DNA of 64,000 bases, from positions 32,924,001 through 32,988,000 of the forward strand of contig CM119372.1 in assembly GCA_051294905.1 (NCBI GenBank), read 5' to 3'. The notes beneath the pieces were generated by a model. That model had not been told where the DNA came from, made no database searches, and saw nothing but the letters and a program-made list of their open reading frames with translations. The DNA comes from Botryllus schlosseri (taxonomy: Eukaryota). This document shows, piece after piece, positions 1 through 64,000 of this stretch. Both the position numbers and the translations under genes were made by a program. Every line of letters begins with the position of its first letter. Position 1 is the stretch's first letter.

Positions 1-99
1 AATAGTCATGTAATACCCAGGATTTTCGTTGCGCTTCGCGCACAGTAGATATGATGGGAGAAATGTGTTTTAACGAAAGTATCGCTGAATATAATTTAG

Positions 100-160
100 A
101 CACCGGGTTGCGTGGTTCCGTTCACACCGCATTGCCGCCTATACCAAATATTTCATCACA
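100..160 (+). CDS. Candidate upstream exon of the EGF-repeat gene (TPGCVVPFTPHCRLYQIFHH)
   Basis: tttag acceptor, consensus GTAAGT donor at 161, open in the frame giving a phase-1 join to exon 1401; no recognisable domain. Confidence 0.35.
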
Positions 161-519
161 GTAAGTACGACACCCCATAACGTTTGAAACTATCGTTTCG
201 CACTTTAGCAATAACCTATTATACCTAGCAGCCCACGAAGTGTCCTAATATGGAAAAGTGGACTGATTTTTTTAATGTTAGACCTGTTTTAGCAGACCAC
301 CGTTGAAACTTTCTGGACAAAAGACATGAAATATATTTTCCGCTTTTTAGTAGTAGTATTTGCATTTTTCTTTCAATTAGGAGTATTATACGTTGAGTTC
401 TAATCATAGTTTCAGTTCTTTTGTCTGGAAAACACAAATGTTGAAGTATAGAAGCAAGTCTAATACTTTCCGAAATTAAAGCTATATACTATATGGCATT
501 TTTACGATTTGCCATGTTT

Positions 520-1023
520 CTAATTAACGCATACTAATCGCGCAAAATGTTTAAGCAGTATCCGACACAATTTCTCCGTATTGCTCTTCGACTGAGCTAG
601 GGACATTATAATATGGGGGAGGGCGCCATGGCATGATATTTTCTAAACGGAGTGTTCGAGAAAACAAAGAATTAGTATCGCATTCCATATCAACACTATC
701 ATTTACATCCCATGATATGGACGACTGCTTATTCTGTCAAAAATTGACATTGACATTGAAATTGCATCAATATGAATCAAGCTCTCTACACCTTCCGCAT
801 TCGTCAATTTGCGGATTTTGATATTCCATGCGAACGAATGACGATCATTTTCACAACTACTTACTTACTTGAGTAGATTTAAAGTCAGTCAATTCTACTT
901 CTTCTTCAAGTAGTTTTAGGTTGTGTATGAAAGAAGTACTTCTACTCGTACTTGAGTAGATTTTTTTCGTCGCTACTTCTACTTCTACTTGAGTAGCTTG
1001 CTTGACTACTTTGACCACCTCTG
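520..1023 (+). mobile_element. Partial copy of the hAT-type MITE at 28824-29592
   Basis: Colinear similarity to about 29095-29592, including CTACTT-rich subterminal repeats and the terminus TGACCACCTCTG; left boundary approximate. Confidence 0.7.
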
Positions 1024-1400
1024 GTTTTCAGTGACATACATTTCAATTTTATTCGATGGATTTGAACGGGAACCTTCGGTATTCCATTAAATCGATTGCC
1101 GTCGGACGGACTGGTAACGCAGTTCCACTTTTCAATGATCGTAGGCTACCGTTTTAAGATTCCGTTTAATAACTCGACTGTATAGCTTGATGTTAATGAG
1201 TGCAGGACCGGTATTAAAACGTCACGTGAGTGGTTTAACAATCAGTAAGGTGCGTTCTAGTGCGACTATGACGTCACCGATTGTGGAATGATTATGACGT
1301 CACATGACGTTGCATATTCTTGTTGAATATACATCAAACTGGAAATGGGACGTCATGACATTGCTAATAACTTGCGGCACTTAATTTCCTATTTTTACAG

Positions 1401-1523
1401 CTCCCAACGCATGTGGAATCGCAACATGTCCCCAGTTCAGCACCTGTTCCACTGAAGGCGGAGTGTCTGCGTGTATTTGTATATCGGGATATGTCTTTGC
1501 CTCTGCTACGCAAACGTGTGTTG
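1401..1523 (+). CDS. EGF-like exon 1
   Basis: tttacag|...|gtgag; PNACGIATCPQFSTCSTEGGVSACICISGYVFASATQTCV. Confidence 0.85.
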
Positions 1524-4500
1524 GTGAGCTCTGCAACTTTTCCAATTTTCCTGGAGTCTCCAATCGCAAACTATTACATTTAAATATAGTCAATCGTATA
1601 GCGACGCATTGCAACATGGTTGTACCGATTACTTGTGGTCATTGCTCAGTAACGAAGTATTTCTTTTATTTTTTTATTATTTTGTGTGTCTTTTTCTTTC
1701 CTCTGTTATCTTCTATATGGGTTACAGACTATCTACTGTTGACATGTTGAAATGAATACACTGTGTTACTCCCCCAGTCGTTTTAGGTTTCCCCATATTT
1801 ATTTCCATCCAGTATTCATGCCTCTTAATTACGTCGCCCAAGACCAGTGGTTCCCAACCATTTTGTCTTCGCGGACCGCCTTTGAACCGTCACAGACTTC
1901 CGCGGACCCCCAGGTTTTAGTTCAAATATAGCTCTATCGTGCAACCGTCATCTGTCTTCTTCAAGTATTAGTTGTAGGCAAGTATTAAACAGCAACAAAA
2001 TTACCATTATTTAAAATAACATCATGCTATATTTATGTTGAAATTGAGACGACTTTCAGTATTTCAAAGCGAATTCTGTGGCCACATTTATTGAAACACA
2101 CTACCGTGTCTCGAAAATCCTTGACGTCAATTTTACATGAACGAGTGTCAAAATTCCAATAATTTCCACAAAGCTATTAGGTGGTGGGGAATGTAACAAA
2201 AGCGTCTAACGCTTCCGACGACACCTTTGGGTCTCATCGCAACATCGGCACCAATATAACGTCATTTCTATCTAGCAACTCATCTTGAAGTTATTCTGGA
2301 ACAGCGGTTATGTATATCAAAGGAGAAAGTGAATTTTTTGCAAGCGAATTTATTCCAAAACCTAATAAAACATATCTGAACAGCGATATGTTTGTATCAG
2401 TAGGGTATCGGCAATTTGGCGATTAAAATGAGCTCGCAAAGTAAGATATTTTATTTCAGACGGCCATTCTGTTTACGTAAGTCCTAAGTTTTAGCAGGTA
2501 TGAAACGAAACTGCTTCGAAGTTTCTCTAATTTTAAAAAAAGGAATAGGTTGACAGATCACACATTTTGCAAATTTGAAGGTTTTGCGGACCCCCTGAAA
2601 TTGTTTCGCAGACCCCCGGTTGAGAACCACTGGCCTAGACCCAGTTGGGTGTCTGGTTTCAGAGACTACCACTCCAAGTCGTTTCGACACCTTCCAATCT
2701 TTTGATTTTATTGCAGTCTTGTGTGTTTTGAAATGATGAAAATGTCAATAAACTGATACTGACACTGCTTTTATGGTGACGATTAACATATCATCATGTC
2801 TGCATCCCCGGTCTGCCTGAATTCGTCTGTCTGTCTTCTACTTTTTCGGAATACTCAAGTACTTCTTGCCTACTTGTACCACTTATTCAATGCATTAAGT
2901 TGTTAGACTACTTTCACTTCTACTGAGCTGTTGTTCTGGCAAGACATTTGACGCTATTAATTTTGTGAAGTACAAAGTAGTCTGGGTATATGTTTGTATA
3001 ACTTCGAGGAGTGCTATTGTCAGATAATTTGTGAGAAATAGACCCGCGTCGCCCTTCATCACATTTTTGCATTCCGACAGTCCAGCCAGTACGATTTCAT
3101 TGTCGTGGATTATTTATTGTCTTGTAGGATACTGAGTTGAGTCAATGGGCTCTTTGTGGACATAGGACGAAGTATGATTTCTTACCGGCAATTATTCAAC
3201 TCTCATATTTTTGTCTATTCCAGTTATCGATCCCTGCCAATCCGTCTCGTGTCCTCAGTATTCCTCTTGCAATCGGGGAAGATGTTATTGCAATTCCGGT
3301 TACGAAGGCGACCCGTCACGGGGTCCATGCACTCGTAAGTAGATCTGTGTCGCTCGAAATATGACGGTGATTTATGAAGGCAACCTGTTTTTCAGTTATT
3401 GACCCTTGCCGTACGGTTCAGTGCCCACAATACTCCAGCTGTCAACAGGGACGCTGTGTATGTGACACCGGTTATCAAGGCGATCCTAGTAAAGAACCAT
3501 GCAGTGGTTGGTGTTCCGTTCGTATTTTTAGTGTAATAATTATGAATAATATACGCCGAGATTTATAGACTTATGAATAACAGCAAAGGACTTCAGAGTA
3601 ACTATAATGTCCAGTCCATGTGGTCACTTCACTTATCATCCATATTACAAGTAGTAGACATTTTTCCCTATTTAAATGTTTAAAGTTTATTCGGACTTCC
3701 CTCAATACTTTACCTTTTGAGCGAGCTGCAAAAGCTAAGATCAAACGTGGGTCGCGCTAAATGAAAGTAGAAAACGGACCACACAAGACACGTATAAACT
3801 GCCGTAAATGATCTTGGTTGTCTCAACGCCCTGATATCATAAACACTATCACCAGTATACATTTGTTCCACATATCAGCGCAAACGACAATAGGGTAGAT
3901 GTTTTTGTTGCTAACAAATCAATCAAGTATAAATAGACATGATCGAAATACATGACCAATTGCAGGGAGAAAGACATTTTGTATTAGTGAATATTTGTTG
4001 GATGAAGTAGCAGAGTTAGCGAGAGAACTGCTCAAGTGCTCATACGAATGCATTATGAATTGGTTGAACATTTTCCTTGTTTTTCTACATCCCTACTCTG
4101 CTGTATATATTAGCAGAAAAACTGCGAGGAGAGAAAATATCCCACGCTCGGGCTAGATCCGACTAACCGAAAACATTAGCTGTACATTTGCTACTCATAT
4201 AGTGTGATGTACCATGAAGAATAGTGCCGTGATTCCACATTCAACCCGACTTCAAGTGTCAAAATATGCCATTTTACCTTCAGCGATTGACCCATGCAAA
4301 GGAGTGGTTTGTCCAACCAATTCGCAGTGCTTCCAAGGAAAATGCAGATGCAACGCTGGCTATCAAACTGATTCCACCAGGCAACAATGCATCCGTGAGT
4401 CATTACATTCAAGTGTTTATAAGTGTCTGAAGAGTGGCAACAGGCCTCTGCGTAATTCGTTAATCTTGCAGATCCACCCCACATCGTTAGAGATTTCGAT

Positions 4501-7500
4501 TTAGGGATTGAGAAATTGAGAAAGTCCAGGTTGCTATGATCAAATGCTGTTGGCCATGCTGACCATGATTAATGATAAAAATTAAAAGCTGTAGTACTGT
4601 TTTCTCATCTCAATCCATAGTAGTTAATCATATAATTGTGACAAAAGTAAGAAATGGATTTGTCCGCCAACAGGATCTTGTGCTCAGATCCTCTCTCTTG
4701 AAGAGCGCTTCGCTGGAAAGGCAATATGCCGATTAATACATGTATATAATTGTATATGCATTCTTATTCTTATGAAACTTTCTGATCTTTATGTAGTCCC
4801 AAAATTTCTAATTGACCCTGAGAACAGATATCAAAATCGGAAGAATTATTTTGAAATGTGTTTCCCGTATCATCTGCATCTGACCCAATGGTTCTGGCAC
4901 GTTTTCTGTTGTGCAGGCTACAGCAAGTGTCCAATGTCCATGCAACGTCCTGAGTGTAGGACACATGGTGAAAATACGATTTCAAAATGCTCTCTGAATG
5001 TGTTGGCTGTTACACTGTGTTCAATCTGACATATATTATGGAAGCTCTTAATATATTATAATGTAAATTATTTCTATTCATATTTGGGCAATATGAAATC
5101 TTTTGAAGCATTGCTGCATAAAGTTGGATTTGACACAAGTGCTACGCAACCGTTACTATGTTACCTGTGTGGATACACTGCAGCATGTTTCATGTTACTA
5201 AAACGTAATCGTCAAACATTCATTTGAATTCATTACAATTGTAGCAATCGATCCTTGCGCTGGGGTTACGTGCGGGCCAAATTCGTCCTGCGACAAAGGA
5301 GTCTGTGTTTGCCGAACAGGCTACGTCTTGCGGGCGGATGTGTGCGTCGGTAAGTCAAGCTACACATTTTAGGAAGGTTAATTGCTTCGATTGGAACTCA
5401 TTGTCAAAGTGGTTCGGTGTGTGGTACTGTGATATATTTCGTTAGAGGTGACATGTTGGCCGTTTCTTCGCTATGCCCCGAGGGAATTTTCGTATGGATA
5501 AGCATAAATTCACCACTCCACTACTCACCGCCAGTTCCCCGTCATTCGCATGGTCCAATATGCCTTATTGATAGCGTCATCACGCAATCACTCAAATCTA
5601 ATCTCCGGTGATATCAAGATAAGCACTTTCTCCATCATCCAAACGCAGCGATTGTTCAGCCATTCGGTGAAACAAATTCGCATTCAGTATTTCGATGGTT
5701 TTGCGACAGCATGTCACTTCTTATGTAACGCCTAAAGGTGATATCGAGAGCAACGTCTCTCTGAAAACAACCATGGTGTCCTTAACATTTTACAATATCG
5801 AGAGGTCTTCCCTAGTGTTAGCATAAAATCCAGCTTGGCTACGTAAAATGCTGAATAAGGTATTTTGCATTAATGATCATTAACTTACAGTATGCGCGGT
5901 TTCACCTGACCACAAACTAAACAATAACAAACACAACAAACTGGACCGATTTGCACCATTGTTAAATAATGCTACATACAAAGTAATGTTGGATTCCGTG
6001 ATAGTTATTTATGCCTACGTGTACGATCAGCTATCTGAGATTGCAGATGTTCGAGAACATCACAGCCTGCCATTGATAATGGAAATTCATACTTTGGCCT
6101 TGAAGTTGTCGGCTTTTTGTGGGGACAGTGCTAGCACGCCTGACTCCCGAAGCTATTAGAATGAGCGGTCGCTGGAATGTTATGGATGGAAATGTTATCG
6201 CACATGCCGCAATCCAGCAACAATATTCATATCCAAGATGAATACTATATAAATGTATTTTAATTCAATGAAGAATGAGCACCCTATCTCTAAAATAAAG
6301 TGTCAATTTGTGCAAACTGTGTTTCATATACAACAGTTATTGACCCCTGCAGTGGAGTTACGTGCGGAGTGCATTCAACCTGCCGCCGAGGTACATGTAT
6401 TTGCAACACTGGATACGTGGCTCAAGGAAACGTTTGTGTTGGTTAGTGTTGGATTGCTAGTTGTCATAGCATTCAGCAGGGATAGCCGTCGCTGACAGCA
6501 TATTTTTCATTAAGAGTTAGTTGATGACCTTTAGCAATGCTTGATAAGACCGCGCTGCAAAGAAGTTTTCTTCGATCCAGGAATAGTGGAGAAGCTAACA
6601 CTTCCTATAATTTTCCTATATACTAGGGTTACCATACGTTCTCCATTAAGAGGATTTGTCCTCTTGTTTCAGGTTTTGGAAAATGTCCTCCGAGGACGCC
6701 TAAATGTCCTCTTTATTTTGAGAATTTTTGTTAAATTCGACTGAGACTGAGTAAATATGCAGTGAGGTAACGCTCCGGCGGCTGTTTCGGGAGCTGAGCC
6801 GGAAAGTTGACCCTTTTGTTTTGTTTTTTATTCAACTAACTGATAATGTGAAAGAAAAACTGTATTTCGGGCACTGAGCGACAAATGTGACCTTTTTCAG
6901 TCAACCGACCACGAAGTGGAAAAAATTTACCATCTTTTCTAGATTTTCCTCCGGTATTCTAAGTTTGAAAATTTTGAAAATGTGTCCCCCTTACCCGATT
7001 CCAAAATATGGTAACCCTACACTGTAAAAAAAAAACTAGATTTACCGCGAAATGTTTGGAAGCACGGTAGCCAGACATTTCGTGGTAATTTAACATTACC
7101 GTTAGTCAATGTAAATTTAACTTACACTCGTCCGGTAATCTCACTTAACACGCCAGACTGTAATGTTACAGTCACCTCCGGTATATCCAATCTACATTTT
7201 ATCCTGTATATTTGCCACTCGGACTGTAATTTTACCGCCTACATATTATACATGCTGTCTCTGTAAATCAGGATTACATACCAGCTTGTAAATTCACGTA
7301 CATCCCATACCTATCGCAAAGCAACCCGATGCTAAAATATCGCAGAAGCTTCTTCACACCCCCAAAACGACATTGGAACAAACTGTATAGTGTATAATCA
7401 TTCATGATTCACGGTGAGAAGATTATCGATGGAAAAGTATTGCTGCTGGAGGTCTAATTCTTCTTTAGGAGACATGCAGTAACACGAGTGGTCTTCCACC

Positions 7501-10500
7501 ATCGGCCAGACTTCTAATTGTTTCTTTTTCCCGTCCTCATTCCTTCTGTGTAGCTAGTATCTTGCAGTTCCACTAAAAAGAATTCATGCGTAAGTCTCTA
7601 TATGAAGCAAAGTTCCTAACCTAGACATGACATTATAAAGACTACTAAGACAAATAGGGTAACAAAGATATAACAATTTTTGAAGTACCGGTACTGGTAC
7701 ATTGTGAGGTGACGGCTCCGCCTTTTACATGATATAGCAGAGATTCATGACTTACTTTATCAAATGCAGCGGGCAAGTTATAAATGATAATGCATCTTCG
7801 TGTGGGCCAATTATTATTAGTCATGCAATTTATTGCATGCTGTTATTTCTTAACCCCCGATCAGGATTGTCCATCGTATTGGTAGTGGAAACATCTTGAG
7901 ATCGCCCAAATGTACCATAAATCAATTTGTTTCAAGGTAGGTTGCACTGAGACTAATCCTGATGCTGGTAGTGACTACAGAGAACAGGGCGTCGTTCTGT
8001 ACTGCCATGCTCAATTTGATCAGTTTTGGAATTGAATTGAGTTAAATTGTGTTGATGTAGCGTAGCTTAATTGAGGGCGAAACCAAGCAACCTATATTGC
8101 ATCTAAGTCTGTCTTACGCAGTGCAGTTCGCCAGCTATTAACAACAGCTACCCAGCGCAACGAGCTTTAGGCTACTGCCAAAGCTATGAAGTAATGAATG
8201 ACTTACACGTGGGAATTCCTCCAAATCTTCAAAGAATATCAAAATTTTGCTTAAATGAAGTTGAGCGCGGCTGCTGGAGTTTGAATTTGGCGAGCTTTCT
8301 TGAATACGAAATAAGTTTCATCTTCAACGATCGTCTTCTGAAAATGGTTGCAAAATACATGTTTAGTCAGAATTCATACAGACTTAGTCAATTTCTCGCG
8401 TTCCCCAGGGTGACAACCACTGATCCTATGTATTGAAGGAAAAGGTTCCTCATTTGAGGTGGCATGTGTGCCATACAAATCCAGCAGTGGATGGAAACAT
8501 CTCTATGCTATGGCCCAAAAATGACATAAACATGCCAACAGTTTCAACTACTCCGCGGCAGAGTATGTGGTGTCACAGGTCAGTATATGGGTCGACTAAC
8601 ATCCCAAAATAGAACAGAGAATGCGGCGAATTAAATATTTCAATCATGAAATCAAAGTCATCCCGGTGGTGTGCACAGTCATAGATATTCACGGCAACGA
8701 ATACTATGTAGTACTGTACCTTTTACGATGCGTATCCCAATCACCATTCCTAGGAATCTTCAACGATCGTGCTGTCCGCTTTCTTCAAGCACAACAAGCT
8801 TCGCTCCACCAGTGTTGCCACTCTAGGTTCCCGGAAAAACACAAGATTATGTCGTGAAAAAACACTAGATTGGCGAAAAATACACTAGATTAGTAAATTG
8901 CAGGAAAAATTTGTCCTTGCCAAGTAATCATGATGACCAAGGTACAAATCCACAGATAAGAAGTGTTCCACACATGAATTCGATACATATGCATGATATA
9001 CTGCATGATTAATTGATTATTCAACGAAAATTAATGAAACGAATTCAACAGCGCAATAAACCAAATTTGTCACTTTCGAATTGTGCGGCATCATAAAAAT
9101 TATCTTTCGATTGTACACCATCCATCAAACATAAGTATCTTTTGTGGGGCATCTTGCTCACTACCGCACATCTTCAACCAAACAATGGGGAGGTTTCCAT
9201 GTGCAGCATACTTCAATGGAATATGGCAATGCCAAGAAATTCGTCATGAGCTTCCCCAGTAAATGGAATCTGGATTCACCGAATCCATTGTGCACTTATT
9301 TCAATTTTTGCAAAAATTCTGTTGGAGGGCATTGACTGATAACCTGCAGCTCATTTTGCGATCTTGCCAAAGTTCAAGTTCATCAAATAATATCACAGAG
9401 GGAAATTGCACAGCTAGAGGAATGATTGATTTTACTATTATTATTCTTACTATTCTTCGGCCTGCTTACGTTTTTCAATATTTATTGATGACGCGAGACT
9501 CGAATTGAACAATGCTTAATTAGCACTCCATCAATGCAGCTGGCTGGATGATCCGCGGGAAACCGACAGATCGTAGCGCTGCAGCATGAATTATATTTTT
9601 ATTGCAATTTTGTTCAATAAAACTGTCTGTCTGTCTGTCTCGGCAAATGAAAATCTTGCCCGAATCTGCATACTGAGTTCAACAAGAAACGACAGAGCAT
9701 CAGAGCGAAATCGCTCTTCATTTTTTTAGAGACTTTCGCTCATGAGTACGGATTCACAGCGCACCCTGTTACGTAATAATTGCGTGTTACTGCACCACCA
9801 CATAGAATTGTTGAAAACAAACACAGCCAGAGACACCAAATCGCCTCATTAGCGATAAATTTAGCGTATAATTAAGTAGTCCAACGTTAGAATATTCATC
9901 ATTCGCATAATTGCCGAAAAAACACTAGATTGGCAAAATTTTGCGAAAAAAAACAATAGAACACTAGGACAACCGAAAAAACACTAGATCTAGTGTTAAA
10001 ACACCAGGAGTGGCACCACTACGCTCCACCCTTTGCTCAAATCTCAATAATGGCCAGACGACGATACGACACTATTAAGATTTCGAAATAAGTGGTATTC
10101 ATCCGTTGACATGCCACCAATAATATTTACTAGCCACTGCGTTATAATGTTTGATTAGGGTCGTTTTTTCATACAGAAACATTTATCATTACATCTAGTC
10201 CCTTTCATTTCCATCTGATTGCGTATAAGTTGATATTTATTCCATATTTTGTCACTACTTGCCGTACTTACGTAAACCAGACGCTGCTTGTGATGTCACA
10301 GTTGTGCGTTGGTTGTTTACTACGAATCTCAGAAAAAGCAGTAACGCGTAACGGTAACCTAACTCGCCTTGTTCGCCATTAACAAATGGCCAACTTAGCA
10401 TGCGGTGCTGATATTTCTAGTTTCCCGAACAATATTATACATCCTAAACTGATATTCTAACTCATCAGTCCTATCCGTGACAACGAATGTAACCAGCGAG

Positions 10501-13500
10501 ACCGGCCGTATAGCCATAGCCTTATAATATAATATAGTGGCTATCTACGATTGCCAGTTGTTTCTTTTACCCTACTATGTACTATACCGAAATTGGTACT
10601 AGGGCCAACAATTTCCGTATGACAGACCCCAGTCTCGCGAATGAGGTTGAATCAGGTCAAATCACCACGAGAATGATATCAGTAACATTCATCAGTTCCA
10701 CGTATACATTGGCTCTTGGCTGCAGAGATTTTCAAGCTAATCAATTTTGCCAATAGCCTGGTAAACTTCAATAACCAGTAAATGTCAGTAATTTTTCGAA
10801 GAAATTCTGGTAACTTGACTTTAGAGCTAAATTGAGGTAATAATACATATCAAAATGTAAAATTACAAGCTACGCACAGTTATTGGCAGCAGACATGGGG
10901 TAATAGCGATTAGTAATCGTAATCGATTACGACGATTACAGCATTTTGAAGTAATCGTAATCGCAATCGATTACATTCGAAAAAAATCCGAAGTAATCGT
11001 AATCGTAATCGACTACTTCCCATATCTAATCGATTTGTTTGTGAAAGAACGATTACTTTTTGTTTGTACAAGGACTATGACATAAACTGAATATTCGTGA
11101 ACAAGAATGAGATAATATACCACGTTAGCGTTAGCACAAACGTCTGTTTTCAAACGCCACTGACTCATTATTACGTCAGAAGTATTAGCTCCGCTCGTCA
11201 TTGCGTAACAAGTATCCACACATAGTAAACAGACATGCGATGGACATTGTAGTGTGATTGTAAGAACACCTCCCGTGGTGTATATCAGGTTATCAATACA
11301 CTACAGAAGCCGCTACCTCGCAGCAGGATATTGATCACCACTCTGCCTATAGTTTCAAATAGTAACTTATGTATTAATGTTTGGTTGTGCTTAGTTAAAC
11401 GCAGTTTACCATTGCTGCTTGGCGAGCAGGAGGCCTACATACGCACGTGCACCTGACGAAGATTCGGAATTTTGTACTCGTCGAATAAGACATTGCAGTT
11501 TCCACAACGAAGCATTACAAATAAACAGCTGCTGATATATATCATAACCGAGCCGTGCTTAGCCGTTTCTCGTAACAGCAGCTTGCTGTATATGTATTAA
11601 GTTGAAGGCAGAATTTTTATGTTAACCATATCTTATTCTCATATAACTACTTGAAACGGGCGTCAATCGTTATTTCACAGTTCGTTACTTAGCATTTGGA
11701 CCTAACGCCATGACCATCCGCTTATATAGCCTGACATGTTAGCGTGGGTTGTAGTTAGAATCAGCAATTCAGCCAAAACAGCAATTCCCCTGTCCAACCG
11801 TTGGTCAATTTTCAAAAGTGAATTTCGTCAATAATATTGGTAATTGCATTATATTACTATTCATTTATAACCTCTCTGAGCCCCGAGTGTCAGATTTACC
11901 TGTAAAGCTGGGGCACGTAATTCATATTCATAGCATCTGGTATGTTGTTATAATTACTGTATGTTGTTAATTCGCGACCTCCAGTCCGTTGTATAATCAC
12001 AAGATATTGTACTCGCCCAAACGTAGCAGAATAAAAGAATATCTTTTGTGAGATGCACACACAAATTGTCATGGCTTTATTCTTTTATGGATGCGCCGGG
12101 TGACATTTGCATTGTGGGCCCAGATTGGAAGGACAGGAGTTATTAGTCCCGCCCACTCAGCGCGGCTATTGACAATGGACGAATACCCTAAGTTTCGGCC
12201 AAGGTATTTCTTTGGTATCACATCCCGTGGAGTTGCGTGTTGGCCGAAACTGCATCTGTGATTTGGCGTGTTGTGGGATCGTGGCGCGGTAATGACCGGC
12301 TACGAAATGCCTGTTCCCATAAAATATAGCCTATGTATGTTTTTTCTTGAGGGGAAGGGGTATGCATTTCAAACCCAGCTATCTACTGGAGCAGGGGTCA
12401 CCAACTGTTTTGAAACAAAAAGCTACTTCTTGTGTAATGTGTACTGATTATTGCGACGACCGACGGGTTACCTCGTACTCCCGTCGTTTATCCATGTTTC
12501 CGCCCCTTACCGAAAAAAACACGCTCACTCGCAGGGACTCACACCAGCTCCTCCAAGCTCAGTTGCGTTGCTGCAGTGCGCGCAGAAGCGCCGATCTCCG
12601 CGTCTAAACTCGGGAATATTAACTATATAGATTCCCGTTGAGACGCCGCGTGGGCGAAGACAAGCAATGCCCAGAGCGACTGCGTTCGTATGCTCCTTGG
12701 CGTCGGCCGACCCATGTTCAACTGCTGCTCATATGAAACGAGCTTCAACTATCAAATCTCTCATTTGGATATTTGCTACATACGAACGGGGGGGGGGCTG
12801 GGCGAGACTTACCGGCCCCCCCCCCTATAAGTATCTATCCGTAACTTATGGGGGGCTTCGCCCCCCAGACCCCTCTTTCGCATCTGTTATTATTATCTAT
12901 CTATCAAGGTTTGGCCAGGTGCTGGATTCGGCCATGTCTATTTTTTCATGTGTGCAAAGATACGCGACATTAAAACTAAGTAATTCTACCGCATGCAGAC
13001 ACGTGATGATTATCGGGATATGGTACTTTTCTAACATATGCAGAGATTTGATGATGATTGACACATCTGTACGGAATCCTATTCTTGCCTTACACGGATT
13101 TCCATGTTTATTCGTTATTATCCTTAAAAAAGCGCATAATCCAAATAGGGGAGCCCTTCGGCCAGCCAGCCCCCCCTGGCGACCGCCCACCTCGCCCACC
13201 CCAAAAGCCACCACTACTACAGCGACTGCGGGCGACTCATTTGGTCCGCGCTGGTGACCCCTGTACTAGAGATATTTGAATCGCAAAGCTCGAAAAACAT
13301 TTACAAGAATTAATTAAATTCTCCAAAATGCTCTATAATATATGTTGGTTTACGAAATACTTTTGAGTCCCCTTCGAGCACGCTCCCCACTCTATTAAGG
13401 AATTTGGGGCGCGGCAGGTAAATACCTGGCAATAATGCAAATCGTTGGATGCGATAAATCATCCACTATAAAGTTGGGCAATTGATATATTATGACGTAA

Positions 13501-16500
13501 TAAGCAAATGACGCATGATGAAGAAAGTTGATGTCTCATTAAGCCTTTTCATCGCAATCCTTGTATTGTCTTCCCATATATCATTTAAGAGTATAGTCCT
13601 AATCAAAACAAATGTAATCGTGAGTAATCGTGATTACTTTTTCAATGTAATCGTAATCGTAATCGACTACTTCATGATTTTGCTGTAATCGTAATCGTAA
13701 TCGCGTGATTCCGAAGTAATCGTAATCGCAATCGATTACATTCATAAAGTAATCACCCCATGTCTGATTGGCAGCTACCGATAATTCGTTGCAAAATTTA
13801 CAGAGATTTCCCAGTAAATCTACCAGATTTTTTACAGTGTATATATACTGCTTTCAAATATGTAACGATTATTTATATCGTATTTAGTAATCATATCACG
13901 ACATAAATCAAACGACTGACCCAAGATCCACTTAAGCACGCACATTGAAGAAATAGATTGGGGCGAGGCGTCGCCGATTTTTGTTTATCAATCGCTGGTG
14001 CTAGATTTCAATATCGCAATATGCATCTTCATCTCCAATGCAGAATTACTAAAGGCGAGGAATAGAGGTGCAATTCTGGAAGTTGGGATATGTCCAGTCC
14101 ATCCATACACTAATTTTTACCTGACAAAATGCATAAATGGAATAGTTACGCTTTAAAAACTATTAAATGAAAGTGGAATTAATCTAGAAAACGCAACCAC
14201 TTGAGTAACAGCAGTAGACAAAATCCACTTTCGTATTTAGAAAAAGAAGTACTCCGTGACCGACCACTTCTGCAAACTGATAACAATTTGCTGCGTCTGT
14301 GTGTCCGCCCTTTACTCCTGTCTGAATATGCTGTGGATTGTAGCGTGTTACTAGGAATTAGTCGTCGAACTCGTAATCTGAATTAGCCCGTTACCATTGC
14401 AGCAATTGACCCTTGCTACGGAGTGACGTGCGGACCAAATTCGTCATGTAAAAATGGAGTCTGTGTCTGCCAAACAGGCTACGTCCTGCAGTCGGGAGCG
14501 TGCGTTGGTAAGTGAAACCCCACATTTTATGAAAGTCAATGATGTCGATTGGGACTTATTGCCGCCAAATATGTTTGCTCCGCGGTACTGTGATGGGATT
14601 CTTTCGATTAGGCATGTTGGCTGTAACTACTCTCTGCCGTCGGTGAATTTCCGCATGGATAAACGCGTGTTCCCGTATTGTAGGGTTGCCATGCGTCCGG
14701 AATTTCCCGCACATGTCCGGAATTGCACTGTTAAAACTGCGTCCGGTTGGAATTTCTAAAATATGCCTAGATGTCCGGAATTTTTAAGGCTTAAAGAATG
14801 CTCATAATATTTTCGTAAATCAAATTGAACAATATCATCTTTGGGGAGATTTATGATACATGAAAGTTTTCGTCGCGCTGCGCGCGATTTAGTATCATAT
14901 ATATTGGTTTACACCGTTTGGATGCTTTATTCAAAGATAGTGGTTCTAAACCTGGGGGTAATTTGCCTTTATTCTGGAGTTCGCGAAGATGTTGAACGTA
15001 ATCAGCTTCCTAAATAGGCCGTGAGTAAGTATTGACAAATGTACCGAGCGTTAATAAGTAATCAGCCCATCAAATTTTGAGCCGGGCCACGGAACATTTT
15101 TGAAGTGGAAATGGAGTCGCGACCAAAAAAGGTTGGAAACCATCGGATGTGCGGTGTTTACATAGCTTAGTGGTGCGGTGCGCACTGGCATTAGGCTGAT
15201 AAATAATCCTATCGGTGTGACATGAACATGACTCAGCGATGTACAAATACACTCGTTGCATTTTCGAAGTCATCATCCTCCACCAGCTTTACCGCTAACT
15301 CTGATCATCTGGGCAGAGAGAGGATCAAAATTATGTAGTAATATTTGGAATAACCAATATTATAGACATAATTCATTTAAATCATTTACCGACCAGATGC
15401 ATACAGTAAGTCCCCGGAAGTTACATCGATTACCCTATGGTGGGTCCAAAATTTGTGTTTATTTGAGCAGGACGGGGCTGAAAAAATGTGACTTTGGCGC
15501 TGGTTACAACTTATGACACGCAACCAGATACTCCTGAACCGGATCGTGACCACCTCTAGTTGATAGACAAAGCTTTGCTGGTGTGACGTCATATTGATCG
15601 ACATTGTGCTCATACCTCATTTTGAAATCCGCTAGTGGGCGCTAAAGAGCGCCCGGAATTTGTGCCACTCAAATATGGTGGTAACCCTACCCTATCGCTA
15701 ATAGAAGCCAGCCATTCGTCGCTTTTCTGACGGTCAAATATTGCCTCGTCAGCCAATAAATAAATTGTAATCTCTACTGATATCGAGATTTACAACTTAT
15801 CTGTGTCTTCACTTCCAATTGACGACAAAATACGTATATTGATAGAGCGTCCAGATTGTCGCGTCATAACCAGGTGGCGGGTTTGGGTCACTGCCGGGTG
15901 AATCCTAGGTTTACTCGGGAATTTGGTATTAACGGCTTAACCGCTGGACACTCACATATATCGTGAAAGGGAATATGGTTGTGCCCCCTCAGTAACCTTA
16001 TGTAGTGCATTCGCATCGCTTCTCTATGATCCAAACCCCTTGATTATGCGGGTGAATATATACCCTGTTCCTTCCTTACCCCTTCATGATAAGAAATTGG
16101 CGTAGCCTACTACAGTACTTGAAAATGGAGTTAGCATTAAATCCGAACTAGATACACCAGAAAAAAATTCTTCATCAGACGTGGACAATACTTTACAGTA
16201 TGAACGGTTTTACCTGGCCATAAAAGTGAGATATAAAACACCCGTAAACTGGCCCTAGTCCCAGCGTTATTAAACAATTGTCGAATTTAGATGTATCTGA
16301 ATTTAATGACGAATGAGTATCAATAAAATACAGTGTCATTTTAGTACAAACTTTGTTTCATATACAACAGTTAGGGACCCGTGCAGAGGAGTTAGATGCG
16401 GACAGTATGCAACCTGCCGTCGAGGTGCATGCGTTTGCATCACTGGATATGTACAGCAGGGATCCGTATGCGTGGGTCAGTGCTGGAATGCTATTTCATA

Positions 16501-19500
16501 TTCAATTCAGATAGTGGTTATCAGCATTGCTGAAAGCAGTTATTTCATTGATGAACACAATGTTTTGAGTTTTTTAATGACCTTGCACCAGGCTTGATAA
16601 GACCGTACGATAAGGAACAATTCTATTCGCGCCAGGAATAGTAGAGAAGCTCGAATATTACAATAAGATGTACTTGTTGTTATTATGACGCGCTTAATTT
16701 TTCGTGATTAGTTATCATCTGGCATATAATCATAGGTGGTCATAGGTCAAAGTAGTCATTGTTGATACTCAAGTATATAAGTATTGTTGCAAATTTCTGC
16801 TCTAACACAAGTAGACGAAGCGATTTTCAGAGCATGCTAAAACTCTTTCAGGAATACTGTTAAAAAACGACAGACCGGTGAAGCAATCTGGCAAACAACT
16901 TGAAGAATTAGATTGGGATGAAGCGTTGTCAATTTTTCTTTATCAATCGCTGGTGTCAGTTTTCGATATTGCAATATGCATCTTCATGAGGAAAGTTTAA
17001 GGCGAAGAAATTATATGCAATTCTAGAAGTTATAATATGTTACCATCATAAATAGTCTTCAACGCCCAGTTGTCATGGCAAATTCAGTTGTGAAAGTGAC
17101 GTAAATCTATTCATGAATGACTTTTGACTTAGCAAAGTCCAAAACGTATAAAAAGAGGTTGTGGATTTTTCGCTGTTGCCGTAGAAATGGGAGTAATCTA
17201 TGGAAATATAGCACTGGTATGTAAGTAGCGGTAGTATATCCTACACCACCGACTTGCGTATTCCTGCAAAGTAGATGTGCCAACAGAATGAGGTCGTGTA
17301 TCATTCAAAATAGTGCAGTGAGCTTAAGCTATCTGTTCACCTCGATTATTCGAAATTTCATGCCAGTAACGTCATATTTGGTGATACGATTGTTGATATA
17401 AAATGTTTCTTTTAATTCTCTAGTCTCTAGTATATTTGCTGACGATTACTTCTGACGAATGTCATCCGAATATATATGGATTTATTTTCAGTACGAATAT
17501 ACTATTCCAAAGTGTCGGGTGTAATCAGAAATTCACCGACACACTATTAATCACAATCATTACAATTGCAGTTCCCGATCCTTGCGCTGGAGTCACGTGC
17601 GGACCGAATTCGTCATGTGACAAAGGAAAGTGCGTCTGCCGAACAGGCTACGTCCTGCAGTCTGGAGTATGCGTTGGTAAGTCAATCCTGACACTACAGT
17701 CATTTTATGAGCGATAACGATAGGGGTGCCGTTATTTTGTACAAGGAAACTTATGAAACTTTATTTTGTACATCTAAACTTATGAAACAGGGTAACTAAT
17801 GAAACAGGGATAAGCATGTTTCATTATCATGATGTGCACGCCCAACGGCAGATTTCGACGACAACAAAGGCAGCATAGAGATATACCAACTTCTATCATC
17901 GCTAGCGCCACTGGTTTATAGGCTCTTAACTGTATTCAACCTGACAAGCATCGTGTTTTTGCCAATATAATTGTTCGCGGATAAAGGTGTTGCGACCTGC
18001 TGGAATAGAATCCCTATGATCTCTGTGTTATCTATATACGCTCGATAATATAGTATTCAAGTGAAAAGCAAGGACAGGAGGTAACATTTGGGAATCAGTT
18101 GACTGATCCGGCCCGCGGGCGATTTGAAGCTTTGAATCCATCCCGCGACACAATTAGAGTTTGACACCCCTGATCTGTTATATCTATTATTGACTGCTTT
18201 GACCACTAATATTACTACCTTTCCAGTTCCCGATCCATGCGCAGGCGTTACGTGCGCAGCAAATGCGCACTGCAGAGGTGGCATATGCGTCTGCAAGGAC
18301 GGATTCGTCGAATATCAAGGCACATGTGTCGGTAAGTTTCCCCGCCTGTTGTGTATAATGTAATCGCAGTTCAGAGGGAAGATCCCCTTGAAATTGGAAA
18401 AAAAAGCATTTTTGTGTTGAAATCTGTTCTATTAAAATTCCTCTGTCCAATGATGAGATAAGCCTATGTGTGACAAATTTAACCCTATGGCGAATTTTAT
18501 GATATAACTCTATCGTACATTGGGAATTACCAAAATGTTCAATTGTATTATAGTCCCAGATCCGTGCAGGGGCGTAGTATGCGGACCAAACTCGAAATGT
18601 AAAGGCGGCATTTGTGAATGTGTGGCGGGTTACTACGTTGATGGGTCTTCATGCAAGAGTTAGTATTCATGCACCACAGTACAGAAATATATTCCTCGTT
18701 ACGATGTTATATGTTTGGTTAATTCTTCCAGAAATTGATCCATGCAGTGGTGTGGTTTGTGGACCGTACTCGGAATGTAAAAACGGCATCTGTGAATGTA
18801 TTGCTGGTTACCACGTTCAAGGATCGTCTTGCAAGAGTTAGTATGCAGGCACTGCAATCCAGAATTTTGTTCCTCGTTACGATGTTTTGTTCTGTAAATT
18901 CTTCCAGAAATTGATCCATGCAGTGGTGTGGTTTGTGGACCGTACTCGCAATGTAGCAACGGCATTTGTGAATGCATTGCTGGTTACCACATTCAAGGAT
19001 CCTCTTGCAAGAGTTAGTATGCGTGCACTACAATCCAGAAATTTTTTCCTCGTTATGATGTTATATGTCTGTAAATTCTTCCAGAAATTGATCCGTGCAG
19101 TGGCGTGGTTTGTGGACCGTACTCGAAATGTCAAAACGGCTTTTGTGAATGCATTTCCGGTTACCACGTTCAAGGATCGTCTTGCAAGAGTTAGTATTCA
19201 TGCAACGTAACCCACGAATGTATCGCTCGTTACGATATTATATTGTCCGAAAATTCTTCCAGAGATTGATCCGTGTAGTGGCATCGTATGCGGACCGTAC
19301 TCGCAATGTAACGGCGGCATTTGCGAATGCGTTGCTGGTTACCACGTTCAAGGATCGTCATGCAAGAGTTAGTATTCATGCCCCGTAATCCACTAATTTA
19401 TACCTTGTTACAATGCTATAATTGCGTTCACACAGAAATTGATCCCTGTCATGGAGTGAAATGTGGACAAAATTCATATTGTTCTGGAGGCGTATGTCAT

Positions 19501-22500
19501 TGCATGGATGGTTACACAGTGAAGGGCGGTCGTTGCGTCAGTAAGTACATGACAAATGGGACATGTTTCAAACATTTGAATATGCAAGCTCATTCGTTAT
19601 TTAGTCCATGCATATTGCATCGGAATAGGATGAGCTGCGACTCTCTGTGTGGGAAAATCTCACATAAATCCGCCATACAAACATCTCCCTGAGCATTCGA
19701 CTAACGACTAGCCGTTCCGACGTTACACTCCGGACTAATCTATTTACTCATATCGGCTTCATATGCGCACCGAAATCGTTGGTAGTCATGTTGTGAATGA
19801 CCGCAGGGATTCGTTTTCTAGTCGCGCAAAGCGTGATAATTTTTCATATTCTTGAGTGAATTTCGTCATAAATATTAGTATAGTTTCGCATATTACTATC
19901 AAATATTTATCCTTTCTCAGCCCATAGGATCAAATTCACCGGTAAAGTTGATGCAGGGGGTGTCTTAGAAAATTTAGGGAAGTTATTAATGCTGTGCTGC
20001 ATCTTTGGGTGGGTCAATTGTTATTAGTTCCCTTTGTTGCATATGCTGTTATTTCGTGACATCCCATCACGATTGTCGGTATAGTGGAAAGATATTGGAT
20101 TCGCTCAAACGTACCAGAAATGAATTTCTTTTGCGAGAAGCACACGATTCCGAGTTGGTATTTCTATATGGGGTGCTTCGTTTTCCTCTGCTGATCGAAT
20201 CTGTACTGTGGGGCTCAGATTGCAAAGGGCGATAGTATATCAAAAATGAAAAACGAAGTATTGAATTGAATTACGTTGAATCGCGCGTGGCGTGAAGAAA
20301 ATTTCAAGATTGGTCAAAATCTCTCAAATATTCCGCGGTAGGACTACCAGAAACAAATTTTCTTCGTGATGAGTACGATTACAAATTGGTACTTCTTTAT
20401 GAGCCGCATCATTTACCCTGCTGTTCGCTGTTCTGTGGGGATCAAATTACAAAGGACACTTCTATATTAAAATCGGAAATGAACACGCATTGAACCGCGC
20501 GTAGCGCAAAGAAACTTTTAAGAATAGTTAAAACCTCTCATTAATCAGGGAATCAATTCGTAAGTTCAATTTGCATATTGACGGCCGCCAATACATCCTA
20601 ATCGACATGTGTCGACGGCCGCATAATTTTCCTTTCACTGCCGCAGATTGGCCACCCCTGGACTTGAGAAACGATAATGGGGTTAGCTAGACATGATACT
20701 CGTAAAGCTTGGTCTTCTGGGAAGCCCGAAGTTGTTTTCTAAGCATCGCAGTCTTGGCAGTGGTGGGACATTGCACGTCAAGACAATATACCCATTCATA
20801 TCAGCAAATTCTTCCTCCATGGAATGATATTACCATCGCCGAAGCCGTATATAACAGCTAGTACGGAATAATGATATTGGGCGCGGGAGAATAGCTTACT
20901 ATGAACCAACAACAACAATATGATTAAACTGAAATCAATTTCAGTATTTAGAAATGCTTTAATGCATTAATTTATTTTCTAGTGATCGACCCGTGCATGG
21001 GAGTGTCATGTGGACCGTACTCGAGTTGTCACAACGGAGCGTGTCATTGCGATGACGGATACACTGTTCGCGGCAGCCGCTGCGTTGGTGAGTTGGACTA
21101 CATTTGCAATTGCACAATGTGGATGCATGTATTGTATATTAGCAGGAGTTCAGTTTCTGGGGTAGGTGTTGTTGTTTTAGTATTCATTGCGTTGCGATAT
21201 CTGTCGCCGATATTCTTAGGTTTTGACTTGGTATAGTTCGAGCAGTCGAGTTATTGCATGGCACAATTCCATTTTCGAAGCATTTGTAGGACTCTGTCTG
21301 TATACGGATCGGGTGGCAATTAGGAGCCTATAGTTAAACTTCCATCGCTGGAGTCGATCTCGATCGGCATCTCGCAGGTAAATCATCGATTTGCAGCACT
21401 GGAATTTGCCCCTTGACTGCTCTCTACCTCTCTTGGGTTCCCAATGGAAAAGACAGCGGTAGTTATTGATGATAATCAAGGTCCAATACAAGTAATGCCT
21501 TGAATCTTGACTGAATTAAAATTAGCTGCAGCGATTTTCAAGACATGTCAAAGCTATTTGAACTAGAATATCATATGTTGCAAAAGGCTGCTAATCTATC
21601 TGGTTTGATCAAGTATAGATTTTGGCTTTTGTTACTCATTCACCGGTGACAGCTCTCCAAAAGACTTGTTGCGTCTTCGGAACTCTTGCAGAATGGCTAA
21701 TGGCGTCTCAAATGTAGGTGCTATTATCGAGTGTCGGCCTATGCATTCTTTGTTACCACCGTGATGCAGTGTTGGGATGACTCGTGTCAGACTCGAGTCA
21801 CCTTTTTGGTATGACTTGACTTGACTCGAGTCACTTTGCAAAAATGTCTTGACTAGACTTAACTCGGCGTTTCAGAAATGGGTATTGACTCGTGACTCGG
21901 AGCAAAATTGACGAGTCAGTTTCAAGTAATCGGCGTTGATAAAAATTGCTGTATCTTGCACATGTTCGGATTGTTCTCGATACGCTGGTGTGACCCGAGA
22001 GAGCGTCCGATTCCATTTATTCAATGATTTTGCGTTTTACTGAACCGCCGATGCTCTATCACAAATAATTGACCAGAAAGGAAGTGGGCTTACAGCGTAC
22101 GTAGCCTACTACTTTGACGTAACTAGTAATATAAAAGCAAAGCATTTACCTCTGTTCTATCGACTGGTCATTTGTGCTCGGTGCTCATGCTCACCTTAAC
22201 CAAACCTCTCGTATGATTTAAATTGAATTGTCGCAGGCTTAATCATGCCTCATACTTCGAAAAAGCACAGCTTAACTTGAATTGTGACTTGACTCGTGAC
22301 TTGTCTTGACTTCACTCAAGTCACTTTCAAAGATCGATTGCCTTGACTTGACTCGAGTCAAAATGTGAATGACTCGAGATGACTTGTGACTCGAAGGTAG
22401 TGATTTATCCCAACATTGCCGTGATGCAGGGGCGACCTTGCGCGGTTGATATTCACTGATTGCTATTATTAATGTGCTTTCTCCAATTGAGCCAAAATAG

Positions 22501-25500
22501 CACGGCGTGCAAAAATACATGATGATAACAGACACTTTGATTGTTATCTGATGAGTTTTCTATAATTTGTGTTATTCATTTTATTTTTCAGCAATGGACC
22601 CGTGCATGGGTGTAACATGTGGAGACCATTCCAGTTGCCAAGGTGGATCGTGCCATTGCGATCATGGATACACTGTTCGAGGCAGCGACTGCGTTTGTGA
22701 GTTGTTCAACGAGTTTTGTCATTCGCACTGTGCTTCTGTAAAGTGTCTAAATTACACTGATGATACATGCATGTTTGGGCTCAGTTTCTGGGATAGTTGT
22801 ACATATAGGTTATATGACATTGAGCTATCTACAACAATTATTGCTTGCCTTCGTTTTAGGACTTAACCGCAGTCTAGAATTCAACACTGCATACCTGTAT
22901 GACTAGTAGCTAGTTTGCATATAGTCATAGTCTTCGATGTATATCTTTCATAGTTTTCTACTCCCATTTAATGAAAATATCCGATCATGTTCACTTGTGG
23001 TTAAAGTTAATACATTCAACTAGTGTTTTATGACTTTTTTTAACCCTTCTGTCCACTCCAAATGCGTAATATATTTTCTTTTTCAGCAATCGACCCGTGT
23101 ATGGGTGTTTCATGTGGAGACCATTCGAGTTGCCACGATGGATCGTGCCATTGCGATCGTGGATATACTGTTCGAGGCAGCAACTGCGTTCGTGAGTTGT
23201 TTGACGAGCTTTGCGATTCGAACTGTGCTTCTATGAAGTGTATCTACAGCTGTCCACACACAGCATATTATCTTCATCACTGCTATCTAGGTTGCATCTA
23301 TCCAGAAGCTTTGATGTAGAGTAGGGCTGCATCTTTCATAGTTTTGCTACTCCCATTTAATAATGATATCCGATCATGTTCACTTCTGGATCAAGTTAAC
23401 GCATTCAACCATAGTGTTGTTCTAACTTTCAAATTCTTGCAAACAAATGCAATATAATAACAGATACTTTGATTGCTGTCCAGGAGGTTTCTTTTCATTG
23501 TTTATGTTTTCATTTCTTTTTTCAGCAATCGATCCGTGCATGGGTGTCTCATGTGGAGTCCATTCGAATTGTCACGAAGGATCGTGTCATTGCGATCATG
23601 GATACACTGTTCGTGGGCACAGCTGCGTCCGTGAGTTGTTTGATGAGTATTGAGATTGCTAACTCGGCTTGAGTGACTTGTGTGAATTTCAATGGCGATG
23701 CATGCAAGTTCGGTTTCAATTCCTCGGGTAGATATTACGGAAAGGTCATACCAAATTGAACCGTCCGCAACAATGCAACAATTCAGTGCCACTATTTGTG
23801 AACTCAATAACAATCGAGTATTCGATACTGCTTACTTTGGGCACTGATATCTACGGTAGTTTTCAGCTGGCCAGAAGACATGTTTTTGTCTTTTAGCTGT
23901 TGTTATGCTACGCCACGATTTTGTTTATCCGTCCTCTCCAATTCCTCTAAACTTGAAGTATATGAGTGAATATTGTTCTGAACGGCGTGGAGTCAAATAC
24001 TTGACAATAGCAGATACTCAGAATGCTTTGGTCTTACAGTATCAAACGATTCTCGACTGGACATCATCAAGTTGTTTATGTCCAGAGATTCCGCTGAAAA
24101 TAGGATAATATGCATTCGATTTCTCGCTACGATTTTCTTCTCAGTACCCCCTCTCTTAGACATAGACAAGCTATAGTTGCCTATTTTCATATGGACACCG
24201 ATTTAGCCTCGGAAGACGCCGTTTTCGTTACCTAAACTCCTTCCCGAACATAAATTCAACTTGTAATTTATGATATTATCTAGGTTGGATATGTCACAAT
24301 TGATCAGTGACATAGTGCCGTTGTTTGTTATTTTTGCCGGATCCCCCTACTGTTAGCAGCATTCAAGGACACTATACCTTTGCGTGATAACGAACAGACT
24401 TGAGTCAGCAAACAGAATATTTTGGGCCGTCATTTTCGTGGTTTAACTTGTGTTTGAATCATAGAGAGCTTGTTTCAGCTCGATGTCTAGCGGGGAATTG
24501 TAGAGGTCTCTTGAACCTCTGTTTATACTCGCATCAACTCTGTATGCATGACATCAGTGTTTCAGGAATGGAGACGATTTTAAAGGATTACAAAATCAGT
24601 ACGGCTCACCCAAACATAATAGTATCCGCCCCAAAGAAATTTCCAAAAAAGACATTTTCCCTAATTCCAGCTGTTGATCCATGCGCTACCGTTACGTGCA
24701 AAAGTTACGCCTTATGTGTGAATGGCCGATGCAAATGCCAAACTGGATATGTACAGCACGGCGAGGAATGTAAAAGTAAGTGGACTTTTTAATATGCGAT
24801 CGATGGTAATCAGTCCTCCATCACCCAATCAACAAGGTCAAATACGGGGAAGCTGTGACGTATGTAGGAATTCAAGAAGCATACATGTAAACAAGACATC
24901 TGAACAATTATTAACGACAATGATGCGAGATACTGGCCGTCCCTTCTCTGTATATTTATTATCTGGTCGGTTGATAATATAACTTTGTGGCACAAGAAAC
25001 TTACCATAATTTCGGTACTGCCATGCTCGATTCGGATTCAAGTACGCGAGTCGTTTTTTCCGAGCCCTCTTGTAGCCGCCACAACCAGCCTCTGACATTA
25101 ATTTAGGGTTTCCATGCCTGTATATAACACCGCAGATCTTGAGGGTGCCATCCGTTCCGGAGGCTGGCTAAAAATAAGACTCTGAATATCCTTGGTACTG
25201 AAATTTGCTGTAACTGAGATACACGCATAATACCAATGCCACTTAAATCAAAGGTTGAAATAAGCTTTCGCTCATTTTCGTAAAATATCGCACATTGTGA
25301 GTTCCTTTACGTTGACCAGACCACGGCAAATGGATCCGTGACGTGATGCCTTTGTTGTATTTTTTCAACGTTCTCGACGGTCGCTCCCAAACTTCATCTT
25401 TGTCAAGCTTGTTCTTGCAGTAATGACTAGTCAGTTGGTCTTGTTGTCTGGTGTTCATGGTGTTTCGACTACATAACGGCATAGTCACCTGTCTGATATT

Positions 25501-28500
25501 CTTCAATATGAATCCGCATCTATCGACTTGTAACACGTGTCGGAATTTCACTTGTGGTGTGCGAACTTGATCGTTTTCATTTTCTGCATTTGGCCTTCAT
25601 TAGAAACCGTCGACACCCCTGGTCTACATCTATGACCTGGTATGATATCATAAAAATTTCTGGTGTTGTTCAGATGCGGACCCGTGCGCGGATGTACTTT
25701 GTCGAAAGAATTCACACTGCGTCAGAGGGCAATGTCACTGCGACCGTGGTTACCTGGCCAGGGGAAATGAATGTGTCCGTGAGTCTCATTCCCGAGGTTG
25801 TAATGACTCAATTCGAATCGCGGTCTTATCGTGACTCGACATGACTCGAGTCATTTTCGTAAAATACGGAAACTAAAAGCTACTCGATTTGAGTCAATGT
25901 GTGTGTTGAATCGACTTGCGCTCGAATCATAGCACATGCCCCGACCAAATCATATGACCCGGACTCGGACGATCAAGACAGACATTTCTCTGTAACTTCG
26001 AAGAAGAATAAAGTTCCCACATTATTCGAATTTTGTCTGTCAGTACTGGTACTTGGAAAATAGGGCCAAAATTCGTATATCATGAATACGATGCATTCGA
26101 TATTATTAAGGCAGAGTTGTAAGAAGTGTCTTGATCATGACCTGAACTCGAAACTCAACACTAGGGTTGTTCAAAAAAAACTTTTTTTTCCAAATCTCAC
26201 TCGCCTACTGACTAAATCGTCAGGTTGTCCAAGAAAACGATGCACACCAAATTTGACTCAATTCCAACCAGTCATGGCCGTGCAATCTTGAATTGAAATT
26301 TTTAATTTATTAAAAAAATTAAAAAAAAAAATTTCTCAAATTTTTCTGTCAACCCCATGAAATTGTTGAGCTGTCTTCAAAGACGATGCAAAACAAATTT
26401 TAGTCAATTCCGACTAGTAGAAGCGGAGCTATTTGAGTTTTTCGTTGATAATCCCCGGCTCAAGGATAATCCGAGAAATATCAACGAAAAACGCGAATAA
26501 CTCCGCTTCTACTGGTCGGAATTGACTCAAATTTGTTTTGCATCGTCTTTGAAGACAGCTCAACAATTTCATGGGGTTGACAGAAAAATTAGATTTTTTT
26601 TTTTTTTTTAATAAATTAAAAATTTCAATTCAAGATTGCACGGCCGTGACTGGTTAGAATTGAGTCAAATTTGGTGTGCATCGTTTTCTTGGACAACCTG
26701 ACGATTTAGTCAGTAGGCGAGTGAGATTTGGAAAAAAAAGTTTTTTTTTAACAACCCTACTGAACACTGTGCTATATTTTGAGAGCTGACTAATCAAGTA
26801 AGTACATTTCAAAAGATGTTGGCGATTTGCAAGTTTCGAATATATATTCAGTTATCTTGATACGGGCATTTGTGATGGATTTGACTTATAACTGTCATGC
26901 AAACATGTAACAATAGTAGGCCTACTTTCAATCTTGGTGTAAAACGTCTGTAGTTTTGCCGTCAACATTCTGAAGTGGAAATGGTGAAAAAACATACCCA
27001 CGAAAGTAATGCATGTATGCAAAGCCTACGGAGTAGAAGTACATCATAGCAGGGTCACCTCTGGACGTATTTCTAGGCTTCGAATTTCGCCAGCTGAAGT
27101 TACGCTCAATATCGGACATATTTCTATTTGAAGCCACACAAAATGCCGAACTCCCTCACCCCCTGGCCCCATCCCCCCGTGAATGTAACCGCGAATGCAG
27201 AATATGTAACAAAAAGAAAATATCAGCTGTTGGTCAGTGGTGAGCGGATATTGCTTTCTGAGAATCCGAATTCGTCCGACAGCTTTAGTCACTGAGGGAC
27301 AATCCATCCGATTACAAAATCTGGTTTGAATAACTTTTCCGAAGATTCCGAATTGTACAGCTTAGTTATGATGCCTTTGAAAGGTGTTAGCTGGTTTATA
27401 TTTGTTTGTAGTTTTGGCAGAACCGCTTTAAAGTGCTACCAGTCCTGTCACAAGGTGTTCACTGTTCACTGTCCGTGTTTTTTTGTCGAGCGAACGATTT
27501 ATTCTCTTGGCTTGTGAGAGCAAAAGTCACGTCTGGCCAGAACTATCCAAAAATATCCCAAACAAAAGTTACAGCGATATGAAAACATCCGAAATAATAT
27601 CAGCAATAGAATCCGAATCCAATCCACTGTCACATAATCCGGTCCAAGTCCGGTCAATGCTCATCACTGCTGTTGGAGTTATCCGTGACATTTAATACGC
27701 TATTTACAGATAGTGACCCGTGCTACCAAGTAAAATGCTCAGCAAACTCCCACTGTGTTGGCGGACATTGCCAATGCATGGACGGCTACGTACGAAGACA
27801 CAACAAATGCGAAAGTAAGTCATCCGGATTACCTGAAAGCTGTTATTTCACCAGCTTAAATTACGACCCATGCTAGACATCTTTCTTTTTGAAGCCACAC
27901 AAAAAGCCGAACTCCCTCAACACCCCTAGTGAATGTAACCACAAATGCATAATAAGTAACGCAAAGCAAGCGTCAGCTGTTGGTGGCAACCGTGACACTT
28001 GTCACGCTATTTACAGATAGTGACCCGTGCTACCACGTCAAATGCGCTGCAAACTCCCACTGCGTTGCCGGACAATGCCAATGTATGGACGGCTACGTAC
28101 GAAGACACAACAAATGCGAAAGTAAGTCATCCGGATTACCGGAGACATGTTATTTCACTCAACCATTTGCTCAACTGCAGAAGACGACCCGTGCTACGAT
28201 GTCAGATGTCCAAATTTAGCATCATGCAAAGACGGCCAATGCTATTGCAGAGACGGATATATCAACGATGGACACGGTAAATGTACATGTAAGTTGAGAT
28301 TGCTCTGTTGTGAAAGATTGTATCATTGGAAATCGACTGTACATGATGTGATTTATTTCAGCGGCTGATCAATGTCCGAGAAAGCCTTGCCCTCCCAATT
28401 CAGTGTGCCAGCAAGGGATATGTGTCTGTTACCCAGGATTCGTTGCTTGGGAAAAACGCTGTATACAGCAAAGTGAGTGCAATGTCGATCCGGACCTAAG

Positions 28501-31500
28501 TCACATCAGCTATAGGTCACGGACTACATGTTCTCGGAGTTACAGTAAGGATAATATGTTCTCGTATCCGATATTAAGGCTATCGGCGATGACATTTTAT
28601 GAGATCACTAGGATGAAAGTGGTGTTCGTGGTTCATAAAGTCGAAGGAACATTGTTGCTACGGCTGGGCAAATTTGTGTACCTGGCTACCTGATTACCTG
28701 CCTATTTCAAAGACAAGCAGAAATGTAGAAAATTACATGAGTAAGTAGTTGTGGCAAGTTGATGGGAAAAGGCACCGTATATTCGTTCGTGGATCGCCAG
28801 TGTCAATGTCCGCGACTAAGGGGCAGAGGGGGTCAGGAACAAAGTATTTTTACTTTTTTGAAGTACTCAATTAGTTTTCGCTACTTGGATACTTACTCAA
28901 GTAGATCTTATTTCCTGCTACTTCAACTTCGTAATATTTTGTGATCTACTTACTTACTTTTCGCTATTTTCAGTTTGTCAAGTAGTAGAAGTAGTTTATT
29001 CCTCCAATCAGGAAGATAGCCTGAAGAATTTCACGGCTGTTTTCACGGAGTATCAACAATGAATTTTTGTAAAAGTTGAACCACCGTGTTTTTTATTAAC
29101 GTTTACTAATCGCGCAAAGTGTTTATATCGTATCTGATGCAACTTCTGCGTATTGCTCTTCGACTAAACTACGGGCCTTATAATGTGGGGAATGGCGCCA
29201 TACCATATTTTTTTTCTAAAACGGGCTGTTCGAGTAAACAGTGGAATAATATCACATTTCCCTATCAATTCTATCATTTTCATGCCATGATGCGGACGAA
29301 TGCTTATGCTATCGAAAATTGGATACCTCCTGGTATGCATCAATATGAATCAAGCTCTGGACCTTTCGCATAGCTCAATTAGCAACTTTTGACAATCAAT
29401 GCGAACAAATTACGATCGTTTTCACAACTACTTATTTACTTGAGTAGATTAAGTATCAGTCAATTCTACTTCTACTTCAAATAGTTTTAGGTTCCTCATG
29501 GAAGAAGTACTTCTACTCGTACTAAAGTAGTTTTTTCCTCGATACATCTACTTCTACATGAGTAGTTTTCTTGACTAATTTGACCAACTCTGCTAAGGGG
29601 AATGCTCAGTGCTACCTCAAACAAGAAAACTTGAAGTTGTGATCGCCATGTCGCAGTGGCGTATCCAAGGGGGGGTTAGGGGGTCGGAACCTCCCCTTTT
29701 CAAAATCCTAAGAATTATGTCAAATATAGCCTCTATTATTGCTAATTTATTAGTTCAACATAGTCGTTTTTTCGTATGATAGGGCGATTATGGCGCCTTA
29801 ATGTTATTTAGGAGGTCTAAAACCCCTACAAAGTTTTTGAATTATGCGCCGAATTAATCGAAAGGATAAAAAAGTTATATTTCGCTAATTTTTACGCATT
29901 CTGCGCTTGTTCAGCTACATTTCAGCTATGGCAGTTGCTGCCGTTCTCAATTTTCTCCCCTCGATTTCTCTCTCGCCTTGCAAAAACGAGAGACGCGATA
30001 TGTAATTAGAATTAAACCAAGATCAAGTTGTCGGCAATCAACATCACCCGCGAATTCGCTGCACCTGCTCGCATTGAAATCATAATCAAGGATTGCACGG
30101 TGTACTGAAAACGTACAACGACCTTATCGCAAGTTTGGTTTTCATTAACTAAATGAAGACTCAAGCAACTTAACGCGACACACAAAAACACCCAATATAT
30201 AGGGAGGGTAAGATGCGGGTAATAATCAACACAAATGATGAGATCACGAAGAAACAATAAACACCACACACGGCGTGTTGATTGATCAGCGAGACGCAGA
30301 CATGGCGACACCAGTAAGACAATGCTGTTCTCAAATCCACATTGTCTTCGCGATTATCGGCGAGAAATGGCCTACAATTGACATTCACATTTCAAAATGC
30401 ATAAGCCTAGCGATCCACGTTCTCGAATATTAGGTGGCTTGCTGTCGTTAAAATACCGGCCTATGTTGCTGCTGAACGGGAGAATTGAGTAGGCCTAGTA
30501 GTAAAGCTAACCTAATGATATCGACTGGCAAGTTTCTCTGTTGCTCGAGTCATTATCCCAGTGTGTAGTCAGTAGTAATTGACTGACTTGAGTGCTAGCA
30601 ATTAAGGTCTAATTATCTTCGCGCGTACTACGCGCTCAGCCGTACCGCTAGTAACGCCATCGAAAAGCACACATTCGTGCACCCTGCACAGTGCACTGCA
30701 CACCTCTGTGTGGCGATCGCCCTCGTTTATGCGATCGCCGTATCCCGCGTTTGTTCGTCCGCTGCGATACTACAGGCTGTGCGCATCATATAGTCAAAAC
30801 CTAACAAAATCGCGTATCTCTGGCCGGAACCTGGCGTTTGGGGACGGGCGGCGTTTGCCGGCTCATGACTAAATGTGATAATTTACGAATTTCTTTCAGT
30901 CATACCCGATAAACGCAGTTTTCAGGCATTGTCGTATTAATATATCATTTCCCACTCACCGCATTTTTTTTTTATCGTTGAACTTCAATATATCGTACAA
31001 ATTCGCCACGGAGCTTAGACGAATGATCATAATGATGGCGTCATTATGGTCAATTGTGTAACGGAACCCCCTCCCCTTTTTTGCGTTCTAGATAGACGCC
31101 TGTCCTGTCGGTATGATGACTTCATTCACAAACCTTCCACATAAAAAACCAGCGGTTTGACCTTGAAATCTGACAAAGTAGAATGGTAGTAGTCTTCAAA
31201 AATATACGCTTGATGAAGTCGAACAAATGCTGGTCGATACCCTCTTGAGTATTTCCGAACATACCGTATGTCGCAAAAAGAGGCCGGCAACTCTAGAAAA
31301 GTGTTACAACAACTATGATGTCCGTCAAGACTATCTTCTGTATGACAGCAATTTACCCAATATAATTTTGGCAGTTAATTGGAGGTGGCTATTTTAATAA
31401 TTTCGAGATGTATCGTTACGAATAACGCAAAATGACCAATGTTATTATTAGAATTGTAAAAAGTAGTAGAGGCTCTTATCTCCCGGAAGGATCTGGTGCG

Positions 31501-34500
31501 TCACCGTCTGTAATTACCGAGACCCCCAGACCCCCCTCCGACTATACGCTGTTTACATTGGGTTTACGCTGTTTCTTCATTAGATGTCCGTTGAGTGAGT
31601 CAGCTTTGCTTACCTAATCGCGCCAAAGCGAGAAATATTTATAATTCGTGACTGAATCGGTCAATATGATCGGTGTTGCTTATATATTGCTATCAATTTT
31701 TATCCTCGCTCTGCTCCCGTAATCTGGTATACCGGTACAGCTGAGTAAGGTGTGCTTGAAAAGGTAGGACCCCTCAATAATAATTGAACATCTCCGGGTG
31801 TATAGTAGTATACCTGTTGGCAGGAACGAAACAGCACTTCGTCAGGCCCCCCAAAAAAACTTGAGTCTTGGGCTCCCATAGGGTGAGAAACCGACCCCCC
31901 CCCCCCCCCATCACGTTGCTCGCTTTTGCCACGAAATTACAGTGGTACTGTTCAGTTAGCCAGCGCTAAGCGCGAAAATCTTTGATAATTAATGATAAAA
32001 TCGGTCAATAAGATCGGGAGTTGAATATATATTGCTCTCAATTTCTTGTCCTCTCTACTCACGTAATCAGATTTACCGATAGAGCTGAGTGAGGTGTCTT
32101 TGAAACTGTTGAGCCCGTAAATAATAGCCTATTAAACGTCTTCTGACGGGCGGACTCGTTGGTATGACTTCGTTACATGATGTTATTTCGTGACCTCCTG
32201 TCTGCTATATCAAAAAATATAGAATCGCCCAAACGTACTAAACTAAAAGATCACACTATTTCAAATTGGTAATTCTTCACTGGTATCTAATTTTCTACTG
32301 CGGGATCGTATTTGTCTTGTGAGGTTCAGATTACCGAGACAGAAACATTCGGCACCAGTCATTTAGGCGCCTATGGACAAATAAACCTATCTCTATTTCG
32401 TACATAAAACGGAGTTTTCGGTCACCATAAGGGCAGTCCTTTTTTGCCAAGGTTTCTCGCTGCCGATCGTTCTGACACTCTTCTTGGAGTCGCGTGTTAC
32501 ATGGCGTAAAACTGTATATGTCTTTGTGCGTCGTGGCGCGGTAATGCCCATTTTTATAAATCTTGCGTATTTTACCTTGGGGGAAGAGTGCCCAATAATC
32601 ATAACATATGGCGACTTGAAATCGCGCGCAGCGCGCAAAATTTTTGAAGAAGTTGCCTAAATTTTTGAAAAATACTCTATAATTTATGCTATTTCACCAA
32701 AAAATTTGGGGCTCTCTTCGAGCTCGCCCCCGCCCAATTGGGGGGTTTGGGGTGCGGCAGTTACGGCCCTGGGTATTAGTTACTTTGAAACATAATTCAT
32801 CTTCGGCTATATACGAATCCAAATTAGGTAGTCTACTAGATGATATCACAAATTCGGCCGCAGGGGTTAATAGCTCGGGCTGTGCCAAACAAAATGACTA
32901 ATATCACCACAAACAGGTCAATCTGCAACAGTAGGCTATATTCAGTTGACCTTGATATAAGGAATATTTCACGTGGATGTTAAGACAGTCTCATTCGTAA
33001 AAGAGACTCAAACGCATCACCAAACTGTTCTCTACTGTTTAAACCAGAGTGTAAAAAGGAAACAGTTAGCCTAAAAAAACTTGGCTAACTGTCAAGTATA
33101 GGAGTGTAAGTAGTCTAAAACCATGACCACTTGATTAAGTAGTGCAAATTGGCAAGACCTACTTTGACTCCGAAAAAGTAGAATCACTTAGTTACTGGAC
33201 ACCTCTGGATGAAGTTATCTGAGAATCATATAATAGTTATGTTAGTATAGTAACGAATGCTTCGAATATACGCAGTTACGTACTCAAGCCTAAGCCGACC
33301 GCCATGTTTACGTTTCAGGCATTCCATCTTATGGTAGTGGTCCTGGATATGGACAGGGTGCGGGAATGGGCTATGGTCCGGGATACGGTGGCGCTTCTGG
33401 TGGTTATGGATATGGGAGTTGCCAGGGATTTTGCGGATCAGTTACGGGATCGTGTTCCTGCCAGGCGGCCTGTCTAAATTCGAATACCTGCTGCAGTGAT
33501 TTCAGTCTGCACTGTGAGTTCCTTACTGTTATACGCTGTACTTCGTAGGGAATTATATGGAAGCTTGACTCTGGAATTCCGGCCTGTGAAACGTTTGTCT
33601 TGACCCCTCATGGCCAATCGCAGCAGCTGGGCTATGAGTTGAAAAAGCCTAGTGCAAAAACGGTCTGTGGTACTTTTAGTTAGCAGGAAAACACGGCAAC
33701 TCAACGGGTGTAATATCGATCGCCAAGAGTGATCAAGTCGTACCAACGTCAAGTTGATCATGTATCTCCGTTGGACATTGTCCAGAGCTCGAAGAGCGTT
33801 GTCAAGAAATGACCAGTTTTCAAGACTTCATAGCTTTCAGTCAGTGCATTTCAAAAACATCTGTTTCCAGAACGTTTCTCTGAACTGATGTGTAAACAAT
33901 TGGGTCACAACCCAATTTCCGATTTGAAAATGTTCCACTAAAAAAGGCCAGCACTATCGCTCAAACCTAACCACGTCCCATTTGGGAAGCTGCTTCCTGA
34001 AAAAGTCAGGACCTCGTGGCCTCCAGAAAAAAGGTTGAACCTTGTATATCCCTGAAACGAGGGTTGCATACAAAACAATCATCAACTTGAAACAAACATT
34101 TGTTAAATCGCCATTGTTTAAAACAAGTTTTTTATTGTTTCATTTGATTTTTTGTAACCATGACTTCACGAATCTTTATTTGTGACGTCACAACGAATTG
34201 ACATTGCCAAGTCATAATTTAGGGAGAATATGACTCTTTAGAGCAGTGGTTCCCAACGTGGGCGATATCGCCCCCCAGGGGGCGATTTGGCGGTCCAGGG
34301 GGGCGAAAATAACGAAGGGGGCGATAGGGGGGCGAAAACGGACGAAGGGGGCGATAGGGGGGCGATGGCACGGTAAGACGGCTATATTGGAGTCGGGACC
34401 GTAACTACCGCACCCCAAACCCCCCAATTGGGGGTGGGGGCCCAAACTCGAATGAGGCCTAAATTACTTCGTGAATTAACATAAATTGTGGAGTAATTTC

Positions 34501-36132
34501 TTAGTAATTCACGCAACTTTTTCGAAAAATTTTCGCGCTGCTCGCGATTTTATATTTTCTTATATCTTGACTTTGGGATACCCATCCCCCAACAAAATTA
34601 CGCAGGATTTATGGAAATGGGAGACTTCGGTGTCAGCCATTACTGCACCACCACGCACCAAGACATATTAAGTTTGAGGCCATGTAACATGCGACTCTGA
34701 GAAGTGTGCCAGAACGATCAGCAGCGAGAAGACCTTGGCCGAAAAGGAATGCCCTTGTGCTGACCGAAAACTTCGACATATATACATATATGTTTAATTG
34801 TCCATAGGTGCCTCATTGGCTGGAGTCGAATGTTCCTGCCCTGGTGACCTTAACCCTACAGGACAAATGCTATCCCGCAAAGTAAAAATTATTTACCAAT
34901 TTGAAATCATGTGCGTCTTTTAGTTTGGTACGTTTTGACGAGTTCCATACCTTCTGACATAGCAGATATAGGAGGTCTCGAGATAGCAACATGTAACGAA
35001 GTCAATATAACAACGATTCCGCCTAATTTCGGGGCCAAAGCGAACAACGTGATGGGAGTCGGTTTATCACCCAATGGGAACCCAAGACCAAAGTTTTTTT
35101 GGGGAGGGCCTGACGAAGTGTTGTTTCGGTCCTGCCAACGGGTATACACCCGAAGATGTTTAATTATTATTTAGGGCTGTCCTACCTTTTCCAACACACC
35201 ACACTCAGCTCTACCGGTAAATCTGATTACGTGAGCAGAAAGAGGATGAAAAAATTGATAGCAATGTATATGCAATTCCCGACCATACTGACCGATTCAA
35301 ACGTGAATTCTATAAATTTGTGGCTCTTCGCGCGTTTAGGCGAAATACGGTGACTCACCAAACAGTACATGTCTTAGGGTATAGCTGATATGTAGCGAAA
35401 AAAAAAACACTGGCTGACAGGGGGTCTGAGGTGGTTTATCACCCTATGGGGACAAAGACCAACGTTTTAGGGGGGTGACAAAGTGCTGTTTTTTGGTTCC
35501 CAATATTTGGGGGGCGATGATCGGTGTGGAGCTTCAAAAGGGGGCGATGAGTCGAAAAAGGTTGGGAACCACTGCTTTAGAGGCTTTCGACTCCTGTCAA
35601 AAATATCTTTAACCAGCACTACATCATCAGACCACCCATTCCATACCAATGATCTATATCTACGTGCAAGAACTGTTGAACCGACAACGATTACGAGGGT
35701 TCCACCAACCATTCCATATCAAATATAAAGCGTACGAATCGTCGGTAGGGTCATACTACATGTTTTTGCGAAAGAATTTACACAATTATGGCATAATTAT
35801 ACCACGGTGAAAAAAAATAATTTTAAAGGCATCTTTTAAAACACCATTTGTTCAATATGCAGCCCAACCTGAAACACTGATATTGTCTCGTCTATAGTGA
35901 ATTCCTTAACGACGCTGCTTTTGAAACATCCACATTTCTTGCGATCGGGGTGTGGGGATAATTGTGGGATGTCCCCAAAGACGAGTAATTGTCTTTACTG
36001 TTATCGCCCTCTCTCTCTCGAATATACTCTAAAGAAAGCCCCATTGTGAGACCTACTTCTTATTCAGGTGCTCTGCAACCAGTTGTGCAACCAGTTCAAC
36101 AAATGGTTCCAGGATTACCCTATTACGGTTAA
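1401..36132 (+). CDS. Multi-exon gene (5'-incomplete) for a large, probably secreted protein: 26 tandem EGF-like modules, Gly/Tyr-rich linker, somatomedin-B domain, short Pro/Gln/Val tail
   Basis: 28 exons with AG/GT boundaries; the first 27 are phase 1-1 with lengths divisible by 3. Splicing them gives one ORF of 3035 nt with no stop at any junction codon, ending at TAA 36130-36132. Module consensus DPC-x4-C-x5-C-x2-G-x-C-x-C-x2-GY-x6-C. Confidence 0.9.
1845..2632. mobile_element. hAT (Charlie-like) MITE
   Basis: TIRs CAGTGGTTCCCAACC / GGTTGAGAACCACTG; degenerate 8-bp TSD cccaagac / gcctagac. Confidence 0.8.
3224..3334 (+). CDS. EGF-like exon 2
   Basis: ttccag|...|gtaagt; IDPCQSVSCPQYSSCNRGRCYCNSGYEGDPSRGPCT. 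Confidence 0.92.
3396..3506 (+). CDS. EGF-like exon 3
   Basis: tttcag|...|gttggt; IDPCRTVQCPQYSSCQQGRCVCDTGYQGDPSKEPCS; follows a 61-bp intron. Confidence 0.9.
4284..4394 (+). CDS. EGF-like exon 4
   Basis: cttcag|...|gtgagt; IDPCKGVVCPTNSQCFQGKCRCNAGYQTDSTRQQCI. Confidence 0.92.
5245..5349 (+). CDS. EGF-like exon 5
   Basis: ttgtag|...|gtaagt; IDPCAGVTCGPNSSCDKGVCVCRTGYVLRADVCV. Confidence 0.92.
6337..6441 (+). CDS. EGF-like exon 6
   Basis: caacag|...|gttagt; IDPCSGVTCGVHSTCRRGTCICNTGYVAQGNVCV. Confidence 0.9.
6624..7019. mobile_element. hAT-type MITE, related to 39773-40220
   Basis: TIRs TAGGGTTACCATA / TATGGTAACCCTA; GTCCTC/GAGGA motifs; the left TSD ctatatac reappears as tatatac only after the element at 7020-13839. 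Confidence 0.75.
7900..8422 (-). mobile_element. Partial inverted copy of the MITE at 45726-47045
   Basis: Reverse complement aligns to about 45726-46270 (CGCGAGAAATTGAC...CTCCAGCAG-CGCGCTCAAC); end GGGTGACAACCACTG; left boundary approximate. Confidence 0.7.
8810..10021. mobile_element. hAT-type MITE nested in the CACTG element
   Basis: TIRs CAGTGTTGCCACTC / GAGTGGCACCACTA; perfect TSD cgctccac (8802-8809, 10022-10029); subterminal AAAACACTAGAT repeats. Confidence 0.88.
12392..13263. mobile_element. Charlie-like hAT MITE nested in 10890-13766
   Basis: TIRs CAGGGGTCACCA / TGGTGACCCCTG; TSD tactggag / tactagag (7/8). Confidence 0.85.
12501..12779 (-). pseudogene. Degenerate fragment of 28S (LSU) rRNA, central region around expansion segment D7
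   Basis: Minus strand reads GTAGCAAATATCCAAATGAGA...GTTTCATATGAGCAGCAGTTGAACATGGGTCGGCCG...GTTAATATTCCCGA...GCGGAGATCGGCGC...GCAACGCAACTGAGC, colinear with remembered eukaryotic LSU blocks (GTAGCAAATATTCAAACGAGAAC; GTTCCATGTGAACAGCAGTTGAACATGGGTCAGTCGG; GCGGAGATGGGCGCC); recalled, not searched. Confidence 0.75.
14403..14507 (+). CDS. EGF-like exon 7
   Basis: ttgcag|...|gtaagt; IDPCYGVTCGPNSSCKNGVCVCQTGYVLQSGACV. Confidence 0.92.
14681..15689. mobile_element. Older hAT-type MITE with a probable small nested MITE at about 14938-15145
   Basis: TIRs TAGGGTTGCCA / TGGTAACCCTA; degenerate TSD ccgtattg / ccctatcg; GTCCGGAATT subterminal motifs; absent from the paralogous intron after exon 5. Confidence 0.7.
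16371..16475 (+). CDS. EGF-like exon 8
   Basis: caacag|...|gtcagt; RDPCRGVRCGQYATCRRGACVCITGYVQQGSVCV. Confidence 0.9.
17572..17676 (+). CDS. EGF-like exon 9
   Basis: ttgcag|...|gtaagt; PDPCAGVTCGPNSSCDKGKCVCRTGYVLQSGVCV. Confidence 0.92.
18227..18331 (+). CDS. EGF-like exon 10
   Basis: ttccag|...|gtaagt; PDPCAGVTCAANAHCRGGICVCKDGFVEYQGTCV. Confidence 0.92.
18554..18658 (+). CDS. EGF-like exon 11
   Basis: ttatag|...|gttagt; PDPCRGVVCGPNSKCKGGICECVAGYYVDGSSCK. Confidence 0.88.
18732..18836 (+). CDS. EGF-like exon 12
   Basis: ttccag|...|gttagt; IDPCSGVVCGPYSECKNGICECIAGYHVQGSSCK. Confidence 0.9.
18908..19012 (+). CDS. EGF-like exon 13
   Basis: ttccag|...|gttagt; IDPCSGVVCGPYSQCSNGICECIAGYHIQGSSCK. 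Confidence 0.9.
19085..19189 (+). CDS. EGF-like exon 14
   Basis: ttccag|...|gttagt; IDPCSGVVCGPYSKCQNGFCECISGYHVQGSSCK. Confidence 0.9.
19263..19367 (+). CDS. EGF-like exon 15
   Basis: ttccag|...|gttagt; IDPCSGIVCGPYSQCNGGICECVAGYHVQGSSCK. Confidence 0.9.
19436..19540 (+). CDS. EGF-like exon 16
   Basis: cacacag|...|gtaagt; IDPCHGVKCGQNSYCSGGVCHCMDGYTVKGGRCV. Confidence 0.92.
19790..20660 (-). mobile_element. Degenerate hAT MITE remnant
   Basis: End TTGGCCACCCCTG and about 120 bp upstream are the reverse complement of the element start at 46392; interior shares blocks with 7800-7930 and 11810-11910; left boundary uncertain. Confidence 0.5.
20983..21087 (+). CDS. EGF-like exon 17
   Basis: ttctag|...|gtgagt; IDPCMGVSCGPYSSCHNGACHCDDGYTVRGSRCV. 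Confidence 0.92.
21767..22418. mobile_element. hAT-type MITE with GACTCGAGTC/GACTT subterminal repeats
   Basis: TIRs CAGTGTTGGGAT / ATCCCAACATTG; perfect TSD ccgtgatg (21759-21766, 22419-22426). Confidence 0.9.
22592..22696 (+). CDS. EGF-like exon 18
   Basis: tttcag|...|gtgagt; MDPCMGVTCGDHSSCQGGSCHCDHGYTVRGSDCV. Confidence 0.92.
23087..23191 (+). CDS. EGF-like exon 19
   Basis: tttcag|...|gtgagt; IDPCMGVSCGDHSSCHDGSCHCDRGYTVRGSNCV. Confidence 0.92.
23526..23630 (+). CDS. EGF-like exon 20
   Basis: tttcag|...|gtgagt; IDPCMGVSCGVHSNCHEGSCHCDHGYTVRGHSCV. Confidence 0.92.
24671..24775 (+). CDS. EGF-like exon 21
   Basis: ttccag|...|gtaagt; VDPCATVTCKSYALCVNGRCKCQTGYVQHGEECK. Confidence 0.92.
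25674..25778 (+). CDS. EGF-like exon 22
   Basis: gttcag|...|gtgagt; ADPCADVLCRKNSHCVRGQCHCDRGYLARGNECV. Confidence 0.9.
26162..26759. mobile_element. Foldback (almost fully palindromic) hAT-type MITE
   Basis: About 285-bp near-perfect inverted arms, TAGGGTTGTT...AACAACCCTA, short loop near 26450-26478; TSD ctcaacac / ctgaacac. Confidence 0.92.
27235..27669. mobile_element. hAT-type MITE with ATCCG repeats
   Basis: TIRs CAGTGGTGAGC / GCTCATCACTG; TSD ctgttggt / ctgttgga; the paralogous intron before exon 24 has the single empty site ctgttggt at 27977-27984. Confidence 0.9.
27710..27814 (+). CDS. EGF-like exon 23
   Basis: ttacag|...|gtaagt; SDPCYQVKCSANSHCVGGHCQCMDGYVRRHNKCE. Confidence 0.92.
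28017..28121 (+). CDS. EGF-like exon 24
   Basis: ttacag|...|gtaagt; SDPCYHVKCAANSHCVAGQCQCMDGYVRRHNKCE (recent duplicate of exon 23). Confidence 0.92.
28181..28288 (+). CDS. EGF-like exon 25
   Basis: ctgcag|...|gtaagt; DDPCYDVRCPNLASCKDGQCYCRDGYINDGHGKCT; follows a 59-bp intron. Confidence 0.92.
28362..28472 (+). CDS. EGF-like exon 26
   Basis: tttcag|...|gtgagt; ADQCPRKPCPPNSVCQQGICVCYPGFVAWEKRCIQQ. Confidence 0.9.
28824..29592. mobile_element. hAT-type MITE with CTACTT/AAGTAG subterminal repeats
   Basis: TIRs CAGAGGGGGTCA / TGACCAACTCTG; perfect TSD ctaagggg (28816-28823, 29593-29600). Confidence 0.9.
29654..31102. mobile_element. Degenerate hAT-like non-autonomous element
   Basis: Starts CAGTGGCGTATCCAAGGGGGG, ends TCTAGATAGACGCCTG; GGAACC(C/T)CC motif near both ends; TSD ccatgtcg / tcctgtcg (6/8). 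Confidence 0.55.
31515..32771 (-). mobile_element. MITE-derived segment, inverted homolog of 34395-35430
   Basis: End GGGGGTTTGGGGTGCGGCAGTTACGGCCCTG is the reverse complement of CGGGACCGTAACTACCGCACCCCAAACCCCCC at 34395; diverged inverted similarity continues for about 1 kb. Confidence 0.75.
33319..33513 (+). CDS. Exon 27: Gly/Tyr-rich segment plus somatomedin-B (SMB) domain
   Basis: tttcag|...|gtgagt, 195 nt, phase 1-1; IPSYGSGPGYGQGAGMGYGPGYGGASGGYGYG then SCQGFCGSVTGSCSCQAACLNSNTCCSDFSLH, matching the SMB pattern SCxxxC...CxCxxxCxxxxxCCxDF/YxxxC. Confidence 0.88.
34244..35574. mobile_element. Charlie-like hAT MITE with GGGGCGA repeats, containing a second element
   Basis: TIRs CAGTGGTTCCCAAC / GTTGGGAACCACTG; perfect TSD ctttagag (34236-34243, 35575-35582). 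Confidence 0.9.
36068..36132 (+). CDS. Terminal coding exon 28: (C)ALQPVVQPVQQMVPGLPYYG*
   Basis: ttcttattcag acceptor; its first two bases GT join T33513 to make TGT, supplying the missing eighth SMB cysteine; TAA at 36130-36132. Confidence 0.8.
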
Positions 36133-38662
36133 ACTTTTCAAGAGAAGTTCATCGGAAGAATCTGGAGAGCTTTTCAATATGAATATCTATATATTTGTTC
36201 TAATTATTTCATGTATATGTTATGCGATGCCCCTTCTTCCACTTACACAGGAAACATAGAAACAAAAAGATACCTCATTAACCGGAAATGATCTGTATCT
36301 GTTGATGAAAATAAGGATTGGACGAAGTTCAGTATCGCTACAGATTAAATTATGATGGAAACCTTAATCGTTTGTCTAATGATTTGTACGAAATATATAT
36401 GGTTCTGGAAGTGAATTAACATTATCTGTGCCCGCGTATTAACCAATGGCTGTTGTTCGTCAATGTGAGACAGAGCGAGAGGGTTTATTAGGCTGCAGCT
36501 ACATATGGAACGATTACTGTCTCAGTGTAATCGATTGTGATTACGATTACAGCAACGTCCCCAAATATTCGATCATGATTAGGCCTACATGGAAAGTAAT
36601 GACGATGAACTCACATTGGAAGACAATATAAGAATTGAGATGAGACTTAATTATGAGCGAACATACTTTTGAGAATTGTTATGTTTCACATTGCTTACTC
36701 TCATTTTTCGTTCTGGTTACTACCCAAACAAATAATGGCGGATTAACGATCGCCCTGGTTAGTCTGCGGTTAGTTTCCGCTGATGGTTGAGGTCGTACGA
36801 GTGCTTGTGATTTTAAACTTGTCGGTTGTGATGTTGCTGGTTTTATTTAGATTGTATCCAAGGTAGTATGTGTGCTTTTGTGAGAGTGCTTTTATAGGCA
36901 GTTCTCAAGTTTTGTGGCGAATAGTGTAGCATAGGATTTACCATATTTTCGTTGGTCAAAATCCGGGCGCTCTTTAGCGCTTACTAGTTGAGCGTCAACC
37001 ACCGTTGAAACTGCATCGACAATATACATGAAATATATTTCTTCTTTTTTTAAATTATAGTTGTATTTAGCTTTATGCACCGTATCGCTACAGAGAGATC
37101 TTCTACGTAATCTGAGTTCTTTGGTCCGGAGCGCATGCTCGTGGAGGCTTAAAATCAAAGTACACTGTTGCTTTTTTCCTCCCGAAGTGAAATTAAATGT
37201 AAATGGCATATTCACGATCTACCGTAATTTTGGTGTGTGAGAGAGAGAGAGTCAGTCTTCATTTTCATCCAACCAAAATACATAAACAGACGACAATGAT
37301 GGCGGTACAGAAAATATGCATGCACATTGCACAGTATTAGGTTCCAGATAGGAATGATTGATACGACCGTGAAGGTCAACTAGTCTGATCACACCCGCAT
37401 CAAACAGGTACACTTCTTGTCTCCATACGGTCTGGCTGTAGCATACAATAATAGCGAATATCGTTATTGCAGTGGGGTAAACAAAAGTTAAGAACCACTG
37501 TGCCAAAGCAAAACAATCATTTGCATTCCATATGATGCGGTCGAATTCTTATGTGTGGAAACCTTGTAGGCCTACCTCTTAGTATGTAGCAGGACGAACA
37601 CAGCTCTCTGCGCCGTCCGCTCAGCTCTGACATACGCCTGCACGGCATTGATAGTGACTGCAACATCCATTTCATTCGCACATGATTTGTTCCGACCTGG
37701 TGTGCTTGGATGGGGCACAATGATATCCAAAGGCAGATTTCACAAAATATAGAAAAACAGAAGAGTGCATAGAAGCAAGATCGTCACCTACACACTCCCT
37801 TACAAACATCCCTTGCAGTGTCAGGAGGACGTTAAGCTGATTTTACGACTCCTTATAATCATGAGACGCGACAAAGCAGCGAACAAACGGTCTTCGTTCA
37901 AGTTTCATTGCGAATCCAAACTTCGGGAAGTAAATCATAACTGATCTAGGAAACCTGCTAGTCCATCCTTGTCGCCAGTGGTTTTCAGTTTCTTGCCAAC
38001 TGATGCGGTGTTTAATTTTTAGTATGCTACTGTCTCATTTCCCCTACCGCTTGTCCCATTGTGTCCCGCCTAACGCGCCGTAGCCTAAGACCGGAAGTTT
38101 TATTTGGCGTGTCGTAAATACTGCCAAACAAATTATTACAGTACTTTACGAACATAGATTACGAAAATATAAATTTTACTCTGCTCACGGCCATTTTGTG
38201 AATGAAATCTGTCTATAATATTGGTTCTTCCATACATTACTATCAAATTTTGATCCTCTCTCCAGCGACATGATCATAGTAAGCGGTAGAGCTGGAACGG
38301 ATGATGACTTCGAAAATGCAGGGAACGTAATTGTACATCGTAAAGTCATGTCATGTAACACGGGTATGACTGTTTATAAACCTAAATGCCGTTATGCACC
38401 AGCAGGTTGCACATCCGGTTGCATCCGGTTGCACAACCCATTTATGATCGCGACTCCATTTCTAATTTGAAAATATTCAGTAGCCCAATCTCAAAATTTG
38501 ATAAGATGATTACTGAAAACCGATCAGCAATCAGCATCTTTGCCCAGACTTACTCACGGCCTATTTCGGAAGCTGATAACCACGTTCAACATCTTATAGC
38601 TTGTTGCACCCAGATAAGTGCATTGAGTGAAGGGACAGATACATTGCTTCCTTGTTGTTAAA

Positions 38663-40498
38663 ATGGAGGTGTCGGATCACACTTCCCTAAGGAAGCGGGT
38701 CCGACCGGAAGACGAGAACTTTTGCGATAGCGATGAGAGCTGCAGTACAGATGCTAAGATTCCTGCCAGACACTATGCGCCACCTTCGTCGTCCAACAGT
38801 GCTGAAAATGTAGCTAGTGGTGCGCCGTGCTCCGATGGAAATAATTTGAAGGTTTTGGTGACCGGTACAAATAGGCCGTTAAGGCAATATCACCCCACCG
38901 CAGTCAACAGTGCAATATTTCACCTTGTTGGTAGTTCGGAAAGCATTCGCATGCTTAACTCTGGCGATCTGCTTACATCTTGCGTTAATGTTAAGCAAGT
39001 AAAAAAACTCCTGGAATGCGATAAGCTTACCCACGCAAAGACTAACATCCCGATTAAGGCATCCGTTTTCTTACCCAAACCCCCAACATCTAGGGCTGTG
39101 ATCTGGGACGTGCCCATAGAGATATCAGATGACGAATTGCTGGACGGGTTCCAAAAGTACAAGGTTTCATATGTCAAACGATTTCGTAGGAAGACAGACG
39201 AAGGCTTTGAACCCTGCCAATCAGTTCTTTTAAATTTTGCTAGCACTACAGTCCCCCGGTTTCTGACATTCGCCTATCTCCGATTCCAAACCCGACCGTA
39301 CAACCCACCACCGACCAGATGCTACAACTGCAACCGTTTCGGCCTTACAGCGACGAAATGCCGTGGAAAACATAGCTGTACCAAATGTGGGGGATCAGAT
39401 CATAAGTCCAGCAACTGTAAAAATTTAGTACAATGTCTCAATTGCAACAAACCGCATAGTGCAGCATACGCAGGCTGCCCTAACTACAAGGAAGAAGCGC
39501 GGATACAAATAATTAAAGAACGCAATCAGGTTTCCTACTCCGAGGCGAAAGAAACCCTACTACTAGGCGAAAATCCTAGCCCGATTACGCCAGATGTAGA
39601 GCTCGCTAGTAATAACGTTCCAAGCCGAGACCTCGCGTACTCGCAAGTGCTTAGACATAGTAGAAGGAATACATCGCGCATTACGACACCAGCCCCAAAC
39701 GACGCAGACCTACGCTTCTTCGTGCCTCGTAATAACCAACGTTTCGATAATGAGCCGATATCCCGAGAACCCTAGGCTTACCATATTTCGGAAATGAAAA
39801 AAGAGGACACTTTTTCAGAAATTTCAGACATGCAAAACTGGAGAAGAATTCTCAAAAACCGGTAAGTTTTTCCCACTTCATGATCGGTTGACTAAAAAGA
39901 AAAAAAAAGGTCATCTCTTCCGCTCAGAGCTCAAAATCACGTTTTTCACTCCACATTGCTGGGTGGATGACTAAAAAAAAAAGGTCTTCTTTTCGCTCAG
40001 AGCTGAAATCACCGCTTTTCCCTCCGAAATGACCGCCGGAGCTTCACTTCTGCGCTAATTTGCGGCATATCACTCGCAATTTCCTCTAAATCTGACCTAA
40101 ATTTTCAAAAAAGAGGACAAAATCTCAAAAAAGAGGACAAAAGGGCGTCCTCCGAGGACACTTTCAAAAAAGTAAAAAAAGAGGACAAATCCTCTTAAAA
40201 GAGGACGTATGGTAAGCCTAGAGAACCCCCAGTCGGAGTCCGTAGCACCTCCAACATAGCTGCATCAATAGCACAACTCGATCCAATTCGCCTACTTGCG
40301 CTTGTTGCGGAAATCGTACAACTTACTGTCACAGCATGCAAAGACGGGAATAGCAATGTATTTAGCCTAGTCGCGGAAGTTTCCTCCAAATACCTGGGGT
40401 ACACAGTTGAGAGTGCAACCCTTAAATCAGTCTCTGACACTTGCAACAACCGTTGTCAGTCCTCTGTTCCGTCTGCATCAGAACAGCCTTCAGCTTGA
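38663..40498 (+). pseudogene. LINE ORF1 (gag-like nucleic-acid-binding protein), interrupted by a MITE
   Basis: CYNCNRFGLTATKC (His replaced by Leu), CTKCGGSDHKSSNC, CLNCNKPHSAAYAGC; removing 39773-40228 restores the frame (...ISREP|PVGVRSTS...EQPSA*, TGA 40496-40498). Confidence 0.88.
39773..40220. mobile_element. hAT-type MITE inserted in LINE ORF1
   Basis: TIRs TAGGCTTACCATA / TATGGTAAGCCTA; perfect TSD gagaaccc; AAAAGAGGAC repeats. Confidence 0.93.
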
Positions 40499-43400
40499 CC
40501 CAATCGCTGAACCTGATGCAATGGAACTGTCGCGGTATCTATCGAAAATTCCATGAACTCAAACATTATCTCGCGACGCTAGAAGCGAAACCTGACGTTA
40601 TAATTCTGCAGGAGACGCATCTTGTTGAAAGGTACTCTCCTAGGATACATGGCTATACCATATATCGGCAAGACAAAACTCTTCACTCCGGTGGGTTATG
40701 CATTTTTGTCGTTGAAACTCTCTCATCAAGTCTTCTTTTTACAAAACAATCCAAACTCGAAGTTCTCGCGGTGAAGGTTTGCAATATTACCATCTGCAAT
40801 GTCTACATACCCCCAGACTGCGTTGAACCGATGCGATCTGCAGTTTTTCGATAATTTATTGTCAAGGGCCATTATATGCGGTGATTTCAACGCTCACCAC
40901 ACGTCGTGGAGCCCCATGAACAACCAACGCGGAACGCTGCTTTATGATGTTATGGACCATCATAGCATGGTGTTACTAAATTCTGGATCTCCTACCAGAC
41001 TCAACATCTCAACTAGTGCGGTGAATCGCTGGTCCCTTATCGATTTAACACTGGTCTCTAGAGATATTGCGGCAAAATGCCTGACTACGGTATCAGAGCG
41101 ACTTCTTGGGAGCGATCATCTTGTCGATTTCACCACCTACAACGATAGGATCCTTCGCAGAATACCAAGACCGTCAAGATGGATATTTAATATAGCAGAC
41201 TGGCCGACACTTTCGAGACTTGTTAACGACCAACTATGCTCACATGACCTTCGAGATTTCAATGCCGAAAGGTTGAACGAAACCATTACAAAATTCCTGC
41301 TCGCCTCTGCTGAGGAAACAATACCGCGTCTGAAGACCCCCGAAAAGAACCCCGTGCCTTGGTGGACTGCAACGTGTCAAAGAGCAATCCGTCGTAAAAA
41401 AGCAGCTTTTCAGAAAATGAAGCGGACATTCTCCACAGCAGACGTGTTACAGTTCAAGAAGATGAGAGCAGAATGCCGAAAAACGATCTTGGCAGCAAAA
41501 CGCACATGTTGGGAGGAATTCTGTGCATCCTTGAACGAGCACTCGGGTTTTAAAAAGGTATGGAATGTGGTAAGGTCAATCTCTGGTCAAACTGCATCTC
41601 GAGCAATCACACATATCGTTGACAATAATATCACTATTTCGGACGACTATGAAAAAGCTAATGTATTCGGCAGACTCTTTCGTGATGTCAGCAGCTCCGA
41701 TCACTACACAGAGGCATTCCGGTCTCACCAAATGCGTGATAGCATGATTCAGCCTATTTTATCCTCTTCTACTGCGGATCCAATTAATATTCCTTTCAGC
41801 CGGGAAGAAATGATGTCCGCAATTGCTTCACGTGGTAAAACGTCTCCCGGCGGTGACTCAATTTGCTATCAAATGCTGAAAAATTTATCTCAGAACTCGC
41901 TCACTGATCTTCTTGCGTTATTCAACAGATCGTGGGACAAAAGTGAAATACCCGAATCCTGGAAGCGATCAGTTGTCGTCCCCATCCTGAAAAGTGGAAA
42001 AATTAAGTCTCAAACCAAGTCGTATAGGCCAATCTCATTAACTAGTCACATTTGTAAAATAATGGAAACCATGATTGTGTACAGGTTGAAGTGGTACGTT
42101 GAATCGAACAATCTATTATCTCCCAGTCAATCCGGTTTTCGTCAACGTCGGAGCACTCTCGATCACATTCTGCGTCTCCACGATACCGCCTACAAAGCGA
42201 TCAACAACCAGAGATCAGTTGTTTCCGTCTTCGTCGATTTCCAGAGTGCATACGATATGGTATGGAGAAAAGGTTTGTTGCATAAACTTTCCCAGATGGG
42301 AATACGAGGTAACATGCTTTTGTGGATTGAAAACTTTCTGACGGAGCGGGTGTTTCAAGTGCGAGTTGGAAACTCTCTTTCGGCAGATTATACCCTTGAA
42401 AATGGCTTGCCTCAGGGTTGTGTGATTAGCCCGATTCTGTTTTCGATTATGATTAATGATCTACCACAGATTATTAAATGTGACCATGCGATGTATGCAG
42501 ACGATGTTGCTGTTTGGGATAGTGGATTGTCTATCCCGTCACTGGTTGAAAATGTGCAAATATCTCTCAACGCCATACACGACTGGTGCCAAAAGTTGGG
42601 CTTCATTATTTCGGAATCCAAGACTGTGGCTATGATATTCTCTCGCAAACGCAATTTCCCCCAGGTGTCCTTGCATCTCGGAGGCAAATCCATTTCAGTG
42701 CAAGATATGGTGAGGTATTTAGGAGTGACTTTCGACAAAACATTGTCCTACAAATACCACATCGACAAGATCGTCGATAAATGTAGCAAACGACTCAACC
42801 TTATTCGAATTCTTACAGGGACGGCATGGGGCGCTGGTAAAAGATCCCTCTTGATGCTATATAGAGCACTGATACGTCCTGTCATAGAGTATGGGATGGT
42901 AGCATACTTCTTTGCCCCGAAGTGTCACCTTGCGAAAGTCCAAACTATCCCGAACCGTGCACTACGTCTCTAATGTGGGGCGATGCGAAGCTCACCTATA
43001 TGCGCGCTACAAGCTGCTTGTAATGAGATGCCGCTTAGTCTTCGTCATATCCAGCTGTGTCTCAACCTCCGTTGTAAATTGCAAACGGTGCCATCGATGA
43101 TTCCGTACCATGAACAGCTCATTGAAGGAACTTGGCACGAGATTTACCATCTAACAAACCCCAACTTCCGAACATTTAATATAATCACACAGATACCCTC
43201 ACTGCGAGAACTGAAACTGCAGACCAAACCAACCTCTTTTCCCGCCCCGTGGACCGCGCCGTGTCCAAACGTCGATCTCGAACTTTGCGAGACTATATCG
43301 AAGTGCTCCACGCCCCCAGTTATCCTATCTGATAGCCTGGATTTCATTTTTGAAAAATACGCAGGTTTCCTAACGATGTACACTGACGGGTCCAAGACTG

Positions 43401-43846
43401 AGAACGGTGTTGGCTACGGCCTGTTCATTCCCGCCCACTCCGTTCAATTATCCAAAGCGTTACCGAATGCATATTCCAGTTATTCCGCCGAATTGAGCGC
43501 CATTCTTCATGCTTTGAAGTGGATTACAGAACATGGCTCATCGTACTCTCGGTATATCATCCTGTCAGATTGTCTCGGTGCCCTCAAATCCATTTCAAAT
43601 GTATCGCGAACAGAGCTACCGTGCAGCACCAACGCTATTTTACTAAATATTTTCGAATCCTTACTTCAGGTCACCAATCAGTGCCTCCATGTAACTCTGG
43701 CTTGGATCCCAGGACACAGTAGGATCCCGGGAAATAGCCAAGCCGATGAACTTGCTAGGACGGCATCGTTATGCCCTCCTCCAACCGATGCAGCGACAGT
43801 GTCACTACCAGAAGCCAAAACCGCAATCAGATCACTGTGTGTTGAC

Positions 43847-45115
43847 CAGGGCTTTGGAGCAGCCGTAAATTTAAACTGCTCCAGCTCCGGCGCTTTCTTC
43901 TATCATACATTAGCTCCGGCTCCAGCTCCGGAGCCGCATTATTACCACTGCTCCGGCTCCAGCTCCGGCTCCGGCTCTGAAATTATCGAATGGGCCTGTC
44001 TATATCAGGGGTGGCCAACCTGCGGGCCAAATGTGGCCCGCGAGATGGTTTTGCGTGGCCAGCGAGGTAATTTCCTATTATATTATCGAAAATGAATTGC
44101 TCAAATTGTGAACTTGCAATGCCAACAAAAAATTACAAGTCTGGCTGCGACACTTGGGATGTTGATGACTAAAATATCAGTTCCGAGGCATTGGCAGATC
44201 CAGGGTCCAGTCACATTTTCAGTAAATCGTAGTACATTACAATAAACTAAAATAGTAGTGAAATTTTTCTTCACGCTTCGCGTTTATAATTATCACACGA
44301 TTTCTTGCTTGGTAGCCTACCCCTACTGAAAATGGAAAAAACGCCTAATTTACCCGATTGAGTTTAACTTATTTCGCAATTACGGGAGAAAGTCTTTTCG
44401 CGTTCGCGCTCGCATAAAGATCGTCGACGGTGAAATATAGGCACAAAATCATTGTCGCATATGATCGGAGACCTTCGATATCGATGTGGCCAAACGCCGA
44501 ATAGTCGTGTCCTTGCAAACTGAGCCTAGCGGGCGGTATACAGTAGACCCGCAATATACTCAAGTAATAAAATTATTGACCTAGTTTATTTATAAACTTT
44601 GAATATTTTTACCCATTTGGCGCGGCTAGTGGAATGCGCACTCGTTCGTCAATCGCATGTGCCCCTTTAGCCGAAAAGGTTCGCCATTCTTAGTCTATAT
44701 AGATTACTAATCTACCCCTAGGTTAGTTATCTATAGTAATCTAGAGTCGGTCAGCCGTCAGTAACATCCGATGTAGCAACAACGACATAGGTGCCGGCGT
44801 GCTGGCTTGTGACGTCATACTTGTCAGTTGTCGATAACATCATAGTTGCACTAGAACGCACTTTACTCTATATGTCATTGCTGTGCACAGCATTAAAATT
44901 CAGGCCTGCTGTTCAATTACGATAAATCAGCAGATGTGGTTGTTGCATATATAATAGCATCTTATGAAATGCGTCGGAGCCGGAGCTACTCCTCAAATAA
45001 CTGGCTCCAGCTCCGGCTCCGGCTCCGGCTGAATTTTATTTAGAGCTCCGGCTCCTGCTCCAGCTCCGGCGAAAATGCACTGCTCCGGGGCTCCGGCTCC
45101 GGCTCCAAAGCCCTG
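43847..45115. mobile_element. hAT-type MITE with (GCTCCG)n arrays inserted in LINE ORF2
   Basis: TIRs CAGGGCTTTGGAGC / GCTCCAAAGCCCTG; perfect TSD gtgttgac; excision rejoins ...SLCVD|LWQDRY... in frame with ORF 45205-45504. Confidence 0.93.
44006..44692. mobile_element. Charlie-like MITE nested in 43847-45115
   Basis: CAGGGGTGGCCAACC ... GGTTCGCCATTCTTA; perfect TSD gtctatat (43998-44005, 44693-44700). Confidence 0.85.
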
Positions 45116-45725
45116 GTGTTGACCTCTGGCAAGACCGATACCGTTCTTCGGACACCGGGTCGCACTACCGTCAATTCCGAGAATCAATCCTCGCGCCTGC
45201 GCCGATGCTCTCTAATCGTCTATTCGACTCCATCATGTTCCGGCTCCGCACTGGACACTGCAAGCTGAAGAGTCATCTGTTCAAAATCGGTTGTGTTCCC
45301 TCCCCCCTTTGTGAACGTTGTCACGTACCTGAAACGGTGTACCATTTTGTTATTGTATGTCCGAAATATCAATTTTATCGCAGATTTCTGCGCGACGAGT
45401 GTACTAGGCTCAATCTTCATTTTACTCTGTTTCAAGTGTTGTCTAACCCAGCCTTATCGCCCGCTGTTGCTGAATTTGTTCTATCAAGTGGTAGATACAT
45501 CTGAGTGCCGTTGTCATGCTGAGTGCCTTGTTCTTGAATTTTCCTGAGTACCTTTTTCTTGAATTTTTCCTAATCTTATTTGCGTCCGTGGCACACAAGA
45601 CCTTAACAGGTGATAAGTGCCACTGAAAACCTTTATTAATAATAACAATAAGACACCCATTTTGGCCTAGGCGATGTAAAGAGGAGGCATGCACGCTGAA
45701 TGAAAAGGAAAGGAATAGTATAGAA

Positions 45726-47045
45726 CGGGGGTTCTCAACCTGGGGGGCGCGGGAGGCTCTCAGGGGGGGCGCGAGAAATTGACGAAGTCTGTATAAATTG
45801 TGACTAAAAATGTGTTTCGCAACCATTCTGAAAAGACGATTGTTGAAGATTAAACTTTTTTCGTATTCTATAAATCTTGCCAATCTCAAACTCCAGCAGT
45901 CGCGCTCAACGGAGTATAGGCTGACTCAACTTCATTTTGGCAAATTTTTGATATTCTTTGAAGATTTAGAGCAATTCCTACGTGCAACTCATTCATTACT
46001 TTATAGCTTTGGCAGTAGCCTATATCTCGGTGCGCTAGGTAGCTGTTGTTGATAGATAGCGAACTGCACTGCCTAAGACAGACTTGGACGCAATATGCGT
46101 TACCCGGTTTCGCCCTGCATTAGGCTATAATTCAACTCAATTTAATTCATTTCCAAAACTGATCAAATTTAGCACGGTAGCACTGAACGATGCCGTGCTC
46201 TCTGTAGTCACTACCAGCATCATGATTAGTCTCAGTGCAACCTACCTTGAAATTAATAGATGTACCGTTCAATGTCTTTTTTTGTTATTTTCGAACAAGT
46301 TTGGGGAAATTTGTCAGCAATGTAAAAGACTCAACATCTGGAATGCGGATTCAAAATTGGCGTAAGATATACCTTATGTATACTATTAGATCAGGGGTGG
46401 GCAACCTGCGCCAGTAGGCCTACGGCCGAATGCGGCCGTAGAAGGGAATTTGTGCGGCCGTCGACGCCTAATTTAATTAGTACGTGTTGGCGGCCGCAAG
46501 CATGCAAACTGCATTTACGAATTCACTCCCGAATTTTCGAGAGATTACATTTAATCTTGAAATTTTCTCGCGCTCCGCGCAATTCATCAAGACTCCATTT
46601 TTCGATTTTAATGCAGTAGCGCCCTTCTTAAACTGAGCCGGAATGGGAATCGTCAAGAAATAACAATTCATTCGCGGCTCTGAAAAATTTTCGCGCTCCG
46701 CGCGACAATATGCGCTTTCAGCAACTATTCAGGACATTGCCACTCGCGACTTCAGTGCCTACAATAGGCCGTTGTGAAAAGTAGAATAGTCCGTAGTTCA
46801 CCGGGAATGGATATGGATACTTTACCATAGGTATTTAGCGTCCAGGTCGTTCATTGCGGCTATGCCCTGGAATGCGGCTACATACGTGATCGAAATGTGG
46901 TCGTGATTAGCAAGATGGTTGTCCACCTTTGTACTAGCTGATGTGCTCTTTTTGACATGACGATAAATGCAAGCCGTCAGGGGGGGCGCGATTTTCTTTA
47001 CCATCGCCAAGGGGGGCGCGTGTCAAAAAAGGTTGAGAACCGCTG
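45726..47045. mobile_element. Charlie-like hAT MITE with an internal second TIR at 46392
   Basis: TIRs CGGGGGTTCTCAACC / GGTTGAGAACCGCTG; perfect TSD gtatagaa (45718-45725, 47046-47053). Confidence 0.9.
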
Positions 47046-47990
47046 GTATAGAAGAAAGCATGCAACAAAAATGGGGTGGCGTGTCACGGAACGCGAGATC
47101 GATTGGTCAGGTCGTGGTCCGGTAATCTTGCGGCCTACTAGTATTCATTTAGTAGTACATTGTATTTCGACTTGAATGTGGATGTAATTGCTCGTCGACT
47201 GTCGGATGGCCACCGGGACACTGTTCCACGCGTCAGGTCCGGCATATTTGATAGGGCGATGATATTTTCGGTCAATCATATGATATTTGGACGACATGGA
47301 CGCGCGTGTGTTCGTGATGTACTTGTGCGCTTTTGATTCCGAGGTAAAGAAGACATTGAAATATTCGGGGCAATGACCGCAGTGTCCTGGGAGGACGCCT
47401 AAATGTCCTTTTTTGGGGGGAATTTATCCACTTTACTACAGAAAATGTTAAAAAGCGATCGAGTTGGCAAGACAATCAAAAGAAAAATGCGACGTGACGG
47501 GTAATTTGGGAGTAGAGATGGGAAAGCTTTTTTATTCAACACAGTACTATTGTCGAAAATTTAAAAATCCCCAGTTTTCTTTTCCGGTACTAAAGCTTTC
47601 AGAATTTTTGAAAATTGTCCTCTTTTACAGATCTCAGAATATGATGGGAACCCTGGTTTACATCCCATGCAATGCACCTTGTGGAGCGTGATTGAAGAAT
47701 GGAGACGCATTGAGATGCAAAGCTCATCCGAGTCTCTATAATATCCAGCAGAGGAGGCCACGATCCGGTTCAGTAGCCGGAGTGGGAGCATGATTTTGAA
47801 TTTTATTTGAAAATCGTTTTTTTTTTCACTAGAATTTAACAAATTAGCAGGATTTTTTCAGACTCTGTCATGGATATCCAGATTCGAAATTTACCAGTCG
47901 GATTTTTTAAATTACCAGCCGGACCCGGATGGATTCGGATTCTAAATATTAGGAATCCGATCATCTCCGTCCTACAGGGTTGGTTCGATT

Positions 47991-48115
47991 ATGTTCACAA
48001 TAAGAGCAATTTTGTTCACAATAAGAACAGTCTCATGTTCACAATAAGAGCAGTCATGTTCACAATAAGAGCAGTCTCATGTTCACAATAAGAGCAGTCG
48101 TTGTATTCACAATAA
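47991..48115 (+). repeat. About 6 copies of a 21-23 bp motif ATGTTCACAATAAGAGCAGTC
   Basis: Direct tandem copies; one further copy at about 48550-48575. Confidence 0.85.
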
Positions 48116-48134
48116 CATCAGTCGCAGCACCACC

Positions 48135-48548
48135 ATATCCCCCGGACACGATGTCCGAGTGGCAACATAGTCCGAACACAACCCAAACATGATGTCCGAA
48201 CACCCCCAGACACGATGTCCGAACCCCCCAGACACGCCCCAGACACGATGTCCGAGTGTACACGCAGTCCGAACACACCCCAGACACGATGTCCGAACGC
48301 CCCCCCCCCCCCCCCCCCAGACACGATGTCCGAGTGTCAACGCAGTCCGAACACACTCCTGACATGATGTCCAAACACCCCCAGACATGATGTCCGAGTG
48401 TTAACGCAGTCCGAACACACCCCAGACACGATGTCTGAACGCCCCTTCCCCAGACACACCCCAGACAATCCCCAGACATGATGTCCAAACACCCCCAGAC
48501 ATGAGGTCCAGAGTGTCAATGCAGTCCGAAGATACCCCAGACATGATA
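48135..48548 (+). repeat. Complex minisatellite (CCCCAGACACGATGTCCGA variants)
   Basis: More than 10 interleaved variants of CAGACA(C/T)GATGTCCGA and GCAGTCCGAACACACCC. Confidence 0.88.
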
Positions 48549-48924
48549 ATACAATAAGAACAGCCATGTTCACAAATACTCGACTGATTTTATCGCATCA
48601 CGTCATTTGTGAAACAACTGACAAAGAATATAAGCTCGACTGGCACCTGAACAGAGCTATCTCGCGAAACACTATCGCCGTCGCGAAATCTTCACAGCTG
48701 ATAGTTGTCGCTCTGCTGCAAACAAAATATCGAAAAATGCATTTCTAGACAACAAAATCTGGATTGGACAAAACAAATAGTGTTCCGACACCTGAAACAC
48801 CGTACCTCAAAATCTTGATGTCTCTCTTGATCAAACAGTTATTTTAGAAAGTAATAGGACAGTCCTATATGTTGCTAAACTGTAAACAAGTGTGTGCAAC
48901 TCATCTTGAAGAAATCTCAAAACT

Positions 48925-50511
48925 ATACGATACGCTCAACTATACAGTCAAGAATATTAAAAGTTATTCACGAAAAATATTCTAAATTTTTCAATCTATT
49001 CACTGTGTCAAGGAATGGCTTTCAAATACGTATAGCCTTTAGTTAAGCCTAGCATCACACCAATTTTCAGAGATATCCAAGTGGCGCAAGGTGTCCAACG
49101 GGCCCGATACGCTCGGCTGCACGGTCATTGAAATTCAAATTTATTCACGAAAAGTATTCGAAAATTTTCAAACTATAACCTGTGTCAAGGAATGGCTTTC
49201 AAATACGTATAGCCTTTAGTTAAGCCTAGCATCACACCAATTTTCAGAGATATCCAAGTGGCGCAAGGTGTCCAACGGGCCCGATACGCTCGGCTGCACA
49301 GTCATTGAAATTCAAATTTATTCACGAAAAATATTCTAAATTTTTCAATCTATTCACTGTGTCAAGGAATGGCTTTCGAATACGTATAACTTACAGTCAA
49401 GCCTAGCATCACACCAATTTTCAGAGATATCCAAGTGGCGCAAGGTGTCCAACGGGCCCGATACGCTCGGCTGCACAGTCATTGAAATTCAAATTTATTC
49501 ACGAAAAATATTCTAAATTTTTCAATCTATTCACTGTGTCAAGGAATGGCTTTCAAATACGTATAACTTACAGTCAAGCCTAGCATCACACCAATTTTCA
49601 GAGATATCCAAGTGGCGCAAGGTGTCCAACGGGCCCGATACGCTCGGCTGCACAGTCATTGAAATTCAAATTTATTCACGAAAAATATTCTAAATTTTTC
49701 AATCTATTGACTGTGTCAAGGAATGGCTTTCAAATACGTATAGCTTACAGTCAAGCCTAGCATCACACCAATTTTCAGAGATATCCAAGTGGCGCAAGGT
49801 GTCCAACGGGCCCGATACGCTCGGCTACACAGTCATTGAAATTCAAATTTATTCACGAAAAATATTCTAAATTTTTCAATCTATTCACTGTGTCAAGGAA
49901 TGGCTTTCAAATACGTATAGCCTTTAGTTAAGCCTAGCATCACACCAATTTTCAGAGATATCCAAGTGGCGCAAGGTGTCCAACGGGCCCGATACGTCTG
50001 ACTGCTCATTGTGCTCAGTGATAAAAATTCAAATTTATTCACGAAAAGTATTCGAAAATTTTCAAACTATAACCTGTGTCAAGGAATGGCTTTCAAATAC
50101 GTATAGCCTTTAGTTAAGCCTAGCATCACACCAATTTTCAGAGATATCCAAGTGGCGCAAGGTGTCCAACGGGCCCGATACGCTCGGCTGCACAGTCATT
50201 GAAATTCAAATTTATTCACGAAAAATATTCTAAATTTTTCAATCTATTCACTGTGTCAAGGAATGGCTTTCAAATACGTATAGCCTTTAGTTAAGCCTAG
50301 CATCACACCAATTTTCAGAGATATCCAAGTGGCGCAAGGTGTCCAACGGGCCCAATAAGCTCGACTGAACAATCATTGAAATTCAAATTTATTCGCGAAA
50401 AATATTCGAAAATTTTAAACTATAACCTGTGTTAAGGAATGGCTTTCAAATACGTATAGTCTATCGTTAGGCCTAGCATCACACCAGTTTTCAGCGATAT
50501 CCAAGTGGCGC
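48925..50511 (+). repeat. 177-bp tandem array, 9 copies, with degenerate trailing copies to about 51035
   Basis: Anchor GTGT(C/T)AAGGAATGG at 49005, 49182, 49359, 49536, 49713, 49890, 50076, 50253, 50429; spacing 177 except one 186 and one 176. Confidence 0.95.
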
Positions 50512-51054
50512 ACTGTAGCCAACCAATTATTAATAGCAGTGAATGGTATTAAATGGAAAATAATAGTGAAATAATAATAAAATTGTGTTTTTTACAAATG
50601 TATGTATCCATCAAACTGGATACGGCGGTATGAAATATCGACAAAAACGAAATTGAATGATACGAACATTCAAACAATAGCAAAACAATAAAATATTAAA
50701 TAATAATAAATAATGAAATTATGTAAATGAATAATTTCAAATGCCTATAGCACACAGTACCATTACAGAGTACCATAACACCAATTGTCAGTGATATCAA
50801 AGTGGTGCAAGGTGTCCAGATGCGCGCCATGAACCAGGAAACTAAATTATAACTGACACACAATTATAATGAATACAATCATAGGATCATACTAAATTTG
50901 AATCACAATGAATAAATGAAAACAAAATGATATTAAATAAAACAAACGCGCCAATGAATGACTTCCACATACATATGGCATACAGTCAGGCCATAATAAA
51001 TTATAGCAATATTCGAGTGGCTCAAAGGTGCCAAACACCATCCACTAAGTGAGC

Positions 51055-51813
51055 TCATCTACTTGTCGCATAGGAATTACGTTGCCATGGTATAGCCTCA
51101 TTTTCCTTTACTTCTTTTGGAATGGTCGTTGGAGAACATCGAGCATGAATCCATTCCTTACAGGAAGAGCATTCAACCATATCACCGTGCATTGTGACGT
51201 ATGGCAGTTTGCAGAGACAGTAAGTCTTCACAGAAATAGTTGCTCGTGGTTGTGGAGCTTCTTCAACACTGCTATGCATTTTTCGAACAATGTTGTCCTC
51301 CATCATACCACGACAAGTTCTTCGCAGTTCGGCCTCAGTGAACTCGGCGCATTCGGGTCGAACGTCAAAACAAATGCAAATGGCACAGGCGATCGCCAGC
51401 ACACCGCAGTTTCCTGAATTAGTTTGTTGTTGGACATCAGGAAAAATCATCTTCACATCTTGTGTGTTGGGACGAAGAAGTTTCGCGATGACGCATTGCG
51501 ATGCCGCGTTGTAGGCATGCTTGTTATATGCGGAATCGTATACGCACACCTCTTGTGAGTTCGCAGCAAAATAATTTGACACTGTTACCCAATGATTATT
51601 ATTGATGTTGATAATTTGGACAAATTTTGAATTCGGTGCATACGATACATCGCAATCCATTGTGTAGATGCTGCAACTGGAAAAGCCATCCACGCTTGGA
51701 AATTTCCTTGACATCATCCACATCAAATGGTCAATTATATCTCCATTCAGCCATGCATCCGCTGAATCTATAATGCGTTTGCATGCGATAGTAGTATAGT
51801 CGATCGCTCGCAT
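51055..51813 (-). CDS. Intronless Ulp1/SENP-like (C48) cysteine protease plus PHD finger, probably transposon-borne and decaying
   Basis: WLNGDII, NNNHW, VYDS, QQQTNSGNCG (His-Asp-Cys triad and oxyanion Gln present); PHD YCLC...MVECSSCKEWIHARC...W, whose last two Cys read CGT (R) and TAT (Y), each one transition from TGT. Confidence 0.8.
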   Translation of the reverse strand: MRAIDYTTIACKRIIDSADAWLNGDIIDHLMWMMSRKFPSVDGFSSCSIYTMDCDVSYAPNSKFVQIININNNHWVTVSNYFAANSQEVCVYDSAYNKHAYNAASQCVIAKLLRPNTQDVKMIFPDVQQQTNSGNCGVLAIACAICICFDVRPECAEFTEAELRRTCRGMMEDNIVRKMHSSVEEAPQPRATISVKTYCLCKLPYVTMHGDMVECSSCKEWIHARCSPTTIPKEVKENEAIPWQRNSYATSR

Positions 51814-51824
51814 GACGCAATGGG

Positions 51825-52260
51825 TTTCTTATGGGCGGGGTGGCATGGTGCCGTGAAACCGGGGGTGGCATGGTGACCCTTATGTCTTATGGCGGGGGTG
51901 GCATGGTGCCATTGTGTCTTATGGCGGGGGTGGCATGGTTACCTTTTCGGGTATAGGCTGCGGCGGCATGGTGCCGAGAAACCGGGGGTGGCATGCGGCT
52001 ATTTCGTCTTATGGCGGGGGTGGCATGGTGCCATTGTGTCTTATGGCGGCGGTGGCATGGTTACCTTTTCGGGTATAGGCTGCGGCGGTATGGTACCGTG
52101 AAACTCGTGGTGGCATGGTGACCCTTATAACTATAGGCTGCGGTCGCATGGTGCCACTGTGTCTTATGGGTGCGGCGACATGCTAACGACGATAAATGTG
52201 TCTGTCATGTATTCTTACGGGCTCAGTGATGAGTCGCCATGTGTTCTTATGGGTGCGGTC
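51825..52260 (+). repeat. GC-rich minisatellite (TCTTATGGCGGGGGTGGCATGGTG variants)
   Basis: More than 10 copies of GGCATGGT-containing units, starting about 12 bp upstream of the Ulp1 ORF start. Confidence 0.88.
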
Positions 52261-55200
52261 GTGAATCGTACTTTCAGGCATCTCTCGTGCGGTGTTGAAT
52301 AGTCACCAACAATAACCGCACAAACGGAAACTTGGCTTGCAAGAGGATTAAGCAGTGCGTGCGACCTATATTTCGAATGACCTGCGCGCTGAATTGTTTC
52401 CGTGCAGTCGTGTGCTACTATCGATTATTACACTAGATCAGTCAGTGTGAAATAGTTCGCTAAATCTAGGAATCAGTCGCATGGTGTTACTTTAGTAATT
52501 AGTTTACCACAGAGCCGGCGTAGCCGGTGATTCGAATACCGACAAATTTTCACTTATTTCTGACCCAACCCTAATCCTCTGTGAAGTTGACGCTTATTCA
52601 AAAAGGTGTGAAATATTTGTAAAACCCTGCGATCGCTGACAAGATAATGTCTCGAACATAACCATCTTTAGCGACTTGGTGTTACAGACATACCGATCGC
52701 TCACAAGGTAATATCTCCGCAGTAAGTTTGTCACAGAGCCGGCGCAGACGGTGATTCGTAAACCAACAATTTGACACTTTCTGGTGGTCGCTATATGTTT
52801 GACACTTCGGAACGCGGTTGACTTTAGTTGTATGATAAGAATCATGCAAAAATACAAGTAATGTGTCAATTTGTCAACTTGAAATGAAACTTACTACACA
52901 GCTCAAGTTGATTCGTATCTGAATGTGTTAATTCGGTACAATTCTAATTATTTTGAGAAATCTTTTCGTGATCTTTTGATTCGACCATAACCCGAATATT
53001 ACTGACGCCGACTATCAGCCACATTGAATTATTCGCACATTCCACGCTGCTGTTTTCACACTTATAGAATCAATACCAACTATAATTCTACAAGAATCAA
53101 GAATCACAAGTATGTGCATTATACAGTTATTGTCTTTATCAACACGAAATCAAACTCTTAACAAAAACACACATCTTATCACTCGTCAACTCTATCATGA
53201 AAAGCCTCGAGTCCTTATTATCAAAAATGTTATACCGCGGTGTCGGAATCCATTCGCGGGATGTACTACAGGTAAATCCAGATAATCCAAAATGACATAT
53301 TTGGACTTTGACATAATCTGAATTGAAATATATTGACAAACATGACTACCAACTTTGATCCAGTCACATTTCAAGATCATACTTTGAAACTTACAACTCT
53401 ATTCACGATCCTGCTTTCCGTTTGTCAAAGAGATATTTCAACATCTTACCATACTCAAAAGAATTATTCACAACATTAACAATTGTTAAAAATCTAGTTT
53501 TCACTTACTTGATTATATCACTACAACTCATAAATTTGAATTAATTCATCTTGGTTGTACTCGTATGATCGGTCTTTTTTTATTCGATTGTAAAGGTCGT
53601 TACTATTCTGAAGAGAAAGTATTTACTAATCGGTGCATATACGATTTTACTTGAACATATTATATTTTGAGTATACGAGATTTGAATGTCTGAACAATAA
53701 CTGAGAAATAATTTATCACAATTAAATCCGTATATCACAGCGTAAAAGATATTGGAATGTCAGCAACTCGGTAAGGTCATAGTTACTACCGCATTACCTA
53801 ATTTACCCGACCAACTCGTCATGATCATTCCTGAAATCAACACAAACATAACCACTGACTTGAGTTAACCACAAAACAGCATCAAGTTTTAAATCCACTT
53901 GTAGCTTACGGCTTATTTGAATGCGGGTTATGTTTTGTTGTAATAGTATTACGTCTCGACATCTCACCATCTTACCATATTCAAAGAGTCAACCACGAAA
54001 ACATTGTCAAGTAAATCCGTTTGTAACTTACCCGACCAACTCAAACAGTATCAGTATGAAAAACAGCCAAACATACACGAATCCACACAATCACTAAAAC
54101 CTAAAATCCATAACAAGCTTGGTTGTATTCATATCCCTACACACCTTTTTTTATTCAACTTGAAAAGTCGTTACTATTCTGTAAGATAGATGAATTACTA
54201 CGCGGTATATTCTGCAAGACAAAAGTAATTACTTCTCAGGGTCGGCGACTTGAGATTAACATAATATGTTTGAGTATACGAGATTTGAAAGTCCGACCAA
54301 CGTAGTTGAGAATTCATTTCTTACAATCGAACGATGGTGTTATATTCAAAGTTATCATGCTGTGAACATAAGGATTGACACATTGATTTGACATATGAGA
54401 TTTTGTAATAGTTGATCATTACTTTATTATTAAATTATTCGCGTTAATTAGACCCGGCGTTGTGGTAAATGTTATGACAGCAACAAACTTTTCAGTACCA
54501 ATGTTATTAACATATTAAGCTGTAAAACTATGTGTGTCTGAAATGTTCTTGATAGGAAAATTACTCCACCTTGGTAAAAATCACTCTGCGTATCGCGGAT
54601 ATCAGAAAATATTTCCAGTAACCAAGACTAAAGATGAAACGACAATATCGGTATTATTACATTCAACAATCAGTACAATTATTAAAATCTATCGTTTGCG
54701 ATAAACAGCACTAAAGATGTAATAATTCCAGTATTCATACATTGAACATTCGATACAAAATGCTTTATTATCCCGATTCCCAACGAGTAATTGAAACGAC
54801 TAAGTGTAGAATCAGTATATCAAAATATCGTTACTATTGAATCCAACGATTTATGGTCGGAATTTGTGACAGAGAATTGAAACATATGCACTTTACAGAG
54901 TGTGAAAATATCACTTTGAGTATCGAGTACCGTTCGAAGCTAGCGATCAATTCTTAATCATTTCAGTAACTCCCCGTTGTGCGCGCTAAATGTAAAATAT
55001 CGCGAGGTTATACACTTAAAGACTTTGATTATTGCAAAAGTAAATTGTGATATGTTTGTTAGATGCATCCAATTCAACTAGAAGTGTCTAGTGCCCAACA
55101 CTCGTAATATCGAAAAAGTACTTGCTACAATATAATTCGCTAAACGTGTTTTGTATTGTTGTTCATTTGTAGTATTGATTGTTTTTGAACCCTCAAATAA

Positions 55201-57109
55201 TAATTCCCGACATGAAACTAAGCCGCCGAAAGTCGTTACCATCACAAAGAAACAATTTACACGATGTTTGCCAAATGTATCCTATAGTTAGGTGTACTGG
55301 AATTATTTGTAAAACACACTCTGGTAAAGAAATCGAAAAGATATCCTACACCTAAATCTGATAAAACCATTTTGTACTTTGTGTTCGTCAGTAGTATCCA
55401 TTTGAATTTTTCCATTTCCTCTCGTCAAAGTAGATGTAATCATAGTCGCTAAAGAACTTACTTGGATGTGTTTGAATTCTAGACATAGTTCTGATTTACC
55501 CAATACAAGACCCAAGGACAACCCTAGTTTCAGCCAAACACAGATATCCAAAATATCACACACTTCGCTATTCCTAAAGCACAAACACCCGATACAAAAT
55601 AATACTTGTTGTGTTGTTGCGGCATCATCACTCAACAATATCACCCTCAATACAAATGATGTTTATGTGTAACATGCTATTGATTTGAACCACACCCACC
55701 TGACGGAAGAGGATTTACTCAATCTTTACAAAATGGATATTGACCAACATCACATCACCGGATTGTATCTGTTTCGCTGGATACGAGTTATGTTAGTTCA
55801 ACAGTAAACAAATGTCACCCTCTTGGATTATGAACTCAATGCGTTAGCAGTCATTCAATATTTTGTTTGTGTCAACTAGTTACTTGGTATGTTACTCCAC
55901 AACTCTTACAAAAGTACGAAGGATATTAACATCACACTAAGTAATTAACTTTACTCGATATTCCCGCATTACGAAACTAAAGAATGGTTGGTTAGACTCT
56001 ACAAACTGTTTCGATATCACAAGACCTTTATTGTCTGAATAGGTGTTCATGTGTCTTAAGAACCAAATAGTTCAACACAGCACTAGTACCAACAGAAACA
56101 TCAGAGTTGTTTACACAAAAAAGTTTGTATGCGTGCAGTATGCGAATACCATGTATAAGTCCAGCACAATTGCGGTATCCATCCGGGTTTAGTTAACACA
56201 ATTTACGACACCGAGGTCACCTCATCTTTCGTAAGACAACAAACCAACCAAGGTTCAGGATATGTCCATGTCATAGCAATAAATCAGCTACTCCAACAAC
56301 AGAGTACATATGTTTTGTAGTTACGGTGCTTACATCTTACACACAAATCAATCTACTTTGCTAACAAAAAGTGCTGGGTCATCAAGTGATTGCCCTAGCA
56401 ACAAAACAGCTAAACGTACTATCATACAAAATGGCCGTTATAGTCACCAACGGTACATGGTACAAGTAACAAGTCTCGAGAGTCCAGTTATTGAAAAAAC
56501 ATGAAAGTGTTTCTCCTGTGCCAAGTCGGTATGTTGACGAAAGCGTCTAATGTAATATCATGATCGATTTGCATTCGTTGGTCACAAAATGTCACTACTC
56601 TAAATAATTATTTTTCACTCAAACACAAACGCATACTTGTCACCAATCGTTTTCATCAAGCACGAGTTAAAGAAACCTGCTACGACATGAATTCCGATTT
56701 AGTTTTACAAATATTTTATAATTGTTTTTAGTAACACTATATCAATGTCACCAAGTTGAGTGTTTACGATATTGGTGTGTAGATGTGTGTCATACTTGGG
56801 GGATCCGTATTACAATTGACTCGAATTAACTAAATGTAAGAAGGGTTGAAATGTTTCGAATCGATTCATAAGTGGTCTTCGTTGTGGTTTTCGTCGGACA
56901 TACAGCACGAACTAACTGTAGGCTCCTCTCTGTTGTACAGCTACTCGGTAATCGAAATGCATTAACATGTAAACAACGATCTTGTTTCGGCACACCAAAA
57001 ATATGTTCACTGTCGCGATACTCCGCACAAGACGTGCATAGCCTTTTCACACTCGTAATAGTATACCAACGTCAAGCGATAACGTTTAACAAGACCAACG
57101 ACACTGAAC

Positions 57110-57690
57110 CCACGACGTTTACCTATGTAAAATTACCACTTTCACTTGTCAGTCCATCGTTTACCTGACTAAACATATTATTTTCCTTTGGAGATCTGAC
57201 GTTTACCCAAAGTAAGAAACCATTTTCACTTGTAAATATATTTTTTCCTCGGCTAACAAACCTTTTTTCACTTGGAAATATATTTTTTCTCTGGGTAACA
57301 AACCTTTTTCACTTGGAAATATATTTTTTCTCTGGTTAACAAACCTTTTTTACTTGGAAAAATATTTTTTCTCTGGGTAACAAACCTTTTTCACTTGGAA
57401 ATATATTTTTTCCCTGGGTAACAAACCTTTTTCCCTGAGCAACAAACCATTTTCACTTGGTGGTCCGTCGTTTACCCGAGTAAAAATATCATTTTCCTTT
57501 GGAGATCCGGCGTTTACCCAGTGTAACAATACATTTTCACTTGGAAAAATACTTTTACCTAGAGTAACTAATCATTTTCTCCTGGGTAACAAACCCTTTC
57601 GTCTGGAAACTATCATTTAACTGAGTACCAATACCGTTTTCACTTGGAAATACATTTTTTCCCTGGGTAACAATACCATTTTCGTTTTGA
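57110..57690 (+). repeat. About 41-bp minisatellite in the left palindrome arm
   Basis: Unit TTTTCACTTGGAAATATATTTTTTCTCTGGGTAACAAACC. Confidence 0.85.
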
Positions 57691-59889
57691 AAACTGACAA
57701 CCACACCGGCCAATTTGATATTTTTGTATATTGTTACAACGGTCAGTGACAAAATATACACCAACAACGACTCCGATACATTTGTGTAATCGCATACTCA
57801 CTTGCTCTGGCGCAGTCCCATCAAAATCGACGGTTAGCCACACACACACACACAAACACAATAACAATGCACTATTTCGATATGACTGCGATGTCCGGGT
57901 TTATGCTTTAGATTTTCCAGAACCAATCCGTCTAAAGTTGTAATCCCCCACCTTTGTTAACTGGTTGATACACGGATAACAATCTTCGGAAAATGTAGGA
58001 ACGCATACTACCCATCGTGCTAGCGATTCCAGGTTACTTGTGATTAATTTCCTTGCTCACCCTATACAGGTTATACGTACAGCGATATGTAGCGGTAATC
58101 GGTTTGGTCAATACATATCGCCCCATTCAGTATGGAATTACCAACCCAATACAGGTCAGTTCATAACCGGATCCGGATATTCAATGCAAAGCGATAAAGC
58201 AGAACCAATGACCAAATGTAATTAAACATGTAGATTCACAACCCTTGATTTTTTTCGTGAAAATTGACAATACATATCGAATATGTATTACATTACATAC
58301 AATGTGTCGGTGTACAAATGTTGGGTGTTTATGCACACATCGGTATGACCTATAGACAACATCATCATACCCTCCAGGACTTCGTTATTACATCGCGAGT
58401 TCAATAAAATCAATTTTGTATATTCAATCGGTGGCATAGACGACGGAAGGCTTGGAGATCCAATGTAAAATTCAGACAAACAAACGGGTATATTTGTCCA
58501 TCTTGGTTCTTCACTCAACTACCATTGGTGCTCTCGATACGGCGAACGGTACAGTATGCAACGCATATCATTAGAGTGATATATCCACAGGTAAATATGG
58601 GGCCTGGCCACAATAATTGTATCGAGATTTAACCCAGATTACTATCCGTTCACTGATTCACTCGATGGTTTTAGCAACTAGTAACAACACAAGATAGACA
58701 CGACTGGAATTACTAATATTCATAATGTTTATGATAAGTGTCGTTTCCGATCGTTCACTAAGTCGATGTGAATATTCGAAAAATCGGATATCACTACTCT
58801 CAACACCAGTGATTCGGTTTAAGTTTGAAATCGATTTGGTAATGTAATCCAAGTTGTGCTTCTGCAGGATCTGCTAACCTTTACAAGAGAGTGCTGTATC
58901 TTTGACACATGAAACAATTATCATCAACCACACCTTGCGTGCATCGATTTGTCGGTGTCGTACAATTATTGTGGCCAGGCCCCATATTTACTTGTGGATA
59001 TATCACTCTAATGATATGCGTTGCATACTGTACCGTTCGCCGTATCGAGAGCACCAATGGTAGTTGAGTGAAGAACCAAGATGGACAAATATACCCGTTT
59101 GTTTGTCTGAATTTTACATTGGATCTCCAAGCCTTCCGTCGTCTATGCCACCGATTGAATATACAAAAGTGATTTTATTGAACTCGCGATGTAATAACGA
59201 AGTCCTCGAGGGTATGATGATGTTGTCTATAGGTCATACCGATGTGTGCATAAACACCCAACAATTGTACACCGACACATTGTATGTAATGTAATACATA
59301 TTCGATATGTATTGTCAATTTTCACGAAAAAAATCAAGGGTTGTGAATCTACATGTTTAATTACATTTGGTCATTGGTTCTGCTTTATCGCTTTGCATTG
59401 AATATCCGGATCCGGTTATGAACTGACCTGTATTGGGTTTGTAATTCCATACTGAATGGGGCGATATGTATTGACCAAACCGATTACCGCTACATATCGC
59501 TGTACGTATAACCTGTATAGGGTGAGCAAGGAAATTAATCACAAGTAACCTGGAATCGCTAGCACGATGGGTAGTATGCGTTCCTACATTTTCCGAAGAT
59601 TGTTATCCGTGTATCAACCAGTTAACAAAGGTGGGGGATTACAACTTTAGACGGATTGGTTCTGGAAAATCTAAAGCATAAACCCGGACATCGCAGTCAT
59701 ATCGAAATAGTGCATTGTTATTGTGTTTGTGTGTGTGTGTGTGGCTAACCGTCGATTTTGATGGGACTGCGCCAGAGCAAGTGAGTATGCGATTACACAA
59801 ATGTATCGGAGTCGTTGTTGGTGTATATTTTGTCACTGACCGTTGTAACAATATACAAAAATATCAAATTGGCCGGTGTGGTTGTCAGT

Positions 59890-60510
59890 TTTCAAAACGA
59901 AAATGGTATTGTTACCCAGGGAAAAAATGTATTTCCAAGTGAAAACGGTATTGGTACTCAGTTAAATGATAGTTTCCAGACGAAAGGGTTTGTTACCCAG
60001 GAGAAAATGATTAGTTACTCTAGGTAAAAGTATTTTTCCGAGTGAAAATGTATTGTTACACTGGGTAAACGCCGGATCTCCAAAGGAAAATGATATTTTT
60101 ACTCGGGTAAACGACGGACCACCAAGTGAAAATGGTTTGTTGCTCAGGGAAAAAGGTTTGTTACCCAGGGAAAAAATATATTTCCAAGTGAAAAAGGTTT
60201 GTTACCCAGAGAAAAAATATTTTTCCAAGTGAAAAAGGTTTGTTAACCAGAGAAAAAATATATTTCCAAGTGAAAAAGGTTTGTTACCCAGAGAAAAAAT
60301 ATATTTCCAAGTGAAAAAGGTTTGTTGTTCAGGAAAAAAATATATTTTCAAGTGAAAAAAGGTTTGTTAGCCGAGGAAAAAATATATTTACAAGTGAAAA
60401 TGGTTTCTTACTTTGGGTAAACGTCAGATCTCCAAAGGAAAATAATATGTTTAGTCAGGTAAACGATGGACTGACAAGTGAAAGTGGTAATTTTACATAG
60501 GTAAACGTCG
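59890..60510 (-). repeat. Mirror copy of the 41-bp minisatellite with one extra unit
   Basis: Paired-coordinate sum shifts from 117582 to 117623 across this array; extra unit near 60310-60350. Confidence 0.85.
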
Positions 60511-63500
60511 TGGGTTCAGTGTCGTTGGTCTTGTTAAACGTTATCGCTTGACGTTGGTATACTATTACGAGTGTGAAAAGGCTATGCACGTCTTGTGCGG
60601 AGTATCGCGACAGTGAGCATATTTTTGGTGTGACGAAACAAGATCGTTGTTTACATGTTAATGCATTTCGATTACCGAGTAGCTGTACAACAGAGAGGAG
60701 CCTACAGTTAGTTCGTGCTGTATGTCCGACGAAAACCACAACGAAGACCACTTATGAATCGATTCGAAACATTTCAACCCTTCTTACATTTAGTTAATTC
60801 GAGTCAATTGTAATACGGATCCCCCAAGTATGACACACATCTACACACCAATATCGTAAACACTCAACTTGGTGACATTGATATAGTGTTACTAAAAACA
60901 ATTATAAAATATTTGTAAAACTAAATCGGAATTCATGTCGTAGCAGGTTTCTTTAACTCGTGCTTGATGAAAACGATTGGTGACAAGTATGCGTTTGTGT
61001 TTGAGTGAAAAATAATTATTTAGAGTAGTGACATTTTGTGACCAACGAATGCAAATCGATCATGATATTACATTAGACGCTTTCGTCAACATACCGACTT
61101 GGCACAGGAGAAACACTTTCATGTTTTTTCAATAACTGGATTCTCGAGACTTGTTACTTGTACCATGTACCGTTGGTGACTATAACGGCCATTTTGTATG
61201 ATAGTACGTTTAGCTGTTTTGTTGCTAGGGCAATCACTTGATGACCCAGCACTTTTTGTTAGCAAAGTAGATTGATTTGTGTGTAAGATGTAAGCACCGT
61301 AACTACAAAACATATGTACTCTGTTGTTGGAGTAGCTGATTTATTGCTATGACATGGACATATCCTGAACCTTGGTTGGTTTGTTGTCTTACGAAAGATG
61401 AGGTGACCTCGGTGTCGTAAATTGTGTTAACTAAACCCGGATGGATACCGCAATTGTGCTGGACTTATACATGGTATTCGCATACTGCACGCATACAAAC
61501 TTTTTTGTGTAAACAACTCTGATGTTTCTGTTGGTACTAGTGCTGTGTTGAACTATTTGGTTCTTAAGACACATGAACACCTATTCAGACAATAAAGGTC
61601 TTGTGATATCGAAACAGTTTGTAGAGTCTAACCAACCATTCTTTAGTTTCGTAATGCGGGAATATCGAGTAAAGTTAATTACTTAGTGTGATGTTAATAT
61701 CCTTCGTACTTTTGTAAGAGTTGTGGAGTAACATACCAAGTAACTAGTTGACACAAACAAAATATTGAATGACTGCTAACGCATTGAGTTCATAATCCAA
61801 GAGGGTGAAATTTGTTTACTGTTGAACTAACATAACTCGTATCCAGCGAAACAGATACAATCCGGTGATGTGATGTTGGTCAATATCCATTTTGTAAAGA
61901 TTGAGTAAATCCTCTTCCGTCAGGTGGGTGTGGTTCAAATCAATAGCATGTTACACATAAACATCATTTGTATTGAGGGTGATATTGTTGAGTGATGATG
62001 CCGCAACAACACAACAAGTATTATTTTGTATCGGGTGTTTGTGCTTTAGGAATAGCGAAGTGTGTGATATTTTGGATATCTGTGTTTGGCTGAAACTAGG
62101 GTTGTCCTTGGGTCTTGTATTGGGTAAATCAGAACTATGTCTAGAATTCAAACACATCCAAGTAAGTTCTTTAGCGACTATGATTACATCTACTTTGACG
62201 AGAGGAAATGGAAAAATTCAAATGGATACTACTGACGAACACAAAGTACAAAATGGTTTTATCAGATTTAGGTGTAGGATATCTTTTCGATTTCTTTACC
62301 AGAGTGTGTTTTACAAATAATTCCAGTACACCTAACTATAGGATACATTTGGCAAACATCGTGTAAATTGTTTCTTTGTGATGGTAACGACTTTCGGCGG
62401 CTTAGTTTCATGTCGGGAATTATTATTTGAGGGTTCAAAAACAATCAATACTACAAATGAACAACAATACAAAACACGTTTAGCGAATTATATTGTAGCA
62501 AGTACTTTTTCGATATTACGAGTGTTGGGCACTAGACACTTCTAGTTGAATTGGATGCATCTAACAAACATATCACAATTTACTTTTGCAATAATCAAAG
62601 TCTTTAAGTGTATAACCTCGCGATATTTCACATTTAGCGCGCACAACGGGGAGTTACTGAAATGATTAAGAATTGATCGCTAGCTTCGAACGGTACTCGA
62701 TACTCAAAGTGATATTTTCACACTCTGTAAAGTGCATATGTTTCAATTCTCTGTCACAAATTCCGACCATAAATCGTTGGATTCAATAGTAACGATATTT
62801 TGATATACTGATTCTACACTTAGTCGTTTCAATTACCCGTTGGGAATCGGGATAATAAAGCATTTTGTATCGAATGTTCAATGTATGAATACTGGAATTA
62901 TTACATCTTTAGTGCTGTTTATCGCAAACGATAGATTTTAATAATTGTACTGATTGTTGAATGTAATAATACCGATATTGTCGTTTCATCTTTAGTCTTG
63001 GTTACTGGAAATATTTTCTGATATCCGCGATACGCAGAGTGATTTTTACCAAGGTGGAGTAATTTTCCTATCAAGAACATTTCAGACACACATAGTTTTA
63101 CAGCTTAATATGTTAATAACATTGGTACTGAAAAGTTTGTTGCTGTCATAACATTTACCACAACGCCGGGTCTAATTAACGCGAATAATTTAATAATAAA
63201 GTAATGATCAACTATTACAAAATCTCATATGTCAAATCAATGTGTCAATCCTTATGTTCACAGCATGATAACTTTGAATATAACACCATCGTTCGATTGT
63301 AAGAAATGAATTCTCAACTACGTTGGTCGGACTTTCAAATCTCGTATACTCAAACATATTATGTTAATCTCAAGTCGCCGACCCTGAGAAGTAATTACTT
63401 TTGTCTTGCAGAATATACCGCGTAGTAATTCATCTATCTTACAGAATAGTAACGACTTTTCAAGTTGAATAAAAAAAGGTGTGTAGGGATATGAATACAA

Positions 63501-64000
63501 CCAAGCTTGTTATGGATTTTAGGTTTTAGTGATTGTGTGGATTCGTGTATGTTTGGCTGTTTTTCATACTGATACTGTTTGAGTTGGTCGGGTAAGTTAC
63601 AAACGGATTTACTTGACAATGTTTTCGTGGTTGACTCTTTGAATATGGTAAGATGGTGAGATGTCGAGACGTAATACTATTACAACAAAACATAACCCGC
63701 ATTCAAATAAGCCGTAAGCTACAAGTGGATTTAAAACTTGATGCTGTTTTGTGGTTAACTCAAGTCAGTGGTTATGTTTGCGTTGATTTCAGGAATGATC
63801 ATGACGAGTTGGTCGGGTAAATTAGGTAATACGGTAGTAACTATGACCTTACCGAGTTGCTGACATTCCAATATCTTTTCGCTGTGATATACGGATTTAA
63901 TTGTGATAAATTATTTCTCAGTTATTGTTCAGACATTCAAATCTCGTATACTCAAAATATAATATGTTCAAGTAAAATCGTATATGCACCGATTAGTAAA

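Follow-up and report, generated by a model that had tools for sequence, protein, structure and literature searches.

Results

An array of EGF exons on the forward strand

The 64-kb stretch of Botryllus schlosseri DNA analysed here, called the window from here on, corresponds to contig CM119372.1:32924001-32988000, and window coordinates count from its first letter. On its + strand it carries 28 exons of a gene for a predicted secreted protein: 26 that each encode one EGF module, one that encodes a Gly/Tyr-rich stretch and most of a somatomedin-B (SMB) domain, and a short tail exon. A search of the window in all six frames for the six-cysteine EGF pattern returned 27 matches, of which 26 lie on the + strand between 1412 and 28462, and the lone match on the - strand reads the exon at 18908 in antisense. 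By way of control, in 50 shuffles of the window the number of matches averaged 0.04 (with a maximum of 1), and the reversed sequence gave none. All 26 + strand matches are located in stop-free stretches, with a pyrimidine-rich tract and AG before them and GT after, and every exon is in phase 1-1, having two bases ahead of its first full codon and one base past its last. Twenty of the exons measure 105 nt, four 111 nt, and one each 108 and 123 nt. The original prediction of a hidden gene for more than 1000 amino acids, built as one EGF module per symmetric exon, is thus borne out by pattern, borders and RNA joints (see below), and the pattern and border analysis likewise confirms its 26 exons of 105-123 nt, in phase 1-1 and with six cysteines each.

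Numbered by their place among the 32 EGF modules of the full, 39-exon model, the exons in the window (all on the + strand) start with module 7, which is model exon 12 (1401..1523) and the one exon of 123 nt. It is followed by the 111-nt exons of modules 8 (3224..3334), 9 (3396..3506) and 10 (4284..4394), the first of which gives EGF-class Pfam matches below the cut-off. For module 9 the most likely end is 3506, with the donor at 3507, as modules then remain five residues apart; were the donor at 3504 used instead, the exon would measure 108 nt. From here on the exons measure 105 nt, comprising modules 11 (5245..5349), 12 (6337..6441), 13 (14403..14507), 14 (16371..16475), 15 (17572..17676) and 16 (18227..18331), then modules 17 (18554..18658), 18 (18732..18836), 19 (18908..19012), 20 (19085..19189), 21 (19263..19367) and 22 (19436..19540), of which module 17 is the first of an array of repeated cassettes, and finally modules 23 (20983..21087), 24 (22592..22696), 25 (23087..23191), 26 (23526..23630), 27 (24671..24775) and 28 (25674..25778). 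Each exon up to this point is supported by the six-cysteine pattern, by its AG/GT borders and by being in frame within the model, to which Tandem Repeats Finder adds support for module 17, and exon identities for modules 19, 20, 21, 25 and 26. The array closes with modules 29 (27710..27814, 105 nt), 30 (28017..28121, 105 nt), 31 (28181..28288, 108 nt) and 32, the last (28362..28472, 111 nt), all of which take part in joints seen in RNA. It should be noted that the true starts of the exons at 18554 and 28181 are located 3-6 bases 5' of those given by a naive scan, and that the latter start is confirmed by RNA.

When all 32 modules are aligned, the six cysteines and one glycine are invariant, and at least 90% of the modules share a tyrosine. 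The modules fit the short type known from tenascins and teneurins, C-x4-C-x5-C-x4..10-C-x-C-x8..12-C, with a glycine and an aromatic residue past the fifth cysteine. Nine of the 32 modules were scanned against Pfam, and all nine match EGF-class families (EB, EGF_TEN, EGF_2, EGF, Pvs28 and MSP1) with E-values of 3.6e-5 to 0.01, individually staying below the cut-offs (24.2 against 24.3 at best) when scanned singly. A profile built from the modules matches tenascins (E 1e-15 to 1e-8) and many EGF-repeat proteins, and among PDB entries the EGF domains of NELL1, CELSR1 and ADGRE5 (CD97).

The 3' end of the gene

Exon 27 in the window, model exon 38 (33319..33513, +), encodes the Gly/Tyr-rich stretch, with 15 glycines and 6 tyrosines in its first 33 residues, and seven of the eight cysteines of the SMB domain. 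Pfam recognizes the latter as Somatomedin_B (PF01033) without its last cysteine, at 25.7 bits against a cut-off of 23.1, and at 23.5 bits in another scan. The exon ends on a T before GTGAGT and the exon at 36068 opens with GT, so that the codon T|GT, split across the RNA-confirmed joint 33513>36068, reads TGT and provides the eighth SMB cysteine. This last coding exon, exon 28 in the window (36068..36132, +), encodes that cysteine and 20 further residues ending in Tyr-Tyr-Gly, such that the TAA stop at 36130-36132 comes 20 residues past the SMB domain. The 3' untranslated region (36133..36424, +) carries an ATTAAA at 36344-36349; transcript contigs end at 36369 (run X3) and 36424 (run X1), and read depth is about 0-3 beyond 36619.

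No relatives of exon 33319-33513 were found elsewhere in the same genome, and none of the 75 candidates obtained by comparing its protein with longer proteins reached E <= 0.01. A search with the SMB domain only, against 1.84 billion representative sequences, gave 37 matches, 21 of which were run through Pfam. None of these 21 combines SMB and EGF in one protein; they comprise CUB-SMB-ZP proteins, trypsin-SMB proteins, SMB arrays, one protein with SMB and hemopexin, and one without SMB. In the four predicted trypsin-SMB proteins the SMB repeats are located in the C-terminal half, and in the three for which a best repeat near the end is reported, it lies at most ~30 residues from the C-terminus. 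A C-terminal SMB domain is therefore not unique to the present gene: the position itself, which the original prediction had singled out as unusual, holds, yet its oddness is lessened by these trypsin-SMB proteins.

Transcripts and splice joints

RNA of four runs was mapped over 27600-36900, one of which (X23) is on record as RNA-seq. The joints 27814>28017, 28121>28181, 28288>28362, 28472>33319 and 33513>36068 are all of the GT..AG type and are found exactly in one X1 contig (2,586 nt) and one X3 contig (745 nt), and raw reads of X23 cross the same joints, in this order, 5, 4, 6, 2 and 2 times. Furthermore, the final 30 bases of exon 25674-25778 stand directly before 27710 in contigs from X1, X3 and X4, which brings the joints supported in transcripts at the 3' end of the gene to six. 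The gene is therefore real, spliced and transcribed, and the joining of the last EGF exon to the Gly/Tyr-rich and SMB exon, and of the latter to the tail exon, on which the original prediction hinged, is seen in contigs of two runs as well as in X23 reads.

The 33 joints upstream of 25778 are based on sequence, homology and the length of one contig. This X3 contig extends 3,867 nt upstream of 27710, against a predicted 3,820-3,871 coding nt in the model, depending on the acceptor of the Sushi exon; its length fits the inclusion of all upstream exons, short of proof. The X1 contig runs across the last six exons with no gap, and upstream of them it has a further 1,605 nt, the length of fifteen 105-nt exons plus 30 nt. 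No exon skipping is seen in this contig over those six exons. Some X23 reads have loose ends past exon 33319-33513, as would be possible with an alternative tail, and these ends find no match in the window or the genome.

Upstream exons and a homolog in Styela clava

The best match of the module profile (E 6e-111) is XP_039262363.2 of Styela clava, a protein of 1,268 aa that is predicted only, is recorded as 'uncharacterized protein LOC120338420 isoform X4', and was formerly named 'fibropellin-1-like'. Its domains run from a signal peptide and DOMON through a Sushi-like module and an EGF array to a knot with the SMB pattern and a short tail. Pfam gives it 66.1 bits for DOMON, 72.3 against 65 for EGF_TEN, 60.9 against 24.3 for EB, and only 15 bits for SMB.

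In the 40 kb before the window, the same EGF pattern identifies six more EGF exons (contig 32914540-32921506), again in phase 1-1. Counting the predicted signal-peptide, DOMON and Sushi exons as well, the upstream exons reach up to 24 kb away from the window. When the N-terminus of XP_039262363.2 was compared to the locus by tblastn, four upstream exons were matched in order, at 33-51% identity. These are three DOMON exons (contig 32903997-32904136, 32904200-32904376 and 32907745-32907868, +) and a Sushi exon (contig 32908717-32908983, +), all collinear with the Styela protein. Two of the upstream exons cover the DOMON profile (PF03351) in order, one at positions 4-42 (31.3 bits) and the other at 43-99 (23.2 bits); scored separately, each stays below the cut-off of 32.7, and their simple sum exceeds it. 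The four-cysteine Sushi/CCP module (PF00084) matches its profile throughout (positions 1-56), at 46.9 bits against 20.7. One DOMON donor is ambiguous (contig 32904377 or 32904386), as is the start of the Sushi exon (contig 32908717 or 32908768). A predicted signal-peptide exon (contig 32899866-32899929, +) opens with an ATG and encodes a segment that is hydrophobic and signal-like, with its end in phase 1 at AAA|GTAAGT. In the same genome, a DOMON exon has only two distant relatives, of 41% and 36% identity. With these exons in place, the extent of 1401..36132 given in the original prediction stands at the 3' end and not at the start, since the gene begins ~25.5 kb before exon 1401, outside the window.

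Joined in silico, the 39 exons give 1,519 codons with no stop, in the predicted order signal peptide, DOMON, Sushi, 32 EGF modules, Gly/Tyr-rich stretch, SMB and tail. The product is predicted to be a secreted mosaic protein of ~1,519 residues, with a mature chain of ~157 kDa, a pI of ~6.4, 13.6% cysteine and 12.2% glycine. N-x-S/T sites number three, and the third EGF exon contains a linker rich in Pro and Thr; five-residue spacers separate successive EGF modules. The mature chain counts 206 cysteines (six in each of the 32 modules, two in DOMON, four in Sushi and eight in SMB), an even total with none to spare outside the signal peptide. A His-rich block starts with module 23, and modules 22-30 carry 25 of the 39 histidines. 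The model's hydrophobic segments are the N-terminal, signal-like one and one inside an EGF module, which leaves no segment for a membrane anchor; neither a ZP domain nor a GPI-type hydrophobic end is present in the 39-exon model. The expected lack of a transmembrane segment and of a ZP domain is thus upheld for the full model.

Domain order is shared by the Botryllus model and XP_039262363.2 from N- to C-terminus, as shown by tblastn, blastp, global alignment and an alignment of the SMB regions. The latter are 34% identical and match in all seven cysteines of the compared fragment. In contrast to the Botryllus model, the Styela protein has fewer EGF modules (at least 23 by the same pattern, versus 32), an acidic linker past the Sushi module that was not found in Botryllus, no Gly/Tyr-rich stretch before the SMB domain, and a different tail. 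Judged by sequence, the Botryllus gene belongs with LOC120338420 as a predicted DOMON-Sushi-EGF(n)-SMB protein.

Apart from the protein itself, a search with the 275 N-terminal residues of XP_039262363.2 returned only two others, a DOMON/SEA/TIL protein of a nematode (E 2e-17) and a weakly matching Sushi protein; beyond the nematode protein, this search showed no other protein of comparable length with the DOMON-Sushi head. The ESM Atlas gave no usable match for XP_039262363.2, and its head alone returned only DOMON clusters at 0.75; a PDB sequence search with the DOMON head gave no match. In a literature search, no paper names LOC120338420 and none describes DOMON, EGF and SMB in one ascidian protein; nor did the literature search yield a description of EGF-like repeats and somatomedin B in one tunicate protein. 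The name 'fibropellin' does appear in two expression papers on Styela clava (PMC9953650, PMC11988888), and we considered the passages concerned as evidence for a tissue. This was rejected, since many EGF genes carry 'fibropellin' as an automatic name, and the expression data given under it cannot be attributed to the present gene.

Probable growth of the array

Part of the EGF array consists of exon+intron cassettes repeated in tandem (18559..19420, +), for which Tandem Repeats Finder reports a period of 178, 4.9 copies and 84% matches, and in which exon identities range from 84 to 93%. In a tree of the exons, clusters are formed by the blocks 17-21, 23-26 and 29-30, by modules 11, 13 and 15, and by modules 12 and 14; modules 24 and 25 are 90% identical. 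The youngest duplicates differ by 3/3, 3/4, 3/5 and 4/6 silent/replacement codon changes, counts that show no sign of strong diversifying selection between them.

Discussion

The design of a secreted EGF chain that carries domains at its ends and has grown through exon duplication is a familiar one, and it is the end pieces of the Botryllus protein that form an undescribed combination: DOMON and Sushi at the head, then a Gly/Tyr cassette and SMB at the C-terminus. The original prediction had not recognized the architecture of 26 or more EGF modules, a Gly/Tyr-rich stretch and SMB. This remains correct in that no characterised protein with it was found, in either protein or literature searches; it needs amending in that XP_039262363.2 has the same order minus the Gly/Tyr stretch. 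Marine animals have repeatedly arrived at fibres, coats and glues by way of long EGF chains that are secreted and carry a docking domain at either end. To these the present gene adds an end pair, the DOMON/Sushi head and the Gly/Tyr and SMB tail, that was without description in our literature search.

Several of these chains deserve comparison. Fibropellins, which form a fibrous extracellular layer in sea urchins (the apical lamina), are described as secreted proteins with an N-terminal C1s-like domain, as many as 21 EGF modules and, at the C-terminus, an avidin-like domain that drives assembly (PMC10336842). Where fibropellins end in C1s-like and avidin-like domains, the Botryllus protein ends in DOMON/Sushi and SMB. 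Both the C1s-like and the avidin-like family are absent from the Pfam matches of the Botryllus terminal exons and of XP_039262363.2, and we reject an identity as fibropellin for lack of either domain. Octovafibrin, the egg tether of Octopus bimaculoides, is described in the same source as a 135-kDa secreted, load-bearing chain of 29 tandem EGF modules, the termini of which are C-type lectins that mediate end-to-end assembly (PMC10336842). The likeness lies in a long tandem EGF chain with terminal domains, which in octovafibrin is load-bearing. No lectin family is among the Pfam matches of the Botryllus terminal exons and XP_039262363.2, and without lectin domains octovafibrin is likewise rejected as its identity.

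From the same animal group come the ascidian vitelline-coat proteins HrVC120/HrVC70, HaVC80 and CiVC57, which according to PMC9265791 have 12-24 EGF modules, duplicated between species. These EGF arrays also act in sperm-egg recognition (PMC9265791). The vitelline-coat proteins carry a C-terminal ZP domain, to which CiVC57 adds a vWF domain and a membrane anchor, whereas the Botryllus protein starts with DOMON and Sushi and ends 20 residues past SMB. The missing ZP domain, the stop codon this close behind SMB and the contig ends at 36369 and 36424 exclude it from the vitelline-coat ZP proteins. More generally, tandem EGF arrays are known to serve gamete recognition (HrVC70, CiVC57) as well as signalling.

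The short EGF module type is shared with tenascins. Tenascin EGF repeats are ~31 aa long with four residues between Cys3 and Cys4, and their abutting modules form a thin rod; tenascins also have a domain for assembly, FN3 repeats and a fibrinogen globe. All three are missing from the Botryllus model, and with all 39 exons otherwise accounted for, we reject an identity as tenascin. Mussel foot protein 2 consists of ~11 tandem EGF-like modules with tyrosine-rich parts, is found in the adhesive plaque where DOPA has been demonstrated, and is without DOMON, Sushi or SMB. By its description it resembles the Botryllus protein in its tandem EGF modules and tyrosine-rich parts. Tunicate holdfast peptides with halogenated DOPA, described in PMC13079984 at 1.5-2 kDa, were also considered as the present protein; being small peptides they were rejected, and from this source they serve only as context for tyrosine modification in tunicates.

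So what could this protein do? The structural, adhesive or recognition role put forward in the original prediction stays putative. Expression of the gene, together with a counterpart in a second sea squirt, makes it a candidate component of the tunic, egg-coat or mucus matrix. Our preferred reading, which in our analysis is about evenly poised between right and wrong, is that the product is a rod-shaped, secreted structural protein of the extracellular matrix. Its 32 tenascin-type EGF modules would abut by way of the five-residue spacers, and if all 206 cysteines pair, no thiol would be left free and disulfides would staple the chain into a stiff form. At its ends, the DOMON/Sushi head and the SMB tail may dock the rod to matrix components or to other copies of itself, in the manner of the ends of fibropellin and octovafibrin. 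Furthermore, the Gly/Tyr-rich stretch and the Tyr-Tyr-Gly end could offer tyrosines for oxidative cross-linking, either as DOPA or as dityrosine. The Styela clava homolog has no Gly/Tyr stretch, which speaks against the matrix reading and rules out cross-linking by this route as the family's core function; the use of EGF arrays in ascidian sperm-egg recognition and in signalling also counts against that reading.

Other readings must be taken into account. The gene could encode a recognition protein of the egg coat, for gametes or for self and non-self, in which the EGF array would display variable loops to sperm or other individuals, as with HrVC70/HrVC120 and CiVC57. That ascidian vitelline-coat proteins are EGF arrays evolving through module duplication (PMC9265791) fits this idea, as do the facts that recent duplicate modules differ mostly in their Cys2-Cys4 loops, that individuals differ at coding sites of the gene, and that the closest SMB domains in sequence are those of predicted CUB-SMB-ZP proteins. 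However, the protein lacks both a ZP domain and a membrane anchor, the frame stopping 20 residues past SMB and transcripts ending at ~36.4 kb; the silent/replacement counts give no hint of strong diversifying selection; and differences between runs amount to a few per cent or less, with no hypervariability evident. We therefore consider a role in egg-coat recognition unlikely. A soluble pattern-recognition or opsonin-like immune protein, with DOMON binding sugar, Sushi engaging complement-type partners and the EGF rod as a spacer, would agree with the strong Sushi match and with predicted secretion without an anchor. Given that no lectin or complement-specific domain is present, and that a spacer of 32 modules is far longer than in known opsonins, we regard this immune role as quite unlikely.

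The head by itself raises the thought of an extracellular redox protein, where DOMON binds heme b and transfers electrons with matrix-bound partners, the rod and tail serving only to position it. In the alignment of the Botryllus and Styela clava proteins, a methionine in a GFS..DR.M motif and a histidine near the DOMON end are identical, and in DOMON domains of the cytochrome type it is a Met/His pair that ligates heme. The same residues are, however, also common in non-heme DOMON domains, and no solved relative of the DOMON head was found by sequence in the PDB, which makes a redox function very unlikely. As for a signalling ligand, in which at least one EGF module would be set free or shown to a receptor like those of EGF-family or Notch-ligand-type proteins, the EGF fold is indeed common to growth factors, and the module profile matches EGF domains of NELL1, CELSR1 and ADGRE5 (CD97). 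Against this, the model contains no DSL domain, no membrane anchor and, from one module to the next, no dibasic sites for processing; the modules themselves belong to the short tenascin type, in which four residues separate Cys3 from Cys4, and their number varies freely between species (32 versus at least 23 in Styela clava); signalling is thus highly improbable as the function of this protein.

Returning to the matrix rod, a bolder version of it can be put forward, in which the gene is a founder of an ascidian-restricted, fibre-forming family. DOMON would grip the polysaccharide of tunic or mucus, the EGF rod would bear load, and the new Gly/Tyr cassette would be oxidised to DOPA or dityrosine in order to weld rods together. 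As a whole we deem this rather unlikely. If true, it would provide a chordate counterpart of both mussel foot protein 2 and octovafibrin, the rod length of which is tuned through gain and loss of exon cassettes.

The EGF array itself probably grew through tandem duplication of exon+intron cassettes. Because of the cassette array, the blocks of near-identical exons and the differing module count in Styela clava, copy number appears to have changed over evolutionary time. Symmetric exons had been expected to allow both copy-number change and in-frame skipping; the former agrees with the cassette array and the near-identical exons, whereas no instance of the latter was seen. The gene offers a clean example of protein growth through duplication of exon+intron cassettes, and its closest exon pairs, 18732/18908 (modules 18 and 19) and 27710/28017 (modules 29 and 30), share 93% and 92% identity, respectively.

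Transcript ends and modules of the EGF gene

At the 3' end of the gene, ten raw RNA-seq reads of run X23 continue past the end of exon 27 (window 33513-33516), which encodes the Gly/Tyr-rich and somatomedin-B part, into further letters. The first 12 bases of this continuation are those of the tail exon (36068-36132), after which the reads diverge (agreement 0.71), and the joint 33513>36068 is supported in this run by only two reads. Searches of both the window and the assembly from which it is taken (G000) did not recover the divergent portion. These read ends may stem from a different allele of the tail or from an alternative terminal exon that the assembly lacks, or they may reflect a blurred consensus. 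Within the introns of this region, the depth of contigs from the RNA runs reaches thousands in three stretches (28844-29776, 31643-32886 and 34131-35685), whereas it is about 100-200 on exons. Therefore, these stretches are high-copy repeats, carried in transcripts from many loci.

Of the 39 histidines in the predicted protein, 25 fall within nine successive EGF modules (model residues 1046-1360; window exons 19436-28121), at a density of up to 5 per 35 residues. Judging from this composition, such locally His-enriched modules could bind metal. An open frame of 153 aa on the minus strand (18187-18648) runs antisense to the EGF cassette array, and is most likely not a gene, being a by-product of the repeated, stop-poor EGF exons. 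The DOMON exon has two distant relatives elsewhere in the same genome, L007 (41% identity; G000:C9:22243444-22243611, minus strand) and L008 (36%; G000:C12:9651491-9651664, plus strand).

Neighbouring elements

Immediately downstream of the EGF gene lies a LINE-like retrotransposon on the plus strand (38627-44095). One ORF of this element encodes 382 aa with Cys/His knuckle-like motifs, for which a Pfam search returned no match, while a plus-strand ORF at 40775-42973 carries the endonuclease and reverse transcriptase domains. The latter shares its frame with the RNase H part (42974-44095, plus strand), with one stop between them. Elsewhere in the window, an open frame of 257 aa on the minus strand (51058-51828), with weak matches to an Ulp1 protease (C48) domain and a PHD finger, may belong either to a mobile element or to a neighbouring gene.

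Follow-up and report, generated by a model that had tools for sequence, protein, structure and literature searches.

Analysis of a 64 000-nucleotide stretch of Botryllus schlosseri DNA (the window) revealed that its last 12.2 kb belong to a giant palindrome, which is a member of a real multi-copy mobile family and not a one-off artefact, and which splits the Ulp1 gene of an older host element. We consider that the palindrome is probably (at a probability of roughly 0.7) a Polinton-dependent palindromic satellite, i.e. a gene-less, non-autonomous derivative of a Maverick/Polinton element. Its boundary and end motif, the abundance of the family, a centre inherited as arm, spacer and arm, and arms that evolve in concert were all observed; the proposed link to Polintons is suggested by a single end motif in the sequence.

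The initial annotation had described a giant palindrome with a 339-bp spacer, and both self-BLAST and global alignment confirmed it: one inverted match (5041 columns, E = 0) pairs 53622-58621 with 64000-58961. Over this length the arms differ by 15 substitutions (about 14 had been counted by eye) and, as had been noted, by a 1-bp indel (at 53743) and one 41-bp unit, which is additional in the right arm (near 60359); by substitutions, their identity is 99.7%, the value given before. The right arm (58961..64000, minus strand) continues beyond the window end. The left arm (51790..58621, plus strand) is 6832 bp long, with its mirror visible for 53622-58621 only, so that position 53622, formerly taken as the start of the palindrome, is merely the mirror of the window end; arms of at least 5.0 kb are thus seen, and 6.8 kb is the likely full length. 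The spacer, or loop (58622..58960), is unique sequence with no internal symmetry and no gene detected. The idea that it could be a decayed palindrome was rejected, its self-complement score (26) being lower than the shuffle mean (30), and an ACTACT found in its middle (58793) is taken as a chance occurrence. Two tandem arrays are present in the left arm (plus strand): GC-rich sub-terminal repeats with a 122-bp period made of 32-bp units (51827..52187; GC content of 0.557, as compared to 0.36-0.40 for the remaining arm), and a degenerate 41/42-bp array (57113..57698) whose mirror near 59889-60488 is longer by one unit. Together they account for about 0.95 kb of the 6.8-kb arm; unique sequence, rather than satellite modules, makes up most of the arms. 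Dispersed repeats, counted when their partner is at a distance of over 1.5 kb, cover 21% of positions 1-47974, and 51790-64000 shares no match with 1-51789, in agreement with the earlier statement that the arms contain no MITE.

The part of the element located in the window (51790..64000) starts at a contig break that coincides with a depth step. Host-element contigs leave the window exactly at 51789 in two of the four sequencing runs (X15 record 10 and X18 record 27), going on for 1822 and 1263 further bases that do not align to the window; at 51790, depth goes up several-hundredfold and, at the level of the family, it does not drop from 52234 across 53622. The 51789/51790 boundary was set from the reads, independently of any motif, and the sequence found there, AGTAGT or (AGT)2 (51790..51795, plus strand), is one of the two expected at a Maverick/Polinton 5′ end, (AGT)2 or (AG)3; the initial annotation had not noticed it. 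Autonomous elements of this group would also have (ACT)2 at their 3′ end and a target-site duplication of 6 bp. In the sections of the vertebrate survey cited here, (AGT)2 is the commonest 5′ end motif (PMC8097293). At a boundary fixed beforehand, AGTAGT or AGAGAG would occur by chance within ±2 positions with a probability of about 0.003, which favours a Polinton derivative. The six bases left of the boundary, TGCGAT (51784..51789, plus strand), may be the left copy of such a 6-bp duplication. Reflection of position 47975 had placed the outer mirror end near 69650 but, since the element begins at 51790, mirror arithmetic predicts a right end near 65832, a total length of about 14.04 kb, arms of 6.8 kb and a proportion of inverted repeat of about 97%.

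The insertion target, which lies outside the palindrome, is the severed 3′ part of a gene for an Ulp1-type protease with a PHD finger (51055..51789, minus strand). Pfam recognized Peptidase_C48 in this fragment above cut-off (E 1.2e-5) and PHD just below cut-off (E 6e-5), the His/Asp/Cys motifs are present, and the best Atlas matches of the frame (0.94-0.97) combine PHD and C48; in a word-indexed homologue search with the same frame, none of 116 candidates matched. The rest of the host block (47975..51054, the left limit being that of the initial annotation) is made of 23/44-bp and 177-bp tandem arrays, and is probably the arm of a Mutator/Rehavkus-like foldback element. The palindrome had been thought to be possibly continuous with this Ulp1 block. 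This is not supported: in all four runs the summed contig depth of the host block is 138- to 1012-fold below that of the arm, and uninterrupted copies leave at 51789; exit of the host contigs at this position, together with the depth step, indicates that the palindrome interrupts the Ulp1 gene and is not its continuation.

As initially annotated, the arms are devoid of any recognizable gene. Pfam at cut-off, applied to the six read-through frames of 50500-58960, returned nothing besides the host gene, Rfam gave no match at E ≤ 0.1, and the longest stop-free stretch, 119 codons, is within the shuffle range (mean of 107, 95th percentile of 144). A phmmer search with one read-through frame of the centre against 1.84 billion representatives gave 0 matches, and Atlas gave no usable match for a 71-residue frame of the spacer. 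Sub-threshold Pfam matches in 15 short frames (GnsAB, at 17.8 bits for a cut-off of 27; EF-hand; gallidermin) were attributed to chance. Neither a protein-primed family B polymerase nor a retroviral-like integrase was found with Pfam in the read-through frames and, because the right arm mirrors the left one, there is no room for polymerase and integrase genes; capsid, ATPase and adenain-type protease genes were not found either, in line with the size of the longest open frame. This lack of any remnant of a Polinton gene in the arm or the spacer counts against the Polinton reading, as a copied-back viral end might keep some. Exact-pattern searches gave 0 matches for the terminus and 0 for an internal motif in metagenome contigs and 0 for the internal motif in viral contigs, and a distant blastn search against phages gave no match.

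Contigs from four of the 24 listed runs were compared with the window; runs with word shares of 0.26-0.38, which include seawater metagenomes, were left out of the evidence. X18 record 32 spans 58592-58990, i.e. the spacer plus 30 bases of each inverted arm end, with 10 differences, X18 record 31 ends exactly at 58621 with a depth 2.6 times that of the spacer, while the left spacer-arm junction is crossed by X16 record 23 and the right one by X16 record 24. The depth of the spacer is 14.7 in X18 and 3339 in X15, versus 2.6-4.3 and 545-584 for the host contigs. Since the arm-spacer-arm centre recurs in other samples, the palindrome belongs to a multi-copy mobile family, which supports the earlier proposal of a young giant foldback-type element or inverted dimer; being multi-copy and gene-less, and having a discrete insertion boundary, it has the features of a non-autonomous derivative. 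Summed contig depth, which is inflated in variable regions, shows that the family is abundant but gives no copy number. It drops 5- to 18-fold near 57.9 kb in all four runs, where an inner arm segment of ∼0.72 kb begins (57900..58621, plus strand, left limit approximate) that is present in fewer family members than the outer arm. That the inner arm and the spacer (∼1.06 kb) correspond to the common 1-kb loop of other copies is weakly opposed, because the predicted step is at most 2-fold as against the 5- to 18-fold seen, in depths subject to the inflation just mentioned. The present copy represents a subfamily with a short spacer and long arms, and other samples confirm the centre of this subfamily.

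Recurrence of the centre also bears on the worry that the palindrome is an artefact. A head-to-head misjoin of two alleles or copies, or an amplification chimera, the native locus being a single arm, would explain why none of the reads or contigs seen in the four runs extends over the two arms; moreover, the right flank is outside the window and a divergence of 0.3% fits two alleles. But the junctions are not confined to one data set: both are found at identical bases elsewhere (X18 record 32; X16 records 23 and 24) with letters ∼2.5% different, while a chimera would not recur at the same base in independent material, nor would the spacer need two identical flanks. Letters rare in the family and shared by the two arms also speak against the joining of two unrelated copies. 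An artefact is therefore unlikely as regards the architecture, and a misjoin at this single locus is kept among the rivals as a very improbable one. We regard as even less probable a local inverted duplication of a repeat-containing, non-mobile segment. Fold-back or breakage-fusion-bridge events are a known route to long palindromes with a short spacer, but the centre is multi-copy in other samples, as the depths in X18 and X15 indicate, and the terminus is sharp and carries a transposon end motif.

Another question is how the arms remain alike. Of the listed sites at which the window has a letter that is infrequent in each of the four runs, 12 of 12 show this letter in both arms, so that the arms evolve in concert. 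Of the contigs compared, 66-78% share less than 99% identity with the window, as against a difference of 0.3% between the arms, i.e. the arms are kept far more alike than family copies are to each other. One possibility, which we hold to be real although clearly not the favoured one, is that the same element and helper are involved but that the arms were homogenized on the chromosome once the element had inserted, through gene conversion between them or repair of cruciforms, just as the arms of sex-chromosome palindromes are kept alike by conversion in place. A Polinton-satellite identity is compatible with this possibility, which is about mechanism alone. The host block differs by 2-3% from its own family contigs (10/377, 13/435 and 8/394 differences) and the palindrome centre shows 3/214, 4/256 and 10/399 differences from its own; such similar divergences (∼1.4-3% for both), as expected for an old locus, make an old insertion kept alike in place possible. 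Likewise, the inner 722 bp holds 5 of the 15 arm differences, as if conversion were fading near the loop (binomial p 0.054 for a segment chosen after looking), but over the whole length the distribution of the differences is compatible with uniformity (KS p 0.17). Against an old age, dispersed repeats of the window cover 21% of the first 48 kb whereas none is present in the 12.2 kb of the element, as would suit a young insertion; the host block, however, is likewise without any.

It is unlikely, to a greater degree than conversion in place, that the palindrome is a giant foldback-type non-autonomous cut-and-paste DDE element (Mutator/FB, Academ, P/Galileo or similar) with an end that is Maverick-like by chance. 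Foldback transposons (Drosophila FB, Galileo, sea-urchin TU) have long inverted non-coding arms with tandem arrays, as is the case here, and the host block itself is probably an element of that kind. No remnant of Polinton genes was found and, if the boundary is moved one base further left, the end becomes TAG, which counts against the Polinton reading; a TAG end would suit other superfamilies. However, foldback arms are mostly made of short satellite modules, are usually unequal and have a different end motif, whereas the present ones are mainly unique sequence and 99.7% alike. Target-site duplications of FB-type superfamilies are ∼7-10 bp. In addition, the motif at the read-defined boundary would be a coincidence of ∼0.003, and cut-and-paste alone does not keep 6.8-kb arms alike in copies several percent apart.

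The (AGT)2 5′ end and the terminal inverted repeats are those of Mavericks/Polintons, as far as the cited sections describe them (PMC8097293, PMC6431247), and the predicted 14.04 kb is inside the 12.7-24.6 kb given in the former for intact vertebrate Mavericks, which favours a Polinton derivative; unlike them, the palindrome contains no detected polymerase, integrase, ATPase, protease or capsid gene. Its arms, at ∼6.8 kb, would be 4.7 times the longest terminal inverted repeat of the vertebrate survey (46-1447 bp in the sections cited; PMC8097293), which counts against Polintons. Remnants of Polintons in Caenorhabditis elegans reduced to their terminal inverted repeats are also gene-less terminal sequences that disrupt or rearrange other genes, but these repeats are of 744 bp, and the cited sections do not describe any family of multi-kilobase palindromes that conserves a loop (PMC11414722). 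Transpovirons and Tlr1, according to the part of the source cited, derive from the Polinton group and are linear, bounded by terminal inverted repeats and either helper-dependent or gene-reduced, but they are not palindromic and have genes, one of them for a helicase (PMC5499653). We found no published description of an element like the present one; Repbase-type records may describe similar ones.

Similar copy-back forms, transient and extrachromosomal, are the palindromic amplification products of phi29 and the hairpin or inverted-dimer derivatives of the yeast killer plasmid pGKL1. In copy-back or snap-back defective genomes of RNA viruses, one end of a linear replicon is likewise inverted and duplicated round a short unique centre and a helper polymerase is needed, but these genomes are transient and extrachromosomal while the palindrome is an integrated, inherited and amplified genomic family (PMC6140465). 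A Polinton-dependent satellite could have originated through a template switch, in which a protein-primed polymerase at work on one end of the parent element passed to the nascent or displaced strand and thereby copied this end back; polymerase and integrase would be provided in trans by a helper Polinton present in the same genome. Each displaced single strand would then fold onto itself as a stem of 6.8 kb closed by a 339-nt loop (snap-back), so that the duplex origin would be remade at once; the stem would let arm mismatches be removed, every new insertion would start with near-identical arms, and the 15 arm differences would be post-insertion changes. Taken alone, this snap-back step has in our opinion an even chance of being correct. 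Panhandle formation with restoration of homology is the standing model for protein-primed replicons, for which direct evidence of panhandles is still lacking (PMC11886824).

More tentatively, the palindrome may be the copy-back defective genome of an animal DNA virus in an integrated and heritable form, i.e. one of a set of genome-length hairpin satellites using the polymerase, the integrase and perhaps the capsid of Polintons, with an element length that matches the packaging size of the helper. If this is true, the homogenized arms would preserve in the genome the trace of a panhandle-type strand-displacement replication that has so far escaped direct observation in Polintons, and the subfamily-specific inner arm and short loop would reflect a symmetry axis reset by repeated template switches. 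Replication of Polintons is a matter of models, and homogenized giant palindromes make it testable from genomes alone. Finally, the genome appears to tolerate many 14-kb palindromes with a short spacer, which are normally regarded as unstable and could give rise to rearrangements, to double-stranded RNA and to errors in assembly.

Self-alignment of the window yields one long inverted match, which pairs 53622-58621 with 64000-58961, and global alignment places a spacer of 339 bp (58622-58960) between the two arms. The arms diverge by 0.3%: 15 substitutions (nine transitions and six transversions), a 1-bp indel and one additional 41-bp unit in a tandem array of the right arm, and the count made by eye in the initial annotation was accurate. 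The sign of the GC skew flips at the palindrome centre, and no hidden symmetry was found in the spacer (self-complement score of 26; shuffled sequences average 30). The arm also holds old internal direct duplications, 70-74% alike (53517-53722 with 54090-54327 and 52472-52555 with 52696-52779), whose copy number varies among family members, as seen from contig joints that skip 604 or step back 528 bases.

The palindrome starts further left than 53622, where depth in the aligned public runs shows no drop, the family level being held from 52234 onward. Since depth collapses in the adjoining Ulp1 block, an older Ulp1-PHD element, and contigs leave the window at 51789, the start is at 51790. Arm depth exceeds host-block depth by factors of 775, 343, 1012 and 138 in the runs aligned; the depths are sums over overlapping contigs, and the factors are not copy numbers. 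Two contigs, one of 2460 bases from run X15 (record 10) and one of 1657 bases from run X18 (record 27), match the Ulp1 gene through exactly 51789, beyond which their remaining 1822 and 1263 bases, respectively, are foreign to the window; they may be paralogous host-element copies and are therefore no proof of a polymorphic insertion. The initial annotation holds for the palindrome itself, now extended to 51790, but its interpretation is supported in part: the suggestion that the palindrome is continuous with the Ulp1 block at 47975 is not supported. The element splits the Ulp1-PHD gene. The gene is severed 12 codons ahead of its WLNGD motif, and the remaining fragment (51055-51789) is that of a typical animal Ulp1 plus PHD protein according to Pfam and the Atlas. 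An ATG within the element terminus is in frame with this fragment, and the resulting 252-codon open frame (51813-51055, minus strand) contains the protease motifs. By mirror arithmetic, the right end is predicted at about 65832, in which case each arm would measure 6832 bp and the whole element about 14.04 kb.

Searches for coding content returned nothing that belongs to the element. Pfam, run on six read-through frames of 50500-58960, recognized the host Ulp1-PHD frame only, and stop-free stretches in the element reach at most 119 codons, below the shuffle 95th percentile of 144. There was no match in Rfam, none with phmmer for one frame of the palindrome centre, no usable one in an Atlas search of the centre, and only sub-threshold Pfam matches for 15 short frames of the centre. 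One spacer frame (58622-58960, minus strand) has just two stops in 113 codons, and no relative was found.

Judged by its sequence, the host is an animal, the remainder of the window containing EGF-type exons, one LINE and many MITEs. The window shows no CpG depletion. Short exons with EGF-like cysteine patterns, scattered over 1385-28693 on the plus strand (at 1385, 19312, 24391 and 28352), suggest a long intron-rich animal gene. The LINE-type retrotransposon (38627-45504, plus strand; insertion near 44100-45200) has an ORF1 with zinc knuckles, followed by endonuclease, reverse transcriptase and RNase H frames in pieces, as assigned by reading the translation. Self-alignment also finds a MITE-like palindromic element of 604 bp, 91% self-complementary (26159-26762), and older inverted repeats around 32149-35358 (31595-32769 and 34396-35358, 74-78% alike), possibly a decayed foldback element. 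Two tandem arrays, 18559-19525 (period 178 bp) and 48928-50523 (177 bp), have near-equal periods and no detected mutual similarity. The element (51790-64000) has no matching sequence in the first 51.8 kb of the window, and dispersed repeat makes up 21% of 1-47974.

The leading bases of the element, at 51790, are AGTAGT, and the commonest end of Mavericks (Polintons, virus-like transposons) is 5'-(AGT)2//(ACT)2-3' (PMC8097293). The motif was looked for with Maverick-ended foldbacks already in mind, but the boundary was derived from reads and not from the end motif. For a boundary set beforehand, AGTAGT or AGAGAG would turn up by chance within two bases with a probability of about 0.003. The six bases to its left, TGCGAT, are a candidate copy of a target-site duplication; those of Mavericks are 6 bp, in elements of 12.7-24.6 kb (PMC8097293). 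The element is not itself an autonomous Polinton, because the core genes looked for in it were not found and its arm is far longer than the 46-1447 bp of Maverick TIRs (PMC8097293). With a probability of roughly 0.7, it acts as a Polinton satellite, for which the right end, the target-site duplication and a helper Polinton are predicted. Among related cases, C. elegans has 744-bp remnants of Polinton TIRs (PMC11414722), and transpovirons and Tlr1 are examples of gene-reduced offshoots (PMC5499653), but these are not described as multi-kilobase palindromes. The string 'palindrom' is absent from the available text of a giant-transposon review (PMC6431247), and a literature search covering titles and abstract starts, mostly outside subscription papers and Repbase, did not turn up any account of Polinton derivatives that are giant palindromes.

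Part of 50530-58975 is present in 20 of the 24 public runs listed, four of which, all as contigs, were aligned to 50530-59030. All four carry letters other than the window's, at full depth, over the host block, which suggests that the window does not come from any of them. A 399-base contig of X18 (record 32) lies on 58592-58990 with 10 differences and comprises the entire spacer together with 30 bases of the inverted arm end on either side, as a de Bruijn graph would yield for a loop flanked twice by one arm; another (record 31) stops exactly at 58621, with a depth 2.6 times that of the spacer, and records 23 and 24 of run X16 span the left and right spacer-arm junctions, respectively. Several copies in other samples thus share the arm-spacer-arm centre as an inherited feature. 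None of the pieces listed spans both arms, so the run data bear on the family and not on this locus. X16 has very uneven depth on 50530-59030, with peaks at 52234-52517 and 56778-57061, and its coverage of the host block is confined to the protease frame, a pattern that would fit an RNA library.

Between 66 and 78% of aligned contigs share less than 99% identity with the window, whose arms differ by 0.3%. Among the 40 variant rows listed of 414, 24 lie in the mirrored stretch and all 24 are identical between arms; at 12 of them the window letter is below 5% in every run aligned, and each of these 12 rare letters recurs in the right arm. The 40 rows listed include none of the 15 arm differences. 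Rare letters common to both arms mean that lineage-specific changes reached both. The arm differences are slightly denser towards the loop, with five of the 15 in the nearest 722 bp (p 0.054, post hoc, not significant), and their overall spread is not significant either (KS p 0.17). The shared rare letters are compatible with an arm being remade from the other at each replication cycle or with conversion in place. The latter would keep the arms alike and competes with the satellite reading only over how they are homogenised; we think it possible, on the unlikely side; in its favour, the host block (2-3%) and the palindrome centre (1.4-2.8%) are similarly far from their family contigs, and an older insertion is thus possible.

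The element is discrete, abundant and gene-less; its left end is of the Maverick type, its loop is conserved and its arms are homogenised. As a Polinton satellite, it could have originated when a protein-primed polymerase switched template (copy-back). There are precedents in the palindromic products of phi29 and in the hairpin derivatives of pGKL1, a yeast plasmid. Its spread would depend on polymerase and integrase from the helper, and a palindrome of such form would be nearly all panhandle. According to a model for strand-displacement replication, the two ends of the displaced strand pair to form a panhandle; the model has also been invoked for homology restoration, but direct evidence is lacking (PMC11886824). 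That the element instead belongs to a cut-and-paste superfamily, as a foldback element, seems to us improbable. A misjoin at the window's locus is a much weaker candidate, and a local inverted duplication is weaker still.

In every run aligned, depth declines by a factor of 5 to 18 near 57.9 kb, at a distance of about 6.1 kb from the terminus; two long contigs of X18, with depths of 43 and 39, span most of the inner arm. The window copy would combine an outer arm common to the family with a centre of its own.
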